From: Candidatus Nomurabacteria bacterium
GTDB lineage: Bacteria > Patescibacteriota > Minisyncoccia > Phycocordibacterales > UBA918
Direction of reading: 5' to 3'
Length of the DNA: 64,000 nucleotides
Assembly (NCBI GenBank): GCA_020632075.1
Contig: JACKGH010000001.1
Coordinates: 131,216-195,215, forward strand
The notes under the pieces were generated by a model. That model did not search any database and was not told where the DNA came from. It saw only the letters and a program-made list of their open reading frames with translations. A program made the translations under genes and the position numbers. Positions 1 to 64,000 of the stretch are shown in pieces. How positions within the stretch are numbered: the first letter of the stretch is position 1; every line of letters begins with the position of its first letter.

Positions 1-12
1 ACGACTCTGTTT

Positions 13-1719
13 GTGAGCGCCGCCCTTTGGGCGGCGCTCACTGCGTCTGCTTCAGCAGAGGTCATTACTCGCTTTGATGCACATATACATCTCCAAGATG
101 ACGGAGTAATGGAGGTGACCGAGACCATTGCGTATGACTTTGGTGCGGAGTCTCGGCATGGTATCTATCGTGATCTGCTTGGCGCACATCCGCAGGAAGC
201 GTCCCATTGGTATAAGGAGCGATATGTCGAAATAGAGCCGCTGAGCGTTACTCGTAATGGTCTACCAGAGCCATATGATGTGTCGGAGCGTGGCGATGAT
301 GTTCACATTCGAATTGGTGATGCTGGTACGTATGTGAACGGTGAACAGATCTATTCGATCACATATAAGGTTCGTGGTGCGCTCGCATCGTACAAAGAGG
401 GTCTAGAGCTCTATTGGAATGTTACCGGGTTCGATTGGCAGGTGCCGATGGAATTGGTGACCGTATCGATCGAAGCACAAGGTCAAGTACTGCTCTTGGT
501 TGATCAGGCTTGTTATGCTGGACCACCTGGTGAACCCTCTCCGTGTGACAGCAAGCAAACAAATGGTCGCATGGCATACTTTACTGAAAAGAATCTGCCA
601 GCTGGACACAATCTTACCGTCGCTCAAAAGATCACTGTGCCGACCATCCCGCCACCACTTGAGCGCTACAATTCACTGTTGTTGGGGTTTGGCCTGGTCG
701 TTGTTTGGTTTGGCGGCTTGATCACCTGGCTGTATCGCTGGCGTACCAAGTATCGTATCGAGCAAGCGATTGTGCCGCAATACGAGCCGTTTGAAGACTT
801 TAAACCAATGTTCACTGGTGTGTTGTTTGACAACCGCCTTGACTCGCGTGACATCACAGCTGGAATTATCTATTTGGCTCAACAGGGTTTTATTAAGATC
901 ACTCAAACGACGGAAAAGGTTCTGTGGCTATTTGAGACGACAGACTATGAGATAACCCTCTTGCGTCCTGAGTCTGAGACAGAGACCGAGTTTCAAAAGC
1001 AAATATTGTCTCTTTTGTTTAGATATGCAGGTGCGGTTGGGACGAAAGTTAAATTGTCTGAGGTGTCTCGTGACACTAGTAAGCAGCGGGTTAACTACCA
1101 AACTATTCAGAAAATGATAAAGGCTGTGGTCAAGGATCTTGTAGACTTAGGTTTCTTGGAGCAGCGTATCAATCGTGTGTATTTAACAGGCATTCCGATC
1201 TTTATTTTCTTGGTGATATACATTCAATTTGAGTATGGCATACACTTAGAGCTTCTCCATAGCGGAATCGTAGCCTTCTTTGTTGTTGCTTTTTTGAGTC
1301 TCTTTGCACTACTGCTGGTTGGTGGCGAACGACGGACACAAAAAGGGTACGCTGCACTCGATCATTTAAGTGGATTTAAAGACTTCTTGTCAACTACTGA
1401 GTCTGAGCGTTACAAATTCCATAATGCGCCAAGTAAGAGTCCTGAACAGTTCATGGAGTATTTGCCGTACGCGATAGCTTTTGGAGTCGAAAAGGAATGG
1501 GCTGAAGTGTTCAAGGACGTGCAGATCAATGATCCAAGTTGGTACAGTTCGAATGTGTCTGGTTCGCACTTTAGTGCAGGTGCTTTTGCAACTGACATGG
1601 GATCATTCGCAAGTGCGTTCTCTGGTTCGACGAGAAGCGGCGGTTCTTCAGGGTCGGGTTCTTCCGGAGGCGGCTTCTCTGGCGGTGGCGGAGGTGGCGG
1701 AGGTGGGGGTTCCTGGTAG
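13..1719 (+). CDS. DUF2207-like membrane protein, probably 5'-truncated by the window edge. It has an N-terminal beta-rich ectodomain, TM helices and a Gly/Ser-rich C-terminal tail.
   Basis: The long ORF reads open to nt 1. The motif EVITRFDAHIHLQDDGVMEVTETIAYDFG...HGIYRD is typical of the DUF2207 N-domain. Hydrophobic segments follow, and the C-terminus is a poly-Gly tail (GSSGSGSSGGGFSGGGGGGGGGGSW). A 13-bp-stem hairpin sits at nt 13-41, on top of the annotated GTG start. Confidence 0.55.
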   Translation: MSAALWAALTASASAEVITRFDAHIHLQDDGVMEVTETIAYDFGAESRHGIYRDLLGAHPQEASHWYKERYVEIEPLSVTRNGLPEPYDVSERGDDVHIRIGDAGTYVNGEQIYSITYKVRGALASYKEGLELYWNVTGFDWQVPMELVTVSIEAQGQVLLLVDQACYAGPPGEPSPCDSKQTNGRMAYFTEKNLPAGHNLTVAQKITVPTIPPPLERYNSLLLGFGLVVVWFGGLITWLYRWRTKYRIEQAIVPQYEPFEDFKPMFTGVLFDNRLDSRDITAGIIYLAQQGFIKITQTTEKVLWLFETTDYEITLLRPESETETEFQKQILSLLFRYAGAVGTKVKLSEVSRDTSKQRVNYQTIQKMIKAVVKDLVDLGFLEQRINRVYLTGIPIFIFLVIYIQFEYGIHLELLHSGIVAFFVVAFLSLFALLLVGGERRTQKGYAALDHLSGFKDFLSTTESERYKFHNAPSKSPEQFMEYLPYAIAFGVEKEWAEVFKDVQINDPSWYSSNVSGSHFSAGAFATDMGSFASAFSGSTRSGGSSGSGSSGGGFSGGGGGGGGGGSW

Positions 1720-1755
1720 TTGCGAACCTAAAAATTATAGTATTATTACAACACT

Positions 1756-2139
1756 ATGTCAGAAATTAATCGTATCTACTACAACAAGTTGGTCCGCGAC
1801 AACGTGCCGGGCAAGATCGACGCAAAGCATATCGAGTGTAATGTTCGGAAGGTAACTGATATTCAAGAGCTGCAGCAAGAGTTGTTCAAAAAGGTTCAGG
1901 AGGAAGCTGCGTCAGTAGCGATGTGTCGCACTAAGGAATCGTTTCTTGAGGAGTACAGTGACTTGATGGTTGTGCTCGATACGCTGATAAAGCAGCTGGA
2001 TATAACCAAGGAAGAACTGATCAATGCTCGCAAGAGCAACCTATTACAAAAAGGTGGCTATAAACATGGCTATTTCCTAAATTGGTCAGCTGATGTGCAG
2101 TACCGGTCACATGAAAGTGTGCAAGGAATTCCTCTGTAG
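1756..2139 (+). CDS. All-alpha NTP pyrophosphohydrolase (MazG/PRA-PH superfamily, house-cleaning type)
   Basis: The N-terminal YYNKLVRDNVPGKI matches the KLVRDKIPEI signature of COG4997-type MazG-like proteins. EE-x-x-D acidic motifs are present (QEEAAS, EEYSD). Confidence 0.5.
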   Translation: MSEINRIYYNKLVRDNVPGKIDAKHIECNVRKVTDIQELQQELFKKVQEEAASVAMCRTKESFLEEYSDLMVVLDTLIKQLDITKEELINARKSNLLQKGGYKHGYFLNWSADVQYRSHESVQGIPL

Positions 2140-2169
2140 AGTAGTATAAAGAGTGAATCCTGATACGGT

Positions 2170-3063
2170 ATGTCGACTTTGTATACGCACCAAGCAAGTA
2201 ATGTTCGGAAGACCTTTGCACTCATGGGGGTGTTTTTGGTGTTTGTGATCGCTATTAGCTATGGTGTGTCCTGGTATCTCAACAGTTCAGCTATCTTGTA
2301 TGTTGGCGTGATCTTTGCGGTTGCTACGAGCATTGGTAGTTACTGGTTCTCAGACAAAATTGTACTGCGTATGACTAATGCGCGCCAAGTCAGTCATGCT
2401 GAAGCACCCGAGTTGTACAATATCGTTGAGAACCTTGCTATCACCGCTGGTCTGCCAATGCCGAAGGTGTATATCGTAGAAGACCCCGCACCGAATGCTT
2501 TTGCGACCGGGCGGGATCCAGAGCATGCTGTTGTGGCTGCTACTACAGGCCTTTTGCAGATACTCGACCGCACTGAGCTTGAGGGCGTGATGGCACACGA
2601 GCTTTCACATGTGGGTAATCGCGATATGTTGGTCATGACCGTCGCGGTTGTTCTCGCTGGCTTTATTGCGATCTTGGCAGACTTTTTCAGTCGTACACTC
2701 ATGTACGGGGGCGGGAACAACCGTGACCGCCACCCCGCCTTTTTGATCATCGGTATTGTCGGTATCATTTTGGCACCGATCGCTGCGAAGCTTATTCAGC
2801 TGGCGATTTCTCGCAAGCGAGAGTATTTGGCAGATGCGACTGGCGCGCTCCTAACTCGCTACCCAGAAGGTCTTGCGTCTGCACTTGAGAAGATCAGCAC
2901 ACATGCGCAGCCAATGCGGAAAGCTTCGCATGCGACTGCGCACCTGTTCATTTCTGATCCATTTAAAGGAGAGCGGGGAGTGATGCAGAAGATCGGCGGA
3001 CTCTTTCAGACACATCCACCAGCAGAAGAGCGTATCGCGCGCCTGCGCGATATGGATGCGTAG
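2170..3063 (+). CDS. htpX: Zinc metalloprotease HtpX (peptidase M48)
   Basis: N-terminal TM helices; HEXXH zinc motif (HELSHVGNRD); the conserved GRDPEHAVVAATTGLL block and C-terminal region are typical of HtpX. Confidence 0.9.
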   Translation: MSTLYTHQASNVRKTFALMGVFLVFVIAISYGVSWYLNSSAILYVGVIFAVATSIGSYWFSDKIVLRMTNARQVSHAEAPELYNIVENLAITAGLPMPKVYIVEDPAPNAFATGRDPEHAVVAATTGLLQILDRTELEGVMAHELSHVGNRDMLVMTVAVVLAGFIAILADFFSRTLMYGGGNNRDRHPAFLIIGIVGIILAPIAAKLIQLAISRKREYLADATGALLTRYPEGLASALEKISTHAQPMRKASHATAHLFISDPFKGERGVMQKIGGLFQTHPPAEERIARLRDMDA

Positions 3064-3095
3064 TGTCGGCTTGGTGTGGTATAAAAGTACCCACT

Positions 3096-3182
3096 GGAGA
3101 GATGGCAGAGTGGTCGATCGCGCATCCTTGGAAAGGATGTATACGTGAAAGCGTATCGGGGGTTCGAATCCCCCTCTCTCCG
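3096..3182 (+). tRNA. tRNA-Ser (anticodon GGA), type II with long variable arm; CCA not encoded
   Basis: Cloverleaf drawn by hand. The acceptor stem GGAGAGA/TCTCTCC is 7/7. The anticodon stem CATCC/GGATG has loop TTGGAAA, giving anticodon GGA. The long variable arm is ATACG-tgaaag-CGTAT. The T arm is GGGGG-TTCGAAT-CCCCC. The discriminator is G73, as expected for Ser. Confidence 0.85.
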
Positions 3183-3190
3183 CAGTTGGT

Positions 3191-3700
3191 ATGAAAAAGC
3201 AAGATGCGCTTAGTATCATCATTACGTTCGTCATGGGTTTTGCGGCCGGTGTCTATTTGTTTTTGTCTCAGGCGGCACCAGTCGTGCATAAGTATGACGT
3301 TCCGACTGAAGAGAAGGTGAGTCAGTTTATGATCGTAGGTGATGTGTATGGTGTTTGTCGTAATACCTGCCCATCGTTCCAGGTACAAGCAGATGGCACG
3401 TATCGTTACCTATACACGCCGAGAGCGGGCGCAGAGCAGATCTTGCGCGAAGGGGAGTTGCCAGCTGAACTTAAGCGCAAACTACGATCAGCGCTCACTG
3501 TATCAGCACTGAACATGCAGTCGCGTGAGATCGAACCAGCCATCTGCAATTCCTATACTGATGGTATCGATATTTTGTACGACATTACCCTTGATGGTAC
3601 GCAGTATTACCTAGATTCGTGTGGTACCGATGTTGATCCAGACGGTGCGGTGTGGAGTACGCTCAGCGATGTATGGGACTACTTTGAGCGTGGAGCATAG
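3191..3700 (+). CDS. Hypothetical exported/membrane-anchored protein (N-terminal TM, Cys-containing ectodomain)
   Basis: The ORF starts 8 nt after the tRNA. It has an N-terminal hydrophobic helix, and no family was recognised. Confidence 0.45.
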   Translation: MKKQDALSIIITFVMGFAAGVYLFLSQAAPVVHKYDVPTEEKVSQFMIVGDVYGVCRNTCPSFQVQADGTYRYLYTPRAGAEQILREGELPAELKRKLRSALTVSALNMQSREIEPAICNSYTDGIDILYDITLDGTQYYLDSCGTDVDPDGAVWSTLSDVWDYFERGA

Positions 3701-3801
3701 GCTCATAGACAAAGCAAACGGGTGTGCTATGCTCCTTTCTGGGTTTGTGGCAAAGATTATCTTGCTACTTGTCAGTACAAAGAAATGGAGTGGAGGGAGT
3801 T

Positions 3802-4191
3802 ATGACAATCATCGAGTTGTTTCGGTCTCGGTTTGATGCGAATCTGGCTACGATCGCGATCGCTGTCTATGCAGGAGTAAGCGGTAACTTCGAGACGGTG
3901 GCAGATCTGCTGCTGGTCTGGGCGCTGATGCTGTACGTCGTCGATGTCTTCAAGACACGCACGTTTTTGTTCTGGGAGCACGGCCCGTCGTCCAGCTTTA
4001 TCCTGGCACACATCTCCGCCTGGGCAACGGTCGTCTACTACGTGGCAAATTTCAATGCAGAGTGGTCACGAAACGTCGTGGCCTTGCTCACGGTCTCGTT
4101 CATCCTCACGATCGTCTTTGGGTCGGTGGCGTTGATGAGCGCTGCTGACGAGAAATACAAGCACCTCATCCATCCTCGGCAGCCGCAGTAA
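3802..4191 (+). CDS. Hypothetical small integral membrane protein (3-4 TM)
   Basis: ATG at 3802 is preceded by GGAGGGAG (3792-3799). The protein is hydrophobic. The 3724 GTG start given in the ORF track is less likely. Confidence 0.5.
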   Translation: MTIIELFRSRFDANLATIAIAVYAGVSGNFETVADLLLVWALMLYVVDVFKTRTFLFWEHGPSSSFILAHISAWATVVYYVANFNAEWSRNVVALLTVSFILTIVFGSVALMSAADEKYKHLIHPRQPQ

Positions 4192-4209
4192 CTACTGCCG
4201 AATGAACAA

Positions 4210-4232
4210 GCCCCGCAGATGCGGGGCTTTTT
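4210..4232 (+). terminator. Rho-independent terminator (GCCCCGC-agat-GCGGGGC + TTTTT)
   Basis: 7-bp GC stem followed by a T-run, directly after the 3802..4191 CDS. Confidence 0.7.
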
Positions 4233-4267
4233 AGTGGAAATATTTTCTGTCTGCGTGCGTACGTCTT

Positions 4268-4306
4268 CAAAGCGGGCCAATTCCATTTTGGAATTGGCCC
4301 GCTTTG
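4268..4306. promoter_or_regulatory. Perfect 18-bp-stem palindrome (CAAAGCGGGCCAATTCCA-ttt-TGGAATTGGCCCGCTTTG) in the intergenic region
   Basis: Read directly from the sequence. No T-run follows on either strand. It lies between a terminator and the start of the next gene, so it is an operator- or RNA-structure-like element. Confidence 0.5.
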
Positions 4307-4403
4307 AAACTTCTCTAGCTTCCGTGTCGTAATAACAGAAGCAAGTGGTCGCGAACTTGCATTCGGATATATCAATCAATTGAAATTTGAACTATTGAAT
4401 ACT

Positions 4404-5003
4404 ATGCAATCAAAATCGTTCCTTATAGCTATCGCTGCATTTGCCTTGACCGCCACTGGAGTGCAGGCGTATGGCGGCGCAAAAATACTTGGTCGAGCAG
4501 GTTTGACCGAAGAACAGGTAGAAGCCATTGAAGAAGCTCGTGAACTACGAGCCTTGGGTGATCATACTGGCGCACGCAACAAACTCTTAGAAGCCGGCAT
4601 CGATGAGGAGACATTGCGATCCATGCGCGATGCGGCACGAGAGGTAAAAGATGCCATCAGAGAGGCAATAGAAGCAGATGATTATGAAGCCTTCAAAGTT
4701 GCTGTCGCAGACGCTCCGCTGGCAGACATTATCACCTCAAAAGCAGACTTTGAGCAGTTGGTGGAAGCACACGAAATGCGCATGGCCGGAGAAGTGCAGG
4801 TCGCGAGTGAGATACTTGACGAACTAGGTCTTGAACCACATTTTGGCGGACATCCACACCGTGGCGATATGCCGCAACTGCAAGAGCTTACAGATGAGCA
4901 GCGCGAGACACTTCAGGTGGCACATCAGGCAAATGACCGAGCTACTATCCAAGCGATCCTTGAAGAAGCGGGTATTGACCTTGGTCCACGACACATGCAC
5001 TAA
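4404..5003 (+). CDS. Secreted LTXXQ-motif protein (CpxP/Spy-like periplasmic chaperone family)
   Basis: Signal peptide MQSKSFLIAIAAFALTATGVQA. The helical protein has two LT-x-x-Q motifs (LTEEQ, LTDEQ) inside an internal repeat (...LEEAGID). The start is taken at ATG 4404 rather than TTG 4380. Confidence 0.5.
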   Translation: MQSKSFLIAIAAFALTATGVQAYGGAKILGRAGLTEEQVEAIEEARELRALGDHTGARNKLLEAGIDEETLRSMRDAAREVKDAIREAIEADDYEAFKVAVADAPLADIITSKADFEQLVEAHEMRMAGEVQVASEILDELGLEPHFGGHPHRGDMPQLQELTDEQRETLQVAHQANDRATIQAILEEAGIDLGPRHMH

Positions 5004-5041
5004 AAGACATACTTCACCACGTTAGCCTCATACGTATTACA

Positions 5042-5072
5042 AACACAGCCCTCGCGAGGGGCTGTGTTTGTT
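5042..5072 (+). terminator. Rho-independent terminator (CACAGCCC..GGGGCTGTG + T-run)
   Basis: GC-rich hairpin and TTTGTTTG directly after the stop at 5003. Confidence 0.65.
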
Positions 5073-5087
5073 TGCTATGATAGTAGG

Positions 5088-5738
5088 ATGAAGTATTTTA
5101 CGTCTCTCTTTTTGTGGCTGTGTTTGGTTGCGCCAGCAATGGCGTATCAGCTTACGGTGACCGAGGTGGACGAACCATATGAGATCGTTCCGATCGCGGT
5201 GGATGAATTCAATAAGCAGGTGCAGCTTGGTACACTCAACAATTTTCCGGTGATGTATGAATTTGTCATTGATTCGACGACGGAACTCTCATTTCAGCTG
5301 AGCGAAGTAGCACGAATTGAACCTACTGGCTTTTCACTCATGCTCGTGCGACAGAATGACGACGACGGTGGTGTGACCGAAGTAGTCCGTCAACCCGGCA
5401 ATGAAAATGCCTGGACACGCCTTAAAGACTCGGTGTACGGACTTACTTTTCTAGAAGGCGAGAAACTGGTGCAGGAGTTAACACCAGGGATGTATCGTCT
5501 TGAAGTAAGTACGCCAGTTAATATTGGCTCATATCGACTCACTATCGGTAGTGAATCAGATCCCCTCGGGTACTTCGCGACAGTTGGGCAGGTGCGTACG
5601 ACGCAGGCTCACTTTGGATACTCGATCGTACGTATGCTCATGTCTTCGTATGTATACTACCCGCTCGGCATCATTTTCTTGCTACTCATCATTCATCGCA
5701 CCTGGAAGTATCGTAATGTGATCAAATATGATTCTTAA
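5088..5738 (+). CDS. Hypothetical secreted protein with C-terminal TM anchor
   Basis: ATG 5088 is preceded by AGGA. Signal peptide MKYFTSLFLWLCLVAPAMA; the C-terminal hydrophobic helix is followed by a basic tail (HRTWKYRNVIKYDS). Confidence 0.5.
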   Translation: MKYFTSLFLWLCLVAPAMAYQLTVTEVDEPYEIVPIAVDEFNKQVQLGTLNNFPVMYEFVIDSTTELSFQLSEVARIEPTGFSLMLVRQNDDDGGVTEVVRQPGNENAWTRLKDSVYGLTFLEGEKLVQELTPGMYRLEVSTPVNIGSYRLTIGSESDPLGYFATVGQVRTTQAHFGYSIVRMLMSSYVYYPLGIIFLLLIIHRTWKYRNVIKYDS

Positions 5739-5818
5739 AGCGATCGTCATCATCATAGCGGCATTTGTTTTGTTTTATTTTGCCAACTTGGCGTTTTTGG
5801 GTGAGATGTAAATAAAAA

Positions 5819-5835
5819 GCCCGCTTAGAGCGGGC
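5819..5835. terminator. Bidirectional hairpin GCCCGC-ttaga-GCGGGC, overlapping the stop codon of the minus-strand gene
   Basis: It lies between convergent genes (5088..5738 plus, 5825..6460 minus) and is flanked by A-runs and T-runs. Confidence 0.55.
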
Positions 5836-6460
5836 GATGCGGGCGACGTAGTCCGTTTTTCCAGAGGACGTAATCAGTCTCGCGAATACGTGCTTGAGTA
5901 AATGACCTCATTTTTGCGTCGCCATAAAAAATGCTCGCAAGAGTTGTATCTGGGAGATCGCGAAGATCCCTGAGGTGCTGAATCCCGCTGCAGATAAGCA
6001 TCATGGCAGTTTCTTCCGTGAAGCCACTTTGACAAAGTTTACTCTGAGCTACTGATCGGTGTGGAATGTCATTCTTTTCCAGCCAGTCACTGACAAGTAG
6101 GTTTTTGGAAGCATTGATCTTTTTGCCGCCGGCAATCTCTTCAATTTCACACAAATAGAGATGTCTCAAGCCACGGTAGCGCTTGTAGCCTCGATCCCAG
6201 AAACGATGTACCTTACTCAGCTTCAGGTCGTCAGAGGGTATGATGGTGTCGTCAGGGGAAAATGCTAGCGATCTGGCTTGCAGTGCTTTCGACAATGATT
6301 CCAGGTCTTGAGGGTAAAGTCCTGGCGTTTTTCTTATTAGCGTCCAGGGCTTGTGGCGGGCAAGTTGTCGGAATGTTTTGATTTTTGCTCTTGAGAGTTT
6401 CCTCCGTAGAGTTTTGGTCAGTTGTTGCTCTTCTTGGATCAAGTTGGAATGTTCTGACAT
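5825..6460 (-). CDS. Putative HhH-type DNA glycosylase, Ogg2-like 8-oxoguanine DNA glycosylase/lyase
   Basis: GGKKINASKNLL resembles the G-x-K-EASHFLRN helix-hairpin-helix block of Ogg2-type enzymes. C-terminal DYVLWK resembles DLYLWY. I recalled the motifs from memory and ran no alignment. Confidence 0.4.
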   Translation of the reverse strand: MSEHSNLIQEEQQLTKTLRRKLSRAKIKTFRQLARHKPWTLIRKTPGLYPQDLESLSKALQARSLAFSPDDTIIPSDDLKLSKVHRFWDRGYKRYRGLRHLYLCEIEEIAGGKKINASKNLLVSDWLEKNDIPHRSVAQSKLCQSGFTEETAMMLICSGIQHLRDLRDLPDTTLASIFYGDAKMRSFTQARIRETDYVLWKNGLRRPHRPL

Positions 6461-6573
6461 CAGACTGTGCCTCTTGAAGTGTTGGTTATCTTAGGTCACT
6501 GTAGCACAGTCTATATTTGATACAAGTCATATAGACAAAAGCGTTAAAACAACGTATTCTAGCGGTGTTCGTG

Positions 6574-6604
6574 GGCGGCGGCCCTTTAGGGCCGCCGCCT
6601 TTCT
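6574..6604 (+). promoter_or_regulatory. Terminator-like hairpin (GGCGGCGGCCC-ttta-GGGCCGCCGCC + TTTCT) inside a divergent intergenic region, ~45 nt upstream of typA
   Basis: 11-bp GC stem with a T-rich tail on the plus strand. An imperfect inverted repeat CAGACTGTGC...GCACAGTCTA precedes it at 6462-6515. It is a possible leader/attenuator or small-RNA 3' end. Confidence 0.4.
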
Positions 6605-6645
6605 CAACTATTATCAGGAGCACAGAACGTTTATTTTTAGTATTT

Positions 6646-8430
6646 ATGTCACAAGAGATCCGTAATATCGCCATTATCGCGCACGTAGACCACGGTAAGA
6701 CCACTTTGACTGATGGTCTTATGGAATTCACAGGTTCACGCGACGAGGGTGCGTCAATGGACAGTAACCAGCTCGAAAAGGAGCGTGGTATTACCATTTA
6801 TGCCAAGAACACCTCGGTGACGTACAAAGACACCAAGATCAACATCGTGGACACGCCTGGCCACGCCGACTTTGGTTCAGAGGTAGAGCGGGTGCTCCGC
6901 TCGATCGACTGTGTGCTTCTTGTGGTAGATGCCCAGGAAGGCCCAATGCCACAGACTCGCTTCGTGCTCAAGAAGTCACTCGAACTCGGCCACAAGCCGA
7001 TCGTAGTGATCAACAAGATCGATAAGCCAGCCGCTGATCCAGCACACTGTGCAGACTTAGTGCTCGAATTATTCTGGGAGCTTGGAGCTTCAGAAGAGCA
7101 ATGTGAATTCCCAGTCGTCTACGCGATCGGTCGCGATGGAGTAGCGAAGCGCAACATGGAGGATGAAATGAAGGATCTTTCACCGATCCTCGATGTAGTC
7201 CTCGAACACGTGCCAGCAGCAAAGGTGTACGAAGAAGGGCAAGATCTCCGTGCGCAGGTATTCAACCTTGGCTACGACAACTTCCTCGGCCGACTTGCTA
7301 TTGCTCGTATCTACGAAGGCAAGATCGCGAAAGGTCAGCAGGTCCTTATGAAGCATAAGGGTGAAGAAATGCATAAAGGCAAGGTGGTAAAGCTCTCAAA
7401 CTACGTCGGTATTCACCCGATCGAGCAGGACGAAGCGTTTGCTGGCGACATTGTCATGATCGCTGGACTTGAAGATATTAATATTGGAGACACGATCACC
7501 GACAGTGAAGATGCTGAGCCACTGCCAGCAATCAATGTAGACGAACCAACAGTCGAAATGCAGTTTCTCGTGAACTCATCACCATTTGCGGGTCGCGAAG
7601 GGAAGTATGTGACTTCTCGTCAGATCGGTGAGCGTCTTGAGAAGGAAATGGAGATCAACGTTGGTCTCCAGGTAGAGCCAGCTGGCGGAGATGCATATAA
7701 AGTAAAGGGTCGTGGTGAAATGCACATCGCGATTCTCCTTGAGAATATGCGTCGTGAAGGCTACGAGCTTTCTGTTTCACAGCCACAGGTGATCATCAAG
7801 GAAGTAGACGGTCAGAAACAAGAGCCGTTTGAAGAAGTGACCATCGACATCCCAAGCGAATATCAGGGAGCGGTCATTGAGCGTCTCAGTAATCGTGGCT
7901 TTATCATGCAAAACATGATCCCGCACGAGAACCAAGTGCGTCTCCTCTTCGAAGGCCCAACTCGTGGTCTCTTAGGCTACAAGAACCAATTCATCATCGA
8001 CACACGTGGCGAGGGTATTCTTGCGTCACGCTTTATCGAATTCCGCGAGTACTATGGTGAGATCAAGAAGCGTCAGGTTGGCTCGATGATCTCTATGGAA
8101 AACGGCAAGGCACTCGCCTTCGCGCTCTTCAATCTCCAGGATCGTGGTGAGCTCTATATCGGAGCTGGTACTGAAGTCTACGAAGGTATGGTGCTCGGTA
8201 ACACCTCAAAGGGTGAAGAAATGACCGTGAACCCAACCAAGGGTAAGCAGCTTACCAACATGCGTGCTTCAGGTAGCGACGATGCGGTGACACTCATTCC
8301 ACACCGCCCGCTCTCGATTGAGATTGGTCTTGAGATCATGCAGGAAGACGAGTACCTCGAAGTGTGTCCAGAATCTATTCGCTTGCGAAAGCAGAAGCTG
8401 AAGGAAAGTGATCGAAAGCGAGGAAAGTAG
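6646..8430 (+). CDS. typA: Translational GTPase TypA/BipA
   Basis: G1 motif [10 protein letters not shown]; DTPGHADF; NKID. Overall EF-G-like domain order without domain IV; BipA-type C-terminal domain; 594 aa from ATG 6646. Confidence 0.9.
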
Positions 8431-8506
8431 TTTTCATTTAAAAGAAGTATGTATAAAACTTGACGTTTTGTACGTACTAAGTAGTGTAGTATTAAAACTG
8501 TAAGTT

Positions 8507-8719
8507 TTGTGTATGAGTAAAAAAACTACAACACCAAGTTTTACTAAGCAGCACTATGGCAAGTGGGTCGCTTTAGGTAGTGGCGGTAAGATACTAGCTT
8601 ATTCAAGAGATTTAAAAACGCTCTCGAATAAGGTTGGTAATAAAAAAGTTGTCTACACGAAAGCTCTAGACCCTCGAAAGATTTACGCTTTTAGCAGCTA
8701 TGGCAGTACAAAGATTTAA
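8507..8719 (+). CDS. Small basic protein with GKWVAL motif (DUF5678-like?), in an AT-rich island
   Basis: 70 aa; its 3' end overlaps the next gene by 20 nt. Local GC is far below the window average. Confidence 0.35.
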   Translation: MCMSKKTTTPSFTKQHYGKWVALGSGGKILAYSRDLKTLSNKVGNKKVVYTKALDPRKIYAFSSYGSTKI

Positions 8720-9122
8720 TTACAGTTGCCAGATTGATGGAGCATCGGGTGATGTTTGTTGTGAAAGGCCTGTTATTGAAGTGACTCTTAGTAGCGGGGG
8801 GAAACAGTTTGTCACACATGGGTTGATCGATTCAGGTTGTGTATCGACGATGGCTGATTCAAGTATCGCTGACTTCTTAGGTATTGATTTAACAACTTGC
8901 CCAGAAACAGAAGTGGGAGGAATTTGTGGTGAAGGTACTGGGTATATGAGTGAGATTGATTTCTATGTCGCAGGTGGAGGTAAAATTTTTTCCGGCCCTG
9001 TTACCTTTGTACACAACTTGCCCTTTTCAATCTTGCTTGGACACAGAAACTTCTTTGATAAATTTGATATTTTGTTTAAGAAGTCCAAGGGTTATTTCAC
9101 CATTAATAGAGTAAGGGGGTAA
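8700..9122 (+). CDS. Retropepsin-like (clan AA) aspartic protease domain protein
   Basis: The motif hydrophobic-hydrophobic-D-S-G (GLIDSGCVSTM) matches the D-T/S-G-A catalytic signature. The downstream LLGHRNFFDKFDI resembles the retropepsin flap / ILG-x-DFL region. It sits in an AT-rich island. Confidence 0.4.
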   Translation: MAVQRFNYSCQIDGASGDVCCERPVIEVTLSSGGKQFVTHGLIDSGCVSTMADSSIADFLGIDLTTCPETEVGGICGEGTGYMSEIDFYVAGGGKIFSGPVTFVHNLPFSILLGHRNFFDKFDILFKKSKGYFTINRVRG

Positions 9123-9237
9123 CTCAGAAATTTAGAGTTACTACGGTGAAGCACTTTGCTGCACATTGTCGTATAATTAACAATAGACTTACTCACGAGG
9201 ACTAACTCACGACAACTATGGAAACTTCATATTTTTT

Positions 9238-9612
9238 TTGGCGCAATTCTTTGGTTTGCTGATCGTGATCTTTGCGGTCAGTGCGCTGTTTCGTCCGCAC
9301 TTCTTGCGTGACGTCACCGATGACCTTGCGCAGGCTTCACCGCTGGTGCGACTCTTCTTTAGCATGGTTGCGATCGGTGGCGGTCTCGCGATCGTACTGA
9401 CACACAATGTCTGGGTTGCTGGCTGGCCACTTATTATCACGCTCATTGGCTGGGGCGGGCTCATCAAGGGTGTTTTGGCGCTGGTGCGTCCACAGTCGCT
9501 TATCTTGGCTGCTGATGTGGTCTATGGCTCTGAGCGACGAGCTTGGGTCACACTAGTGCTGGCTGCGCTCTTTGGTGCGTATCTGACTGCGGTTGGGTTT
9601 GGGTGTTTGTAG
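9238..9612 (+). CDS. Hypothetical integral membrane protein (4 TM)
   Basis: TTG start; hydrophobic; followed by a conserved terminator element. Confidence 0.45.
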   Translation: MAQFFGLLIVIFAVSALFRPHFLRDVTDDLAQASPLVRLFFSMVAIGGGLAIVLTHNVWVAGWPLIITLIGWGGLIKGVLALVRPQSLILAADVVYGSERRAWVTLVLAALFGAYLTAVGFGCL

Positions 9613-9627
9613 GAGTGAAGGGGTGCA

Positions 9628-9678
9628 GGCCGCGTGAGCACGAACCTTTCGGAGAAAGGTCGCTCACGCGGCCTTTCT
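9628..9678 (+). terminator. Conserved extended hairpin terminator, family A (GGCCGCGTGAGC-ACGAACCTTTC-gga-GAAAGGTCGC-TCACGCGGCC + T-run), copy 1
   Basis: ~20-bp interrupted stem; near-identical copy at 10206; related copy at 14172. Confidence 0.7.
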
Positions 9679-9741
9679 CTTTACACAAAGGCATTTTGTG
9701 GTATTTTTCACTCAGATTAATCAAGAAGGAGGTATCGTCTG

Positions 9742-10215
9742 ATGACAACCGTCACCCTTAAAGACGTGTGGAATGACTTCTTGCACGAAAATCGAGTACG
9801 AAGACGTCTGCGAAAATTAGCAAAATCATTCGGGATCAGTAAAGGTTATGTGGGGGTGCTTGCGGTGCTTCCATCGCCAACCGGTCTGAGGCGCAGCTGG
9901 TCGGTGGTCATGCTTGGAGACGAAAAGACTACGTCAGCTGAATCGGATCGATGTTTGCATGTAACTTCTTTGATGACTCATGAATGGAATGCTCAAGGAA
10001 CAGAGCGTAGTGAGCTTGTGTTCTGGAACGGAGTATATTTTGCTGGCGTGAAAACTGGGTATGTTGGTGATCAGGGTCAGCGTGGATCTATCATGCTCAC
10101 ATCAGACATTGCTGGTGCCGGGTCGATAGAAATGCTTCAAAGTTGCATTGAGCATTTTACTGAGTTCTGGAACCTTGTGTATCCAAGGCACAAAGAAAGT
10201 ATTTTGGCCGCGTGA
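9742..10215 (+). CDS. Member A of a four-member paralogous family of small cytoplasmic proteins (function unknown)
   Basis: C-terminal GSIEMLQSCIEHF..FW aligns with the SP-x-V/I-EC-[VI]-x-x-L block of the other three members. The last codons ...LAA-stop are encoded by the terminator stem GGCCGCGTGA. Confidence 0.5.
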   Translation: MTTVTLKDVWNDFLHENRVRRRLRKLAKSFGISKGYVGVLAVLPSPTGLRRSWSVVMLGDEKTTSAESDRCLHVTSLMTHEWNAQGTERSELVFWNGVYFAGVKTGYVGDQGQRGSIMLTSDIAGAGSIEMLQSCIEHFTEFWNLVYPRHKESILAA

Positions 10216-10256
10216 GCGCGAACCTTTCGGAGAAAGGTCGCTCACGCGGCCTTTTT
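10206..10256 (+). terminator. Conserved extended hairpin terminator, family A, copy 2 (overlaps the stop codon of 9742..10215)
   Basis: GGCCGCGTGAGCGCGAACCTTTCGGAGAAAGGTCGCTCACGCGGCC + TTTTT. It differs from copy 1 by one base. Confidence 0.75.
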
Positions 10257-10316
10257 GTTGACAGTGTCAATCATACCGATTACCCTACATTTTAGGTAAT
10301 CAGAAGGGGAATACTG

Positions 10317-10832
10317 ATGCAAGAGACAGTACATACTGAAAGTCCAAGTGAGCGGCAGCCACTTCGCTTCTACTGGCGCCAAGGTGTCTCAGACGAGGAT
10401 CTTACCAATGCGGTATATGATCATGTGCTCGCTTTGGTTACATCGTACGGATATGGTCAAGAGGGGGTTGGTGGAGTGAAGATCTACCTGCCTTTCATCC
10501 TTCCAGAAGATGGTAGTCTCGCCAATGCACATCGATGGGTGGTGCCGATCAATACTGATGAGGTGTCGGACCGCGCCATGAATGCCTTCATGGCGCGGTG
10601 GGAAGAGTTGGAACAGATCTGGCGTCAAGATCCTGATATTCTCATCAGAACATCTGGCGACATCATTCATGTTGGCTACTCACTCGACATCGAGGACGGC
10701 AACATCGCTTCGCCTGCGGTGGAATGTATCTTATGCCTGCCAGGCTTCGATCTGGAAGAGTTGTTTGAAGATTTCCCTGACGAGCTCGTTGAACTCTGGG
10801 ATAAAGGAGAATTCTCTCGTGTGTTCTACTGA
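10317..10832 (+). CDS. Paralogous family member B
   Basis: Shares DIIHVGYSLDIEDGNIASPAVECILCLPGF with C (DVYHVAKRVGIETYGLASPTVECVALLRDPG) and D (DVYYVAERIGEVQKVGVMPSIECVMWLQGP). The N-terminal halves also align (FYWRQ / LGWRM...VPF...W). Confidence 0.6.
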   Translation: MQETVHTESPSERQPLRFYWRQGVSDEDLTNAVYDHVLALVTSYGYGQEGVGGVKIYLPFILPEDGSLANAHRWVVPINTDEVSDRAMNAFMARWEELEQIWRQDPDILIRTSGDIIHVGYSLDIEDGNIASPAVECILCLPGFDLEELFEDFPDELVELWDKGEFSRVFY

Positions 10833-10839
10833 CGGTCGA

Positions 10840-10865
10840 GGGCGCTTGGTACAAGCGCCCTTTTT
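10840..10865 (+). terminator. Rho-independent terminator GGGCGCTTG-gta-CAAGCGCCC + TTTTT
   Basis: 9-bp stem and T-run directly after the stop of member B. Confidence 0.7.
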
Positions 10866-10904
10866 GTTGCTACAATATTCACATTAGCAATTCACTCAAT
10901 TTGT

Positions 10905-11294
10905 ATGGAAGAACTACTTAGTAATCTTGATGTCGTGACTGTTCTAGTGTCATTTGTATTGGCATTCTTACTCGGTTGGTTGTGGTATTCGCCAAAGATG
11001 TTCCTTAAGCCGTGGGCAGCAGGACACGGCATAGATACGACGGGACCAAAGACTGGCATACTGAAACCAATGGTGGCACAAGCTGCCGGCACCCTCTTGC
11101 TAGCAGTCATTACCAACATGGCTGCTCAAGATGGACATGTAGGGCACGCAGTAATAGTGGCAGTGACAGTTGCGTTTTTCATCATGTCGAGCAACCTCTA
11201 CAAGAATCCAAAGGCATGCGTGCCTGCACGTATAGAAGCGGGGTACATATTGGCCATGGTCGCGGTTATGGTGGCTGTCAATATGGTGCTGTAG
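10905..11294 (+). CDS. DUF1761-like small membrane protein
   Basis: LGWLWYSPKMFLKPW matches the G-x-LWYSP-x-lFGK-x-W signature. 4 TM. Confidence 0.5.
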   Translation: MEELLSNLDVVTVLVSFVLAFLLGWLWYSPKMFLKPWAAGHGIDTTGPKTGILKPMVAQAAGTLLLAVITNMAAQDGHVGHAVIVAVTVAFFIMSSNLYKNPKACVPARIEAGYILAMVAVMVAVNMVL

Positions 11295-11315
11295 TTTTTA
11301 ACCATTTAGTAAAAT

Positions 11316-11504
11316 ATGAAAACTATTGCGTGTTTAGATTGCAGTCAGCAATTCAGTGGTGAAACTCCTGAAGAAGTAATGCAGGCTATGATGCCACACT
11401 ACATGGTGGACCATAAGGAAGTCATGGAAGGTGGAAATGAGGAAAAGAAGAAAGAATGGTTTGCTGAATTTCAACGACGCTGGAATGTAGCAGAGAATAG
11501 TTAG
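11316..11504 (+). CDS. DUF1059-like small protein
   Basis: MKTIACLDCSQQFSGETPEEVMQAMMPHYMVDH resembles DUF1059 (MK-x-x-C-x-D-x-G-x-x-C-x-F-x-x-x-x-ETEEE-x-x-x-x-x-x-x-H). Confidence 0.5.
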   Translation: MKTIACLDCSQQFSGETPEEVMQAMMPHYMVDHKEVMEGGNEEKKKEWFAEFQRRWNVAENS

Positions 11505-11599
11505 CAGAATTGCAAAAAGCCTAATGGACACACTAGGCTTCTTGTTGACTCTGTGCACTACATGTTGTATTGTCCAATGAGCAGAAGGGAGGAACGTAC

Positions 11600-12112
11600 A
11601 TGCTTCAAAGAGGGGAATTGGCGCTTGGTTGGAGAATGACCAAGCCAGTCGAAGTGTTTCAAGATGACATGCGTGAGATCATGAAAGCAATGCTGCTCTC
11701 GTCGGACTACATCGGTGATGGGCTTCTGGTCATGCGTATTCGTGTGCCGTTCGTCTACAGGCACAGCATGCCTGAATACAAAGACTTTCCACTGATGGCG
11801 CCAATTGGCGACATTCGCTTGTCGCAAGAGCAAGTTGGGCGCATGAATAAGACCTGGGTCGATCTGTACTACAGGTGGATCAGTGACAATGATGGAGTGC
11901 ATACTCAGATTCGTAGTGAGGGTGACGTGTATCATGTTGCCAAGCGTGTCGGGATCGAGACGTACGGTCTAGCATCACCGACGGTCGAGTGCGTCGCGCT
12001 CTTGCGTGATCCGGGTTGTCCCTTCATGGAACTGTGCGAAGGAGCACTCGACATCTTTTGGGAAGAGTCTGGGCTGATCGCGTTTGGTCCGACTATCGAA
12101 GACAGCAAATAG
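11600..12112 (+). CDS. Paralogous family member C
   Basis: ATG 11600 has a GGGAGG RBS. The conserved SPTVECVALLRDPGCP block is shown under member B. Confidence 0.6.
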   Translation: MLQRGELALGWRMTKPVEVFQDDMREIMKAMLLSSDYIGDGLLVMRIRVPFVYRHSMPEYKDFPLMAPIGDIRLSQEQVGRMNKTWVDLYYRWISDNDGVHTQIRSEGDVYHVAKRVGIETYGLASPTVECVALLRDPGCPFMELCEGALDIFWEESGLIAFGPTIEDSK

Positions 12113-12121
12113 TACTACTGA

Positions 12122-12146
12122 GGTCGCCCTTTGGGCGGCCTTTTTT
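12122..12146 (+). terminator. Rho-independent terminator GGTCGCCC-ttt-GGGCGGCC + TTTTTT (the GCCC-TTT-GGGC family)
   Basis: Hairpin and T6 directly after the stop of member C. Confidence 0.75.
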
Positions 12147-12162
12147 GATACACTGATTCAGT

Positions 12163-13380
12163 ATGAAAATTGCTTCTGGTTTTTTGGCTGCACTCGTCTT
12201 GCTAATGAGCGTGCCACAGGCGCAAGCGGCGGCAGTGAATGAGGAGTACGTGTGGCAACTCACTGCCATCTCTGAGTATGTGGAACGCTTACTTGGAGTG
12301 CATCCGCCACTTGATACCGCTGAAAAGCGAGACATCATCGCAGCCGGCACGGCGTGGACAGTGGCTTCGCAGGAGGAGAATGGGCACTTTGGATATGAGT
12401 ACGCACCATATGATGGTGTGTATCTGCGAGGAGAAGGGATGGTGCGGCAGGCGGGTACACTTTTTATGTTGTCTGAAGTATATCTGCAGCAGACTGAAAA
12501 AGATCCAAGGATCGCCACTGCAATTGAACAAGCGATCGATTATTTTGAAAGCATCAGTCTAGAAGAAGGCTCTTTTTGGTGCATCAAGAATTCAGAGCGT
12601 AGTACGAAGTGTGAACTTGGTAGCGCAAGTCTGGCTTTGATCGGCCTTGTGAACTATGTGACAGCGGTGCCAGAGAAAGAGAAGGTGTATGAGTCGCTGA
12701 TTGAAAATTATTTTAACTACCTCCGAGTAGCGAAGTTTGTTGGGAAGGGTTTTAGTGCAAATTACGACGCTGAAGATAGTTTTAGTGCAAAGGAGTCGCC
12801 ATTCTACAACGGTGAAGCTATGTTGGCTCTAGTGAAGTATTATCAGTACCGACCGGATAACGAGGTGAAAGATATGCTCCAAGAGACGTTTGAGCATTTA
12901 CGCAAGCAGGAGCACGAGTCGCCGCTTTATTTATGGATCATGGCCGCGCTCAAGGAAATGAAAGTGCTGTGGCCAAATGAAGCGTATGTAACATACGCAA
13001 AGGATTTTACTAATGAGCGATTGGTGAGCGCGGCCACTCGCCATCATCTTACTCATAACTATTGCGCGCCACTAGAAGGTTTGGTGAGTGCGTATAGCGT
13101 ACTTGAAGGAACCGCTGACGATGAACTGCTTACGCAACTGTACGATGAGATCCAGTATTGGCTGTCTCGCACGACGGCTTTGCAGGTTGGTCGTACGACA
13201 CCATATCGCGTGAACACTATAGATGGTGTGTTGCAACTACAAACAGTCACAGATCCTGCTCAAGCGTACGGTGGTTTCTTAACGGGTGAAGAGGTGTTGA
13301 CTCAGCGTATCGACTTTACGCAGCATTGTGTGAGTGCGTACTTACAAACGTTGGTGGATATTGAGGGTGAGGAGCTGTAA
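12163..13380 (+). CDS. Secreted hypothetical protein, alpha-helical repeat (possibly alpha/alpha-toroid-like)
   Basis: Signal peptide MKIASGFLAALVLLMSVPQAQA. Recurrent helical hairpin motifs (LALIGLVNY, GEAMLALVKYY, LWIMAALKEM). No confident family. Confidence 0.5.
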   Translation: MKIASGFLAALVLLMSVPQAQAAAVNEEYVWQLTAISEYVERLLGVHPPLDTAEKRDIIAAGTAWTVASQEENGHFGYEYAPYDGVYLRGEGMVRQAGTLFMLSEVYLQQTEKDPRIATAIEQAIDYFESISLEEGSFWCIKNSERSTKCELGSASLALIGLVNYVTAVPEKEKVYESLIENYFNYLRVAKFVGKGFSANYDAEDSFSAKESPFYNGEAMLALVKYYQYRPDNEVKDMLQETFEHLRKQEHESPLYLWIMAALKEMKVLWPNEAYVTYAKDFTNERLVSAATRHHLTHNYCAPLEGLVSAYSVLEGTADDELLTQLYDEIQYWLSRTTALQVGRTTPYRVNTIDGVLQLQTVTDPAQAYGGFLTGEEVLTQRIDFTQHCVSAYLQTLVDIEGEEL

Positions 13381-13383
13381 GGT

Positions 13384-13406
13384 GGCCGGCGCCGAAGGCG
13401 CCGGCC
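13384..13406 (+). terminator. Palindrome family B (GGCCGGCGCC-gaa-GGCGCCGGCC) directly after the stop of 12163..13380
   Basis: Perfect 10-bp stem. Its T-tail is weak. The identical 23-mer recurs at 14306 inside a CDS. Confidence 0.5.
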
Positions 13407-13427
13407 CTTGTGCTACACTATTTTCAT

Positions 13428-13634
13428 ATGGATCCAAAAGTACAAGAACAACTCGACGAGCTCGAAATGAAGGTTAATGCGGTGTATACGTCAGTCGAGA
13501 AGATCCGCAAGTACATGCTAATCACTGCTTGGGTGACGATCGCGGTGATCGTTTTGCCACTGGTGGGTCTTGTGTTTGCTATTCCTGCCTTACTTAGCAC
13601 GATCAGTGAAGCTACAGCGTTAATGCAGTTTTAG
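13428..13634 (+). CDS. Small membrane protein (one TM), hypothetical
   Basis: MDPKVQEQLDELEMKV... followed by a hydrophobic helix. The start could instead be 13410. Confidence 0.35.
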   Translation: MDPKVQEQLDELEMKVNAVYTSVEKIRKYMLITAWVTIAVIVLPLVGLVFAIPALLSTISEATALMQF

Positions 13635-13692
13635 TTGACAAAAACCCCTGACGTCGTAGGGTAGAGAAAAGTGTTCATTGGGAGAGCTTGTC

Positions 13693-14181
13693 ATGCGCAT
13701 ACGTGACTTGATGCAAGAGATGCTGCTTAGATTTGGTGAGGCATTTGTTCGTTTCGTGGTGCGTAACCGTATCATGCTGCATCTCAGTCGTAACAAATTC
13801 AGTTATGAAGCATACATCAGCTTGATCGTGTATATACCGGAAGCTAATGGTCGCCGAGTGTTTACGAAGATGTGGCAATTCCCGGTTCGTAAGCAGTCAG
13901 TGACGGAGCGTGAAGCAGTAAGAATGCAGGAGCACTATCGTGAGCTGCAAGTTAAGTGGTTGCGGGCGGGGGACAAAGACGACGTCTTTCGTCTCCATGA
14001 CGTCTACTATGTAGCTGAACGGATCGGTGAAGTACAAAAAGTTGGTGTTATGCCGTCGATCGAGTGTGTTATGTGGCTCCAAGGTCCTATGCACGATGAT
14101 CTGGCTGCCAGCATTCGAAAAAGCTTCCCGTACTTTTGGTGGATAGCAACTGGCCAGAAGTTGCCTGATGCGGCCGCGTGA
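13693..14181 (+). CDS. Paralogous family member D
   Basis: ATG 13693 is preceded by GGAGAG. The MPSIECVMWLQGP block is shown under member B. The C-terminal ...DAAA-stop is encoded inside the family-A terminator stem. Confidence 0.6.
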   Translation: MRIRDLMQEMLLRFGEAFVRFVVRNRIMLHLSRNKFSYEAYISLIVYIPEANGRRVFTKMWQFPVRKQSVTEREAVRMQEHYRELQVKWLRAGDKDDVFRLHDVYYVAERIGEVQKVGVMPSIECVMWLQGPMHDDLAASIRKSFPYFWWIATGQKLPDAAA

Positions 14182-14220
14182 GTGCCTTTCTTCGAAAGGC
14201 CGTGCTCACGCGGCCTTTTT
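14172..14220 (+). terminator. Conserved extended hairpin terminator, family A, copy 3 (GGCCGCGTGAG-TGCCTTTC-ttcg-GAAAGGC-CGTG-CTCACGCGGCC + TTTTT), overlapping the stop of member D
   Basis: Same outer arms as copies 1 and 2, with a diverged centre. Confidence 0.7.
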
Positions 14221-14244
14221 GTTTTGGGTGTATAGTAGAAGGGT

Positions 14245-14718
14245 ATGAAAAATGCTCTCATTGTTTTTGTCTTGCTCACTCTGGGTGGCATATTGTTGTA
14301 TAGTTGGCCGGCGCCGAAGGCGCCGGCCGAGAATCCGGCTGAACCTGAAGTCCCGCTGTCGAGCTATGCAATATTTATCCATGATGAAGTTAGTGTGCCG
14401 GTTGACTCCCGGAGGGTAGATCTCTCAGGCAGAGGTCTTAACGGATCGCTAAAGGCGGAAATTCGCCAGCTTACTGAGCTACGCGAACTTGATCTTGCAC
14501 ACAACAACTTCACTGGTTTACCCGCTGAAGTTGGTCAATTGTCGAAACTTGAAGTGCTCAATTTGTCCGATAATCCACTGACTGGACTGCCGCACGAGCT
14601 GGGGAATCTGCAAAACTTGAAGACACTTGATCTTCGTGGAACGCAGTATTCCACATATGATTTAAATGTGATTCAGGCTGCTCTGCCAAGTGAAGTTGAA
14701 ATACTGACAGATCAGTGA
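14245..14718 (+). CDS. Secreted leucine-rich-repeat (LRR) protein
   Basis: Signal peptide. Four or more LRRs (LRELDLAHNNFTGLP, LSKLEVLNLSDNPLTGLP, LQNLKTLDLRGT). The family-B palindrome is embedded at 14306-14328, encoding WPAPKAPAE. Confidence 0.7.
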   Translation: MKNALIVFVLLTLGGILLYSWPAPKAPAENPAEPEVPLSSYAIFIHDEVSVPVDSRRVDLSGRGLNGSLKAEIRQLTELRELDLAHNNFTGLPAEVGQLSKLEVLNLSDNPLTGLPHELGNLQNLKTLDLRGTQYSTYDLNVIQAALPSEVEILTDQ

Positions 14719-14744
14719 TTGGAATTACGGTATACTGATTTTAT

Positions 14745-15761
14745 ATGAAACGAAACACTTTTCTGATGCTGCTCGCGTTTTTGGTCGTGCCCGTAACTAC
14801 TTCCGCCTACGATGGGTTCGGTAGAATTGATCGTAACAATCTCGATGATGAGATCGTCGATCAATTTCCTCTCCCGATCTTGTTTGGTGTCGATCTCTCA
14901 ACAGTTGTACCAGACTTTGGTGACCCCAGAGACGGTGGAGAACGCTCTCATGAAGGGCAAGATATTCGCGCACCAAAAGGAACGCCGATCGTTTCCCCGA
15001 CCGAGGCGATCGTGATCAAGACCGGTGATGGTGTGTACTCGGGGAAGTATGTATACACTGCCAATCCTGGCGGTGAGACCTTCCGTTACATGCATCTTGA
15101 TACGATCGCTTCTGATCTTGATTCTGGCGACCTCCTTGATGTGGGGGACTTCATTGGTACTGTCGGTGATACAGGCAATGCTCCCGAGGGTGTCTATCAT
15201 CTCCATCTTGAGATCCTTAATGAAGACAATGATCCAACTGATCCATTTGAACGTTTTGATCCAGCAGGATTCACACTTAAGGAAAAAATGTCATTCTTGC
15301 GTGACATCTTTAGTGGAATGAAACAAGACGAGGAGTATGCTGAGTTTTTGGTAGAGACATTCAATAGTGACTTCATGACAGCGTATCAAAAAGGTTACTC
15401 CATGCCGAATGTGATCGATGAGGTGCTTGAAGATGCTGGTGCGAGTACGCAGTCGCAACAGTTGCAACGCTTTACTGAGCTTATTGCAGCACTCCCGATG
15501 GCGCTTCAAATGGAGCTTCGTAGTGGCGATCAGGGGCCGGCTGTGCAGCTGTTGCAGTTGTATCTTATTTACACCGGTAACGGGCCGGCGCGAGACAAGC
15601 TGCGAGCAGCGGGACCAACCGGGTACTTTGGGCTGGTCACAACTGCTGCGCTGGCAGAGTTTCAGAAAGATAAGCTCATTATTGATAACAAAGGTGTATA
15701 CGATGCACAGACCAGAACTGGTATGATGAAGTACCAGTATCCAAATTTAAATTTCAACTAA
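14745..15761 (+). CDS. M23 family metallopeptidase with C-terminal peptidoglycan-binding domain (PG_binding_1-like)
   Basis: HEGQDI...D and HLHLEI motifs (HxxxD / HxH). C-terminal GDQGPAVQLLQLYL...GYFGLVTTAALAEFQ. Signal peptide. Confidence 0.8.
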   Translation: MKRNTFLMLLAFLVVPVTTSAYDGFGRIDRNNLDDEIVDQFPLPILFGVDLSTVVPDFGDPRDGGERSHEGQDIRAPKGTPIVSPTEAIVIKTGDGVYSGKYVYTANPGGETFRYMHLDTIASDLDSGDLLDVGDFIGTVGDTGNAPEGVYHLHLEILNEDNDPTDPFERFDPAGFTLKEKMSFLRDIFSGMKQDEEYAEFLVETFNSDFMTAYQKGYSMPNVIDEVLEDAGASTQSQQLQRFTELIAALPMALQMELRSGDQGPAVQLLQLYLIYTGNGPARDKLRAAGPTGYFGLVTTAALAEFQKDKLIIDNKGVYDAQTRTGMMKYQYPNLNFN

Positions 15762-15762
15762 C

Positions 15763-15981
15763 ATGCAACTCTTCGGACTACTTTCGCTCATTATCGTAAT
15801 AGCCATCATTGGTTGGTGGATGAGTACAGGGCTGGTGCAGGTACCAGCTACTGCGCCATCTGCAGAGGATCGCTCAAGCTCGTTCTATGTCATCCCGCCA
15901 GATCCGGAAAGTTCACCGGTGCCAACCTACGGCGATGCACTCGATGCGGCTCGCGGTGCGGCTGACGCGATGGAACGGTAG
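15763..15981 (+). CDS. Small membrane protein, hypothetical
   Basis: The ATG lies 1 nt after the M23 stop. One TM, then a Pro/Ser-rich tail. Confidence 0.35.
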   Translation: MQLFGLLSLIIVIAIIGWWMSTGLVQVPATAPSAEDRSSSFYVIPPDPESSPVPTYGDALDAARGAADAMER

Positions 15982-16014
15982 GTAGACAACGGACACTTCC
16001 AGTGTCGCAAAGAC

Positions 16015-16332
16015 GTGCACACTAGAATCGGGTGTATACTGCAAAAGATGACATACATACCACAGAAATACTGTGATATGTGTTTGATGCCGTTCTCGCA
16101 AGATCCTGGGGTACGCGAGCACGAATACTACTGCAGCTACTGCTACAAAAATGGGGAACTAACATACAAAGGAGATGATCTCCATGCCTTTCAGAAACTC
16201 TGGTACGTGCGTATGCGACAAAACGGTATGAGCCGGTGGCGTGCCAAGTTTTCTGCTTGGATGATCCGCTTTGCGCCACACTGGAAGAGGGAGAAAAGGC
16301 TCTTCGTTGGCCCAGTAAACACCTATCACTAA
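16015..16332 (+). CDS. Putative zinc-ribbon protein (Zn_ribbon_2-like); the true start is probably ATG 16048
   Basis: YCDMCLMPF...YYCSYCYKNGELTY gives two CxxC pairs in the arrangement of the putative zinc ribbon family. Confidence 0.45.
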   Translation: MHTRIGCILQKMTYIPQKYCDMCLMPFSQDPGVREHEYYCSYCYKNGELTYKGDDLHAFQKLWYVRMRQNGMSRWRAKFSAWMIRFAPHWKREKRLFVGPVNTYH

Positions 16333-16336
16333 ATAG

Positions 16337-17245
16337 CTAGAGAGTGGTCACCCAGGCACTATTTGGGTCTGCTTGCTCTGCAGCAAGTGCAGTGCGGATT
16401 TTTTCTGTGATCGTGCCGGGGGTATGGTCATTGATCTCACGTCCGTCTATCTCAAGAATTGGTGCAATGAAAGCCGAAGTACCACTCGCAAAGACTTCGT
16501 CTGCAGTGTAGAGCTCGGTCAGTGCGACCTTGCGCTCGATGACTGGGATGTCGAGTCGCGCGGCCAGCTCGATCACACTCCGACGTGTGATGCCTTCTAG
16601 GATGTCTGACGCACAGTCGGGTGTGATCAGCTGGCCGCGCTTTACCATAAAGACATTGGCTGCAGAGAGCTCGCTTACATAGCCATTGTTGTTGAGAAAC
16701 AGACAATCGTCCATGCCTGCGTCAAGGGCGTCTTGTTTAGCGAGGGCAGAATTTACATAAGCTCCATTCACTTTGGCACGCGCGGGGATCGCACTGTCAG
16801 TGGTGCGTCGCCAGAGACTGGTCTTCAGTCTAGCGCCACTTTCAGGAAGGATCTTGTCAGCGTCCATCATGAACACACTAAAGGCGAGTTCAAGGTCTTT
16901 GGTGCGTACACCAGGCGCAAGGGAAGTTGCATGTACAGTGAGTCTAAAGAACTGATCTTTGGTTGGTTTGTTTGCTTCGATCAATGCTTGGATTTGTGCT
17001 TTAAATTGATCCTCGACCACATACTCTTCAGCTCCGTTTAAACCGATCATCCGTGCTGATTGCTTAAGTCGAATGAGGTGCTCCGGAATGCGAAAACAAA
17101 GCATTCCTTCGCTTGTGTGCTTGGCAAAAAAGACTGAGTAGACGCTGAGTCCGTAGAGCACAGCAGAGCTTGCAACAGAAAGGTGTGCTTCAGCTAAAGG
17201 CACGATCTTACCATTAATCAGTGCGTTTGGTGCGAGATTTGCCAT
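16337..17245 (-). CDS. ilvE: Class IV PLP-dependent aminotransferase (branched-chain amino acid aminotransferase-like)
   Basis: NGAYVNSALAKQDALDAGMDDCLFLNNNGYVSELSAANVFMVK and EGITRRSV motifs; 302 aa. It could alternatively be a D-amino-acid aminotransferase. Confidence 0.8.
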   Translation of the reverse strand: MANLAPNALINGKIVPLAEAHLSVASSAVLYGLSVYSVFFAKHTSEGMLCFRIPEHLIRLKQSARMIGLNGAEEYVVEDQFKAQIQALIEANKPTKDQFFRLTVHATSLAPGVRTKDLELAFSVFMMDADKILPESGARLKTSLWRRTTDSAIPARAKVNGAYVNSALAKQDALDAGMDDCLFLNNNGYVSELSAANVFMVKRGQLITPDCASDILEGITRRSVIELAARLDIPVIERKVALTELYTADEVFASGTSAFIAPILEIDGREINDHTPGTITEKIRTALAAEQADPNSAWVTTL

Positions 17246-17365
17246 AGTGATACTTAAGTATACCGTAGTGACATTGAAAAGGTTGCAGCCGGTCTGTGTG
17301 GAGTATCTATTGCTAATTGAAATGAGTTGTGCTCTAATAAAGTAATTACAGACATAAAGATTTAA

Positions 17366-18337
17366 ATGGAGGACTACTTAATATCCCTAGTCCTAGTGGT
17401 TTTATCAGGGCTCTTCTCGGGCTTAACACTAGGGCTACTCTCTCTCGATCTACAGTCATTGCGACGCCGTGCGAAGCATGGAGATCGAAGTGCAGCTATC
17501 ATTTACCCAGTACGAGAAAAGGGTAACTTACTACTCACGACATTGTTGCTTGGCAACGTGGCGGTTAATACGACGTTGTCTATTTATCTCGGTAGTATTG
17601 CGTCGGGTATTGTTGCTGGCATTATCGCAACCGCGCTCATCGTGATCTTTGGTGAGATCATTCCGCAGGCAGTGATCTCTCGCTACGCACTCTGGTTTGG
17701 CGCTAAGACGATCTGGTTCACTCGTGTGGTGATCGTGCTCTTTTTTCCGATCTCGTATCCAATTGCAAAGACTCTCGATTACTTTCTGGGTGCTGAATTG
17801 CCAACTACCTATTCACACAAGGAGCTCATGGATATCATCTCTGAGCATGAAGATTCTGAACTAAGTTCGATCGATGAAGATGAAGAACGCATTATGCATG
17901 GTGCGCTACGGTTTTCCCACATGTCAGTGCGTGAAGTAATGACTCCTGCTGAACGAGTGGTTTCATTTGATGAAAATCAGCGCCTCACTGACGCATTCTT
18001 CGAAGAGGTCAACGAGCATGGCTTCTCTCGCTTGCCGATCTATAGCGGCGAGAAGGCTAATGTAGTTGGCATTCTGTATGTTAAAGACTTGATCGTCGAA
18101 GATGACCATATTTCAATCAAAGAAACGGAGGAGGCATTCGATCGCAAATTCATAACTGTTCGCACGGACGATCTCCTTGACGCCGTTCTTGGAAAGATGC
18201 TCAAATCACGACAGCATCTGGCTATTGTACGTAATCGAAGCAAGCAGTACGCCGGTGTTATCTCGCTCGAAGATATTATCGAAGAGATCATTCAGCAGGA
18301 GATCGTCGATGAGGATGATGATATTGAAGAGGTATAG
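17366..18337 (+). CDS. CNNM/HlyC-CorC family membrane protein (DUF21 TM domain + CBS pair), without the CorC_HlyC C-domain
   Basis: N-terminal 4-TM DUF21-like region. CBS motifs (MTPAERVVSFDENQ, GFSRLPIY, VVGILYVKDLI). Acidic C-terminus. Confidence 0.8.
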   Translation: MEDYLISLVLVVLSGLFSGLTLGLLSLDLQSLRRRAKHGDRSAAIIYPVREKGNLLLTTLLLGNVAVNTTLSIYLGSIASGIVAGIIATALIVIFGEIIPQAVISRYALWFGAKTIWFTRVVIVLFFPISYPIAKTLDYFLGAELPTTYSHKELMDIISEHEDSELSSIDEDEERIMHGALRFSHMSVREVMTPAERVVSFDENQRLTDAFFEEVNEHGFSRLPIYSGEKANVVGILYVKDLIVEDDHISIKETEEAFDRKFITVRTDDLLDAVLGKMLKSRQHLAIVRNRSKQYAGVISLEDIIEEIIQQEIVDEDDDIEEV

Positions 18338-18427
18338 AGTGATTGACACTCCTCGTGGAGACGGTATAGTCGAACCTGGGGCGGCCATTGCCGTCAGATA
18401 GTAAAACCAATATGGAGGTATAGACTG

Positions 18428-18952
18428 ATGTGTAAAGCATCGATCTTCGCTGAGCGTTGGCGGTTTGCTGAAGAAGGCGAGCTGCTTTCGATCGGCATTA
18501 CCAAGACTCGTCATGGAGCGTTCCATGAGCCGGGTGTTCCGGTGAATGAGTGTGTGGTGTGCACGAAGACAGGAGACCGTCTGTCGGTCACGATTCCGCC
18601 TCTTCTGCAGCAACAGTACGGTCTTGCACCGATCGAGGAAGCTGTCTTCTGGCAGACGCCCGGCAGTGATTCTCAGGTGATCCAGGATCAGGTGGTATTT
18701 GTGAAGCATCCGAAACGGCCATCTGTTGCCCTCTCGCTTTTCGCTGCTGGCGGTGCGACCGCGGTGGTCCTCTCGGTGGTTGATCGGCAGTCCAGTGATG
18801 CTGAAGTCATCGATGAAATTCTGCTTCTTTCTAGCGAAACGGAAGCACTCATCAGAGTACTTGGAACAGGTGTTGATGAGGCTCGTCAGCAAGAGGAGTT
18901 GGTCATCACACCGGTGTCTGATGTGACAATCCGCACTGCTGCTGCAGCCTGA
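18428..18952 (+). CDS. Hypothetical protein with CVVC motif
   Basis: ATG preceded by GGAGG, followed by the terminator at 18989. It is preferred over the overlapping minus-strand ORF 18206..18997. Confidence 0.5.
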   Translation: MCKASIFAERWRFAEEGELLSIGITKTRHGAFHEPGVPVNECVVCTKTGDRLSVTIPPLLQQQYGLAPIEEAVFWQTPGSDSQVIQDQVVFVKHPKRPSVALSLFAAGGATAVVLSVVDRQSSDAEVIDEILLLSSETEALIRVLGTGVDEARQQEELVITPVSDVTIRTAAAA

Positions 18953-18988
18953 ACGTCCGGCTTCAGTATCGATGTGTGTACAATCCCA

Positions 18989-19012
18989 CCCGCGCAATAG
19001 CGCGGGTTTTTT
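18989..19012 (+). terminator. Rho-independent terminator CCCGCGC-aata-GCGCGGG + T6
   Basis: Read directly from the sequence. Confidence 0.75.
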
Positions 19013-19112
19013 GTGTATAGGATCATTTGACTGAGTGAAAGGTGCAGGCTATATTGCATCACCTGTAAAGGTGTTCTTTTGTAATTTGATCAAAACTGGG
19101 GAGAGTAGTGAC

Positions 19113-19550
19113 ATGACTGAAGCGAATGTGTGTGTGCAAGATCAGGTAGATGCCGTTGTTGGTGACTGGCTCAAGGTAGTGAGGCTCCCAAATGGCAGCA
19201 CGGCGCTTCATGCGTCTTGTAAAGGATGCGACCGCGGCGAGCTTGGTCCGCAAGTGCACTTGCATGACAACGATCGAGTGTGGATCGAATGTATCCCGCT
19301 GGCGGTTGTCAAGGCTAATCGGTTGCGGCAGGATTCTGGTGAGGCAGTCTTCTCTGCTGGGATCGGTGGTGTTGGTTCTCGTCGCGAGTCAAGCTTCGCA
19401 TTTGAGACGGGATCGCCGGTGCAACCAGTGCGCTGTGTCCACGCGTCAGACCTGGCTGTGCCTGGCGTTCGGATAAAGGTGTTGGAGCTCGCTTCAGTCG
19501 CTGTGGAAGCAGCGACATCAATCGAGGTTCTGACGGCCTTTGCTAACTGA
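19113..19550 (+). CDS. Hypothetical protein with CKGC motif
   Basis: ATG 19113 is preceded by GGGGAG. A terminator follows. Confidence 0.45.
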   Translation: MTEANVCVQDQVDAVVGDWLKVVRLPNGSTALHASCKGCDRGELGPQVHLHDNDRVWIECIPLAVVKANRLRQDSGEAVFSAGIGGVGSRRESSFAFETGSPVQPVRCVHASDLAVPGVRIKVLELASVAVEAATSIEVLTAFAN

Positions 19551-19578
19551 GTATCCACCGCTAGTGTGATCAACGAAT

Positions 19579-19603
19579 CCGCGCTGCTAGGCGCGGGTTT
19601 TTT
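19579..19603 (+). terminator. Rho-independent terminator CCGCGC-tgcta-GGCGCGG + T6
   Basis: Same CCGCGC stem type as the preceding terminator. Confidence 0.7.
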
Positions 19604-19747
19604 ATTTGGCCATAGTTAAGCACATTGTCGAATTGACACTTAATCCGCTAGAGAGTTATAGTCAAAAAGGAGTCGCGTGTACGAAGAAATTTGACTCTGC
19701 GGAGTCGCAATTTGCGGCATGTAAAATAGACAAGAGGAGAAACGTAG

Positions 19748-20161
19748 ATGCAAAGCAATGTGGCATCTGTTTGCGCAGTCGGTGAAACCGATCAGGAGGG
19801 TGACGCAGCTCACTTGAACGCGGTAGGAGGGGAGATCCTTCATGTAATGAATACTTCTCAAGGTCCAGCTTTGGTTGGTAACCACAACTGTCACCACGGT
19901 AATCCCGTCATGTTCCCGGATGGTGTGTCGGTAGTGATCTCTGAACTCCCTTGGGAGGTTATGGAATCGCACGGTGTACCTCGTCAGGTGTTGGCAGTCT
20001 GCTGCGTTCACCGGTTCGAGAAAGGCGATGAGCCTCAACCGGCTTTCCAGGTAAAGATCAAGGGGGCCGTTGTCGCGACTTTTTCATTGGCTGAACTCTG
20101 TGGTGCAGAAGAGCACTGGAGAACGGCGTTGCGAGTTGGCAAACTGGTGGAGGCACAGTAA
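19748..20161 (+). CDS. Hypothetical protein (Cys/His-rich: HNCHHG)
   Basis: AGGAGA RBS. Its stop overlaps the start of the next small ORF (TAATGA). Confidence 0.45.
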   Translation: MQSNVASVCAVGETDQEGDAAHLNAVGGEILHVMNTSQGPALVGNHNCHHGNPVMFPDGVSVVISELPWEVMESHGVPRQVLAVCCVHRFEKGDEPQPAFQVKIKGAVVATFSLAELCGAEEHWRTALRVGKLVEAQ

Positions 20162-20330
20162 TGAGCACTCCAGCAGCGTCTTCTGAAGAGAGGGGATTCT
20201 CGTCGATCGAAAGTCAGCCAGATGACAAGTCGACAATTGAGCGAACCGTGGATCCATACATGGATGCACTTCGCCAAGCCGAGACGGCTTTGACCGATCA
20301 GTATGACGGTCAGTGCGACGGCGGTTGATC
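20160..20330 (+). CDS. Small acidic protein (56 aa), possibly translationally coupled to the previous gene; below the 60-aa ORF-track cutoff
   Basis: I translated ATGAGCACTCCAGCAGCG...GGCGGTTGA by hand. The bidirectional terminator at 20353 follows it. Confidence 0.3.
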
Positions 20331-20352
20331 AACAGCGCTGAAGCTTCCGAAA

Positions 20353-20372
20353 GGGCCCACGTTAGTGGGCCC
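20353..20372. terminator. Bidirectional hairpin GGGCCCAC-gtta-GTGGGCCC between convergent genes
   Basis: Read directly from the sequence. It lies downstream of both the plus-strand small ORFs and minus-strand rsuA. Confidence 0.6.
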
Positions 20373-20390
20373 TTGATTTCTATATTATGA

Positions 20391-21104
20391 TTATGCAGCT
20401 AGATCGAGTTCTCTGAGGAAGGTAGCGAGCTTACTCCCTTGGATCTTTCGATATTGATTTGGCTTTAGTTTACCCATTTCAATGTTCATGATCCGTACTC
20501 GCTTGAGTGACTGTACTTGATAGCCAAGTGCAGCGCACATACGGCGGATCTGATGCTTCTTGCCTTCGGTAAGTACGATGGTGAAGCGCTTGTCATTGCG
20601 GTCATTGGCTACTAGGTGTGCTGTTTTTGTGCGGTAGCCTTCAATATCAACTCCGTTTTGCATGGCTCGAAGAAACATGCCAGAGACCTTTTTGTCGACA
20701 GTGACATCGTATTCTTTTTCATGACCAGCCTCAGGATCAAGCATTGGACCAGTGATCCGACCATCATTTGAAAGGATAATGAGACCTTCAGAGTCTTTGT
20801 CGAGCCGGCCGACTGGCGACACGTGGGTAATGCCAAAATCCTTCGCGAGTCGGCCGGCGATATCAGTTTCGCCCTCAGCTGGGGAATGGGTAATAACACC
20901 ACGGCCTTTGTAGTAGGCGAGGTAGGTCTTCGGTTTGGTCTTACCGGTTACTTCGACCGAATCAGTCTCCTGTACCTGTTGTCCCATTTCAGCGACTTTG
21001 CCGTTTACTTTGACCTTGCCTTTGGCAATGAGCTCGTCCGCTTCACGACGAGATGCAACACCGGTGTGTGCAAGGTATTTGTTGATTCGCATTGGGAATT
21101 CCAT
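20391..21104 (-). CDS. rsuA: Ribosomal RNA pseudouridine synthase, RsuA/RluB family (S4 domain + catalytic domain)
   Basis: S4 motif INKYLAHTGVASRREADELIAKGKVKVNG. The catalytic motif is VGRLDKDSEGLIILSNDG. The C-terminal KKHQIRRMCAALG is also present. The protein is ~232 aa from MRINKY. Confidence 0.85.
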   Translation of the reverse strand: MEFPMRINKYLAHTGVASRREADELIAKGKVKVNGKVAEMGQQVQETDSVEVTGKTKPKTYLAYYKGRGVITHSPAEGETDIAGRLAKDFGITHVSPVGRLDKDSEGLIILSNDGRITGPMLDPEAGHEKEYDVTVDKKVSGMFLRAMQNGVDIEGYRTKTAHLVANDRNDKRFTIVLTEGKKHQIRRMCAALGYQVQSLKRVRIMNIEMGKLKPNQYRKIQGSKLATFLRELDLAA

Positions 21105-21139
21105 GGCCGATACTATGTCATAGATTGAGCGATTTGTAC

Positions 21140-21177
21140 AGAAATGGCCGGCGCCCTTCGGGCGCCGGCCATTTCTG
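21140..21177. terminator. Palindrome family B variant (CAGAAATGGCCGGCGCCC-ttcg-GGCGCCGGCCATTTCTG), downstream of the minus-strand gene 21187..21717
   Basis: 17-bp perfect stem. Confidence 0.6.
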
Positions 21178-21186
21178 TCTCGTATA

Positions 21187-21717
21187 TTACAGATCGATCT
21201 CTGGTGTGTGATAGTACTGCAGTTCAGATGGATTTAGTTTGGCAGGTATCTCCACACCCTCGTCGATCATCGTAAACGGTAAATGTGTAACGAGTAGTGA
21301 AAGGTCAGGATTTGAGTCCAGCTCCTCATCAGTCACGCTCATGAGCGTGACCAGAGTAAAACTGGCAGCTTCACCTGCTGGTACTCGGTAGTATTTGCCG
21401 TCTTCGATTGCTACTGCAGGATGCTTGGTTAAGACAAGTCCAGCACTGGTGCCAAGTGCAGTGGTTGCCTTATCATCTTGGATCTCATAGCCCATCAGTG
21501 TGTCGCTGTCGCTTGACTCAGCTCGTGTCGCAAAGATCGGCATGAGCACGTCTCGCTCTGCAAAGCCAAAGGAGTAGGTGACTGTAAACAGGATATTGTT
21601 AGCAGTGAGCCGTGTGGCGGTCTGATCAGTAGTAAAATAAGCTTCCGATGCTTGTGGTATCAAAAATATAGAAAAGACGAATAGCCATCCGGCTAGTTTC
21701 AATTTGCATGTATTCAT
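21187..21717 (-). CDS. Secreted hypothetical protein (signal peptide)
   Basis: The start is taken at MNTCKLKLAGWLFVFSIFLIPQASEA. The longer track ORF would overlap the sigma-factor gene. Confidence 0.5.
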   Translation of the reverse strand: MNTCKLKLAGWLFVFSIFLIPQASEAYFTTDQTATRLTANNILFTVTYSFGFAERDVLMPIFATRAESSDSDTLMGYEIQDDKATTALGTSAGLVLTKHPAVAIEDGKYYRVPAGEAASFTLVTLMSVTDEELDSNPDLSLLVTHLPFTMIDEGVEIPAKLNPSELQYYHTPEIDL

Positions 21718-21742
21718 GCCACTATCATACAACACCAAACGT

Positions 21743-22327
21743 ATGGAACAACCACTGACATTACCACCAAGCGATGAAGAACTGGTGCAAAAGACGTTGG
21801 AGGACAAGGAGACCTTCGGCGAATTGGTTGACCGCTATCAGGCAAAGTTAACGCGGTATATTACGCGTCTTGGTGTTCGTGATCCTGAAGATCAGATGGA
21901 TGTGTTACAGGAGATCTTCCTGAAGGTCTATCGAAATCTCAATGGTTTTGATCCCTCTTTGCAATTTTCTTCCTGGATCTACCGTATTGCACACAATGAA
22001 GCGATCAGCTGGTACCGCAAGAAGAATGTGCGACCAGAAGGACATCTCATCGCTGATAGTGAGGAGATCATCTCTTTCATTAGCTCAAAGGAAGATGCGC
22101 AGGACGTCAGTTTTGATAAAGAGATCAATGCAGAGCGCGTAAAGGAGGCGTTGGCACAGATCGATGAAAAGTACCGCGAAGTCATTATTTTGCGCTTCTT
22201 CGAGCACAAGGAGTACGAGGAGATATCTGATATTTTGCAAATTCCTGTGGGTTCGGTTGGAACTTTGCTACATCGCGGCAAAAAACAGCTGGCAAGTGTT
22301 TTAAATCAAGAAGCTATACGTATATAA
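21743..22327 (+). CDS. ECF-type RNA polymerase sigma-70 factor
   Basis: Region 2 (LQEIFLKVYRNLNGFD...FSSWIYRIAHNEAISWYRKK) and region 4 HTH (REVIILRFFEHKEYEEISDILQIPVGSVGTLLHRGKKQL). Confidence 0.85.
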   Translation: MEQPLTLPPSDEELVQKTLEDKETFGELVDRYQAKLTRYITRLGVRDPEDQMDVLQEIFLKVYRNLNGFDPSLQFSSWIYRIAHNEAISWYRKKNVRPEGHLIADSEEIISFISSKEDAQDVSFDKEINAERVKEALAQIDEKYREVIILRFFEHKEYEEISDILQIPVGSVGTLLHRGKKQLASVLNQEAIRI

Positions 22328-22340
22328 GAGCGAGTTAGAT

Positions 22341-23258
22341 ATGGAATGTAAAGAAAACGACAAGAAGTGTCTCAAAACCAGTATTTTCGAACGAATCGAG
22401 TCCGAGCAGGTTTCACCGCGGTCGCGCTGGTTTTTCCATAGCCGAGAGTGTGTTGTGTGGTTCTTTTGGGGTATTTCTGTGCTCATCGGTGCTTTAGCGG
22501 TTGGTATTTCACTGTTCGTCATGATCCATCACCAGTATGCACTGTACGAAGCCACACATGAGAATTTCTTCACGTTCTTAGTAGATGTGCTTCCGTACCT
22601 TTGGTTTATGGTATTTGGCCTGATGATCGCTGTCGCTGTGTTCAATCTGCGCCACACTAAGCGTGGCTATCGCTGGCCAATGTGGATGATCATTGCTAGT
22701 AGCATGGTCTTTAGTTTTGCGGGAGGTTCAGCGATCCATCTGTTTGGTCTTGGGCACGAGGTTGATGAACTCTTGGGATCACACTTGGGTATGTACACCT
22801 CTCAGAGCAAACTTGAGCAGATCATGTGGCAAGTTCCTTCAGAAGGACGTCTGATCGGTCGGCAGGTATACACAACAGTCCAACCGACCAGTACGATCAT
22901 TTTTGAGGATACTACCGGGGCACGCTGGCGAGTTGATTTGAGTGAGCTTTCTACTCGCGATATGGATCTTCTTGCGTCAGAGCAGACGGTTCGTTTACTT
23001 GGAGTGCCAACTGAAGGAGAGGTCAAGATCTTTCATGCTTGTGGAGCGATGCCGTGGATGCTTGAACCAAAGGTAACGGTTAAAGATATGAGTACTGAGC
23101 GTGAAGAGTTCATTGAACGAGTAACACTCCATGCGAGACCACCAGAACCGATTTTTGTACATAAAGAGGGTGATGCGTTAGCGTCGACAACCTTGGCAGA
23201 GATCGGTCCTTGTGCTGAGTCGGCAGCAGTCAGGCGGATGCCAGTCAGGCCTCAGTAA
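22341..23258 (+). CDS. Putative membrane-bound anti-sigma factor, assigned by position and topology only
   Basis: It lies directly downstream of the ECF sigma. Short cytoplasmic N-terminus, 3-4 TM helices, then an extracytoplasmic domain. Confidence 0.4.
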   Translation: MECKENDKKCLKTSIFERIESEQVSPRSRWFFHSRECVVWFFWGISVLIGALAVGISLFVMIHHQYALYEATHENFFTFLVDVLPYLWFMVFGLMIAVAVFNLRHTKRGYRWPMWMIIASSMVFSFAGGSAIHLFGLGHEVDELLGSHLGMYTSQSKLEQIMWQVPSEGRLIGRQVYTTVQPTSTIIFEDTTGARWRVDLSELSTRDMDLLASEQTVRLLGVPTEGEVKIFHACGAMPWMLEPKVTVKDMSTEREEFIERVTLHARPPEPIFVHKEGDALASTTLAEIGPCAESAAVRRMPVRPQ

Positions 23259-23479
23259 GGAAGGAATGATCTCTTTTTTCAGAGCGCAGACAAGAAACCT
23301 TGCCAAAAGGTTATTTCTGTGTCAAAACTTGCAAAATTTGAAATACGGGAGTACTATTATACGTAGCACGACAACTAATTGATGGGATCGTGGTATTGGT
23401 GTGGGGCCACCAAATAAAAGTTATTACTAAGGTGAGATGTTAACAGCTAACTCTTATTGGTTTTTAACCGTAGAGGCTT

Positions 23480-26400
23480 ATGAATAATTCATTTATTTTT
23501 TCGCGACGGACAATTACTGCGCGTGTGTACGCAATTGTTACGATCGTGTCTTTACTATTGAGCGCTTTTCCAGCGTCTTTTTTTGTCGCTGAAGCGGCAG
23601 TTGGCCCAACAATTGAGCCGCAAGAAGAACCGGTAACGGTGTTCGTGACTGGTGAAGAAGTACCATTCACTGCCGACGATAACGGCTTTGCAGATGGACA
23701 GACTGTATATGTATCGCTTGCGTCAAGCAACGGCGGTGTGTTCAGTACTGGAAACAATGGTGGCGCTTGTACAAGTGACTTTGATAAGACAAGCATTACT
23801 ATTGCCAGCAACAAGAGCACTGCTTCATTCTGTTACAAGAATGATACAGCAGGTTCTGACACTATCACTGCAACATTCTCATCAGACGGTGAGACTGATG
23901 TGATCGTGACCTACGATGTCACGTTGGTTACAGCACCTGGTTACTTCTGTAAGGCAGAAGGTAACGAAGGTTTCCACAAGCAGACACTAAATCCAGCTGA
24001 AGCTCAGGAATTGCATGATGGTGATGATGCCGGTCTTATCGGACCTGGTGTCAATGAGCACAACATCATTCCACCGTTTGGCGATTTTCCTGGCTACAAC
24101 TGGGACGCTGCGGGAGAGGCTATCTTTGGCAACGATTGTGTTGAGCCAGTGGTCATTGACGTGTGTCCAAACATCGACGGACCACAATCAGAGGTGCCAG
24201 CCGATCATCATATTGACCAGGCAGGTAACTGTGTAGAGGATCAACAGCCACCAGAGAAGGTGGATAACACCTGTCTCCTTCCAGATGGTGATTTTGAGGC
24301 GTTCACTCGTGGCCCGATCTTGTACCCAGCAGAAGATACTCTCGAGGAGATCTTTGCAGCCGCTGGCTATGGTTCAGTAGATGTAGACAACGAGCAGATG
24401 AGTACTGAGACTTGGTCTCTAGAGTCTCTTGATACTGACACAGTAACGCTAAAGGTGACTGTGCTTGGCAAGCAGGCTGGAAATACTCAGACCTTCGGGT
24501 ATTACGCTGCTGGCAATACTGGAAGTTTTGTCTCACTGCTTTCGGTTCCGACTGCAGTCGTTGGAGACTCAGTGGAAGTTGAGATTCCAGGTCAGACTAT
24601 TGGTTTCGGCCTTATGACCGTTGGCAACCCATCAGGTAGTTGGTACTCAGAATTCGACTTGAATTCAGGAGACCAAGATAATCTCGCGGTATACAACCCA
24701 GAGGAGAATGTATACCTCTTAGCTTTTGAAGATCGCCCAGAAAGTCATGAAGGTTATGACAATGATCACAACGACTTGGTACTGAAGGTTGAAGTACTTG
24801 AATGTACTGAAGGTCCTGGTGAATGTGTCCCAGAACGATACGTGTTTGCTGACAATGTTGGGTCTTCAAACCAAGGTCTTACTAAGGGTGGTGCAGCAGT
24901 AGCTGTAAATCGTTCAAACCCAGAAGATGCAACTGGTGATCCAGATTGGACCTCAGGCGGTAGCACTGGTTTCTACAGTCTCGGCTTTGGTGGTTGGATC
25001 ATCGTTTCATTCGATAAGTACGTGGTAAACGTAGAAGGAAATGACTTGTCGATCCACGAAGCTACTAATGGCACCTATCCACTAGAAAAGGCACGTGTTG
25101 AGGTGAGTCAGAATGGCTCAGAGTGGCATGTGCTATCAGAAGAAGCTCACAATGACAGTTCAGAGGGTGGAGACGGCGTAACACTGCTTGATTTTGATGA
25201 GACAGGACTCTCATGGATCAAGTATGTCCTTATCACTGATACAACCGACCCATCACTTCATGGAAATGACGCAGACGGATTTGATCTCGACACTGTCGAC
25301 GCTACCTACGTAGTATGTGACGAGCCAGAACCAGATCCAGAAATGATCGCGATCCATACTTACAAGGTGGTGTGTACCGATGAAGCAGACCTGCCAAACT
25401 GGAATACCGTGCAAAATGGTGCACCGACCATTACCGGCAACACAGCCGCTGATTGGGTAGCAGAGCACGACAGTTGTCGACTAGTAGAAGGTTGGCAGTT
25501 CCAGTGGGCGCCATACGGCACCAGTAACCCAGGTGACGCACTCTATGGTGCGGCTGGCGGTAACTGGTCAACACCATTTACTGGTACCACTAATATCCTC
25601 TTGTCTGATCTCAATGACCAGAACAAGCTCTGGATGCGAGAAGTGCTTGAAGAGGACTACATCCCATTCACCTTTGCTTCTGAAGGAAGTAAGAATATCA
25701 ATGATGTTACAGCTGAATTCTACTGTCACCTCGATGGACTCAACTACGACAACTACGACCGTATTGATGGTGTAGAAGCTGATGGTGAGTACTACTGTGT
25801 CGCTTGGAATGCACCAGTAGAGCCAGATGTAGAATTCGGACCATACTGTGGAGACGGAGTTGTACAAGGCTGGGAGCAGTGTGACGAAGGTTCAGCTACT
25901 GACACCTGTACTGCGTACTGTACCAACCAATGTACAGACAACCTACAGCTCGTGAAGATCACTCTTGATCCACAGGCTCCTGAATCTGACAGTTTCGACG
26001 GTATGATCTACCTTGGTTCTGAGTCAAACCCGATCCCTAACGGAACTTGGTTCAACTTTGCTGAAGTTGGTGACGCTGCAGCTAATCACACTGCACTCGC
26101 AGCAACAGGTCTAGCGGTAGAACGTACTGCCACTGACCTTGTGTTGGCGGTAGAAGGTGGTAATGCAAACAATCACTTTGATTACGTCTTCGGTTCGATC
26201 GAGACCCTCGGTATTGACCTTGGTGCAGCTGATCGAAGCCCGATCACTGGTTGGCCACTTGAGAATACTGGTAGCTACGTAGACGTCTTTGACGTCGACG
26301 AAGATACTGACTCAGTAGACTTCAAGTTCTGGCTCACTACTGGTGACGATGCTGCTTCAGTAGCTGTAAACGCTGGTGAGGCATTCGATTGTCCAGAATG

Positions 26401-27883
26401 TAATGCAGAAGTAGAAGCACGTATCGTGCTTCAGGACGGTGAAGAGATCATGAACGGTGGTGAAGGTAACCTTCTTCCACAGGTGATCCTTGGTGATGGC
26501 TCAACGGTGCCATTTGGAGAGTGGTTCAAGCTTTCTGAGGCAAATCCTGGTCCATCAGCTACTTGGATCGATGATGCTGAGACAGTAACCAATTACCCAA
26601 GTCCAGCAGACCTCGACGGACTCTTTGTGAGCCGTGAGGGTAACGGACAGGTAAAGGTGGCGCTCTACGGCTTCCATAACCCTGGTGGTGATGTGAACTA
26701 CGAGTCACTCCGTGCGACGATCGAGTTCAATGATGCTTCTGTCGCGTCTGCAGCCCAGATTCCAGGTGACTTCAAGCTTGAGAATCACCCAGAAGACGAC
26801 CTTGTACTCTCAAACGACAACTTCGATTCATTCGCAGTTGCGGGAGATTCAATGTCAGTTGATTTTGACTTCTGGGTAGATACTGCTGCTGATGGTATTA
26901 CCATTACCCTCGACGAGGATTCAGTTGCGACTTGTGACGAAGACACAGATCCAAAAGACCCAGAGCCAGATACCTTCATCATTGATGGTAAGAAGTATGG
27001 TGTAGATGGTGAAATCGCAACTGGTTTGGCTGGTTGGACCATTAACTTGACTGATGGTGATGAGATCATCATGAGTACTACTACTGATGAGACCGGATAC
27101 TACTACTTTGTGGTTGAGGAAGGTTACTACGAGGTGCACGAGGCTATGCAGACCGACTGGGTGCAGGTAGAAGTCGACGAGAACGGTTATCCAGTAGATA
27201 CAGACTCTGATCTTGAGCACTGTTCATTTGAGGTCTACGAGTATGACTACCTCTATGCTCGCGTGACCGAACAGCTTGTACAGGTCGCGCCAAACGGATA
27301 CGACTGTGACTTCTACAACGAGTATGTGGGAGACGATGAGCCAGAAGATGTGCTTGGCTGTACTGATCCAGACGCATTGAACTATGTTGAAAATGCGACA
27401 CTGGGTAACAAGGACGCTGAGAACTGCAACTACTCAGATGATGGCGATAATGAAGAAGAGCCAGGTGATCAAACTGGTACCCGAACCCGACGTCCTGCAC
27501 CTGAAGGTCAGGTACTCGGCGCAACCACCCAGTGTCCATTCCTTGAGGACTATATGCAGATCGGTTGGGAGAATGATCCATGGGAGGTCACTAAGCTACA
27601 GCTCTTCCTCAGTGCTTTCCGCAGTCTCTTTGGTGGCGGTGAACAGCCAGTAACTGGTGTGTTCGACCGAACCACAGACGCAAACGTGAAGGCCTTCCAG
27701 GAGTACTTCCGTAGCGAAGTGCTTGATCCATGGTACGTGAAGGGAATTGTGCCGCATGACCAGCCAACTGGCTTTGTGTACAAGACCACACGATGGAAGA
27801 TCAACGATATCATCTGTCCAGGCTGGGAAGCATACCCAAGCTTCGATGGTGAGAATCTACAGTCTAACGTAGATATCGACTAA
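23480..27883 (+). CDS. Large secreted surface protein (1467 aa) with a DUF4114-like motif and a C-terminal peptidoglycan-binding-like domain
   Basis: Signal peptide. VLAFEDRPESHEGYDNDHNDLVLKVEV matches the EDL..GGD.DFNDLV signature of DUF4114. C-terminal GVFDRTTDANVKAFQEYF resembles PG_binding_1. The protein is acidic and Thr/Asp-rich. Confidence 0.75.
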   Translation: MNNSFIFSRRTITARVYAIVTIVSLLLSAFPASFFVAEAAVGPTIEPQEEPVTVFVTGEEVPFTADDNGFADGQTVYVSLASSNGGVFSTGNNGGACTSDFDKTSITIASNKSTASFCYKNDTAGSDTITATFSSDGETDVIVTYDVTLVTAPGYFCKAEGNEGFHKQTLNPAEAQELHDGDDAGLIGPGVNEHNIIPPFGDFPGYNWDAAGEAIFGNDCVEPVVIDVCPNIDGPQSEVPADHHIDQAGNCVEDQQPPEKVDNTCLLPDGDFEAFTRGPILYPAEDTLEEIFAAAGYGSVDVDNEQMSTETWSLESLDTDTVTLKVTVLGKQAGNTQTFGYYAAGNTGSFVSLLSVPTAVVGDSVEVEIPGQTIGFGLMTVGNPSGSWYSEFDLNSGDQDNLAVYNPEENVYLLAFEDRPESHEGYDNDHNDLVLKVEVLECTEGPGECVPERYVFADNVGSSNQGLTKGGAAVAVNRSNPEDATGDPDWTSGGSTGFYSLGFGGWIIVSFDKYVVNVEGNDLSIHEATNGTYPLEKARVEVSQNGSEWHVLSEEAHNDSSEGGDGVTLLDFDETGLSWIKYVLITDTTDPSLHGNDADGFDLDTVDATYVVCDEPEPDPEMIAIHTYKVVCTDEADLPNWNTVQNGAPTITGNTAADWVAEHDSCRLVEGWQFQWAPYGTSNPGDALYGAAGGNWSTPFTGTTNILLSDLNDQNKLWMREVLEEDYIPFTFASEGSKNINDVTAEFYCHLDGLNYDNYDRIDGVEADGEYYCVAWNAPVEPDVEFGPYCGDGVVQGWEQCDEGSATDTCTAYCTNQCTDNLQLVKITLDPQAPESDSFDGMIYLGSESNPIPNGTWFNFAEVGDAAANHTALAATGLAVERTATDLVLAVEGGNANNHFDYVFGSIETLGIDLGAADRSPITGWPLENTGSYVDVFDVDEDTDSVDFKFWLTTGDDAASVAVNAGEAFDCPECNAEVEARIVLQDGEEIMNGGEGNLLPQVILGDGSTVPFGEWFKLSEANPGPSATWIDDAETVTNYPSPADLDGLFVSREGNGQVKVALYGFHNPGGDVNYESLRATIEFNDASVASAAQIPGDFKLENHPEDDLVLSNDNFDSFAVAGDSMSVDFDFWVDTAADGITITLDEDSVATCDEDTDPKDPEPDTFIIDGKKYGVDGEIATGLAGWTINLTDGDEIIMSTTTDETGYYYFVVEEGYYEVHEAMQTDWVQVEVDENGYPVDTDSDLEHCSFEVYEYDYLYARVTEQLVQVAPNGYDCDFYNEYVGDDEPEDVLGCTDPDALNYVENATLGNKDAENCNYSDDGDNEEEPGDQTGTRTRRPAPEGQVLGATTQCPFLEDYMQIGWENDPWEVTKLQLFLSAFRSLFGGGEQPVTGVFDRTTDANVKAFQEYFRSEVLDPWYVKGIVPHDQPTGFVYKTTRWKINDIICPGWEAYPSFDGENLQSNVDID

Positions 27884-27910
27884 GTTAGGAGGGAAGTGAA
27901 GATACAAAAA

Positions 27911-27935
27911 GGACCCTATACACAGGGTCCTTTTT
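27911..27935 (+). terminator. Rho-independent terminator GGACCCT-atacac-AGGGTCC + TTTTT
   Basis: Read directly from the sequence; an A-run precedes it. Confidence 0.75.
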
Positions 27936-27980
27936 GTATGTGTTGACAAAACAATAATTTATGACGTAAAATACTAGGAC

Positions 27981-29120
27981 ATGAATATTGGTGAAGCGCC
28001 AGTCCGCGGTTTGCATACACTACAAAAGATCTCAATGTCACTCATGGGAGTGCTTGTTTTGTTGACGTTCATTGGCGCTAATCTTCATGCACTGTTGTGG
28101 CAGTCTTCAGAGTGGCTCGTTTCGACGGTATTGCCAGCAGTGGTTGTTGATCTCACTAATGAGGAGCGTGCGGAACTTTCAGCCGCGCCGCTTCAGCGAA
28201 ATGCGCTCTTAGACGAAGCGGCGCGGCTGAAGGCCGAACATATGGCTAAGAACGAGTACTTCGCTCACTACAGTCCATCTGGTGTTTCACCATGGCATTG
28301 GTTCAATGAAGTTGGCTATGTCTACGCACACGCCGGTGAAAACCTGGCGATCCACTTCACTGATTCAGATGAAGTGGTTGAGGCGTGGATGGATTCGCCA
28401 ACACACCGTCAGAATATTATTGATCCAAAGTACACCGAGATCGGTGTTGGTACTGCTAAAGGTACGTATGAAGGTTACAACACGGTATACGTCGTGCAAC
28501 TGTTTGGTGCTCCGGCTGTAGCGCCAGCGCCAAGACCTGTTCCAGTCGCACCAACTCCAACTCCGGCACCAGAACCACTTGTGGTGGCCAGTGCTCCTGA
28601 ACAAGTGGTTGAGGCTGTTCCAGAACTAGCTTCTCTGCCTGTTCCGGTGCCGGTTGCAGTAGATTCTGAATCTACATCTCGGGCTGAGGTGATCGAAGAG
28701 GCTGCTATAGAGACTCCGGTTGTGGTAGCTGTCGAAGAGACGTCAGCACCAGAATCTGCACCAATAGCAGAACCTGAGCCTACTGAAGAGCAAACTATTA
28801 GCTTCATCAATGATGTTGTGGTGGTCAGCTCGCCAGTCATCGCTACTTCTTCTGGCCTTGCTGTAGCTGAGATCATAGTGCCTCAAGAGCAGCCTGCAGG
28901 TGCAACCATTGTATCGTATGCTACGCGACCAAATGAAGTGTTGCAGTGGACCTACTTTGTACTTGGTACACTTGTGCTACTCATGCTCAGTACTTCGATT
29001 GCGCTTGGTCTGCGACGATTGCACTACGTGCAAGTGGCATATGGATTTGCTCTCATTATTGCAATGGGGGGACTTTGGTACGCACACTCACTTCTCACGA
29101 CTGGCGCAGTCATTGTCTAG
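27981..29120 (+). CDS. CAP/SCP/PR-1 domain protein (YkwD-like), with a Pro/Ala/Val-rich linker and C-terminal TM helices
   Basis: EAWMDSPTHRQNIIDPKYTEIGVGT is the CAP signature H-R-x-N-il..y..iG-G. The PAPxPV linker and two C-terminal hydrophobic helices follow. Confidence 0.7.
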   Translation: MNIGEAPVRGLHTLQKISMSLMGVLVLLTFIGANLHALLWQSSEWLVSTVLPAVVVDLTNEERAELSAAPLQRNALLDEAARLKAEHMAKNEYFAHYSPSGVSPWHWFNEVGYVYAHAGENLAIHFTDSDEVVEAWMDSPTHRQNIIDPKYTEIGVGTAKGTYEGYNTVYVVQLFGAPAVAPAPRPVPVAPTPTPAPEPLVVASAPEQVVEAVPELASLPVPVPVAVDSESTSRAEVIEEAAIETPVVVAVEETSAPESAPIAEPEPTEEQTISFINDVVVVSSPVIATSSGLAVAEIIVPQEQPAGATIVSYATRPNEVLQWTYFVLGTLVLLMLSTSIALGLRRLHYVQVAYGFALIIAMGGLWYAHSLLTTGAVIV

Positions 29121-29147
29121 TCGCCTTCTTTTGATACTATTAGTGGC

Positions 29148-29594
29148 ATGACAAAGCCACAGCATAAGGTTCTGGTCACTTCAGCTCGACCTGCCGTGTC
29201 CAAAGGGTCACAAGAGCACGACCTCTTTGCTTCAAGACCAGCTGCCGGCTTCCCTGCGCCTGGCGATGATCTGGTGGAGCGTCCACTTGATCTCAATGAT
29301 CTGATGGTTGAACATCCAACCGCAACCTTTTTCGTGCGGGTATCAGGTGATTCTATGGAAGGAGCTCGGATTTTTGATGGTGATATTCTTGTAGTAGATC
29401 GTTCGATTGAGCCTAAGAACGGCCTGATTGTAGTGGCTGCGGTCTACGGCGAGTTGGTAGTGAAGCGTTTGCGTAAGCTGTCTGGTGGTATGGCGCTCGT
29501 TTCAGAGCAAGAAGGCTACGAACCGATCAGTATTGATGAGGCCGAAGGATGTTATATTTGGGGTGTAGTGACCGGCAGTGCGCGGGTTTTTTAG
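29148..29594 (+). CDS. umuD: S24 LexA/UmuD-like self-cleaving peptidase; no HTH, so UmuD-like
   Basis: Ser nucleophile in SGDSM, Lys in VVKRL. ~148 aa with no DNA-binding N-domain. Confidence 0.7.
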   Translation: MTKPQHKVLVTSARPAVSKGSQEHDLFASRPAAGFPAPGDDLVERPLDLNDLMVEHPTATFFVRVSGDSMEGARIFDGDILVVDRSIEPKNGLIVVAAVYGELVVKRLRKLSGGMALVSEQEGYEPISIDEAEGCYIWGVVTGSARVF

Positions 29595-29627
29595 TAAGAA
29601 ATAGACAGTAAATTCGTCCTCGAACAT

Positions 29628-30812
29628 ATGAATACAAGAGTAACAAAATGGGGGTTTGTCGCCATGCTGGCGCTTTTTATCACAACGCCACTTTCGGTTG
29701 ACGCTCGTGAGCAAGTAGCAGCTTGGCTACCATGGTGGTCTGAAGAGGCTGGGATCGAAAGTGCGACAAAGCACATGAAGAAGATCGATATTCTGTACCC
29801 ATTCGTGTTCGAGGTGAAGGAGGACGGTTCCCTTTTGAATCGCGTTGATTTTGATGATAAGCAGTGGGAAGACCTCTTTGATGAGGCTGATGATGAGCGT
29901 GTAAAAGTGATCCCGACTGTGATGTGGTTCGATGGAGATGCGATCCATGAGGTTTTGAGCGACAGAAAGGCTCGCAAGGAGCACATCGATGAGATCGCGC
30001 GAATGGTGCGTAAATACCGCTTTGATGGGGTAAATATTGACTATGAAGGGAAGTTGTCGGAGACGATCGATGACTACTCTGATTTCCTCAAGGAACTCAA
30101 TGATGAGCTTGGCCGTCGTCGCTATCTTACCTGTACGGTAGAGGCTCGCACTCCCCCAGAATCACGATGGAAAGAAGTGCCAGAAGTAATCAACTATGCC
30201 AATGATTATGAAGCAATGAACAAGCACTGTGATTGGATCGAAATCATGGCCTATGACCAGCAGCGAGCCGACTTAAAGCTCAATGACGAGCGTCGTGGGG
30301 TACCGTATATGCCAGTGGCAGACACCGAATGGGTAGAAAAGGTGGTAGAACTTGCGCTTGAGGATTTTGATGAAGATAAGGTATTACTCGGCGTACCGAC
30401 TTACGGACGAGCCTGGGATGTGACGGTGGCGGCCGATTGGTATCGAGATTACGAGCGGGTAGCTTCGCTTAATCATCCACGCATCATGGAACTGGCTGAT
30501 AAGTACGACGCACCAATCGGCCGCACTGAAGGCGGCGAAGCAGTGATCAGCTACTTCCCTGAGGATTCTGTCTGGAAGATCTTTAATGCGCTACCGACCC
30601 CCAAAGGCACCCCAAAGGGCTTTGAAGCTGCCGCTAAAGCGCTTATGGTAGCGACTTATGCCGATATTGAGATCCCGGTTCGAGTCGTGATCTGGAGCGA
30701 TGCTGAAGCGATCGATGAGAAGCTTGATCTGGTGAAAAAGTACGACCTCAAGGGAACTGCGATCTTTAAGGTTGACGGCGAGGAAGATCCGGACGTGTGG
30801 AAGCTTTTCTAG
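29628..30812 (+). CDS. Glycoside hydrolase family 18 (chitinase/peptidoglycan-hydrolase-like), secreted
   Basis: Signal peptide. Catalytic motif FDGVNIDYEG (D-x-x-D-x-D-x-E). IEIMAYDQQ. Confidence 0.7.
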   Translation: MNTRVTKWGFVAMLALFITTPLSVDAREQVAAWLPWWSEEAGIESATKHMKKIDILYPFVFEVKEDGSLLNRVDFDDKQWEDLFDEADDERVKVIPTVMWFDGDAIHEVLSDRKARKEHIDEIARMVRKYRFDGVNIDYEGKLSETIDDYSDFLKELNDELGRRRYLTCTVEARTPPESRWKEVPEVINYANDYEAMNKHCDWIEIMAYDQQRADLKLNDERRGVPYMPVADTEWVEKVVELALEDFDEDKVLLGVPTYGRAWDVTVAADWYRDYERVASLNHPRIMELADKYDAPIGRTEGGEAVISYFPEDSVWKIFNALPTPKGTPKGFEAAAKALMVATYADIEIPVRVVIWSDAEAIDEKLDLVKKYDLKGTAIFKVDGEEDPDVWKLF

Positions 30813-30832
30813 GATAGAAGACAGAGAGGAAA

Positions 30833-30868
30833 AACCGGCCCCCGAAGGGGCCGGCCGGTTCTTTTATT
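30833..30868 (+). terminator. Rho-independent terminator (AACCGGCCCC-cgaa-GGGGCCGG(ccgg)TT + T-run), related to palindrome family B
   Basis: Read directly from the sequence. Confidence 0.65.
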
Positions 30869-30977
30869 TTCTCCCAGTAGAAACACAAACTCTAGGTCTT
30901 ATATTGACATAATGTTTTATTTGGTACATAATTATCAACTAGTTGTAGACCTGAATCACAATATCAACCAGGAGATG

Positions 30978-31523
30978 CTCATGAGCAAAAAGGTATTTAA
31001 TGTTGTTTGGGTGTCGACGATGCTCTTCATCGTCCTCGCGTTCTATTCAATGGAGGATGTGTCATGGTGGTGGAGTCTTTGGCCGTTCTCCGGCCTCGCC
31101 AGCTGGATGGTCCATATGTATCAGATTTTCCGCTGGAGGGAGACTGATCCACTGGAATTCAATCGTGTGAGTCGTGATTGGGATGGTCCAGACGACACCG
31201 GCGGTGACCTACCGATTATGCTGGGGTTTGGTCCGATCGTGTTAGTGTTCGAAATCGCATTTTTGGCACACAACTGGAACGACCTTAAGATAAGGAGAAG
31301 TTCCCAGCAGTCTTCCGGTAGGGCGCACAGTACGAAGCGTTGTCCTGAATGCGGCAGCATCATGTCGTACGACGATGGTGTCTCCAGTTGTCATTCCTGC
31401 GACGTGCATGTCAATTCGAGGTGTGAGCAGCTCGATGATGCAGTAAGGTCAATTGACATGGAAGCGCTTAAGAAAATGATGGATGAGAAGGGTTTGAGCA
31501 GTATCACCATTCCCATCCGTTAA
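30978..31523 (+). CDS. Membrane protein with C-terminal zinc ribbon, hypothetical
   Basis: GGAG RBS before ATG 30978. Trp-rich TM region; CPECGS...CHSC. Confidence 0.45.
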   Translation, partial: LMSKKVFNVVWVSTMLFIVLAFYSMEDVSWWWSLWPFSGLASWMVHMYQIFRWRETDPLEFNRVSRDWDGPDDTGGDLPIMLGFGPIVLVFEIAFLAHNWNDLKIRRSSQQSSGRAHSTKRCPECGSIMSYDDGVSSCHSCDVHVNSRCEQLDDAVRSIDMEALKKMMDEKGLSSITIPIR

Positions 31524-31538
31524 CATCAAAGTTCCCTC

Positions 31539-31570
31539 ATCGCCCGGTTCTGACACCGGGCGATTTTTTA
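31539..31570 (+). terminator. Rho-independent terminator ATCGCCCGGT-tctgac-ACCGGGCGAT + T6
   Basis: 10-bp perfect stem. Confidence 0.75.
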
Positions 31571-31617
31571 TGATTCAATTTGAGTTTTACTACTCAAAGA
31601 TTGCTATACTATCCAGA

Positions 31618-32868
31618 ATGAAACATGCCTGGATCGGTCTCCTTGATTGCAACAACTTCTTTGCGTCGTGCGAGCGGCTGTTTCGGCCGGATCTGGTAGG
31701 GAAGCCGGTTTTGGTACTTTCAAGTAATGACGGTTGTGTGGTGGCGCGCTCCCAAGAGGTAAAGGACATTGGTGTCCCCATGGGTGTCCCTTACTTTCAG
31801 ATAAAGGACATAGTGAAAAAACATAGTATTACAACGTTTTCTTCGCATTTCGCACTCTATCGCGATATTTCGCGGCGAGTGATGACGGTCTTACGTGAAC
31901 AGCTCGATACTGTCGAACAGTACTCGGTAGATGAGGCATTTTTTACTGTCACTGAGCACCCTGAAGAGGTAGCAAAGCGACTGAAACAGGAAGTGGAACG
32001 AGTGGTAGGGATCCCGGTTTCGGTTGGTATCGCACGCACCAAAACCCTCGCAAAATACGCCAATGTTCTTGCCAAAAAAGGCGTAGGAATTAGGGTACTT
32101 GATACGCCTGAATTGCTCACAACTGCCTCACAGATCCCCCTAGTAGCCATCTGGGGAGTAGGAGGCAAAATGGAGCTTCGTTACAAGCAACACGGCCTTG
32201 CAACGGTGGCGGATTTGCTGGCGGCAGACACTGCTCGGATCAGTCGATTGTTTGGTATTTCTGGCCTGCGTTTGCAGCGTGAACTCAGTGGCGAGCCGTC
32301 GTATTTTGTAGCGCCACGACTCGAACCGCAGCAGAGCATTATGAGCTCGCGTTCGTTTAAAAATACCGTTTCTGACTCATCTACGCTCATGGATGCAGTG
32401 GCGTATCACGTACGTCATGTGGCGGCTGATCTCCGCAAAATGGAGCAGGGTGCAACGCAGCTTGCAGTCTCCATTCGGCCGAGTAGACACGGGGATTTTA
32501 TGCTGCGTGGCGGTACGGTTTTGACTACGTTTGATACACCGACCAGTGACTCGTTTGAGCTTATGCGGGCTGCTGCACGGTTGACGGAGAAGCTGTATGA
32601 GGCGGGTGTGCCATACAAGAAAGCTGGAGTGACGGTGAGTGGCTTGCGTTCACTTGAGGTGCAGCAGGAATCGCTATTTGAACCAGCATCTACACCCAAG
32701 GCTACGGCGGCGGTTTCTGAGCTTATCGATACACTCAATGATCATACAGGCAGGGAAGTAGTGTTGCTTGGTAGTCGACTTAAAAGCCAGAAGTGGCAGT
32801 CGCGCCATGATGTGCGCTCGCCGGCATATACGACGCGTTGGTCTGATGTTGCTTCTGTGTCCGCATAA
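31618..32868 (+). CDS. umuC: Y-family translesion DNA polymerase (UmuC/DinB-like)
   Basis: The N-terminal motif is LLDCNNFFASCERLFRPDL (the DCNSFYASCE signature). SVDEAFF carries the catalytic D-E. A GIA..K-LAK HhH block is present. The start is taken at MKHAWIG (31618) rather than 31570. Confidence 0.85.
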   Translation: MKHAWIGLLDCNNFFASCERLFRPDLVGKPVLVLSSNDGCVVARSQEVKDIGVPMGVPYFQIKDIVKKHSITTFSSHFALYRDISRRVMTVLREQLDTVEQYSVDEAFFTVTEHPEEVAKRLKQEVERVVGIPVSVGIARTKTLAKYANVLAKKGVGIRVLDTPELLTTASQIPLVAIWGVGGKMELRYKQHGLATVADLLAADTARISRLFGISGLRLQRELSGEPSYFVAPRLEPQQSIMSSRSFKNTVSDSSTLMDAVAYHVRHVAADLRKMEQGATQLAVSIRPSRHGDFMLRGGTVLTTFDTPTSDSFELMRAAARLTEKLYEAGVPYKKAGVTVSGLRSLEVQQESLFEPASTPKATAAVSELIDTLNDHTGREVVLLGSRLKSQKWQSRHDVRSPAYTTRWSDVASVSA

Positions 32869-33184
32869 AACATAATCGACATTTGTACTTAACTTTCTAT
32901 AAGCGTCATGTCTCATCGAACTCAATTTTTCATTGAAAATGCACGATTTTACACTAATGCAAAGGTCAGTCAAAAATAGTTATCAACAGATACTTTCGGA
33001 CAAAGTAAAAAAGACCTAGTAGAATGTTGGAAGATCGATTGAAGTGACGAAGTGTCCATAACAGGCTGAGCCTTTTCAAAACATTGGATACCGAGTCATC
33101 TCCACAGAAAACTTCAATCGAGAACTTCCTCGTTTGTACAACGCAGAAGTAAAAGTTATTCACAAAACTATATAAATAATAAAC

Positions 33185-34330
33185 ATGTTCGCAAAAGCAA
33201 CTAATGTTGGCTTTGCGCAACGGGTGGTCGCGACACTTGTTGCTAGTGCAATGTTACTCTGGTCAATCGGAGTGTATAGCACTGCGCAAGCAGCCAACCT
33301 AACAGTTATTAGTGATACCCTCTCAGACTCAGATTTGTCAGCTGTATCAAATCACACCATTACCTTCTCCACTCCTTCGGGAGTAGCTGCTGATGGTTCA
33401 ACAATCACCATCGACTTTACTGATGGTCCGTTTGATACAACGGGTCTCTCATTTGATGATGTTGATGTAAGTGTTGTTGGTACTGGTGACCTTACACTTG
33501 CAGCAGTTTGTGGAGGTGGTGGTGATGATATTGGCGCTGCCTTCGCTGGTAATGTGCTTACTCTAACAGTTTGTACTGGTGAAGGTGGTGCAATCGCTGC
33601 ATTCGGCACAACTACTATTGAGATCGGAACAAACGCAACGTTCCAAACAACTGGTAACAATCAGATCGTAAATCCAGGTGTAGCTGGCTCATACGAGTTT
33701 GTCGTTACTGCGGGGACAGCTCCAGATACAGGTCGCATGAGGGTAGCTATCATTGACAACGTACTCGTTACGGCTATCGTCGATACGTCCTTTGACTTCA
33801 CTATTTATGGTACTGCAACTGGTACCGCAGTTAACGGAACAACCACTAGCGGTTCATCCACTCCAACCACGATTCCATTCGGAACTATTGGTAACGGTGA
33901 TGTAAAGACCATTGCACAACGCCTAACAGTAGCTACTAACGCTCGTAACGGATTCGTAGTAACGGTGCACACAGACGGTGACCTTCAGTCTTCAACTGGT
34001 GCTATCATAGACACCTTTGCCAACGGGGCAGACTTATCAACTACCTCGAACTCCTGGGTGTCGCCAGCCAACATCGTAACCGATGAAACTACGTGGGGTC
34101 ACTGGGGTATGACCTATGACGATGATGCTACAGTAGACCTTGGAGCAAATGAATACGTAGCAGCTTCAACAACGCCGCGAGAAGTCTTCAGTCACGATGG
34201 TCCAGCAGATGAATGGACAACAAATATTGGTTCAACAACTGTTGGATACCAGATCGAGATCACGGCACTTCAAGAAGCGGCAGATGACTATAGTACTATC
34301 TTGACGTACATAGCAACTCCGACCTTCTAA
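33185..34330 (+). CDS. Secreted Thr/Gly-rich surface protein; its N-terminal motif is shared with 36017..37918
   Basis: Signal peptide. SDTLSDSDLSAVSNHTITF has a parallel SDTLSDSGPNEQSNHTFKF in the dockerin protein. The C-terminal Y-x-T-I-L-T-Y-I-A-T-P weakly resembles a WxL-type C-terminal motif. Confidence 0.55.
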   Translation: MFAKATNVGFAQRVVATLVASAMLLWSIGVYSTAQAANLTVISDTLSDSDLSAVSNHTITFSTPSGVAADGSTITIDFTDGPFDTTGLSFDDVDVSVVGTGDLTLAAVCGGGGDDIGAAFAGNVLTLTVCTGEGGAIAAFGTTTIEIGTNATFQTTGNNQIVNPGVAGSYEFVVTAGTAPDTGRMRVAIIDNVLVTAIVDTSFDFTIYGTATGTAVNGTTTSGSSTPTTIPFGTIGNGDVKTIAQRLTVATNARNGFVVTVHTDGDLQSSTGAIIDTFANGADLSTTSNSWVSPANIVTDETTWGHWGMTYDDDATVDLGANEYVAASTTPREVFSHDGPADEWTTNIGSTTVGYQIEITALQEAADDYSTILTYIATPTF

Positions 34331-34351
34331 GTTCTAACGATGCAAACAAAA

Positions 34352-34376
34352 AACTTCCTTTACTGGAAGTTTTTTG
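34352..34376 (+). terminator. Rho-independent terminator AACTTCC-tttact-GGAAGTT + T-run
   Basis: Read directly from the sequence. Confidence 0.65.
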
Positions 34377-34437
34377 TTGTATACAACCCGGGTCTCACAC
34401 TGCTGTAAGGTGGTATGATGGTAAGGTTAATCTTTAA

Positions 34438-35538
34438 TTGAACACTTATTATTATATGCTATCGCATCGCTCTGTTGTGGCTCTGTCTGCTCGATTTCTC
34501 ATTATATTTTCTGCTTTTCTTGCGCTCAGTTTTTTCTTCTCACTTCCAGTTCATGCACAAGAAGGACTTGGTATCAAGCCTGCCGTTATCGAAGAATCTC
34601 TTGATCCTGGTGCGGTGCAGCAGTATGTGATCGAGGTAGAGAACTTGAATCCTAGAGATCAAGAATACTTTGTGTTCACTAGAAACATCTCTGGTGTTGG
34701 ACCTGGTGGTGTTCCGATCTTTGCACAAGATAATTTGGAGAAGACAGGATATGAGTTAGCTGACTGGATAGAGCTTCCATACACACAGGTTACCATCCCT
34801 GCAGGTCAGAAGGTTTCTCTTTCCATCACTATGAACGTGCCTGAAAATGCTTCACCTGGTAGTCACTTTGGTGGTGTATTCTTCTCAGTAGAACCTCCTG
34901 AGGTGGATATGGTGGGCGCAGCGATTGGTTACCAAGTTGCCAATATCATCAGTATTCGTATTTCTGGTGATGTGATCGAGAAGGCAAATATCCGACAGTT
35001 TTCAACAGATAAATTTATCTATGGTGCACCAAAGGTCAATTTTAACGTGCGTATCGAGAACGAAGGTAATGTGCTCGTTCGTCCGGTTGGTCCGCTTGAG
35101 ATCCACAACATGCTTGGTAACAAGGTTGGTACGATCATTTTCAATGAAGCACAAGCTGGAGTCTTTCCAAAGTCAACCAAGGAGTTTGACGAAATCGTCT
35201 GGGATGGTGGTACGACTGGTTTTGGTCGCTATGAAGCGATTTTGAGTCCGGTATACGGTGAAACAGGAGCTATCAATACAATGTCGAGTACGGTAACCTT
35301 CTGGGTTCTGCCGATGAACATCATTGGTCCGGCACTGATCGTGTTGGCGGTGGTTCTTTTGGTCACATTCGTTTTTGTGCGGTTGTATATCAAGCGTTCA
35401 CTTGCACACATGACTCAAGGTCGTCGCATTATTAGACAGCGTCGTCGTGGTGGTCCGTCATCCCTCATGCTGTTCACTGTTGTGATGCTTACCGTGACCG
35501 CACTATTCCTCATCGTATTGCTAGCGCTCTTTGCGTAA
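34438..35538 (+). CDS. Cell-surface protein with signal peptide, two beta-rich domains, and a C-terminal TM anchor with an Arg-rich tail (DUF916/DUF3324-like architecture)
   Basis: The topology is read from the sequence. The family call rests on a weak motif impression only. Confidence 0.5.
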   Translation: MNTYYYMLSHRSVVALSARFLIIFSAFLALSFFFSLPVHAQEGLGIKPAVIEESLDPGAVQQYVIEVENLNPRDQEYFVFTRNISGVGPGGVPIFAQDNLEKTGYELADWIELPYTQVTIPAGQKVSLSITMNVPENASPGSHFGGVFFSVEPPEVDMVGAAIGYQVANIISIRISGDVIEKANIRQFSTDKFIYGAPKVNFNVRIENEGNVLVRPVGPLEIHNMLGNKVGTIIFNEAQAGVFPKSTKEFDEIVWDGGTTGFGRYEAILSPVYGETGAINTMSSTVTFWVLPMNIIGPALIVLAVVLLVTFVFVRLYIKRSLAHMTQGRRIIRQRRRGGPSSLMLFTVVMLTVTALFLIVLLALFA

Positions 35539-35557
35539 GCTGCGGTACACTATCTGT

Positions 35558-35965
35558 ATGGATATACAGCACAGCACATATCACAAATTTTTACGCGTAG
35601 CACTTGTCGTGTGTGCGGTGGTGTTGGTGTTTGAGAGTGGGCTGTTGAGTGAATCAACCGCACGAGTTGCTGAGGGTACACATGCATATCTCGCAAACGC
35701 AGTTGGAATGTCTGCCTCTGTACAGCCAACAGAACTCAATACCCTTACAGCTGAATTGACTGCTAAACAGCGTGAACTTGATGCTCGCGAAGCAGCACTT
35801 CGTGAGCGAGAAATTGCAGTCGATCTTAACTCTGGTGCTGTTAGCTCGAATACGTCTTCATATGTACTCTCCAGCATCCTGTTCGTACTGTTGGTGCTTA
35901 TCATACTCAACTACGCATTAGACTATTTACGGTCTCGTGAGGAGCGTGAGGTGCAACCTGTGTAA
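35558..35965 (+). CDS. Small membrane-anchored coiled-coil protein
   Basis: TM helix, an AELTAKQRELDAREAALREREIAV coiled coil, then a C-terminal TM. Its frame overlaps the previous gene's 3' end. Confidence 0.4.
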   Translation: MDIQHSTYHKFLRVALVVCAVVLVFESGLLSESTARVAEGTHAYLANAVGMSASVQPTELNTLTAELTAKQRELDAREAALREREIAVDLNSGAVSSNTSSYVLSSILFVLLVLIILNYALDYLRSREEREVQPV

Positions 35966-36016
35966 TGCTGCAAAAACCCTTAGTTCGGCAGGGTACAATG
36001 TACTAGAAAGTACGAC

Positions 36017-37918
36017 ATGAAAGCTGCTTTGAGACAGTGGATTCAGTTATTTGTGGTGCTCATCGTGTGTGTGATGGGGTACTTGTCTGTGCCACAATCT
36101 GCCGAAGCCCTCAACAACATCATTGAGTACAGCGACACCCTCTCCGACTCAGGTCCTAACGAGCAGTCAAATCATACGTTTAAGTTTGTGCTCAATGCTG
36201 ATGCAGGTCCTGGTACTGTGTTTGAATTTACACCACCAGCTGGGTTTGCCATTCTGTCTACCACTACGTTTGCTGAGCGTAATGTTGAACTGTGGGTCAA
36301 CGGCGCGGTTCGCACCTCAGCTGCAGTTGCCTCTCCGGGGGTAGATCAAGTTGATATCACGACAGGATCTCCTGGTCTTATCCAGTATACTCTCGCGCCT
36401 GACTACAGCATTACCTCGGGAAGTAGATTAGAGTTTAGGGTTGGAAGTCAGGCATCAACAGCTATCCAGCCCTATGCTGTGTATAGTACAAGCACCGGGT
36501 CTACGACGGTGCCTGGTGATGCTGAACCGATCGTGAATGCAGGAACGACCGGTCTTCAGAAGGTCGCACTTGAAGTTATTGATGGCACAACGATCGCGAA
36601 CATCGATTTTCTCATTTTCCTGGTGGAAAAAGTGTCAGTTCCGGGTGTTGATACCACTGAGGAAATTCCACCGTATCGATTCAATGGTTCTCCGACTAGC
36701 TCAGTTGGTGGTACGACACTCAGTGTAGAGATCTCTCTCGAAACCGATGAGTTCGCGATCTGTAAGTTTGATACGGTCGCTGGCACATCTTTTGCAGCTA
36801 TGCCTCATACTTTTTCAAACACCGGTCTCATCTTCCATTCGCAAGTAGTAGCTGTGACGCCAGACTCGGTACAGCAGTTCTATGTGCGCTGTATTGACGA
36901 CGAGGATAACTTCAATATTGATGACTACTTGATCATCTTTACGGTCAACGAGATCCCAACCGGTAGTGCAAACACTGAAGGTAGCACGAGTGGAGACGGT
37001 TCAGGTTCTGGTGATGAGGGTACAGGTACTGGTAGTGGAGGCGGAGGTGAGTCTGGTGATTCAAACGGAGAACAACCACTTGAAGGTGGTTCGTCAGGCT
37101 CTGGTGGTTCAGGCGGTGGCGGTGGCGGTGGTTCAGGCGGCAATAGTGGCGGCACTTCCGGTGGCGGCTTTGAGGATGATGCACCGTATCAGAGCGGAGA
37201 CGGTCGCGTTATCATTTCTGGATACGCATATCCAAATAGTACGGTTGGTATTTTGGTTGATGGTAATTTCTTCGACACCACGCGTGCCAATTCTTCTGGT
37301 GAGTACTCGATCACGCTCGATGAGATCGCGCGTGGTGTGTACACGTTCGGTGTGTACGCAAGTGGTCCAGACGATACAAGGTCTTCAACTTTCAGCACCT
37401 CGTTTACAGTTACAGGAGCACGAACGTCCGAGCTTACAAACGTAAACGTCGCTCCATCAATTTTAGTTGAACCAGATCCAGTCGATCCTGGTGAGACACT
37501 GACAGTGTCAGGATACGCGCTGCCAAATGCAACAGTTTCGGTGCAAAACGGTAAGTTACGCTCGACGATCATTAAAGATTTTACACTTACGTCAAACGCT
37601 TCTGGTTTTTGGAGCACGACGATAGATACGTCTAGTTTTTCAGAAGGGACTTACCAGATCAGGGCAAAATCTGAGCAGACCGGGGGAGCAAAGACAAACT
37701 GGTCTGAGTACACATATTATGGTGTTGGTGGGGAAGCGGATGTGCCGATCAATGCCGACCTGAACCGTGACGGAAAGGTTAACCTAGTCGACTTCTCGAT
37801 CCTTCTTTTCTGGTGGGCTTCTAATGGCGGGGATTCAGATCCGCCAGCAGATATCAATCGCGATGGTACAGTGAGCCTTACTGACTTTTCAATCATGCTC
37901 TTTAACTGGACAGGTTAG
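36017..37918 (+). CDS. Secreted surface protein with a Gly/Ser-rich linker and a C-terminal type-I dockerin domain
   Basis: Signal peptide. The dockerin duplicated segment is DLNRDGKVNLVDFSILLFWW ... DINRDGTVSLTDFSIMLFNW. The poly-Gly linker GGSGGGGGGGSGG is also present. Confidence 0.7.
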   Translation: MKAALRQWIQLFVVLIVCVMGYLSVPQSAEALNNIIEYSDTLSDSGPNEQSNHTFKFVLNADAGPGTVFEFTPPAGFAILSTTTFAERNVELWVNGAVRTSAAVASPGVDQVDITTGSPGLIQYTLAPDYSITSGSRLEFRVGSQASTAIQPYAVYSTSTGSTTVPGDAEPIVNAGTTGLQKVALEVIDGTTIANIDFLIFLVEKVSVPGVDTTEEIPPYRFNGSPTSSVGGTTLSVEISLETDEFAICKFDTVAGTSFAAMPHTFSNTGLIFHSQVVAVTPDSVQQFYVRCIDDEDNFNIDDYLIIFTVNEIPTGSANTEGSTSGDGSGSGDEGTGTGSGGGGESGDSNGEQPLEGGSSGSGGSGGGGGGGSGGNSGGTSGGGFEDDAPYQSGDGRVIISGYAYPNSTVGILVDGNFFDTTRANSSGEYSITLDEIARGVYTFGVYASGPDDTRSSTFSTSFTVTGARTSELTNVNVAPSILVEPDPVDPGETLTVSGYALPNATVSVQNGKLRSTIIKDFTLTSNASGFWSTTIDTSSFSEGTYQIRAKSEQTGGAKTNWSEYTYYGVGGEADVPINADLNRDGKVNLVDFSILLFWWASNGGDSDPPADINRDGTVSLTDFSIMLFNWTG

Positions 37919-37975
37919 TTCATAGTGTGGGTAATTATGATTTTATTTACGAGCGAGACAGTATAATGTTGTTGT

Positions 37976-38449
37976 ATGTCCTTTCTGCAAAGACTCAAGG
38001 GTAGGGGCGTCCGCGATGGTGAGGGGCTTTTGTCTGACGCTGAAGAAACAGCGGTTGATAAAGTTGCTCAGCTACATGTAGACGTATTTCAAACAGAGCG
38101 TCTCATTGTGGTGTATGCGCAGTCAGCAGGCGCAGACATGAATGATGTACATGTGTCTATCGAGGGCGATGCTGACATTGTGTTGATCGAAGGTAAGCGT
38201 GTGCGACCAGAGTACATCGTCTTCCCAAAGAAAAAAGTTAAAGGATCATTTGTGGCCGAAGAGTGTGTCTGGGGTGATTTTTACCGTCGTATCATTTTGC
38301 CTGAGAGTGTGAACATCGATAAGGCGGAAGCAAAGATTAAAAACGGTGTGCTTATCTTGGTACTCCCACTGCTTAAGCCAAGTGAGAAAGAGAAGGTCGA
38401 ACTTCGAGTTACTACTGGACGTAAGCCACTAAAGAGAGATACCAAATAA
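37976..38449 (+). CDS. Hsp20/alpha-crystallin family small heat-shock protein
   Basis: ACD core ...VEECVWGDFYRRIILPESVNIDKAEAKIKNGVLILVLP. Confidence 0.8.
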   Translation: MSFLQRLKGRGVRDGEGLLSDAEETAVDKVAQLHVDVFQTERLIVVYAQSAGADMNDVHVSIEGDADIVLIEGKRVRPEYIVFPKKKVKGSFVAEECVWGDFYRRIILPESVNIDKAEAKIKNGVLILVLPLLKPSEKEKVELRVTTGRKPLKRDTK

Positions 38450-38455
38450 TTGTAA

Positions 38456-40006
38456 TTGTTCATTTGTTCTATGTTGTACCTTGTGAGACGAATTGTTCCT
38501 TACCTAATACTCCTCGTCAGTGCGTGGGTATTTTGTGCGTTTGGAGCACTGACTGCTTTTGCAGCAGATCTCTCACTTTCTCCAAGTACAGGTTCGTATT
38601 CTGTCGGTCAGACATTCACTGCGACCATTCGTGCCTTGCCAAGTGGCGATAACATTAACGCAGTTGAGGCGACTTTAAAATTTGACCCTGCTGTTCTCTC
38701 GGTTGTCAGCTTGAGTAAGAATGGTTCTGCATTTTCACTTTGGACGACAGAGCCAAAGTTCTCTAACTCTGCCGGAACCATTGAATTTGGCGGCGGAAGT
38801 CCAACTCCATTTACTACGAACTCTGATCTGGTAGTTGTTACCTTTAGAACTGTTGCTGAAGGTTCTGGTTCTGTCACATTTTCAAATGCATCAGTGCTCG
38901 CTGCAGATGGTCGCGGTACAGATGTTTACAAAAATGGAGCTAGTGCAAACTACACCATCACCGGTGCAGCAACTCCAACCCCTACACCGACACCAGACAC
39001 AACTCCAACCCCTACCCCAACTCCAGATGAGGAAGATGATGACCAGGCGATTATCTTCGGGGATCCGCCTAGACAGCCAGAAATTGGTTCACAAGTTTTC
39101 TTAGACCCGGATGTCTGGTACAGCGAAACTGAAGGTTTGTTTACCTGGACTCTACCATTTGATGTTAACGTAGTTGCAATCGAGATCACTGACGATCCAG
39201 AAAACCGTCCAGAGGAAAATGAGGATGCGGTTATCGATCCACCAGTTGAGGAATTCTTGATTACAAAAGATATCATTACTGATGGTGTCCAGTATGTAAG
39301 CGTCAACTTCAAGAACCAAGTTGGTTGGGGAGCAGTGACAAACCGTAAGCTCATGATCGACACAACTGCACCTGAGCCATTTGCGATCAATGTGCAGGCT
39401 GGTACTTCTAAAGACTCATTCCCGATTCTTCGGTTTGAGGCAAATGACCGCACGTCAGGCGTCGAGTACTATGACATGACCATCGCTGATAAGGAGCCGA
39501 TCCGCATCACGCCTGATGAAGCTCGCCTTGGCTATTTGCTCAAAGAACTTGAGGATGGTACCTACACTGTGAAAGTTGTAGCGTCTGACATGGCCGGTAA
39601 CACCCGTGAAAGTAGTGTGGCTGTACTGATCACTGCTGGTTGGGTAAAACCAGTTGAGGTGGTAGACGAAGGATCATTCTGGGATTTTCTCACACCGATC
39701 AATCTCTTCATCTTCTTCTTGCTTGTTATCATCATTCTGCAGATCATCTACTTCTGGTACGAGCACAAGAAACTTAAGGAGCGAGAGGAAAAACTGCGTC
39801 GCGAAACGAGAGAGATCCAGGATCAGATGGAGAAGATCTTCTCAGCACTTCGCGATGAGATTTACGATCAAATAAACACCATCACAAAACGAAAGCGTTT
39901 GTCAGCAAAGGAGAAGGAAGCAGTTGAAGCACTTACACAAGCACTTGAAGTCTCCGAGACCTTGATTGAAAAGGAAATCAATGATGTAAAGACAATTCTC
40001 AAGTAA
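38456..40006 (+). CDS. Cohesin-domain surface protein with a Thr/Pro linker, a C-terminal TM helix and a cytoplasmic coiled coil
   Basis: Signal peptide. The cohesin-like beta-sandwich segment runs LSLSPSTGSYSVGQTFTATIRA...ATLKFDPAVLSVVSLSKN...VVVTFRTVAEGSGSVTF. The TPTPTPTPD linker, the TM helix INLFIFFLLVIIILQIIYFW and the KLKEREEKLRRE coiled coil follow. Confidence 0.6.
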   Translation: MFICSMLYLVRRIVPYLILLVSAWVFCAFGALTAFAADLSLSPSTGSYSVGQTFTATIRALPSGDNINAVEATLKFDPAVLSVVSLSKNGSAFSLWTTEPKFSNSAGTIEFGGGSPTPFTTNSDLVVVTFRTVAEGSGSVTFSNASVLAADGRGTDVYKNGASANYTITGAATPTPTPTPDTTPTPTPTPDEEDDDQAIIFGDPPRQPEIGSQVFLDPDVWYSETEGLFTWTLPFDVNVVAIEITDDPENRPEENEDAVIDPPVEEFLITKDIITDGVQYVSVNFKNQVGWGAVTNRKLMIDTTAPEPFAINVQAGTSKDSFPILRFEANDRTSGVEYYDMTIADKEPIRITPDEARLGYLLKELEDGTYTVKVVASDMAGNTRESSVAVLITAGWVKPVEVVDEGSFWDFLTPINLFIFFLLVIIILQIIYFWYEHKKLKEREEKLRRETREIQDQMEKIFSALRDEIYDQINTITKRKRLSAKEKEAVEALTQALEVSETLIEKEINDVKTILK

Positions 40007-40037
40007 CGTTTACGAAAAATCCACAACTTTGATGCAT

Positions 40038-40069
40038 ATACCGCGCACTTCTACCAAAGTGCGCGGTAT
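40038..40069 (+). terminator. Hairpin ATACCGCGCAC-(10-nt loop)-GTGCGCGGTAT; its right arm overlaps two TATAAT -10-like hexamers (40067-40078) upstream of the giant gene
   Basis: Read directly from the sequence. It may act as both terminator and promoter. Confidence 0.5.
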
Positions 40070-40096
40070 AATTATAATTAGCCCTTTCTCTACCAA

Positions 40097-43000
40097 GTGG
40101 GGAATGGGGCTGTAGTTGATGTGAGTGTAAGTAGATTGCACAACTCAATAAAGAATAGAATAAAAGCCAATTTTAAAGCGCCGGAGCGGAGGAAGCAGTG
40201 TTTTAGTGGTGTCAAAAAAGTCTTGCATCCAAAGGTCTTTGTTTTACTTCTTCTGGCTCTGGTGGCGCTTCCTTACGTGCATGCGCAATTTTCATCAGAT
40301 GCGTACTCTATTCGAACCGTACATGTCTTTCCGTCAGTAGTTACGGGTGATGGTTGGAATAATCTTGAATCTATTACTTTCCAGAATCTTGAAGAATACG
40401 CTTTGTTTGATGAGTTTAATGACATCAATTCAGCGACCATGAATCTCAGCAGAGCTTCAATGTATCAGCGTGGGAAAGAGTACGTTGATTCGTCTATTGA
40501 AACAGTGGTCGATCAGAATTCAGATTTGAATGAAGTAGTAGATGATGTTGTGGTTCCATCTGCAGAATCAGTTGCTGGTGGTGAGCAAAGTGGCACATCA
40601 ACACCTGGAATTGAGTCTGCCGAGATGTATGCTTCCACGAGTGCTAAAGCTGAGTCACAAGCTCCTACAGAAGCTGATATTTTGATAGTGCCAGAAACTA
40701 GCGTAGTAACAACAACTGATTCTGTCTCGACTGATCTCTCAACGACGACAGTGCTGAAAAAAGTAGAATCCGTATTTGCCTTAGCGGTTGAGGCAGTTAC
40801 CGAATTCTTTGGTATGGAGACTGCAACTACAACAGTTGAGAAGGTTGTGTCCACGTCTACTCCAGAGCTTGATTTGGAGACATCTCCAACAAGTACTGAC
40901 TCAGTCGTCTTTGGTGCGCAAAGTGAGATGGTGTCAACGAGTGCACTGTTATTAAGCGCAAGCACTTCAGTTGTCGCTGATGTTGTTGCAACATCAGCGA
41001 CAACGACTGTGCAGAGTGAAGTGTCTGTGGAGACAGAGCCTGTTGATTTTGTAGAACCTTCTCAGAACACTGAGTCTGCATCTAGTACTCCGTGCGCTGA
41101 AAATTGTGGATCGTACGAGATAGCTCTTAATGATTTTGGTTATCCACTTGGTGAGCAGGTTGAGATAACTGGTGCTCAATTACGGCTATCATTTGCTGCA
41201 CAAACTCGAACCACCAGAGATGCTATTCCTGAATTTTCTCTTGTATACAGTGTCGATGGTGAACAAACGTGGCTGGCAGCAGGAACTATTCTTATTGATG
41301 AGGAGGTTTCAAATAGTATCAACGGCGGTTTCTTCCTTTTTGCATTGCCTGAGGTCACTGATCAGGTCTCGCTTAATACCTTGTCGGTTAAGCTCAAGTA
41401 CAATGACGATCCATACAATCTTTCTGGCCTGTTTGTCGAGAGTGTCTGGCTTGAGCTCTTTACGATTGAGCCCCCTGAAATGGAACCCCTTCAGGATGTT
41501 GCAGCTCTTTTGGCTGATGATGGCTACTCAGATGAGATGTTGAGCGGCGATATTTTACAGTTGCCAGATGGTGAGCATTTACGCTTTAAATTTACTGACG
41601 ACAACACTGATGAGTCGTTGGTAATCAAGACAACTGAACGTACGTACGAAGGTTTTTCTGAGGTGGCAACCTATTTCAGTGTAACGAACACGAGCGACGA
41701 GGTTGATGACATTACGGTACAAGCGTACTTCCCAGATGGGGTTGGAGAAGTGGTGTCAATAGAAAAGTTTACACAAAATAAGCCTAGAGATGTTGTCGTT
41801 CCTGAGTATCGACCGTATGTGTATCACTGTGAAGCTGGCTGGGAATACGCTGGTGAAGTTACGGCGGAGAGTCTCGAGGAGTTGTCGCAGCAGCTTTCTT
41901 TGCCAAGAATTTCCGCTCCAGCAGAAATACTGGAAACCAGCACGTCGACTGCTTCTGATAATTCAGTAAATCAGGTTGAACAGGTGGCTACTTCGACTGA
42001 GGAGATAGAAGTTCCTACGGTAGAATTTGATCTTCCAGCATCATCTGCAACAACCACTGTGCTACGGCAACTGCCAGGTGTTTCTGCGCTATTGCAGTTT
42101 TCTACTACAACTTTGATCGACAATGACAACGAGTTGTCGGATGTAACAAGTTCGTCGTCAGAGGCTAATTCTGATGAAGCTAATCTTGGCGACGGTGAAG
42201 ATCTGATTGAAGCATATGCTTGTCGAAACACAAATGTTGTGCGTAAGTGTGATGAGTTAGATGGTTCAAATACCGCATGTCGGGTGAATCAGGTAAAGGT
42301 GGCAGAATATGAGGTTGTGAAGTATGCGCCGGGTTGGGTGCAGACAGCTATAGCTGAAGGGGCAATGTCAGAGCCGGGATTCTTCAAAAGGGCGATTCAG
42401 TTTATTGGCTTTGGTCCTGATGTGAAGGAGGTTCCTGAGCAATTTGAAGTACGTACACATACGCCTGATACTCACACTATTCAGCCAGGTGAGACGCTGT
42501 ACTTCAAGATGAATATTGCATTTCCACCGTTCTCTCGTGGTGAGTACTGGATTGAAGCTGTTGGTGATAGTGAGTATGGTCTACTTGACCCGTTCTGGTC
42601 TTCTGAGTGGTCATATCGAATGCCGATACGGGTTTCTAACCCTACAGGAAGCGATCAAACAGAGTACCAAGTCTTCTTTGAACTCGACAGCGCTTTAACG
42701 GATTTCTGGAGTAATGTAAACAGTGATGGTTCAGACATCCGATTCATCCAAGAGTTGCCAAGTGGCACATTTAGCAATGAAGGTACAGCTGTCAATAATT
42801 GGCTTGACTTTGATTTTACGCATCGCATTCCAATCGAAATTCCTGCTGGATCAGTTGATGCTGATCTAACTGATTTCCCAATTTCAATTGATTTGTCTTC
42901 GCTTGGGTCTGACTTTTGGACAAATGTTAAAAGCGATGGTGGTGATGTGCGCGTGTACACATCAGGAGGTACAGAAGTGGCCATTGACCTGGCACACTTC

Positions 43001-46000
43001 GATTCTGCGACTGAGCTGGGTGAGTTGCATTTCCTGGCGTCATCTGTGCCGGCCCAGTCTGCAACAACATATTACTTGTACTATGGAGATAGTACGTTGT
43101 CTGGATATGCTGACACGGACCCGCTTGGATCTCAGGCAGTATGGGTAAATTATAATGCGGTGTATCACTTTAATGATGATCCAACGACAGTTGGAAATAT
43201 CATCGCCGACGAAACTGGTAATGGTAATGATTTAGAGGTGTTCAGTGCTGGTCTTGCCACAACTACAGGTCAGTTTGGTTTGGCTGTTGACCTTACCGGG
43301 ACAGGGTCTGGATACCTTTCGAGTACTACTTGGTCATTCCCTGGTGGAGATCCGCTGATTGTAACAGGTTCGTACTACATGACTTCTGAGCAGAACGAAG
43401 GCCTGTTTCAGTGGGGTAATGGCGGTGCTGGAGATCAGATAGAGTTTAGACCATGGTACAACACAACCAATGGATTGTTCTACTTTGGTGTTACTGGTGG
43501 CGCTACATACAACACCTTACCGCAGGCGACGACATCCTGGCATGGCTTTGCGGTGATGGGTACAACCTCCGCTTCTGGGGAGAATATAGCGTTTGAAGAC
43601 GGTAAGGAGGTGCTTCGTGTTGCTCAGACAATTGCTAACCCTTCCAACACGATCGGATTTGAAGTGGGTCGAGAAGGGGGTGGCTCAATCAATGCCTTTA
43701 TTGATGAGCTTCGAGTTGCAACGAGTACCCGTTCAGAAGCTCGCATAAAAGCAGAATCAATCGCCCTTGAAGCTCCTGAGCAGTTGTACGTACTACAACC
43801 GATTCAGGTGCCTAATAATGCCGCCAACTTGTCATGGTATAGCACTAGTTGGGATGGTCGCATCAGATTATCGATTCCAGCAGCAAAGATCCAAGAGGAT
43901 CTAACAGATTTCCCGGTGTATCTAGATCTTGGAACACTGGGTAGCTCATTCTTTACGAGTGTAGCAAGTGATGGTCGAGATATACGAGTGACTGAAGGTG
44001 ATGGTGTGACTGAGGTGCCAATTGAAATAGTAGAGATTAATACAGGAGCAGGGACAGGTGAAATGTACTTTAAGGCTGACTTATCAACCTCAGGCGCCAA
44101 TGATTTTTACGTCTACTTCGATAATTCTGACGTAAGTGCGTATGGTGATGATGATACCTACGGTGCGCACAACGTGTGGACCAACGGGTTCCAAGCTGTT
44201 TACCACCTTAGCGAAGACGCTAGTGGTACCGGTAATCCAGATGTGTACTTAGACTCAACAGCCAACGAATATCATGGTGATGACGAAAACTCATCAAATG
44301 GTAAGAGTGGACTTTTTGGGTCAGGTCAGGAGTTTGGCGACAGTCAAGTTGACTACATTAGTTTGCCATATCAAGTCATGGATGGACTCACTGATAATAC
44401 TGTATCGTGGTGGCATATTTCTTCAACTTCTGGAGATCAGACGATTGTAAGCGGTGCGAATAGTACTCAATTCAATGAGTTCTGGGAACGTCTTGATAAC
44501 AATACGACAATTGTTGTGTACTCACAGGGTGCTGGAGAGACATTTACTCTTGATAACCCATCCACTTACAACGATGACACTTGGCAGTTCTTCATGACCA
44601 CATCACAGGATGATATTGACGAAATGAATCTCTATCGTAATGGTGTGCCCGATAATGAAAATCCAGACCCACAACCGATCGTTGCGCTCGATATCGAACC
44701 AGGTGGTCTGATCATTGGTCAAGATCAGGACGCCCTTGGCGGTAGCTTTAGTACAGCTGAGAACTTCGAAGGTATTTTGGACGAACTACGCTTTGCAAGT
44801 GTTGTTCGTAGTGAAGGTTGGGCTGCAGCTGTGTATGACAACATGGCTAATCAAAGCTCATTCATCTCGACCTCATCATCTGAAAGCCTCCAGGCCACTA
44901 CTTTCGTTGAGTTAGATTATTGGTTGCAGTATTTTGACAGCACTGCTGATGAGGCTGACATCTGGGTTCAGGTTGAAGATTTGCCGGCTGACGAAGATGC
45001 AGTCATTTATCTTTACTACGGCAACGTAGGTGCCCCAAGTGTTAGTGATGAGCTAGCAACCTTCTCGTACAGCACTTCGACTGATCTGTACTACGTTGTA
45101 GATAATAGCGGTGTAACGCAGTTGTCGGTAACAAGCTTGATTGATGGTAACGAGGTGTCACTCGATGGCGCAGCCGCAATCGCTCTTGATCAAGGAGAGT
45201 CAACTACGTTTGGTTCAGTCTCAAACACGTCTGTGATTAGTGCGCTTGGTCCTATTTCAGGAACGCTCACTGGTTCTGGTAATGATAGCTCAGATAGTAT
45301 TGCGCCTATTAGTTTTGCTACCACAACATTTGCGATTCCGCTTAACCGCTCAGCCAACCGTTGGTACATGCTGTCTCCGTACGCGAGCACGACAGTACGC
45401 ACGTACATTGGTAATAGCGGAACAGCAAACCAAACATTTAACATCACTACAGGGGCTGGTGCTACTGCAACCACTGATCCAGCAGATTCGGGAACCGGGA
45501 CGGACGGTAGTGGTGTTGTGATCGAGTCTACCAGTCCTATTTTGGTCTCTCACAGAAGTACCAATCCTGGTGATGGTATTGTTGCTTACCCACCAACAAC
45601 AAGAGACATTTTCGGTGTCGATTCTCAGTATTTCCATCTATCTGCTACTGCTGATGATCCGGATCCAACAGTATATTGTTCAAATGGTTCTGGAGGAAGT
45701 CCTACAGGTACAACTCGGGGTGAGAAAGATGATATCACTCAGTGTACAACCGGTTCTGAAGGTACAGGTTCTGCTGTGCGTTTTGCTGGTGCAGCAACAC
45801 CAATCGCAGCGGTACAGTTTGCAGACTCTGATGGTAATGAGGCTACAGCGTTTTGGGCGCAGCATGATTTTGGAACTCGCTATGCAATGACAAACGACAG
45901 TGCGTACGCAGCCGTTGTCTGTTCGCCCCGTTTTGCAAGTGTTGATCTTGAAGTAATTGACTCCTCTGGTAGTACGATCAGTTCTGGCACCTGCACGCCA

Positions 46001-49000
46001 GGAGCAAATGATCCTGGCAAGGCGTACTTCGGTACGGATGGTGACTCTGTTGTCTACACTGCTGGTCACCAGGTCATATCTACAAATGGTGTGCCATTCT
46101 ACGTTACGTACGAGGATGTGTCAGTTGAGCAAGATGAAAAGAACATAATGGGTACTGTGCAAGGACGAAAAAGTAGTGGTGAGTTTGCTTCATATGTATT
46201 TGGTCCTCAAGAACTTGCTATAGATGCCGAGTGGGAGCAGTTATCCTTCATGTGGTATGAAAATACAGCTGCGGTAACCCCGACTACACCATGGCAAATT
46301 GGCACTGAAGGAGTGACTGAAGGTGTGGCTATTACTGGTGCAGGAGCTGTTGACAATGGAGATGTACTGCGATTGCGTCTAAATCTAGAGGCAAGTAATG
46401 CAACTGGTTCAGTAGATACGAATGCCTTTACGCTTCAGTATGCAGCTGCAGCAAGTGGGCAGTGTGATTTGGTGACAGCGTGGTTTGACCTTGGTGAGCA
46501 AGGGAGTACAACAGCCTCGTTTTCTGGCTACAATAACGCTGGGGTGGCGGATGGTGCTACACTCCCAAGCACGCTCCTGACCGACACAACTATCTCGGGT
46601 ACGTACGAGGAGCGAAATTACTCAGATTTCTTGCCGAGTGACGTTCCGGTTGGTGATGTAGTCGAATATGATTGGGTGATTGAGGCAACAAACGTGAGTG
46701 TTAACACTAATTACTGCTTCCGTTTGACACGAGCTCAAGGATCTGCGCTTGAGATATACACGACGTATCCTGAGCTTGAAACAGTTGGTCCACCAAATGT
46801 TCCAACATTGCTTGTCTTTTTCGATAATGAACGCACAACCGTCTTAACTCCGGTGCTGGAGTTTACTACGGTTGACATTGCAGACGATGATATCAATTAT
46901 CAAGTTCAGGTAGACGATGACTATGACTTCAGTTCAACTGTTATTGATAAGAATTCAGACGATAACTTTACTTTGTTTGAAAATATCAACACTCCTTCCG
47001 ATAAAGCCCCGTTTACTTCTGGAGCACGAATTCGGTTTACGGCCCTCACCGCGCTTTCACCAACGACGACATACTACTGGCGTGTCCGTGCCGATGATCC
47101 AAATGGTTCTGCTACTTCTAGTGCGTGGTCAACACCGTTTAGCTTCACAACTGACACAACACTGACTGTTTCGGAGTGGTTCCAGACTACTGACGAGCAA
47201 TTTAATACAAACACTAATAGTGGGGTGACTATTGGTAGCGATCAGGTTGCTGTAAGTGCTAGTCCAGGCACTGTTGTGAGTACTGCAATTGATTTCGACG
47301 ACGCAACACTTGGTAATGCTTGGGGTGAGCTTGACTGGAATGACACTGAAACCAGTGGCTCCATCACGTATCAAATTGAGTACAACAACAATGGCAGTTG
47401 GACGCTAGTGCCTGATTCAGTATTACCTGACAATAGTACTGGTACTTCTACTGGGCCAATCAGCTTGCTAGACCTTGATACCAGCACATACAACGAAATT
47501 CGTGTAGTAGCCACTCTCACCGGCACGACTCTCTCAATACAAGATTGGGTGGTTCGATGGGGCTTGCGCGTAGAGACTCCGACCCAAGGTGATCCATTTG
47601 ATAATCAGAAGGTTCCAACGACAACACCAGTGTTTGATTTTGTGTCGAGCGACCCGCAAGGTGATGATCTTGAGTATGAAATCTCATTTAGTACAGATAT
47701 TGATTTTGTAGCAGCATCAACCACGTACAACTCTAGCACCAGTCCGCAGTTTGCTAATACTCTAGATGGTGGAGACACGTCTCCGTTTACTACTGATCAG
47801 ACAATTACCTTCAGTACTCCATTTGGAACTCCGTTTACAAACGGTGCTACGTACTGGTGGCGCACTCGCGCTAAGGATCCAAATGGTGGTGATTCGTGGT
47901 CTCCATGGTCGCAACCTGATTCGTTCACGGTCGATACTGCGGTTACGCTTTCGACTTGGTACCAAACAACTCAGGCGCAGTTTGAGCAAGGGGAATTGAC
48001 TGGGGTGGTTGCTTCAACGAGTGATTCAGTTGTTGTTAGTGGTGAAATTGGTGAGTACGGCACAGCAGTAGTTACAAATAACAATTGGCTCACCATTAAC
48101 ACCCTGCGCTCATACACTGATATGGTGGTGGTTGCTTCGGCTGAGTTTGACGGCTCTTCGCATGGCAATAGTCGTACGCCACGGATACGCAACAAAACAA
48201 CTGATAGTTTTGAGATCAAGGTTGATGATTATACAGACGGCTTCACAGGCTCAACCATTGTCGACTACATAGTCATGGAAGCAGGAGATTGGACCATCGC
48301 AGATGGAGGTTCTGGTACCCGCGTACTGGCTGGTACAGAGGCTGATGTCTCCGACGTTCAGATCGATACATATAACGATACGACTGGTGTAACAATCAAC
48401 TTCAGTCCAGCGTTCTCAACTCCGCCGGTGGTGCTCGCAACAGTCTCTAGTAACAACGACAGCAATTGGATTGCGACTCATGTGGACGGAGGAAGCACGC
48501 GTGATGGCGAGGTTACAGCATCAACTATGCGTCTCGCGCTCGCGGTAAGTCGCCATACTACGAGTGCACATTCGGGACCTGAAGACATTGACTACATAGT
48601 CATGGCGCCTCAGAACAACGGTACCAACAACAGTGTGCAATTTGAGGCGTTTAATTCAAACGACGCTGTTGACGACGTGCCAACCAATGGTGGCTACTCA
48701 CAGACATTCCCGACTGCCTTTGCAAGCGCACCAGCTGTAACGGTCGTCCACAATAACGCAGAGGACGGTGGTAACGGAGGTTTCGCGCTTAAAGACACCT
48801 CTGGCACGCAGAACGGAACTTCAATCTTCATGAGTATTCTAGAAGATGGTGCGTCAGCTGATCAGCATACGCAGGAAGTTGTAAGTGTGATCGCTTTCCA
48901 GAATAGTTCTGGTCTTATTGATCGACATAATACTGGAGCACTGAGTGGCACGATCGCAGGTGAAGATATTATCTTTAGTGATGGAGCTGGCCCGAAGTTT

Positions 49001-52000
49001 GATAATTTCTCCTGGAGTAGCACCACGGCAGGTACAAGTGATCTTACAGTGCAGATACAATACCGAGTGAGTGAAGGCGTGTATGCGCTTGTCCCAGATT
49101 CTCAAATACCTGGCAACAGTAGCGGCATAAACAGTGGTCTAATTGACCTGACTAGTGTCGACATAAATACGTACCCAGTTATTCGGGCGTACGCAACGCT
49201 GACGTGTGGCGGGGGTGGTTGTCCGACTTTGGATGATTGGCAGCTCGAGTGGGGTGAAGGAGTCAATATGTCGGGCACAATCAAGGAGTATGATCGCATA
49301 ACTAATGTTACGTCAGGTACGGTGCGTGCGGCAGTTAATGGATCGCTTGTTGCTGGCACCGGATCGATCAGCGCGGGAACGTGGACAATGAGTAATGTTA
49401 CTGCCTTTGCAGGAGACATTGTGACGGTGTGGGTTGATGGTGCCGCAGAGGCTAATGAAGCTGTTGCCGCCTTTGTGTACGACGGAACTGGTGACATCAC
49501 CGGAGTTGAGATGTTTGAACAACATCTCTCAATTTCAGCTGATGAAAATGGTACTACCACCAATGCGTTGCTCGGACTCAACGACAGTACCGCAATCGGT
49601 GATGAAGACATTTTCTACCAGGTTGACGGATTCAATAATCTCACTGTGTGTGGTCAAGGGACCTGTACTGATGCCAATTTGTATGTTGGCTCAGGTAACA
49701 TTTACATTCCAAATAGTGCTGGAGGTGTTGTTACGAATACACATGATTTTGTAAATGATGGTTTTATTGAGCTTGATAGTAATACCTTCAATATTTCTGG
49801 TTCCTGGTACAACAACGCAACCTCATCAAATGATACTTCTACAATTAACCTCACTGCGTCTACCGGAACAGAAACCATCGTGAGCAGCGAAGATCCATTA
49901 GCCTTCCATAATCTAAGTTTTGGTAGTGGTGCGGGTGGTGCGACATTTACCATCGCTGCAGATCTAGATCTTTCAGGAAATCTTACAGTAGCGAGTGGTA
50001 CATTGGCGCGTGATGGGTATGATTTCACCGTTGCTGGCAATATTACAAATGGAACTGGAGGATATTGGAGTGGTACGGGAACCACAACCTTTGACGGCTC
50101 TGGCAGCAAGACCTGGACCGATAACAATCCTGCTACTCAGAATATCGGTAATGTGGTCGTTGATGGGGCGAGCACCTTCCTAACGGTTACTACGGATGTG
50201 GCCGCATATGATGTCGTTATCGGTGCAAACGATACGTTAGCTGGTGGCAATAATACTATTTACGTCGGCGGTGACTGGGTCAATGCAGGTACGTTCAATG
50301 CTGAGTCAAGTACAGTTGAGGTAACAGTTGACGACCGTACGTACCCGCCGATTATCCCCGGTTCTGCGGACTGGTATGCAGATACAGCTTTCACTGACCG
50401 TATTCCGGTCGTGATTCAAGACAGTGAAGTGCCGGGCACGCTTACCAATTTCCCGGTGTACGTGGACCTTTCTCACTTAGGTGATGACTTCTGGAGCGAT
50501 GTGCAAAGCGACGGTGACGATATCCGTATTACTAGAAGTGATGGTCAGACTGAGTTGCCGTACGAGATAGTGTCGTTTGACCCGACAAACAAAACTGGTG
50601 AATTGCACTTCTTGGCTAACTCTATCAGTGGTACAGCGACTACAACGTTCTACCTGTATTACAACAATCCAAGCGCGAGTGGTTACCTTGTCTCTGGCAC
50701 ATACGGACGAAACGCGGTTTGGTCTGAGTACACTGCTGTGTACCACATGCATGATGATCCAACGACCATCGGTAATCAAGTGACCGACGCTACTGGTAAT
50801 GGGTATGATTTGCTTGTGGAGACAGAAGCTCTGGCTACTTCGACTGGACAGCTTGGTTACGGTATCTCGTTAGTAGGGGTAAGCGGTTTGCTGCGTGCGT
50901 CTGACTTCCAGTGGACAACAGGTAGTCCACTTACAACGTCTGGCTGGTACAAGATGCCTGCTGCCTCAGGTGAAGCTATCTGGCAGTTTGGTACCGGCGC
51001 AGATCCAGATCAGCTGTTCTTCCGCCCATGGTACGCCACCAACAATGGTGAGTTTGATTTTGGTAACACTACTGGTGATACATACACATTCTCGCCGCGT
51101 GATACCTCTAACTGGAACCATTTCTTCACACTAGGTGCGACTTCTACCAGTGACTTTAACTATGTCTATCACGACAATATTCTTCGAGAGTCACAGGCTC
51201 AGACTGTGGCTAATCCTGGTAATACAAACGGAACTGGTTTGCAGATCGGTCGACAAGGAACCACAGGCTCACTCGAGGCTGAAATTGATGAATTGCGTTT
51301 TGCCGCCCTGCTTCGCGACACGGATTGGATGACTGCTGAGTACAACAACCAGTACACGCCGCAAAATTTCTATGCGACGAGTTCGATTGAATCATATGTT
51401 GCAGATCTGGTTATCGATGAAGCAACTCACAATATTACTGCAGGAGGCTCAGCTTTCAATCACATTACATTTGACGATGCTACGACCACTCCTGCGTTCA
51501 CTGAAGCATCGGTGGTGGTGAATGGGGACTTCACAGTGGCGACTGGTACCGTAACATTGCCAAATAGTAAGCTGACTGTTGGTGGTTCATTCATCAACAA
51601 TTCATACTTCATGCACAATAATGCCGAAGTTGAGTTCATAAGTAACGGCGCTGCTACGATCACATTGAACGGAACGCAGTTCTTCAACGCTCTGTATGAT
51701 GTGACATTCGACGGATCAGGTACATTTACTTTCACTGACGCGAACGCAACAACAAGCGGTGATCTGATCATCGATGACGGTACTGTTGTTTTCCCATCAG
51801 GCACTCTCAGTATAGGGGGCACACTACAGAACACCGGCGGGTCATTTAATGCAAACGGAGGCTTGGTAGTATTTGCGTCACTTGAAAATGAGAGTGTGAT
51901 GACTGGTGGTTCATCATTTGCAGATGTGTCCTTTGGACAGAGTGGTGTTAGTGCGGGGTGGTACGATCCAGCATGGGATAATAGAATCTACATTCAGATC

Positions 52001-55000
52001 GCATCAACGTCAGTTCCGGGAGCTCTGTCTAACTTCCCAGTGTATGTTGATCTTGGATCTCTTGGAGCAACGTTCTGGTCGGCAGTTGCTTCAGACGGTG
52101 CTGACATTCGAGTTACAACAGCTGACGGTAGTACAGAAGTGCCAGTTGAAGTCGTTGAGATCGATCCAGGCACCAAAACTGGCGAATTGCACTTCTTGGC
52201 ACCATTACTATCAGGTATCGCTGATACAAGTTTTTATCTATACTTTGGGAACACCTCGGCTGAACTGCCCGCTGCAAACAGCGTGTACGGTTCAGAAAAT
52301 GTGTGGGTTGGATATGAAGCGGTATACCACTTCAATGAAGATCCAACATTTGGTGTAACTGACGTCACTGGCAACGGTAAAGACTTGGCGCCAACAGTCG
52401 GTACGCCGTCGACTACGGCTGGTTTACTGGGCGTAGCTCTCGATACTACAGCTACAAACGTTATGATGGAAGATTCTGACTGGGCCTGGCAATCTGGAGA
52501 TGACCTTATTTCATCAGGTCTCTACTTCCAGAACAACTTTGACACAGGAGCATTGTGGGAATTTGGTACTTCATGTGCCACAGATGATTGTTTGGCGTTT
52601 CGACCTTGGTATGACAATGCGACACGAGGGTATCACAACTTTGGTGAAACGACGGGAACTGACTACAACTTCACACGAGACAATTCCGTATGGCACCACT
52701 TTACGACTATTGGCCGTGCTGCCAATGGTGAGTCGGTAGAGATTTATGAAGATGCCGTGCAGCGAGATGTGTACACGCAGTCAGGATCAGGAGAAAACCC
52801 CTCACAGACCGGTCTCCAGATTGGACGCTTTACTACTAACACATACATGGATATTGATATCGATGAGCTGCGTTTTGCAACAACGGTACCAAGCTCTGTC
52901 TGGATCGAGACTGAGTACAACAACTTGACCGATGTGGCTAATTTTTACAGCACATCGTCACAAGCGTATTTGGAAGTAGTGCCGTCATTTACTCTTAGTG
53001 AGTCTATTACTGATGTCAATGGTGATGTCTCGATCTACTTCTCAAATTTGGTGGCACCAAGCAATAATTTTACCATTGGTGGCTCCGCTCAGAATACTGG
53101 TGGATCGTATGATCCAAATAATGCGACGACAACATTCGACAGTAATGACACTGGCGAGACTTTTGATTTTGGGGATGTTTCTTTTTACAACCTTGCGTTT
53201 GACGGAGTTGGTGGCGGTTGGACTGTTTCGACAACGACAGTTCTAGCGAATCTTACCCTTGCAAATGGTGCTAGCTATACTCAGGCAACCAACACAACAA
53301 TGGCAGTAGGTGGTATCTTCTCAAATCAATTTGCAGCTGCTGCAACAGATTGGACTCAAAGTACGCTGGCTCTGTCAGGTGGGGATTATACAGTAACAGG
53401 ACGGCTAGATTCTGGTGACAGTTACGCAACAGTTATCGTGTTGGGTGATACTGATATTGTCATCTGGAATTCAAGTATTGCGACAACATCAGTCCGCGAT
53501 ACTTCATCAATTTACCTTCCAGATTACAATAACAGCGATGGGGTGTTGAGAATTTATGGTGACTATATCCGCACTAGCGGCAGTGAGTATTGGTCGTATG
53601 CGACTGACTTTGATGGTACTGATCTCACTGGAGGTGGTGAGCGACAAGTAACCGTCCAGCTTGGTCATGGTGCAAGTGTGCAAATGGCAACGGGAACCAC
53701 GTTGGGTGTGATCGGTGCAAGCGGTGCTACCACTTCGGTCTCTGCGATCTCCGGAATATACTCACTGTCTGTTAATGCTGGTACAGTTGCTGTTGACTAT
53801 GCTTCATTCCAAAATACCGGCAAAATTGGCTTGGCACTTACGGGCGGAACATCAGTCTCTACCCTGACGCGTGCTGCATTTTCAGTTGCTGGCGGTCGCT
53901 CAGGTATCACTGTAGATGCAGATACGGTTAATGCGCAGCCGTCATCTGAGTTCGGAAGCGTGTACTTCGCAACTTCTTCTGCAAACAGTATTTACGAGCC
54001 AGCTTGGAATGATCAAGTAGTTGTTACTGTGCCGTCAGGGGTGGTTAGTGAGACAATGACTGAGTTCCCGTTGTATGTTGATCTTTCAACTTTGGGTGCT
54101 GGTTTCTGGGCGGGAGTTCAGTCTGACGGTCGAGACATTCGTGTGACCACTGATGCGGGAGTTGAGTTGCCAATCGACCTAGTTGAAATTGATAGCGCTG
54201 CACAGACTGGTGAATTGCACTTCTTAGCACCAGAACTATCGACTGTTAATGACACAGCATTCTACATCCACTTTGATAATCCTGCCGCAACAGCATATGG
54301 TGCAGATGATGAATATGGCGCAAATGCTGTATGGGTAAATTACGAAGCGGTGTACCACTTTGATGAAGATCCATCAATTCAGATTACTGATATGACAGGG
54401 AATGAACGCAACCTATTTCCAACTGTTGGTGCTGCGGCTACAACGTCTGGCCAGATAGGTACGGCGATCGATATGACAGCAGGAAATGTTACGTTGCAAA
54501 GTATTGGCTGGACGTGGCCAGCTGGTCAAGATCTAATTTCTTCAGGTTTGTACTTCCAGTCAGCGGCTGATACAGGAGCATTGTGGGAATTTGGAACTAG
54601 TTGTGTTGCTGATACCTGTATTGCGTTCCTACCGTGGTACACCGGTACTACTGGGTATAACCGCTTTGGTGAACTGACTGGTAGCGACTATGCCTTTGCT
54701 CGCAACAATACCATCTGGCATCATTTCACGACAATTGGCCGGTCTGCAGATACAGAGTCTGTTGATATTTATGAGGACAACATATTGCGCGATACGTATC
54801 CGCAGACCGCTAGTGGTGAAAATCCTTCACAGACCGGTCTCCAGATCGGTCGGTATACAGGTGGTACATACATGGATATCGATATCGACGAATTGCGCTT
54901 TACAACATCTGAACCATCGACTGCGCGCATTGATGCTGAGTACAATAACCTTTTGACACCTAGCGCTTTCTATGCGACCAGTGCCGCGCAGACATTCCAG

Positions 55001-58000
55001 TACAACGTTTCAGTCGATGGCGTTCCTTCTACTTTTTGGCTTTTCTCAAATGGTTCAGGCAATTTATACGGTGAAGCATTTGATAATGATGATGGAGATC
55101 CGGGTTCGATTCAGTGGGATGATAGTAACTTCGCAATTACGATCTCAGGTATCGTGTTCCAAGATGATGGCGTGACTCCAGAAACGTACCCAGTATGTAA
55201 CGGTTCTACCGAAGTTGTAACTGTTGTGCTTGATGGTACTGATACATACACTGCACCATGTGATCCGTTTGATGGTAGTTATGCTGTTACTGGTATCACG
55301 TATACTGGTGAGCCTGAGATAGTTACGTATCTTGAAAGTAGCGCTGCAACGCCGCAGGTCAATGTGTCAATTTACGATGAGACTACTGGTACTGGCACAG
55401 TGGGGGGCGGTGTAATGACAGTGAGTCGGCCAAGTGTAGTTGATGGGTCGGTGTTGGTGCTGATTGCCGGTAAAGATGATGATCCGACTATCACTGAGCC
55501 AGCCGGTTGGACCGCAATCGATACCTTGGGTAATACTACGGGTGATCAAATTGATACCGGTGCCTGGTACAGAGTGGTAGCTGATGCAAGTACGGAACCC
55601 GCCACATACGATTTTACTGCTGATAACGGTGAGGGATTTAGTTATTGGATGGGTTCATTAATAAATGTTGATACAAGCACACCGATTGATGTGGCGAGTA
55701 CCTGGACGAAGTTACAGAATCAATATGCAGCAGTTTCTCCAGAAGTGACCACGGTTACCAATGGTGCCTTAGTACTTTCTGCTTGGTATACCTATCGTGA
55801 TACCGAAACTGTGCCACCAGTTTATGCATGGGAGAGTCGAGCTGACAATTTGGTAGGTCCTGAAACGAACAACTTGAGCGTTGCATCGCTTGCGATGCCA
55901 ACTGCTGGGGCAACTGGTGATGCAACCACCACAGGTATCATTGCAAGTCGTGAGACACATGTAGGTCAGTTTGTGTTCCGTCCTGCGGCAAGTCCAACAG
56001 GCAGTAGTTCGGCAATTGCGGCAGCAGTCACAAAGACACCGCTTGGTAATAGTGGTTCTCCGTATGGCGTGGTGATGTTGCGAGACCAGGCAAATGATTA
56101 CGGCACTGTTGCTGCAGCAGCTGATATTGTTGTACCAAGTCCACATGTTGAAAATGGTGATGTGCTAGTGGTGGTGATTGGTAAGGAAGACGACTTCAAT
56201 ATTACAGCGCCATCTGGTTGGGTGCTTGGTTCTGAACGAATCGAGGCTACCGGTAATGATATGTACACTGCAATCTGGTATCACGTAGTGACCAATGCTG
56301 GATTAGAGCCGTCGACTTACAACTTTACGAGTAATGATACTAGTGTTGAGGAGTACTCATACTGGATCGGGTCATTTGATGGGGTAGATACGACAAATAT
56401 TTTTGATGTTTCTCCGTCATGGAGTAATCTCCAAAACGATTCTTCACCTGCTGCACCGGCAGTTACCACCGTGACGGATGGAGCCTATGTGCTTGCTGCG
56501 TGGTACGTCATTGATGATTCAAACTTGGATATGCCAGGCACTCCTTGGGACACGCTTGTTCAGGACGCTGTCACTAATAATCGCCTCTTGGCTCTGGCAG
56601 GCCGCTCAATGCCATCATACGGCAATACCGGCGCAGCTGTGATTACCGGTGGTAGCACTGACGACGTGAATACTGGACAGTTTGCACTTCGTCCTGCTGC
56701 CATATCAGTCCCGAGTGAAATCGCTGATATGGATCTGTACGAGAATCGAGTTATCGTGCGTCATGAAGATTCAGCACCGCTTACTATTGCTGACATGGTG
56801 ATCTTTGATAACAGTGATGATGTTGATCTCCCATTTAGTGCTACTGCCGGATCTCCTGATGACCTCGCTATACTGCCAGGCAGTGGTCTTTACGTGTGGA
56901 ACAATAAAGAATTCGCTCCATACGGAACAATTGATCTCCAGGGTAACGGTACCACTACGGCTGATGGCTCATTGGCAATCGGTGCGGGGGCGACCTTCAC
57001 CAGTTCAAGTACCCATAGCATTACTATCGGCGGCTCATTCCATGGTGAGACAGGTGCTACCTTTACTGGTGCTTCAAGTTTGGTGACCTTCACATCGACC
57101 TCAACTGGACAAACTATAACCTCGTCTGCAAGTTCTACCTTTACTTTTTACGATCTTGCGTTCACGGGAACTGGAGGTGAGTGGCGCGTATTGACTCCTA
57201 TCACAGCCCAGACTGACATTCTTGTGGCTGATGGTACGCTTTCCGGTATTGCAAATGTAACAGTTACTAATGGTTCTCTCTACGGTGATGGTCTTGTTGA
57301 TATGACCGGAGGCACGACAAGAATCAATAATACAAACACACTAGGTGGTTCTAACGAATGGAATTTCTATAACCTAACGCTCGGTAGTGGCTCTGTTGCC
57401 GGTGTTACTACTCGCGCCTCAAATGCGACAACTACAGTACGTAACATTCTTACGATTTCTACGGCGCACTTCCTTGATGCTTTTGGTTCTGTGTGGGATA
57501 TTCAAGGAAACGGCAACACGTTTGTTGAGAGTGGAACCTTCCTCGAAGGAACGAGTACCATTCGATATAGTGGTGCGACACCAAATGTCTTGCGTACTAC
57601 ATATAGAAACTTAGTCATTGATACTGAAAGTGGCGGTAGTGTCACTGCGGCTGCGCCTAGTACTGGATTACAGGTCTTGGGCAATCTAACCGTTGGTGCG
57701 CTTGGTACTTCGACTCTTAATCTAAACACCAATGACCCTGTAACTGCTGTTGGTGGATCGGTGCATATTGGCACGCTTGGCTCACTGCTTGGAAGTAACT
57801 CAGCACTTTTGACTGTGCTCGGTAACTGGGATAACGACGGAACCTTTACTGCGAATGGTGGAACAGTCCAGTTCTCTAAGTCTGGTGGTAGCGCATCGGT
57901 TGCTGCGGGCGGATCATCATTTGCAAATGTCAATGTTCTTGGTACTGCGACATACACCTTTACAGAGAGTGCTACTGCAACAGCGAGTTTCACATTGAAT

Positions 58001-61000
58001 ACTGGCTCATTTACTTTAGCGAGCGGGGAGGCTTTGGCGGTTGGTGGCTCGTTCACGAACAGCATGTCAGACACAAACACAACCTGGACCAACACAACTT
58101 TGAGTTTATACAGTGGAACGGCATATGTAATAAATAGTAAGTCTACAGGCGATGCGTATGAGAATGTAGTTGTATCAAATAATACGCATCCTCGATTCTG
58201 GAATTCGACCACTACCGCAGTTACCACAGCAGCTGGAAGTTCGCTATATTCAATGGATCATCAAGGTGTTGACGGATACTTGTATATTTATGGTGATCTG
58301 ATGAGTGACACATACGACGATCATTGGAGCTACGCGACAGACTTTGATGGAACTGCACTTGGCGGTTCGTCACGTCAGGCGGTTGTAGAGATCGAGAGCG
58401 GAGGTTCGGTTTTGTACACAAGTGGTTCGCTTTCTGTCATTGGCGCTGATACAGCTTCAACAACCATCTCAGCAACGAGCGGAACCTACGAAATGACACT
58501 TGCAGGTGACACTGATGTGGTAATGAATTACTACGTGGTGCGAGACACTACGAGCGATGGTCTCATCTTCACCGGTGTGCCGAATGTTTCGGATCTGTCA
58601 TATGGTGATTTTGAAGTGGCGATTGCAGGCGGCTCGACCATGACAGTGGGTGGCATGGTAATCGACGTAAATCCAGCACAAGAATACAACTACATCAGTA
58701 TGGCAACTACGACAGCGATAAGTGCCTTCAACGTAACTGCAACTGGAACCAGTGCGAGTGCGTGGCGTTATGTGAACATATACGGGAACCTTGGCGGTGA
58801 AGCAAAAGATGTTGATCCGGGGGGAGATCCTGGCTACATCACTTGGCAAGATTCAGCTGCTATTATCAACATCTCTGGTACTGTCTACAGTGATGAAGGT
58901 TCATCACCAATGGGTGCGACGGTTTGTGATAGTTCTACAAATAGTATTCGCCTCAGCGTGAATGGTTCAACCTTCTACGACACGACATGTGCTATTGGTA
59001 CGGGTGTGTATTCATTTACAGGTGTTAGTTATGGCTTGGGCAATACGTTGACTGTGTATATTAATGGAGAGGCTGAAAAGGCTACAACCATCACTCAAGA
59101 TCCGATTTCTTCAATTAACAATTTTGATTTGTATGAAGATCGAGTCATCATTAAGCATGAAGCTGCGGCTCCGATGACAGTGGCTGATATGGGCACATGG
59201 GATAGTGACGATGACCCCGATGTACTATTCGATGTTGAGACAGCGGGCGGCGACTCTTTGACACTCCCATCAGATACAAAATTGATCGTATGGAACAATA
59301 AGCAATTTGATCCAAATGGCGACGTCACTATCTCTGGAGGTGGTGCTGGAGGAGCGCATGATGGAACGTTTGAGCTTCGAACGGGCGCAACCTTTAGTGG
59401 CGGCTCTGGCGAGGTGTACACGATCGGTGGAAGTCTCATTTCTGGATCAAGTGCAGTCTTTAATCCAGGACAGTCAACCACCACGTTCACAACATCGGGT
59501 GCAGCAAGAACTATCGATACAAACGAAAGTGGATTCTACAATCTTGAGCTTAACGGTAGTGGTAGCTGGACAGTTTCAGACACAAACCTTTCAGTTGCAG
59601 GTGATTATGTGCAGTCAACTGGATCAATTACTTTGCCGGCTGCGACAACCACCATCGGCGGATCTTTCACAGTTAGTGGCGGTACATTCGACGCAAATAG
59701 CGGCGTTCTTGCGTTCACAGCGAGTGACGCAGGGAATGATGTCTCCTTTAATGGATCAGATGCTGCAACTGTGTTCTTTGCTGGAGCAGGTAGTTGGTCG
59801 ATGTCAGATGTGAGAGCAACAACAACGGCTGACTTTATTGTAGCAAACGGTACAGTGACACTCCCAGGTGGAACGATAACTGTTGATGGAAATTTTGTGG
59901 TGCTCGATACGGTGCTGCACAACAACGGTCTGGTGAAGCTTATCGATACGGCTGGTAGCTCAATCCTTACACTTAGCGGCAGTGATCTGTATAGCGTTGA
60001 TGTTCAGGCGGGTGGTGGTGACTACACTTTGTCTGATGCGTCAGCGGCACTTCTTGGTGATCTGACAATCACTTCAGGCACTTTCACTGCTGGTGCTGGC
60101 ACGCTGTCTGTTGCTGGTTCCTTTGACACGAGTGCTGCAGTGTTTGCACACAATAATGGTACCGTCTTGTTCAACTCAAGTGATACTGGAGAAACGGTCG
60201 ATCTGGGTGACAATGCTCTCTATAATGCAACCTTCGGTAGTCTAGCTGGTGGCTGGACAGTGTTGAGTAATGCAACGACCACACGTAACTTTGCACTCAC
60301 TGGAGCGACTTCGTTCACCATGAGTTCAGGAACTCGCTTGTACGTTGGTGGAGTCTTCACCAATCTCGTTGGTGGTAGTGCGACTGACTGGCAAGGTACA
60401 CGCATAGTACTTGACGGAGCCAATGAGTACGAAATTGGTGGTAAACTGATCAGTACTGAGCAATACAATATTCTTGAGATTGGTGCAAACAGTGATATTA
60501 GTACTTGGAACACTGCTGCGACCGCGACCGTAGTTGCTGCGACCGCCTCATGGTATTCGCAAGATCATGCTGGTACTGATGGTGCGTTAAACATTTATGG
60601 TGATTATCACATTGCCACTACGACTGAATACTGGAACTACTCGACAGATTTTGATGGAACTGCTCTTGGTGGTTCGTCACGACAGGCTATGGTTTCAATT
60701 GCGGGCGGTGCAGCAGTGACTCTCGATGGTGGTGTGCTCAATATGCTTGGCGGCTCAGGTGCAACGACATCAGTAACTAATCAGGGTTCTGGTACGTACA
60801 CCTTTAGTGCGACAGATGGTATCTTGAATGCTGATACCTACTCCTTCCGAAATCTCGATGCAGCTGGTCTGCAGTTGCTCGGCACGCTAATGATCACTTC
60901 TTTGGATGATGGTGATTTTGAACAGGCAGCAAACGGCGGGACATTAATTACACTAGCGTCGACGACGTTGGACACAAACGCGTCACTACTCATTACAGAT

Positions 61001-63439
61001 ACTCGATTTGCGACTGGTGGCTTCACTCCTGGGGCTAACGTCACACTTGACGCAACAACCACAAACAGTTGGAGCTTTACAGGATCTCTGGGTGATCTCT
61101 GGGGTGAGGCATATGACGTTGATGGAAGCGATGATTGTAGTTCGGTGCGTTGGGACGATAGTCAGTGTCTCCTCACTGAACAAACTACGTACCGCTGGAG
61201 AAATGATGATGGCGGGGAAGGAGCTGTTTCGAGTACTTGGTTCAACACCAGTTGGAGTAAGCGGCAACGAGTTCGTGTCATTAACTCTGACGCAACACCG
61301 TACACAGACGTCGCAGTTAAGTTGACAGTGCCGTACGATGCCGACATGCAAACTGACTTCGATGATCTTCGCTTTACTGACGCATCAGGCACAACTTCAA
61401 TTGAATACTGGAAGGAGCGCTACAATACTGGCTCGGAAGCTACAGTGTGGATTAAGGTGCCAACACTTGCTGCTGATGCAGTAACAGAGATTTACATGTA
61501 CTACGGTAATGTGTCTGCTACATCAAGTAGTGATGCGAGCAATACCTTTGATGTGTACGATGACTTTGAGGACAATGACATCAGTGAATATTCAGGTGAT
61601 ACACACTTGTTCAATACGGCTGGCACCTTTGCTTACGGTGGAGGATATGGACTTGATACTGCCGGGAATGAGAGCGCTAAAGCGACTGATGGTATTGCTC
61701 GTACCGACGTAACTGTTTCGCAAGGGCAGATCATCAGATACATGCAGTATGTCGATACTACAGCCGGTAGTGGTGATGAGGTGTGTACCATGTTCGCGGT
61801 GCAGTCTCCAGTGACCAATAACAACAACTATGCTGTTTGTCTTGAACAATTTGGAACAGATCGAATCTCTTTGGTAAAGGATGTGCAGAACACAGATTCA
61901 ACAGGTACGCTACTTGATACTGCTAATGCGACATTTAGTACCGGTTGGTATGAAGTTGAAATTGACTGGCAAACTGACGATACCATTGATGTTGCGCTCT
62001 ATACGGCTGCAGGAAGTTTGGTAGCCACTACTTCAGCCACTGACAGTACGTATTCATCAGGAGGTATTGGATTCACCTTCTGGTTCCAAAATGGTGGCTG
62101 GGATAGTGTCGTCGCATGGCCGCGGACAGATTCTGTACCGGTGGTGTACTTTGGTGACGAGCAAGTAACAGGCGGTGCAACATGGGCTGCTGCTCAAGAT
62201 ACTGCGCTGAGTGGACTGGCCTTTAATGAAACAGCACGCTTGCGTATCGGTATTGAAAATACAGGTCTCGATATTGAGAATCAAAACTTCAGACTTGAGT
62301 TCGCTCCTCGCCTCGCTGCTCCGAGCTGTCAGGCTGTCTCAGGTGGTTCGTTTACGGCGGTGCCGGTTGCTGCTAGTTGTGGCACTTCAGCAATCTGTAT
62401 GACCACTTCTGCGAGTACTACAAATGGCGATCCGACAACGGATCATTTGGTGACAGCAGCTGGTGATTTTGTGGCTGGTGAAATTGTGGCAAATACCAGT
62501 AATCAGACCAGCAATCTTGATCTCATTCAGAATCGGTACACTGAAGTTGAATATGCTATTGCTCTGACGGTGAACGCAACCAATGACGCATACTGTTTCC
62601 GAGTAACTGATGGAGGTGCAACCTTGGACTCCTACGCGAAGCTTCCTGAGTTAACGCTCGCATTTGACCCATCGTTGGATACTGTTAGCCTTAACAGTGG
62701 TCTTGATATCACATTGACACCAGGAGCAACCACGACAGTTGTAGCCTCCACCACAGTTACTGACCTAAATGGTGTTGCTGATTTGTACCTCGCAACCACA
62801 ACCTTCTACAAGACCTCTGTTGGTGCGTCCTGTACACCAGATAACAATGATTGTTATGTTGCTACCAGTACCTGTAGCTTTAGTAGCTGCACAGCAACTA
62901 CGTGTACGCTGTCGTGTAGCGCTGATTTCCAATTCCACGCAGATCCAACTGATAATGATGGTGGCGAGGAATGGTTTGCTTTTATGGAAGTAAGCGATCT
63001 TGGAGGAGGTGTTGACTTTGACACATCTATTGGCGTGGAACTACTGACTCTACGGGCACTTGAAGTCCAGAGTGCAATCAACTATGGAACTGTAGATATA
63101 AATCAAAATACCGGAGCATTTAATCCTTCTGTTTCACTTCTGAATCTTGGAAATGAGGCGATTGATGTTGAGATTGCTGGTACTGATATGACCGATGGTG
63201 TCGCATCGATTATCCCAGCTGCTCAGCAATTGTATGCAACGTCCACGTTTAACTATGAATCCTGTACTAGCTGTTCAGCTCTGAGTGTAGTTGGTAGTGA
63301 TCTTGAGGTAGATCTGAATAAGCCACTCGTCGATAGTCCGCTTATTAGTGATGATGTCTACTGGGGAGTAGAGGTGCCATTCGGAGTTGCAAGTAACCCA
63401 CATAGTGGCGTCAACACTTTTACAGCAATCTCAGATTAG
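40097..63439 (+). CDS. Giant secreted surface protein (7780 aa; 23.3 kb) with at least 6 DUF2341-like modules, 5 LamG-like (concanavalin-A-like) domains, FN3-like units and beta-helix-like G/T/S-rich repeats
   Basis: A single uninterrupted ORF. The N-terminal hydrophobic segment VFVLLLLALVALPYVHA is a signal peptide, so the real start may be the TTG near 40226. The DUF2341 signature is a (P/I)xxIx...FP(V/I)Y(V/L)DL(S/G)xLGxxFWxxVxSDGxD(I/V)R(V/I)T...GELHFLA...(F/Y)YLYYxN...(A/N)VWxxYxAVYH block. It recurs at ~42.6, 43.85, 50.36, 51.96, 53.99 and 61.24 kb. Each of the first five is followed by a LamG-like block ending (I/L)DELR(F/V)A...EYNN. FN3-like YYWRVRADDPNG and YWWRTRAKDPNG blocks are at ~47.1 and 47.9 kb. 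Large internal duplications are at 55.4/56.1 kb, 56.7/59.1 kb and 53.5/58.25/60.55 kb. Confidence 0.85.
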   Translation: MGNGAVVDVSVSRLHNSIKNRIKANFKAPERRKQCFSGVKKVLHPKVFVLLLLALVALPYVHAQFSSDAYSIRTVHVFPSVVTGDGWNNLESITFQNLEEYALFDEFNDINSATMNLSRASMYQRGKEYVDSSIETVVDQNSDLNEVVDDVVVPSAESVAGGEQSGTSTPGIESAEMYASTSAKAESQAPTEADILIVPETSVVTTTDSVSTDLSTTTVLKKVESVFALAVEAVTEFFGMETATTTVEKVVSTSTPELDLETSPTSTDSVVFGAQSEMVSTSALLLSASTSVVADVVATSATTTVQSEVSVETEPVDFVEPSQNTESASSTPCAENCGSYEIALNDFGYPLGEQVEITGAQLRLSFAAQTRTTRDAIPEFSLVYSVDGEQTWLAAGTILIDEEVSNSINGGFFLFALPEVTDQVSLNTLSVKLKYNDDPYNLSGLFVESVWLELFTIEPPEMEPLQDVAALLADDGYSDEMLSGDILQLPDGEHLRFKFTDDNTDESLVIKTTERTYEGFSEVATYFSVTNTSDEVDDITVQAYFPDGVGEVVSIEKFTQNKPRDVVVPEYRPYVYHCEAGWEYAGEVTAESLEELSQQLSLPRISAPAEILETSTSTASDNSVNQVEQVATSTEEIEVPTVEFDLPASSATTTVLRQLPGVSALLQFSTTTLIDNDNELSDVTSSSSEANSDEANLGDGEDLIEAYACRNTNVVRKCDELDGSNTACRVNQVKVAEYEVVKYAPGWVQTAIAEGAMSEPGFFKRAIQFIGFGPDVKEVPEQFEVRTHTPDTHTIQPGETLYFKMNIAFPPFSRGEYWIEAVGDSEYGLLDPFWSSEWSYRMPIRVSNPTGSDQTEYQVFFELDSALTDFWSNVNSDGSDIRFIQELPSGTFSNEGTAVNNWLDFDFTHRIPIEIPAGSVDADLTDFPISIDLSSLGSDFWTNVKSDGGDVRVYTSGGTEVAIDLAHFDSATELGELHFLASSVPAQSATTYYLYYGDSTLSGYADTDPLGSQAVWVNYNAVYHFNDDPTTVGNIIADETGNGNDLEVFSAGLATTTGQFGLAVDLTGTGSGYLSSTTWSFPGGDPLIVTGSYYMTSEQNEGLFQWGNGGAGDQIEFRPWYNTTNGLFYFGVTGGATYNTLPQATTSWHGFAVMGTTSASGENIAFEDGKEVLRVAQTIANPSNTIGFEVGREGGGSINAFIDELRVATSTRSEARIKAESIALEAPEQLYVLQPIQVPNNAANLSWYSTSWDGRIRLSIPAAKIQEDLTDFPVYLDLGTLGSSFFTSVASDGRDIRVTEGDGVTEVPIEIVEINTGAGTGEMYFKADLSTSGANDFYVYFDNSDVSAYGDDDTYGAHNVWTNGFQAVYHLSEDASGTGNPDVYLDSTANEYHGDDENSSNGKSGLFGSGQEFGDSQVDYISLPYQVMDGLTDNTVSWWHISSTSGDQTIVSGANSTQFNEFWERLDNNTTIVVYSQGAGETFTLDNPSTYNDDTWQFFMTTSQDDIDEMNLYRNGVPDNENPDPQPIVALDIEPGGLIIGQDQDALGGSFSTAENFEGILDELRFASVVRSEGWAAAVYDNMANQSSFISTSSSESLQATTFVELDYWLQYFDSTADEADIWVQVEDLPADEDAVIYLYYGNVGAPSVSDELATFSYSTSTDLYYVVDNSGVTQLSVTSLIDGNEVSLDGAAAIALDQGESTTFGSVSNTSVISALGPISGTLTGSGNDSSDSIAPISFATTTFAIPLNRSANRWYMLSPYASTTVRTYIGNSGTANQTFNITTGAGATATTDPADSGTGTDGSGVVIESTSPILVSHRSTNPGDGIVAYPPTTRDIFGVDSQYFHLSATADDPDPTVYCSNGSGGSPTGTTRGEKDDITQCTTGSEGTGSAVRFAGAATPIAAVQFADSDGNEATAFWAQHDFGTRYAMTNDSAYAAVVCSPRFASVDLEVIDSSGSTISSGTCTPGANDPGKAYFGTDGDSVVYTAGHQVISTNGVPFYVTYEDVSVEQDEKNIMGTVQGRKSSGEFASYVFGPQELAIDAEWEQLSFMWYENTAAVTPTTPWQIGTEGVTEGVAITGAGAVDNGDVLRLRLNLEASNATGSVDTNAFTLQYAAAASGQCDLVTAWFDLGEQGSTTASFSGYNNAGVADGATLPSTLLTDTTISGTYEERNYSDFLPSDVPVGDVVEYDWVIEATNVSVNTNYCFRLTRAQGSALEIYTTYPELETVGPPNVPTLLVFFDNERTTVLTPVLEFTTVDIADDDINYQVQVDDDYDFSSTVIDKNSDDNFTLFENINTPSDKAPFTSGARIRFTALTALSPTTTYYWRVRADDPNGSATSSAWSTPFSFTTDTTLTVSEWFQTTDEQFNTNTNSGVTIGSDQVAVSASPGTVVSTAIDFDDATLGNAWGELDWNDTETSGSITYQIEYNNNGSWTLVPDSVLPDNSTGTSTGPISLLDLDTSTYNEIRVVATLTGTTLSIQDWVVRWGLRVETPTQGDPFDNQKVPTTTPVFDFVSSDPQGDDLEYEISFSTDIDFVAASTTYNSSTSPQFANTLDGGDTSPFTTDQTITFSTPFGTPFTNGATYWWRTRAKDPNGGDSWSPWSQPDSFTVDTAVTLSTWYQTTQAQFEQGELTGVVASTSDSVVVSGEIGEYGTAVVTNNNWLTINTLRSYTDMVVVASAEFDGSSHGNSRTPRIRNKTTDSFEIKVDDYTDGFTGSTIVDYIVMEAGDWTIADGGSGTRVLAGTEADVSDVQIDTYNDTTGVTINFSPAFSTPPVVLATVSSNNDSNWIATHVDGGSTRDGEVTASTMRLALAVSRHTTSAHSGPEDIDYIVMAPQNNGTNNSVQFEAFNSNDAVDDVPTNGGYSQTFPTAFASAPAVTVVHNNAEDGGNGGFALKDTSGTQNGTSIFMSILEDGASADQHTQEVVSVIAFQNSSGLIDRHNTGALSGTIAGEDIIFSDGAGPKFDNFSWSSTTAGTSDLTVQIQYRVSEGVYALVPDSQIPGNSSGINSGLIDLTSVDINTYPVIRAYATLTCGGGGCPTLDDWQLEWGEGVNMSGTIKEYDRITNVTSGTVRAAVNGSLVAGTGSISAGTWTMSNVTAFAGDIVTVWVDGAAEANEAVAAFVYDGTGDITGVEMFEQHLSISADENGTTTNALLGLNDSTAIGDEDIFYQVDGFNNLTVCGQGTCTDANLYVGSGNIYIPNSAGGVVTNTHDFVNDGFIELDSNTFNISGSWYNNATSSNDTSTINLTASTGTETIVSSEDPLAFHNLSFGSGAGGATFTIAADLDLSGNLTVASGTLARDGYDFTVAGNITNGTGGYWSGTGTTTFDGSGSKTWTDNNPATQNIGNVVVDGASTFLTVTTDVAAYDVVIGANDTLAGGNNTIYVGGDWVNAGTFNAESSTVEVTVDDRTYPPIIPGSADWYADTAFTDRIPVVIQDSEVPGTLTNFPVYVDLSHLGDDFWSDVQSDGDDIRITRSDGQTELPYEIVSFDPTNKTGELHFLANSISGTATTTFYLYYNNPSASGYLVSGTYGRNAVWSEYTAVYHMHDDPTTIGNQVTDATGNGYDLLVETEALATSTGQLGYGISLVGVSGLLRASDFQWTTGSPLTTSGWYKMPAASGEAIWQFGTGADPDQLFFRPWYATNNGEFDFGNTTGDTYTFSPRDTSNWNHFFTLGATSTSDFNYVYHDNILRESQAQTVANPGNTNGTGLQIGRQGTTGSLEAEIDELRFAALLRDTDWMTAEYNNQYTPQNFYATSSIESYVADLVIDEATHNITAGGSAFNHITFDDATTTPAFTEASVVVNGDFTVATGTVTLPNSKLTVGGSFINNSYFMHNNAEVEFISNGAATITLNGTQFFNALYDVTFDGSGTFTFTDANATTSGDLIIDDGTVVFPSGTLSIGGTLQNTGGSFNANGGLVVFASLENESVMTGGSSFADVSFGQSGVSAGWYDPAWDNRIYIQIASTSVPGALSNFPVYVDLGSLGATFWSAVASDGADIRVTTADGSTEVPVEVVEIDPGTKTGELHFLAPLLSGIADTSFYLYFGNTSAELPAANSVYGSENVWVGYEAVYHFNEDPTFGVTDVTGNGKDLAPTVGTPSTTAGLLGVALDTTATNVMMEDSDWAWQSGDDLISSGLYFQNNFDTGALWEFGTSCATDDCLAFRPWYDNATRGYHNFGETTGTDYNFTRDNSVWHHFTTIGRAANGESVEIYEDAVQRDVYTQSGSGENPSQTGLQIGRFTTNTYMDIDIDELRFATTVPSSVWIETEYNNLTDVANFYSTSSQAYLEVVPSFTLSESITDVNGDVSIYFSNLVAPSNNFTIGGSAQNTGGSYDPNNATTTFDSNDTGETFDFGDVSFYNLAFDGVGGGWTVSTTTVLANLTLANGASYTQATNTTMAVGGIFSNQFAAAATDWTQSTLALSGGDYTVTGRLDSGDSYATVIVLGDTDIVIWNSSIATTSVRDTSSIYLPDYNNSDGVLRIYGDYIRTSGSEYWSYATDFDGTDLTGGGERQVTVQLGHGASVQMATGTTLGVIGASGATTSVSAISGIYSLSVNAGTVAVDYASFQNTGKIGLALTGGTSVSTLTRAAFSVAGGRSGITVDADTVNAQPSSEFGSVYFATSSANSIYEPAWNDQVVVTVPSGVVSETMTEFPLYVDLSTLGAGFWAGVQSDGRDIRVTTDAGVELPIDLVEIDSAAQTGELHFLAPELSTVNDTAFYIHFDNPAATAYGADDEYGANAVWVNYEAVYHFDEDPSIQITDMTGNERNLFPTVGAAATTSGQIGTAIDMTAGNVTLQSIGWTWPAGQDLISSGLYFQSAADTGALWEFGTSCVADTCIAFLPWYTGTTGYNRFGELTGSDYAFARNNTIWHHFTTIGRSADTESVDIYEDNILRDTYPQTASGENPSQTGLQIGRYTGGTYMDIDIDELRFTTSEPSTARIDAEYNNLLTPSAFYATSAAQTFQYNVSVDGVPSTFWLFSNGSGNLYGEAFDNDDGDPGSIQWDDSNFAITISGIVFQDDGVTPETYPVCNGSTEVVTVVLDGTDTYTAPCDPFDGSYAVTGITYTGEPEIVTYLESSAATPQVNVSIYDETTGTGTVGGGVMTVSRPSVVDGSVLVLIAGKDDDPTITEPAGWTAIDTLGNTTGDQIDTGAWYRVVADASTEPATYDFTADNGEGFSYWMGSLINVDTSTPIDVASTWTKLQNQYAAVSPEVTTVTNGALVLSAWYTYRDTETVPPVYAWESRADNLVGPETNNLSVASLAMPTAGATGDATTTGIIASRETHVGQFVFRPAASPTGSSSAIAAAVTKTPLGNSGSPYGVVMLRDQANDYGTVAAAADIVVPSPHVENGDVLVVVIGKEDDFNITAPSGWVLGSERIEATGNDMYTAIWYHVVTNAGLEPSTYNFTSNDTSVEEYSYWIGSFDGVDTTNIFDVSPSWSNLQNDSSPAAPAVTTVTDGAYVLAAWYVIDDSNLDMPGTPWDTLVQDAVTNNRLLALAGRSMPSYGNTGAAVITGGSTDDVNTGQFALRPAAISVPSEIADMDLYENRVIVRHEDSAPLTIADMVIFDNSDDVDLPFSATAGSPDDLAILPGSGLYVWNNKEFAPYGTIDLQGNGTTTADGSLAIGAGATFTSSSTHSITIGGSFHGETGATFTGASSLVTFTSTSTGQTITSSASSTFTFYDLAFTGTGGEWRVLTPITAQTDILVADGTLSGIANVTVTNGSLYGDGLVDMTGGTTRINNTNTLGGSNEWNFYNLTLGSGSVAGVTTRASNATTTVRNILTISTAHFLDAFGSVWDIQGNGNTFVESGTFLEGTSTIRYSGATPNVLRTTYRNLVIDTESGGSVTAAAPSTGLQVLGNLTVGALGTSTLNLNTNDPVTAVGGSVHIGTLGSLLGSNSALLTVLGNWDNDGTFTANGGTVQFSKSGGSASVAAGGSSFANVNVLGTATYTFTESATATASFTLNTGSFTLASGEALAVGGSFTNSMSDTNTTWTNTTLSLYSGTAYVINSKSTGDAYENVVVSNNTHPRFWNSTTTAVTTAAGSSLYSMDHQGVDGYLYIYGDLMSDTYDDHWSYATDFDGTALGGSSRQAVVEIESGGSVLYTSGSLSVIGADTASTTISATSGTYEMTLAGDTDVVMNYYVVRDTTSDGLIFTGVPNVSDLSYGDFEVAIAGGSTMTVGGMVIDVNPAQEYNYISMATTTAISAFNVTATGTSASAWRYVNIYGNLGGEAKDVDPGGDPGYITWQDSAAIINISGTVYSDEGSSPMGATVCDSSTNSIRLSVNGSTFYDTTCAIGTGVYSFTGVSYGLGNTLTVYINGEAEKATTITQDPISSINNFDLYEDRVIIKHEAAAPMTVADMGTWDSDDDPDVLFDVETAGGDSLTLPSDTKLIVWNNKQFDPNGDVTISGGGAGGAHDGTFELRTGATFSGGSGEVYTIGGSLISGSSAVFNPGQSTTTFTTSGAARTIDTNESGFYNLELNGSGSWTVSDTNLSVAGDYVQSTGSITLPAATTTIGGSFTVSGGTFDANSGVLAFTASDAGNDVSFNGSDAATVFFAGAGSWSMSDVRATTTADFIVANGTVTLPGGTITVDGNFVVLDTVLHNNGLVKLIDTAGSSILTLSGSDLYSVDVQAGGGDYTLSDASAALLGDLTITSGTFTAGAGTLSVAGSFDTSAAVFAHNNGTVLFNSSDTGETVDLGDNALYNATFGSLAGGWTVLSNATTTRNFALTGATSFTMSSGTRLYVGGVFTNLVGGSATDWQGTRIVLDGANEYEIGGKLISTEQYNILEIGANSDISTWNTAATATVVAATASWYSQDHAGTDGALNIYGDYHIATTTEYWNYSTDFDGTALGGSSRQAMVSIAGGAAVTLDGGVLNMLGGSGATTSVTNQGSGTYTFSATDGILNADTYSFRNLDAAGLQLLGTLMITSLDDGDFEQAANGGTLITLASTTLDTNASLLITDTRFATGGFTPGANVTLDATTTNSWSFTGSLGDLWGEAYDVDGSDDCSSVRWDDSQCLLTEQTTYRWRNDDGGEGAVSSTWFNTSWSKRQRVRVINSDATPYTDVAVKLTVPYDADMQTDFDDLRFTDASGTTSIEYWKERYNTGSEATVWIKVPTLAADAVTEIYMYYGNVSATSSSDASNTFDVYDDFEDNDISEYSGDTHLFNTAGTFAYGGGYGLDTAGNESAKATDGIARTDVTVSQGQIIRYMQYVDTTAGSGDEVCTMFAVQSPVTNNNNYAVCLEQFGTDRISLVKDVQNTDSTGTLLDTANATFSTGWYEVEIDWQTDDTIDVALYTAAGSLVATTSATDSTYSSGGIGFTFWFQNGGWDSVVAWPRTDSVPVVYFGDEQVTGGATWAAAQDTALSGLAFNETARLRIGIENTGLDIENQNFRLEFAPRLAAPSCQAVSGGSFTAVPVAASCGTSAICMTTSASTTNGDPTTDHLVTAAGDFVAGEIVANTSNQTSNLDLIQNRYTEVEYAIALTVNATNDAYCFRVTDGGATLDSYAKLPELTLAFDPSLDTVSLNSGLDITLTPGATTTVVASTTVTDLNGVADLYLATTTFYKTSVGASCTPDNNDCYVATSTCSFSSCTATTCTLSCSADFQFHADPTDNDGGEEWFAFMEVSDLGGGVDFDTSIGVELLTLRALEVQSAINYGTVDINQNTGAFNPSVSLLNLGNEAIDVEIAGTDMTDGVASIIPAAQQLYATSTFNYESCTSCSALSVVGSDLEVDLNKPLVDSPLISDDVYWGVEVPFGVASNPHSGVNTFTAISD

Positions 63440-63443
63440 TAAC

Positions 63444-64000
63444 ATGAGTGCTCATTTGTTTCAAAAACTACATGTTACACTGACAGGAATGAAGGCCCCT
63501 GTAGCTTTATTGATATGCAGTTTACTCTTGTTTTCCTCTAGTGTTCACCTTGCTGTGGCTCAATCGAGTGACAAAGAGGCTCCAGGCATTACAAATGTAG
63601 AAGTCTCTCAAGTTTCTGAAACATCTGTGACGATCACCTGGGAGACAGACGAGGATGCTGACTCTGCAGTGAACTACGGCTTGCAGCCAGACTACGGTAT
63701 TGTGCGTATTCCAGTTGCTGAGCGTACCTCTCACTCGATCACACTCGATAATCTCGAGCCAGGTCGCGTGTATTACTTCCGCGTGGTCTCAGCAGATGAT
63801 AACGGCAACCAAGGCATCTCTGCTGATTACCGAGTGCAGACCTCAGGTACGCCACAGACTGGTGACGGTACCGGTACTGGCGAAGGCAATTCACCGGCGC
63901 AAGGCGACGGCGCAGGACAACAAGCGGGTGATAGTGATAGTTCCCAAACAGAATCGCAGACCCAAAGCACAACGCAAAGCCAGACCCAGAGTCAGACCAC
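63444..64000 (+). CDS. Secreted FN3-domain protein, 3'-truncated by the window end
   Basis: I translated it by hand. Signal peptide MKAPVALLICSLLLFSSSVHLAVAQS. The FN3 segment is ITNVEVSQVSETSVTITWETDEDADSAVNYGL...LEPGRVYYFRVVSADDNGN. A QTQSQT low-complexity run follows. It is absent from the ORF track because no stop codon occurs before the window end. Confidence 0.65.
   Translation, partial: MSAHLFQKLHVTLTGMKAPVALLICSLLLFSSSVHLAVAQSSDKEAPGITNVEVSQVSETSVTITWETDEDADSAVNYGLQPDYGIVRIPVAERTSHSITLDNLEPGRVYYFRVVSADDNGNQGISADYRVQTSGTPQTGDGTGTGEGNSPAQGDGAGQQAGDSDSSQTESQTQSTTQSQTQSQT

Follow-up and report, generated by a model that had tools for sequence, protein, structure and literature searches.

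A probable non-cellulosomal cohesin-dockerin anchoring cassette beside a small heat-shock protein gene in a Candidatus Kaiserbacteria-like bacterium

The anchoring scaffoldins of cellulosomes, such as SdbA, OlpB and OlpC of Clostridium thermocellum and ScaE of Ruminococcus flavefaciens, are attached to the wall by SLH domains or by sortase. As surveyed by Peer et al. (2009), cohesin and dockerin modules are also used outside cellulose degradation, usually as one or a few per genome. In Firmicutes, a WxL cluster is defined as one WxLIP and at least two WxL proteins within four genes (Hassan et al. 2023, PMC10599100). Our search of the literature found no non-cellulosomal case of a conserved cassette of adjacent membrane-anchored cohesin and C-terminal dockerin across a large uncultured lineage, none in which cohesin or dockerin was coupled to a small heat-shock protein (sHSP) gene, and no precedent for a cohesin-dedicated sHSP. 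Here we describe a locus in a window of 64,000 nucleotides (the whole stretch of DNA that was analysed), which we consider reasonably likely, from its sequence features, to be a non-cellulosomal anchoring cassette in which the dockerin would plug into the cohesin; its host is an uncultured, small-genome member of the Patescibacteria that resembles Candidatus Kaiserbacteria. Such a cassette of one cohesin and one dockerin is probably how these bacteria fasten proteins to the cell surface, and not a cellulose-degrading machine.

The features of the locus are listed in Table 1. The three open reading frames (ORFs) named in a preliminary description of this DNA, with an Hsp20 gene between the dockerin and cohesin genes, were recovered at the same positions on the plus strand, and the giant ORF indeed follows the cohesin gene directly.

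Table 1. Features of the cohesin-dockerin locus, in positions of the window
Position	Strand	Feature	Basis or remark
33185..34330	+	Conserved secreted protein, 381 aa	No assigned family
34438..35538	+	WxLIP (DUF916)-like surface protein, 366 aa	C-terminal TM segments
35531..35965	+	Small TM/coiled-coil/TM protein, 144 aa	
36017..37918	+	Dockerin-bearing secreted surface protein, 633 aa	ORF; Pfam Dockerin_1 and Big_6
37757..37915	+	Dockerin module: two EF-hand-like Ca loops (DLNRDGKVNLVD; DINRDGTVSLTD), a hydrophobic helix after each	C-terminus ...WTG
37926..37967	+	Upstream element of the Hsp20-cohesin unit: TGTGGGTAA, 27-30 nt spacer, TATAAT	Conserved
37976..38449	+	Small heat-shock protein, 157 aa, without signal peptide	Alpha-crystallin domain ~41-140
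38456..40006	+	Membrane-anchored cohesin protein	516 aa from TTG 38456; probably 511 aa from ATG 38471
38561..38965	+	Cohesin module, residues 36-170, extracellular	Pfam, AlphaFold, Foldseek
38966..39049	+	Thr/Pro-rich acidic linker, residues ~171-198	Sequence; pLDDT <50
39050..39685	+	Two Ig-like/Big_13-like extracellular domains, residues ~199-410	Beta strands in model
39686..39760	+	Transmembrane helix, residues ~411-435	Hydrophobic stretch, then HKKLKEREEKLRR
39761..40003	+	Near-invariant cytoplasmic helical tail, residues 436-516	Invariant alignment columns
40037..40070	+	GC-rich hairpin, 14-bp stem, between cohesin and giant genes	
40097..63439	+	Giant secreted protein, 7,780 aa	DUF2341 repeats, pentaxin/LamG-like

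The 633-aa protein is a secreted protein with Ig-like domains and a canonical two-repeat, predicted Ca-binding dockerin at its end. A signal peptide (residues 1-31) is followed by an N-terminal beta domain, a Gly/Ser-rich linker (~311-395), two Ig-like domains and the dockerin; AlphaFold modelled the beta domains at pLDDT 75-95 and the linker as disordered, and the only structures matched by Foldseek were generic strings of Ig-like domains. There were 721 homologues at E<=0.001, one of which was 100% identical and is named Candidatus Kaiserbacteria, the group to whose MAGs the window is assigned. Type I dockerins consist of two repeats of ~22 residues, in which an EF-hand-like Ca loop of 12 residues (D-x-[DN]-x-[DN]-G-x-[IV]-x-x-x-D) precedes a helix. 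Both repeats were observed, with loops at 37757-37792 and 37850-37885 followed by FSILLFWW and FSIMLFNW, respectively, and the strings quoted in the preliminary description for a duplicated dockerin were found there. The Ca-ligand positions 1, 3, 5 and 12 are conserved, and invariant in 32 orthologues. Pfam Dockerin_1 (PF00404) matched residues 580-627 with 27.7 bits (gathering threshold, GA, 22.9). A profile built from 13 orthologous modules aligned both repeats with the CelS type I dockerin (1DAQ/2MTE, E 1.4e-5), and the PDB matches listed for this profile were nearly all dockerins. The module is also the most conserved part of its carrier (pairwise distance 0.205 vs 0.41-0.50 elsewhere). 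The window holds one dockerin and one cohesin: its six frames contained no further double Ca-loop motif, and family-specific HMMs found no second dockerin, cohesin or Hsp20 module in it at E<=10.

The cohesin protein (516 aa) is anchored as a type I membrane protein: a single type-I-like cohesin lies outside the cell, borne on a Thr/Pro stalk and Ig-like spacers above one TM helix. The gap of 6 nt between the Hsp20 and cohesin genes, from which the preliminary description had judged co-transcription probable, holds if TTG 38456 is the start; the homologues begin at MLYL..., which corresponds to ATG 38471 and gives 21 nt, and either gap is compatible with an operon. The cohesin module is preceded by a signal peptide. 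Pfam Cohesin (PF00963) matched residues 47-155 with 29.0 bits (GA 24.1), so that both modules score above their gathering thresholds, and cohesins of distant relatives reached 47.6 bits. The module was modelled at pLDDT ~85-94, and the model superimposes on solved cohesins, whose nine-stranded beta-sandwich (jelly-roll) it shares. Its top PDB matches in Foldseek were all cohesins (TM 0.70-0.77, rmsd 2.5-3.3 Å), among them 6kgf_C (E 2e-9), 4dh2 (OlpC), 2xdh (Archaeoglobus fulgidus) and 2vo8 (C. perfringens), and cohesins made up the majority of the top 30. Type I and non-cellulosomal cohesins were closest, whereas type II and III cohesins scored lower (TM 0.45-0.61). In the Ig-like region, a SiiE-like motif, DGTYTVKVVA.D.AGN, was observed; the Pfam Big_13 match of the protein (24.8 bits) is below GA. 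The linker, the membrane anchor and the cytoplasmic helices (414-477 and 484-515) were seen in both the sequence and the AlphaFold model, and HKKLKEREEKLRR after the hydrophobic stretch is consistent with a positive-inside topology. These features support the proposed topology, in which the cohesin faces outwards from its membrane anchor and the dockerin belongs to a secreted protein. The tail is the least divergent of all modules (0.158) and is still recognisable in a 44%-identical homologue at the distant locus L094.

Conceivably, dockerin and cohesin have no affinity for each other: the dockerin-like repeat pair would be only a Ca-binding stabilising or glycan-binding tail, the cohesin-like domain a generic beta-sandwich spacer, and the genes would be neighbours as members of one surface-protein operon. 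Several observations fit this reading. AlphaFold left the dockerin (residues 577-633) unfolded at pLDDT ~30, with no helices, from a shallow alignment and a model that contains no Ca; of the two structures that the preliminary description had expected a model to reproduce, only the cohesin beta-sandwich was obtained. The Pfam scores of both modules are marginal, only 5 bits above threshold, and the family's own cohesin profile gave no sequence match to the PDB cohesins. Furthermore, orphan dockerin-like modules are reported to be common outside cellulosomes (Peer et al. 2009), and a Saccharibacterium has an essential dockerin-domain protein for which no cohesin is mentioned.

The comparison across relatives argues against this reading. 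Hundreds of related uncultured bacteria have the cassette, and the order dockerin, Hsp20, cohesin was kept wherever the DNA of a related locus reached far enough upstream; exactly one dockerin ORF was present in each of 69 close loci. Among 46 non-redundant distant loci (relatives at about 30-45% identity), 44 carried an ORF with a C-terminal dockerin upstream of the cohesin gene(s), within 1 kb in 42, and two (L087 and L094) had no dockerin nearby. The dockerin and cohesin genes are therefore linked far beyond chance. This linkage persists where the carrier and the neighbouring genes are wholly replaced: the carriers at distant loci are unrelated proteins of 180-2,344 aa, and the dockerin, the most conserved part of the carrier, is always its extreme C-terminal module. 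Dockerin and cohesin-module distances correlated with a partial Mantel r of 0.64 (p 0.001) in the distant set, which is independent of the close set, and of 0.15 (p 0.005) in the latter; differences in saturation between modules can inflate such mirror-tree signals. When the dockerin was compared with the mid domain, with the tail or with the small cohesin-like protein, the value was ~0. These correlations indicate that, within the anchor protein, it is specifically the cohesin module that co-evolves with the dockerin. With the cohesin fold being nearest to dockerin-binding type I cohesins, we infer that the cohesin and the dockerin bind, and regard two non-binding modules as improbable.

Another explanation is that the true partner of the dockerin lies elsewhere, in the giant protein or a host-cell ligand, and that the anchor takes an unseen dockerin encoded elsewhere in the genome. 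The window covers 64 kb of a genome of ~1 Mb, which may hold other dockerins and cohesins; the giant gene is always adjacent, directly downstream, in the close clade; and in some distant loci a single dockerin is accompanied by two or three cohesin genes. However, no dockerin or cohesin was detected in the giant protein by Pfam, regular expression or family HMM, its gene is missing from many distant loci that retain the dockerin-cohesin pair, and the dockerin co-varies with the cohesin of the adjacent large anchor. We consider a partner elsewhere very unlikely.

The Hsp20 gene was examined in the same loci. Its product matched Pfam HSP20 (PF00011) with 39.5 bits (GA 20.8), as did that of a distant locus, L142, with 56.9 bits, while its matches to NCBIfam Hsp20/Hsp14/Hsp18 were under their cut-offs. 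Of 825 homologues at E<=0.001, the best 120 were 83-94% identical, and no other protein of the cluster is as conserved across loci as Hsp20 (69-93% identity). The partnership with the cohesin gene that the preliminary description had found unusual proved to be a conserved, tightly spaced unit in the close clade, though not a universal one: Hsp20 lies directly upstream of the cohesin gene in 82/82 close loci, mostly with a gap of <=35 nt, and is present in 12 of the 46 distant loci. Upstream of Hsp20, a TATAAT that ends 8 nt before the ATG recurred without mismatch in 61 of the 77 unique upstream regions compared, usually at -14, and TGTGGGTAA was found in 58 of the 77, at -48 to -51; the combined pattern with its spacer occurs once in the window against 0 expected. 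Downstream, 94% of 84 close loci have a strong hairpin (dG <= -15) no more than 110 nt from the cohesin stop, with a mean of -24.6 kcal/mol compared with -9.6 kcal/mol for shuffles, and compensatory stem changes were seen; the hairpin is likely a terminator or a processing signal. It thus seems that Hsp20 and the cohesin anchor make up a unit of two genes, delimited by a -10-like element and a hairpin, both conserved.

These results bear on whether the Hsp20 is simply the general stress chaperone of the organism, placed by the cohesin gene through inherited synteny or shared regulation and without a specific surface role. Its canonical alpha-crystallin domain and lack of a signal peptide are in line with such a chaperone, as are its absence from 34/46 distant loci, which also means that the cohesin-dockerin pair as such does not require it, the synteny in the close clade of the functionally unrelated S24/IMS, GH18 and CAP genes, and a correlation with the anchor that is not specific to the cytoplasmic tail. 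Against it, Hsp20 abuts or overlaps the large cohesin gene not only in all the close loci but also for 19 of 20 distant Hsp20 ORFs, even where other neighbours have changed; at L087, for example, the neighbours differ and the two genes overlap by 4 nt. Moreover, the S24, GH18 and CAP genes are lost with distance while the Hsp20-cohesin pair stays, and this pair owns its conserved upstream element and downstream hairpin. A purely general role is accordingly rather unlikely.

In the anchoring cassette that we favour, the surface protein would first be exported by Sec, and its C-terminal dockerin would then plug into the cohesin in a Ca-dependent manner. The plug may tether the protein, and in relatives proteins of 180 to 2,344 aa, to the cytoplasmic membrane of a cell without SLH-type anchoring at the locus. 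Where clostridial type I dockerins have their canonical Ser-Thr recognition pair, the dockerin has Leu-Val/Ile/Thr, and known rules therefore do not reveal its specificity. Most speculatively, the sHSP could act on the anchor in the cytoplasm, where it might serve as a pre-export holdase or associate with the invariant tail; alternatively, its gene might merely put the anchor under stress control.

Further proteins are encoded around the cassette. The 381-aa protein and the dockerin protein share a motif after the signal peptide (N..x..SDTLSDS...SNHT..F), and a homologue of the 144-aa protein is fused to a dockerin at a distant locus. In the 366-aa protein, the PGBD half alone matched Pfam WxLIP_PGBD, with 25.0 bits, below the GA of 27.3; 26 of 27 orthologues matched this family (best E 2e-9), and the family profile matched the solved EfmWxLIP1 structure 9i25_C (E 3.8e-5). 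The 366-aa protein gave no DUF3324 match, and a search for WxL domains found none among the cluster proteins or, at E<=1, among 27 orthologues of the 381-aa protein. The WxLIP-like, 381-aa, 144-aa and giant proteins are probably further parts of one surface structure. The preliminary description saw no evident glycoside-hydrolase arsenal in the genome, for which 64 kb are too small a sample; a GH18 gene, whose product has no dockerin, is located 6 kb upstream.

Compared with WxL/WxLIP (DUF916-DUF3324) Csc clusters, the 366-aa protein has a similar layout of a WxLIP_PGBD-like domain, which scores below the Pfam threshold, a second Ig-like region and a C-terminal membrane anchor, and the setting is likewise a cluster of secreted surface proteins; however, cohesin and dockerin are no part of the known clusters, and we rejected membership because no cluster protein supplies the WxL domains of the definition. 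Clostridial type I pairs (CipA/OlpC cohesins with CelS/Xyn dockerins of C. thermocellum; CohA2-Doc0917 of C. acetobutylicum) have the same cohesin beta-sandwich (TM 0.70-0.75 to 6kgf, 4dh2 and 2vn5) and the same two-repeat dockerins with Ca ligands 1, 3, 5 and 12 at the C-terminus of secreted proteins. The locus differs from them in its single cohesin, the lack of a multi-cohesin scaffoldin and of a CBM, its non-enzymatic carrier, its unusually hydrophobic dockerin helices (FSILLFWW) and its host, a Patescibacterium instead of a cellulolytic Firmicute. We therefore rejected a cellulosome, given one cohesin, no CBM, a dockerin carrier with Ig-like domains only and a nearby GH18 without dockerin; of the cellulosome-like display proposed in the preliminary description, the linkage and the two modules stand, but the term scaffold was overstated. 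Non-cellulosomal cohesins, namely those of the C. perfringens GH84C/GH33 toxin complex (2w1n/2vo8) and A. fulgidus (2xdh), are among the top fold matches. The Hsp20 shares with the IbpA/Hsp20 family the alpha-crystallin domain, the G-x-F...LP...A...NGVL signature, the cytoplasmic location and the size of ~150-160 aa, whereas its gene lies very close to the gene for a surface-anchor membrane protein and overlaps it in some relatives. Small heat-shock proteins are ATP-independent holdases that form oligomers. Finally, the anchoring scaffoldins SdbA, OlpB, OlpC and ScaE are likewise cell-bound and hold a dockerin partner at the surface by one or few cohesins, and OlpC is among the best structural matches of the cohesin module; the present anchor departs from them in having a type I membrane topology, a TM helix and a cytoplasmic tail of 80 nearly invariant residues, and in the coupling of its gene to that of an sHSP.

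The genes encoding the dockerin protein (633 aa), the small heat shock protein Hsp20 (sHSP; 157 aa) and the cohesin protein (516 aa) were found where a preliminary description, made from the sequence alone, had placed them, and both of its dockerin strings were recovered. When all six frames were scanned, these strings were the sole instance of the double Ca-loop motif in the window. Pfam bore out the proposed dockerin (Dockerin_1, 27.7 bits; GA, 22.9) and cohesin (Cohesin, 29.0 bits; GA, 24.1), and the Hsp20 ORF matched HSP20 (39.5 bits; GA, 20.8). HMMs built from the family itself detected no further dockerin, cohesin or Hsp20 module in the window, even at E ≤ 10.

Positions of the surface-protein genes, modules and signals in the window
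Feature	Position	Strand	Description
Large secreted protein	23480-27883		1,467 aa
CAP-domain, Peptidase_S24 (UmuD/LexA-like), GH18, 203-aa protein and IMS (UmuC-like translesion polymerase) genes	27981-32868		upstream genes
381-aa protein	33185-34330		5' of dockerin gene
Shared post-signal-peptide motif, 381-aa protein	33296-33367		
366-aa protein	34438-35538		5' of dockerin gene
144-aa protein	35531-35965		TM/coiled-coil protein
Dockerin protein (carrier)	36017-37918	+	633 aa
Shared post-signal-peptide motif, dockerin protein	36113-36187		
Dockerin strings	37757-37792 and 37850-37885		double Ca-loop motif
Conserved cis-element 5' of Hsp20	37926-37967		TGTGGGTAA, 27-30 nt spacer, TATAAT; from comparison of close loci
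Hsp20	37976-38449	+	157 aa
Cohesin protein (anchor)	38456-40006	+	516 aa
Cytoplasmic tail of anchor	39761-40003	+	…REIQDQMEKIFSALRDEIYDQ…ALEVSETLIEKEINDVK.ILK, nearly invariant
GC-rich hairpin	40037-40070		14-bp stem, conserved structure between cohesin and giant genes
Giant ORF	40097-63439	+	7,780 aa, directly 3' of cohesin gene

The dockerin was identified at the profile level. The C-terminal modules of 13 orthologues, combined into a profile, matched the CelS type I dockerin (1DAQ/2MTE) across both repeats (E 1.4e-5), and almost every one of the 30 matches listed was a dockerin. The Ca-ligand positions 1, 3, 5 and 12 were invariant in both loops of 32 orthologues. Clostridial type I dockerins use a Ser-Thr pair as recognition residues; in its place, Leu-Val/Ile/Thr stands here. 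In an AlphaFold model of the carrier, built from a shallow alignment with no Ca modelled, the N-terminal and Ig-like domains were folded and residues 577-633 unfolded (pLDDT about 30). A Foldseek search with this model returned generic strings of Ig-like domains and nothing else; its best match, the archaeal S-layer protein 7ptp, was rejected at an rmsd of 22 Å.

The cohesin protein was modelled with AlphaFold from an alignment of 33 sequences, and the cohesin beta-sandwich expected at its N-terminal side was predicted confidently at residues 36-170 (pLDDT about 85-94). The best Foldseek matches in the PDB were cohesins (target-normalised TM 0.70-0.77, rmsd 2.5-3.3 Å), namely those of C. acetobutylicum CohA2 (6kgf_C, E 2e-9), C. 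thermocellum OlpC (4dh2) and C. cellulolyticum (2vn5/1g1k), together with the non-cellulosomal cohesin of A. fulgidus (2xdh) and those of C. perfringens (2w1n, 2vo8); type II and III cohesins scored lower. A cohesin-family sequence profile reached no cohesin among the PDB sequences, and the identity of the module is therefore carried by the fold comparison. The Thr/Pro linker and TM segment that had been proposed to follow the cohesin were predicted in that order, the linker as disordered, with a helical cytoplasmic tail after them and further beta domains between the linker and the helices; helices 414-477 and 484-515 hold the TM segment and the tail. By its sequence, the anchor spans the membrane and the carrier is a secreted protein with the dockerin at its C-terminus.

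Relatives of all three proteins were abundant. The dockerin protein was 100% identical to 'hypothetical protein KC877_00615 [Candidatus Kaiserbacteria bacterium]', and in a word-index search at E ≤ 0.001 the cohesin protein had 1,040 relatives (best 120, 69-82% identical), the dockerin protein 721 (best 120, 56-78%) and Hsp20 825 (best 120, 83-94%). Where a source was named, it was a Kaiserbacteria, Nomurabacteria, Parcubacteria or Patescibacteria MAG, and the proteins bore automatically assigned names ('cohesin domain-containing protein', for example). When one genome was scanned per species, relatives of the cassette were detected in at least 122 species, from which 80 loci were retrieved; their labels were almost all of Patescibacteria type, a few being merely 'bacterium' and one (L012) Legionellaceae. 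The order of the 381-aa, 366-aa, 144-aa, dockerin, Hsp20, cohesin and giant proteins was constant in these 80 and six more loci. Exactly one dockerin-bearing ORF was present per locus (69/69), and Hsp20 lay 5' of the cohesin gene in all 82 loci with upstream DNA, almost always with a gap of 35 nt or less. In the complete Kaiserbacteria genome CP060228.1 (L001, 3538-9408), a 1,956-aa FG-GAP repeat protein is encoded between the dockerin gene and Hsp20, and inserts of 2-5 kb were observed at or near the same junction in other loci too. The recurrence of these inserts makes the region 3' of the dockerin gene an apparent hot spot for extra surface-protein genes.

The linkage held at greater distance as well. 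When 1.84 billion cluster representatives (50%-identity clusters) were searched exhaustively with HMMER, 7,799 relatives of the anchor were found at E ≤ 1e-3, of which 1,088 passed E ≤ 1e-30; many matches were full-length at 31-50% identity, and the architecture is thus widespread. Individual loci differed in their neighbours. In two loci at 33% identity (L087/L088), Hsp20 overlapped the cohesin gene by 4 nt, the other neighbours differed and no dockerin was seen, and in a locus at 44% (L094) neither partner was found near the cohesin gene. The order of dockerin, Hsp20, cohesin and a giant-like protein was seen at 35% (L091), and in another locus (L093) a dockerin protein of 600 aa was followed by a small cohesin-like protein and a 593-aa cohesin protein. 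At 38% (L089), the cohesin gene was adjoined on its 5' side by a gene for a 209-aa three-TM protein with a terminal dockerin (1121-1750), the N-terminus of which resembles the 144-aa protein of the window. As a hint of the Rosetta-stone type, this fusion of a homologue to a C-terminal dockerin would place the 144-aa protein in the same system.

A metagenome scan seeded by a 34%-identity homologue yielded 570 relatives and 80 loci, which were annotated with small HMMs for the three modules. Among the 46 non-redundant distant loci with at least 1.5 kb upstream, a dockerin ORF lay 5' of the cohesin gene or genes in 44, within 1 kb in 42. The dockerin carriers ranged from about 180 to 2,344 aa, and the dockerin stood at the extreme C-terminus, ending in ...WTG, in every segment inspected. 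Pfam agreed in one such locus (L142; Dockerin_1 31.1, HSP20 56.9, Cohesin 47.6 and 25.8 bits) and in the 2,344-aa protein of another (L135; Dockerin_1 33.1 bits). Hsp20 was present in 12/46, and 19 of 20 distant Hsp20 ORFs adjoined the large cohesin gene. The commonest layout (28/46) had a small membrane-anchored cohesin-like gene in the position of Hsp20; 28 loci had two cohesin ORFs without Hsp20, six had one cohesin ORF with Hsp20, and six had three with Hsp20. Hsp20 and the small cohesin-like gene were observed to alternate between the dockerin and large cohesin genes (L095-L174; e.g. L110, 9923-10903, and L142, 8831-13443).

The modules were also compared for divergence. In 61 close loci, the dockerin stood out as much the best conserved part of its carrier (mean pairwise distance 0.205 vs 0.41-0.50 elsewhere), and within the anchor it was the cytoplasmic tail that had diverged least (0.158 vs 0.34). 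In partial Mantel tests controlled for the other modules, the results of which may be affected by differences in saturation between modules, the dockerin was correlated with the cohesin module in the close set (partial r 0.15, p 0.005) and, far more strongly, with that of the large anchor in the independent distant set (53 pairs; raw r 0.73, partial r 0.64, p 0.001). The controls were domains of one polypeptide, so that shared phylogeny was largely removed. In the close set, no correlation of the dockerin was observed with the mid domain (-0.01) or the tail (0.03) of the anchor. If the cohesin and dockerin modules did not bind one another, only two well-annotated domains in adjacent genes would remain; with a modest signal in the close set and a strong one in the distant set, we consider this improbable. 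A different partner for the dockerin is more improbable still. In the distant set, the small cohesin-like module, which accompanies the large anchor in many distant loci, gave a partial r of 0.07 with the dockerin, and the mid domain and tail of the anchor gave 0.03 and -0.08.

The alpha-crystallin domain of Hsp20 is canonical (GDFYRRIILPESV...AKIKNGVLILVLP); having no signal peptide, the protein is expected to be cytoplasmic. The gap of 6 nt previously given between Hsp20 and the cohesin gene holds only from a start at 38456; 21 nt is likelier, because the homologues begin with MLYL..., the residues encoded from the ATG at 38471. Comparison between loci, by which alone the following signals were found, revealed a conserved element upstream of Hsp20. 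Of the 77 unique upstream regions of the close set, 61 had an exact TATAAT, mostly starting at -14, and 58 had TGTGGGTAA at -48 to -51; the element was also located in one distant locus (L174). The combined pattern occurred once in the window, at 37927-37967, against an expectation of 0. To our knowledge, the position of TGTGGGTAA matches neither a sigma-70 -35 box nor a heat-shock operator (CIRCE, HAIR). As TATAAT ends 8 nt before the ATG of Hsp20, a leaderless or near-leaderless mRNA is implied. Downstream of the cohesin gene, the hairpin was kept as a structure in 94% of 84 close loci, with compensatory changes in the stem; a clear U-tract was absent, Rfam gave no match in 32000-41000, hairpin included, and scans for sigma-70 promoters and terminators stayed at background level. 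Taken together, the upstream element and the downstream hairpin suggest that Hsp20 and the cohesin gene form a two-gene transcription unit with a very short leader or none.

The tail of the anchor was more conserved than its cohesin module and still recognisable at 44% overall identity (L094). Its near invariance implies a conserved cytoplasmic partner. A co-evolution test of Hsp20 was significant, yet without specificity for the tail, and was hence taken as uninformative. That Hsp20 is a bystander, which would concern the Hsp20 part alone, is somewhat unlikely; it is missing from most distant loci, and where present it nearly always adjoins the large cohesin gene.

Other surface proteins are encoded around the cassette. 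The 366-aa protein is WxLIP (DUF916)-like with C-terminal TM segments; the window copy fell below the Pfam threshold, WxLIP_PGBD was matched by 26 of 27 orthologues (best E 2e-9), and the family profile matched the solved structure of E. faecium EfmWxLIP1 (E 3.8e-5). In Firmicutes, WxLIP proteins bind WxL proteins within surface clusters (PMC10599100). No WxL domain was detectable in the cluster proteins, and the locus was accordingly rejected as a Csc/WxL cluster. For the 381-aa protein, no Pfam or PDB relative was found, and weak matches to BslA in 3 of 27 orthologues were judged insufficient. This protein and the dockerin protein have in common the motif N[IL]..x.SDTLSDS.....SNHT..F just past their signal peptides (BLASTP E 2e-4), a segment that may serve both proteins in sorting, processing or an interaction, the WxLIP-like protein being one conceivable partner. 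Several DUF2341 repeats and a pentaxin/LamG-like domain were found in the giant protein, which has a signal or anchor at its N-terminus and was without a C-terminal anchor, cohesin or dockerin. The upstream CAP, Peptidase_S24, GH18 and IMS genes were syntenic with the surface cluster in closer relatives only, and the GH18 protein had no dockerin. The 1,467-aa protein, with sub-threshold matches to SdrD_B, PG_binding_1 and DUF4114, is another envelope protein. The window was almost wholly on the + strand, with positive GC skew throughout.

Patescibacteria (CPR) are thought to be attached to other cells, and how their surface proteins are built and anchored is little understood. The locus points to a testable mechanism, in which a Ca-dependent cohesin-dockerin plug would hold variable surface proteins on a conserved membrane anchor. 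The C-terminal dockerin of the secreted protein would insert into the anchor cohesin and tether that protein to the membrane, and in other lineages the same type of anchor may take other dockerin-tagged proteins. More speculatively, the sHSP might act for the anchor inside the cell, either as a pre-export holdase or by partnering the invariant tail; alternatively, its linkage might reflect mere stress co-regulation of the anchor. A wider reading, to which as a whole we give little credence, would see a general membrane-spanning protein-anchoring system of Patescibacteria. Diverse surface proteins (adhesins or S-layer-like, 180 to >2,300 aa) would plug a lineage-specific ...WTG dockerin into a dedicated single-cohesin membrane receptor, and a dedicated sHSP would engage the invariant receptor tail from within the cell; its role would be structural or regulatory, in clustering, stabilising or gating the anchor, and not that of a general chaperone. 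The cytoplasm would then be coupled to surface display and, possibly, to host contact. Confirmation of the plug itself would widen cohesin-dockerin biology from enzyme assembly to the envelope architecture of a major uncultured lineage, provide a new orthogonal specificity class for protein engineering and raise the question of what use an sHSP is to a membrane anchor.

A full-text literature search found no description of the cassette in Patescibacteria, CPR or Parcubacteria; the nearest mention was an essential dockerin-domain envelope protein of a Saccharibacterium, reported with no mention of a cohesin (PMC10633639). The parts are ordinary and the proteins already domain-named automatically; what draws interest is the conservation of the cassette, the signal of co-evolution and the coupling to Hsp20. 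Three known systems come nearest: type I cohesin-dockerin pairs, cellulosomal anchoring scaffoldins, and the cohesin and dockerin modules that occur outside cellulosomes, the last of which were reportedly surveyed by Peer et al. in 2009. In contrast to all three, the anchor here is a TM-anchored protein with a single cohesin and a conserved cytoplasmic tail, the dockerin carriers are non-enzymatic and variable, the recognition residues are distinct, and an sHSP gene is coupled to that of the anchor.

Follow-up and report, generated by a model that had tools for sequence, protein, structure and literature searches.

Gene content of the locus

The window, by which we mean the whole stretch of 64,000 nucleotides analysed here, contains a giant ORF (40097..63439) that begins with a GTG codon, is stop-free throughout and encodes 7,780 aa. 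All features listed below with window coordinates lie on the same (+) strand. The gene call of NCBI for this giant gene starts at a TTG codon at 40223 and gives a protein of 7,738 aa. The mature protein has a calculated mass of ~815 kDa, a pI of ~4.05 and a lysine plus arginine content of 3.1%.

Upstream of the giant gene are located a gene whose secreted product ends in a type-I dockerin with two DxNxDG loops (36017..37918), an HSP20 gene (37976..38449; 83-92% identical in orthologous loci) and a cohesin gene (38456..40006). The cohesin protein combines an N-terminal signal with a C-terminal transmembrane helix and a charged, coiled-coil-like tail, and would serve as a membrane-anchored scaffold. 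A terminator-like hairpin with a 14-bp stem (40037..40070) separates its gene from the giant ORF. On the other side, a gene encoding a secreted FN3 protein (63444..64000) extends past the end of the window; its ortholog in a closed genome is 527 aa long. An FN3 protein and a cohesin/dockerin pair had been placed next to the giant ORF in an earlier note based on the sequence alone, and these neighbours are indeed conserved in the orthologous loci, as is HSP20. Gene order is kept at every orthologous locus, the neighbours being secreted or membrane-anchored proteins in a cluster that also includes HSP20. Two genes downstream of the giant gene, the ortholog loci also share a MacB/FtsX-type ABC transporter. 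A GH18 gene is present 9 kb upstream of the giant gene.

Integrity of the giant gene and its orthologs

A giant ORF could in principle be created during assembly if repeats were collapsed, expanded or joined into a chimera. The encoded protein is repetitive, one short-read Logan contig ends inside the gene (near aa 3558) and the ortholog on one JGI contig is broken into at least 11 ORFs, all of which would fit such an artefact. However, the DNA repeats inside the gene share only 66-80% identity and no exact repeat exceeds 23 nt, indicating that the repeats are old and that an assembly collapse is very unlikely. Moreover, the window up to position 48449, i.e., including the first ~8.4 kb of the giant gene, is 100% identical to an NCBI MAG contig and to two to three Logan contigs, on which gene callers give a full gene of 7,738 aa (NCBI) or 7,780 aa (Logan). 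Six collinear and nearly gapless orthologs, one of them from a closed hybrid long-read genome, also speak against an artefact, and the chance of 7,780 stop-free codons is about e^-370 (hand arithmetic, at ~3 stops per 64 codons). The artefact is effectively refuted, its likelihood being negligible, and the region 40097..63439 is a genuine, uninterrupted single gene, as first read in the earlier note.

The orthologs are encoded by six other genomes of Patescibacteria and are full-length (7,535-7,875 aa, 55-80% identity), with a mean identity of 62% over the whole-protein alignment. They originate from MAGs labelled Ca. Nomurabacteria, Pacebacteria and Saccharibacteria and include the one from the closed 995-kb genome CP060229.1, produced by a hybrid Nanopore and Illumina study (PMC8518188), of which the giant ortholog represents 2.4%. 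The assignment to a small-genome lineage, previously guessed from the type of protein, is supported by this distribution. Homolog protein searches returned sequences up to ~1.7 times the query length, and the giant orthologs came from searches of related loci and of representatives. A metagenome scan for strain-level variants yielded only one further ortholog, which is distant (L015).

Domain organization of the giant protein

The protein starts with a putative Sec-type signal peptide (aa 43-63, 40223..40285; predicted cleavage between ..KVFVLLLLALVALPYVHA and QF), as read directly from the sequence. This signal is the sole hydrophobic segment of the protein, which has no other transmembrane helix, and the A-x-A-like cleavage site is kept in the orthologs; these features suggest that the protein is exported. 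The following N-terminal region (40286..42592) has no family match. It is composed of globular parts (aa 64-135, 330-600 and 700-832), which exhibit 52-67% identity among orthologs, and of hypervariable S/T-rich linkers (aa 136-330 and 601-700; 28-30% identity).

Five cassettes with the motifs FPxYxDL, GELHF and DELRF, each associating a DUF2341-like domain with a LamG-like domain, are distributed along the protein: cassette 1 (aa 902-1240, 42800..43816), cassette 2 with a LamG/pentraxin-like half (aa 1247-1599, 43835..44893), cassette 3 (aa 3426-3768, 50372..51400), cassette 4 (aa 3955-4293, 51959..52975) and cassette 5 (aa 4632-4968, 53990..55000). Cassettes 3 and 1 match the Pfam family DUF2341 (PF10102, gathering threshold 23.4 bits) with 32.5 and 25.9 bits, respectively, whereas the DUF2341 halves of cassettes 4 and 5, taken alone, remain below the threshold (18.4 and 15.3 bits). 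The latter two cassettes are 43-58% identical to cassette 3 and 58% identical to each other, and identities between cassettes range from 26 to 58% at the amino acid level. For the second half, no cassette reaches the threshold of the Pfam family Laminin_G_3 (PF13385, 27.6 bits; clan CL0004, Concanavalin A-like lectin), the sole match (15.9 bits) being located outside of the cassettes; Pentaxin, a member of the same clan, is above its cut-off (25 bits) on cassette 2 only (35.3 bits). Despite these scores, the LamG fold of the cassettes, which the earlier note had proposed for five modules, is supported by the AF2 model of cassette 4 (pLDDT 92, pTM 0.92) and by homologs carrying both PF13385 and PF10102 that are 30-36% identical across 98% of the cassette. 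In the model of cassette 4, the one cassette chosen for the structure prediction advised in that note, a beta-sandwich and a LamG jelly roll form one rigid unit of two domains. Structurally, the cassette LamG is most similar to a carbohydrate-binding domain from a GH43 arabinanase. Most of the near-invariant positions in the alignment of cassettes fall in the DUF2341 half.

Two further DUF2341 domains were detected. A canonical copy (aa 7040-7162, 61214..61582) matches PF10102 with 78.8-82.7 bits, the 82.7-bit match covering aa 7087-7162. The other one is split: its N-terminal half (aa 833-893, 42593..42775) precedes cassette 1 and its C-terminal half (aa 1600-1660, 44894..45076; PF10102 positions 14-66, 52.9 bits) follows cassette 2. 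When the two halves are spliced in silico, they cover PF10102 positions 1-66 with 60.4 bits, and a ~710-aa insertion holding cassettes 1 and 2 apparently interrupts this DUF2341 domain. The protein contains in total seven domains of the DUF2341 type (five in cassettes, one canonical and one split), so that the original count of six modules is slightly off, although the motifs on which this count was based are present in the five cassettes.

The split domain is followed by a conserved, Cys-containing region (aa 1660-2240, 45074..46816) without relative in Pfam, NCBIfam or the PDB, and then by two FN3/Ig-like units (aa 2242-2391 and 2501-2652, 46820..48052), already noticed from the sequence, which match each other and the Ig_Rha78A_N family (FN3-like, as Pur_ac_phosph_N) in two stretches with 46.7 bits (cut-off 27.4). 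After each of these units comes a copy of a repeated domain (aa 2382-2492 and 2942-3056). An H-type-lectin-like region (aa 2660-2945, 48074..48931) matches H_lectin with 28 bits (cut-off 24), the alignment extending over 21 residues only; three similar units can be distinguished by eye. Cryptic LamG or cassette copies in aa 1660-2240 and 7163-7360 were ruled out, as hhalign found no similarity to the cassette profile.

The stretches between these modules are G/T/S-rich, as previously described, and exhibit a periodicity of 70-78 aa (z 4-7). They comprise a G/T/S/N-rich stretch with a period of ~70 aa (aa 3060-3425, 49274..50371), a stretch with a period of ~78 aa (aa 3769-3954, 51401..51958) and the first copy of a three-member family (aa 4294-4631, 52976..53989), found again at aa 5915-6257 and 6643-7026. 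The label of beta-helix attached to the periodic stretches found no match in Pfam, NCBIfam or PDB sequence searches. Among the Pfam families that had been suggested for the whole ORF, DUF2341 and an FN3-type family gave matches, whereas Laminin_G_3 remained sub-threshold and Beta_helix had no match. Further downstream, an orphan domain of ~218 aa is present as a tandem duplicate (aa 5082-5300 and 5318-5535, 55340..56701); 10 homologs of this domain were found, none of which (0/10) carries a Pfam domain. It is followed by a super-repeat region (aa 5536-7030, 56702..61186) in which aa 5540-5698 correspond to 6338-6493, aa 5915-6257 to 6643-7026 and aa 6211-6376 to 6981-7027, with a period of ~76 aa within aa 6400-6800. 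Comparison of the protein with itself retrieved, at the expected places, the three duplication families of the earlier note around 55.4/56.1 kb (aa 5082-5298 and 5318-5535), 56.7/59.1 kb (aa 5540-5698 and 6338-6493) and 53.5/58.25/60.55 kb (aa 4298-4626, 5915-6257 and 6643-7026). Two extra families were added by this comparison, one at aa 4969-5132, 6211-6376 and 6981-7027, the other formed by the repeated domain that follows the FN3-like units.

The canonical DUF2341 domain is followed by a conserved domain without family match (aa 7163-7350, 61583..62146), for which hhalign detected no similarity to the cassette LamG, and by a C-terminal module (aa 7350-7780, 62144..63436) predicted to form three Ig-like beta-sandwich domains (AF2 pLDDT 90.9). 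This module is the best-conserved part of the giant protein (75% among orthologs). Proteins that contain the module fall into at least 1,400 clusters and range from 174 to 7,700 aa in length, and the 623-aa neighbour has it too; in 108 of 110 representative relatives, the last 256 aa are found strictly at the C-terminus. A fold search with the module retrieved only tandem Ig-like arrays of a generic kind, at low TM-scores, which point to no specific function. Sequence and profile searches of the PDB with aa 330-600, 1660-2240, 2650-2945, 5082-5535, 6400-6800 and 7350-7780 retrieved nothing meaningful, and an NCBIfam search with ten unassigned segments gave no match. Altogether, ~63% of the protein length has no assigned family, and this part could hide an enzymatic or other activity.

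Evolution of the cassettes

A tree built from 30 cassettes belonging to six orthologs groups them by position (clades c2, c3, c4 and c5) and not by genome, indicating that the duplications are older than the species splits and that there was no concerted evolution. Gene conversion between cassettes was rejected, the longest high-identity DNA tracts (27-48 nt) being located within conserved motifs. The ongoing intragenic recombination suggested in the earlier note is not borne out by these data: the duplicates are ancient in view of their divergence at both the protein and DNA levels (26-58% and 66-80% identity, respectively), cassettes cluster by position and the orthologs align nearly without gaps. 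Whole-cassette gain, loss or replacement does occur over species-level time: one ortholog (L007) has an additional cassette, and in another (L012) cassette 4 is replaced and cassette 5 is missing. The number of cassettes varies from four to six among close orthologs and from zero to five in the wider family.

Sequence divergence is unevenly distributed. The LamG halves vary more than the DUF2341 halves in all five cassettes of the ortholog alignment. Cassette 1 is fast-evolving, and no other globular part of the protein varies as much as its LamG half (mean identity 43%, minimum 21%, versus 62% overall).

Putative function of the giant protein

We propose, with a probability of about 0.6, that the protein is a Sec-exported, very acidic, multivalent lectin-like adhesin of ~815 kDa located on the exterior of Patescibacteria of the Paceibacteria/'Nomurabacteria' type. 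The five rigid cassettes, each a DUF2341 sandwich with a LamG jelly roll, would present several glycan-binding faces, to which the H-type-lectin-like units would probably add others, all spaced along the repetitive beta-rich segments. The protein could thereby bind surface polysaccharides of a host or partner cell, with a specificity possibly set by the more variable LamG halves, chiefly the one in cassette 1. The tandem-Ig C-terminal module, together with the cohesin/dockerin, FN3 and MacB-type ABC neighbours, may retain the protein at the envelope or take part in its assembly there. Lectin-type modules are supported by the AF2 model of cassette 4, the Pentaxin match of cassette 2, the H_lectin match and the homologs with Laminin_G_3 and DUF2341. 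The sub-threshold Laminin_G_3 scores of the cassettes themselves argue against this reading, and so does the lack of anchor motifs in the protein (no LPXTG, C-terminal transmembrane helix, dockerin or cohesin). LamG folds are also used in protein-protein binding, so that binding of glycans is not guaranteed. We infer glycan binding, host attachment, retention at the surface and the link with the neighbouring genes from the domain content and gene context.

A more ambitious and somewhat unlikely proposal is that the giant protein forms the main fibre of a conserved surface apparatus specific to Patescibacteria, with the C-terminal tandem-Ig module as a new envelope-sorting or anchoring domain and the variable LamG faces choosing the host. 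This apparatus would be encoded by a cluster of ~12 genes: a WxLIP-like membrane protein, a first dockerin protein, HSP20, the membrane-anchored cohesin protein, the giant protein, the FN3 protein, a MacB-type ABC ATPase and its permease, the 623-aa protein, a 317-aa membrane protein, a second dockerin protein and a 390-aa secreted protein.

The cohesin and dockerin proteins encoded on the flanks of the giant gene in all orthologs, the similarity of the LamG domain to the GH43 arabinanase module and the GH18 gene upstream could alternatively point to a cellulosome-like complex degrading polysaccharides, in which the giant protein would be the substrate-binding or enzymatic scaffold. Nevertheless, no Cohesin or Dockerin match (Pfam), no dockerin Ca-loop motif and no recognisable catalytic domain (Pfam, NCBIfam) were detected in the giant protein itself, cohesin and dockerin being confined to its neighbours, and such a complex would fit poorly with the minimal metabolism of Patescibacteria (PMC11809585), which is established knowledge. 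We consider this alternative unlikely.

Relationship with known giant proteins

To our knowledge, how ultrasmall Patescibacteria recognize and attach to their hosts is largely unknown. The giant protein, at a cost of ~2.4% of a genome of ~1 Mb, stands out as a strong candidate factor for host recognition, and it offers several handles: defined cassettes, the LamG half of cassette 1 as a candidate specificity determinant and, for anchoring, the strictly C-terminal module with the cohesin/dockerin/ABC cluster.

Giant modular proteins are rarely characterised, as the earlier note remarked, yet giant FhaB/DUF2341 proteins (>4,000 aa) of Patescibacteria were already catalogued in 2024 in the Patescibacterium danicum paper (Table S13 in PMC11809585), where they were proposed to be adhesion or host-interaction factors. 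The protein described here belongs to the same phylum and size class, has multiple DUF2341 domains (COG5306/MJ1470) and shares the inferred role; it is an uncharacterised member of this class and not a new kind of system. Two entries of Table S13 from a Hong Kong activated-sludge project (USN92160 and USN88639, PRJNA648801), with 6-7 DUF2341 matches versus seven DUF2341-type domains here, are probably orthologs. The authors of that paper found no full-length homologs of their own giants and suggested rapid reshuffling. In contrast, at least six species encode full-length, collinear orthologs of the present protein at loci with conserved synteny, forming an orthologous family unlike the other giants described in the phylum. 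The stability of its mosaic across species limits the idea that giant proteins of Patescibacteria evolve mainly by rapid reshuffling.

The same two entries also exhibit three FhaB (COG3210) matches and, together with the ABC transporter encoded downstream and the strictly C-terminal position of the last module, might suggest an exoprotein of the FhaB/TPS or RTX type involved in toxin delivery or exported by a dedicated system, here the adjacent ABC system. This seems very improbable. No TPS, haemagglutinin or RTX family was detected with Pfam (in particular no Haemagg_act or other match in aa 64-830), a single GGxGxD motif is attributable to chance, and neither the window nor the downstream flank of the orthologs contains a TpsB-like gene. 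In addition, the C-terminus is best-conserved and Ig-like, unlike that of a polymorphic toxin, the ABC system is of the MacB/FtsX type and not a T1SS exporter, and the protein carries its own N-terminal Sec-type signal. RTX adhesins (LapA/SiiE) and LPXTG adhesins of Gram-positive bacteria resemble the giant protein in being large and acidic, in having tandem beta-rich repeats together with Ig-like domains and in carrying their ligand-binding modules along a stalk, but the giant protein lacks RTX repeats, a T1SS, an LPXTG motif, a sortase signal and a C-terminal hydrophobic segment, and its export would rely on the Sec signal.

DUF2341 proteins are also encoded in archaeal type IV pilus loci (arCOG03508, COG5306/MJ1470), where they were proposed to be tip adhesins (PMC4858521), and a transformation screen picked such a gene in the epd pilus locus of M. 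maripaludis (MMJJ_08210; PMC10133366). Like the giant protein, they are large and extracellular with a proposed adhesive role, and by analogy with pilus lectins of the PilY1/PilC type the giant protein might be a pilus-associated tip adhesin. However, it is bacterial, its N-terminus resembles a Sec/SPase-I-type signal and not a prepilin (class III) signal, and no pilus genes are present in the 64-kb window or in the 10 kb downstream of the orthologs, making this role quite unlikely.

The two-domain organization of the cassettes is also found in stand-alone proteins of 350-600 aa with DUF2341 and Laminin_G_3, some of them fused to MotA/ExbB (PF01618), which correspond to the homologs mentioned above and share the near-invariant residues; DUF2341 domains appended to MotA/ExbB-like subunits were previously reported (PMC12505986). 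The giant protein differs from them in that five cassettes are combined in one secreted protein, with neither a MotA/ExbB domain nor such a gene nearby. Finally, carbohydrate-binding modules of the LamG/ConA-like type (AbnA domain 4, CBM40, the Hcn domain of clostridial neurotoxins and pentraxins) share 7-16% identity with the LamG domains of the giant protein, each of which would differ from these modules in being packed rigidly on a DUF2341 sandwich, as suggested by the AF2 model.

A giant gene conserved among Patescibacteria

The ORF at window positions 40097–63439 (forward strand) runs for 7,780 codons without a stop, which would happen by chance with a probability of about (61/64)^7780, i.e., essentially nil; its GC content and skews are like those of the remainder of the window. 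It is extremely improbable that this ORF is an assembly artefact. Over the compared sequence, which reaches window position 48449 and so includes the gene's initial ~8.4 kb, the NCBI MAG contig JAGQMK010000006.1 (GCA_020428695.1) and Logan contigs of SRR14234113 and SRR14234111 show 100% identity to the window; a third Logan contig, from SRR15882951, matches the initial ~0.9 kb of the gene exactly. The full gene was recorded by both callers, as 7,738 aa (NCBI) or 7,780 aa (Logan). The best intragenic DNA repeats reach 66–80% identity and no exact repeat exceeds 23 nt, so that short reads are able to resolve the gene. Collinear orthologs are present in Patescibacteria genomes, five with open frames of 7,535–7,875 aa, and one of these lies in the closed 994,774-bp chromosome CP060229.1 of Ca. 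Nomurabacteria HK-STAS-PATE-25, from a hybrid Nanopore and Illumina study of Hong Kong activated sludge (PMC8518188). An alignment of the six closest sequences is nearly gap-free, with pairwise identity averaging 62%. Matching contigs, low internal DNA identity and collinear orthologs all indicate that the ORF is genuine; the earlier note described it well.

A short-read contig (L003, Logan SRR14234111_14603) breaks within the gene at about aa 3558, in the third cassette (near window 50770), and metagenome protein sets can thus be expected to contain fragmented copies of such genes. A collinear ortholog with 60–70% identity (L014:1-10869; JGI 3300056850, contig Ga0558718_01290) contains about 15 reading-frame changes and was split by gene calling into at least 11 small genes; either errors left in a long-read assembly or decay into a pseudogene would account for this.

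Start codon and export

The start codon is called as GTG at 40097 (Logan) or TTG at 40223 (NCBI). The 42 codons in between (40097–40222), 5′ of the signal peptide, encode the motif IKNRIKA.FKAP, which is also in frame in the closed genome CP060229.1 (L008) and in locus L010, partial in L012 and absent from L007 and L009. The true start is therefore uncertain, and the 42 codons may represent a 5′ leader or else extend the protein by a conserved N-terminal segment. Between the stop of the upstream cohesin gene (40006) and the giant ORF, a GC-rich hairpin with a 14-bp stem (40037–40070), followed by ATTATAATTA, looks like a terminator; its A/T-rich tail includes TATAAT.

Whichever start is used, the sole hydrophobic segment (aa 46–63) terminates in a conserved A-x-A-like site read by eye (VHA|QF), indicating that the protein would be exported by the Sec pathway. 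The product is rich in T, S, G, A, V and D, with just 3.1% K+R and a pI of about 4.05, and the computed mass of the mature protein is ~815 kDa.

Domain architecture

A profile made from the window's own cassettes, each a DUF2341-like half joined to a LamG half, detected exactly five full cassettes, which carry the expected motifs, at aa 902–1240, 1247–1599, 3426–3768, 3955–4293 and 4632–4968 (cassettes 1 to 5), with 26–58% identity between them. Pfam DUF2341 exceeds its threshold in cassettes 1 (25.9 bits) and 3 (32.5 bits), at aa 1605–1657 (52.9 bits) and in a canonical copy at aa 7087–7162 (79–83 bits); the corresponding halves of cassettes 4 and 5 fall below it (18.4 and 15.3 bits). Laminin_G_3 passes the Pfam threshold on no part of the protein; of its clan, only Pentaxin does so, on cassette 2 (35.3 bits). 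Nevertheless, the LamG assignment is sound, since homologs aligning over 98% of a cassette with 30–36% identity carry PF13385 and PF10102, and the AF2 model of cassette 4 (pLDDT 92, pTM 0.92) predicts a ~125-residue beta-sandwich rigidly packed onto a jelly roll.

Pfam searches recovered the two FN3-like units noticed previously, and self-comparison reproduced all three duplication families and added two more. A weak H-type-lectin signal was detected by Pfam near aa 2765. The G/T/S-rich stretches are periodic (70–78 aa), and Pfam, NCBIfam and PDB sequence searches gave no beta-helix support for them. The last 431 aa are modelled as three Ig-like sandwiches (AF2, pLDDT 90.9), for which a fold search returned generic tandem-Ig matches only. 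Altogether, a family or fold could be assigned to ~37% of the protein length.

A loop of a third DUF2341 domain is apparently interrupted by cassettes 1 and 2 (~710 aa). The cassette profile shows that aa 833–893, kept in all close orthologs, resemble the N-terminal half of the cassette/DUF2341 pattern, and aa 1600–1657 cover positions 14–66 alone of the Pfam model. Once spliced, the two halves give one contiguous match to positions 1–66, raising the score from 52.9 to 60.4 bits, and can be aligned by eye with the canonical copy (aa 7040–7160) across the junction DIRF...(I/L)(E/D)YW. These alignments support the nested insertion, short of proof.

Evolution of the mosaic

When the 30 full cassettes of six orthologs are placed in a neighbour-joining tree, the copies of cassettes 2, 3, 4 and 5 group with their positional counterparts in other genomes, one clade per position, and not with the other cassettes of their own genome, so the duplications are older than these species and concerted evolution is absent; cassette 1 splits into divergent groups. 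The ortholog in L007 has a very divergent sixth cassette inserted near the position of aa 3300 in the window protein, and in that of L012 cassette 5 is missing and cassette 4 has been replaced. In all five cassettes the LamG half varies more than the DUF2341 half, the LamG of cassette 1 being the most variable globular region (mean identity 43%, minimum 21%). This positional grouping does not support the ongoing intragenic recombination proposed in the earlier note; slow modular turnover, with the lectin faces diverging faster, is a better description.

A conserved C-terminal module

Of 110 representative relatives (174 to 7,696 aa long), 108 have the counterpart of the last 256 aa at most 15 residues from their C-terminus; the search retrieved 1,426 clusters at E ≤1e-3. 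Among the 150 best representative relatives with this module, 30 have at least 5,000 aa and contain 0–5 cassettes. The last ~165 aa, corresponding to the final Ig-like domain and ending in ..YWG.EVP.G....G.NTF.A, recur with 27–35% identity at the C-terminus of a neighbouring 623-aa protein; this was seen in six of the seven loci that encode it (window 62933–63436 versus L008:35256-35816, with equivalents in L009, L010, L012 and L013). The giant protein was searched for cohesin, dockerin, LPXTG and a second transmembrane segment that might retain it at the surface, and none was found. Being shared and strictly C-terminal, the module may serve in sorting or anchoring instead.

Relation to known proteins and putative function

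The association of DUF2341 with Laminin_G_3 is a known architecture, found by homolog search either alone or fused to MotA/ExbB, a fusion already reported for DUF2341 (PMC12505986). Among 149 NCBI Patescibacteria proteins longer than 4,000 aa, 82 contain FhaB and/or DUF2341 domains, and an adhesion or host-interaction role has been proposed for such giants (PMC11809585). Table S13 of PMC11809585 also includes two proteins with 6–7 DUF2341 matches that come from the Hong Kong BioProject and are probably orthologs of the giant protein, which thus belongs to an already known, uncharacterised kind. New here are the full-length orthology and conserved synteny, the positional stability of the cassettes across orthologs, the apparent nested insertion and the strict confinement of the module to the C-terminus.

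We infer that the giant protein is secreted and most likely serves as a multivalent lectin-type adhesin or fibre for attachment to host or partner cells. Archaeal T4P loci include DUF2341 proteins (PMC4858521, PMC10133366); for the giant protein, a T4P tip adhesin is quite unlikely; an FhaB/RTX-like exoprotein, recalling the FhaB domains of other Patescibacteria giants, is slightly less likely again. A cellulosome-like component, as the adjacent cohesin and dockerin genes might evoke, seems unlikely: neither module was detected in the giant protein itself. The preferred adhesin may also be tied to the neighbouring genes.

Gene neighbourhood

The order WxLIP-like protein, dockerin protein (36017–37918), HSP20 (37976–38449), cohesin protein (38456–40006), giant gene and FN3 protein (63444 onwards) is conserved in orthologous loci, the first two genes lying outside the compared sequence in some of them. 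Further downstream, past the end of the window, relatives encode a MacB-type ABC ATPase and permease, the 623-aa protein, a 317-aa membrane protein (signal and C-terminal transmembrane segment), a second dockerin protein (DUF4215, Big_6 and Dockerin_1) and a 390-aa secreted protein; in CP060229.1 this set, from FN3 (527 aa) through the ABC ATPase and MacB_PCD/FtsX permease, spans L008:29672-39505, and its order is repeated in L009–L013. All of these have signal peptides or transmembrane segments. The cohesin protein has a C-terminal transmembrane helix and would therefore expose its cohesin at the surface of the cell.

Three proteins in or near the cluster share the N-terminal motif ..SDTLSDS......SNHT.., which has no family assignment, right behind the signal peptide: a 381-aa secreted protein (33185–34330), the dockerin protein and the 390-aa relative of the first, downstream of the cluster (L008:38333-39505). 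Two cluster proteins, at window 34438–35538 and L008:35948-36901, combine an N-terminal signal with a C-terminal transmembrane segment, and the former has a weak WxLIP_PGBD match (25 bits, under the 27.3 cut-off); in this they recall DUF916, a component of the WxL/Csc complexes on Firmicutes cell surfaces. Contig L005 (ENA ERZ27309210), from another sample, matches window 33404–39552 at 96.3% nucleotide identity and ends before the giant gene; it represents a strain or sister population.

The window abounds in candidate envelope and host-interaction proteins. An upstream run of secreted-type proteins (23480–30812) includes a CAP-domain protein, a GH18 protein and a protein of 1,467 aa that matches SdrD_B/PG_binding_1 weakly; further upstream are an M23 peptidase with PG_binding_1 (14745–15761) and a small LRR protein (14245–14718). 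ARAGORN and Rfam detected a single RNA gene in the window, tRNA-Ser(GGA), at 3096–3183.
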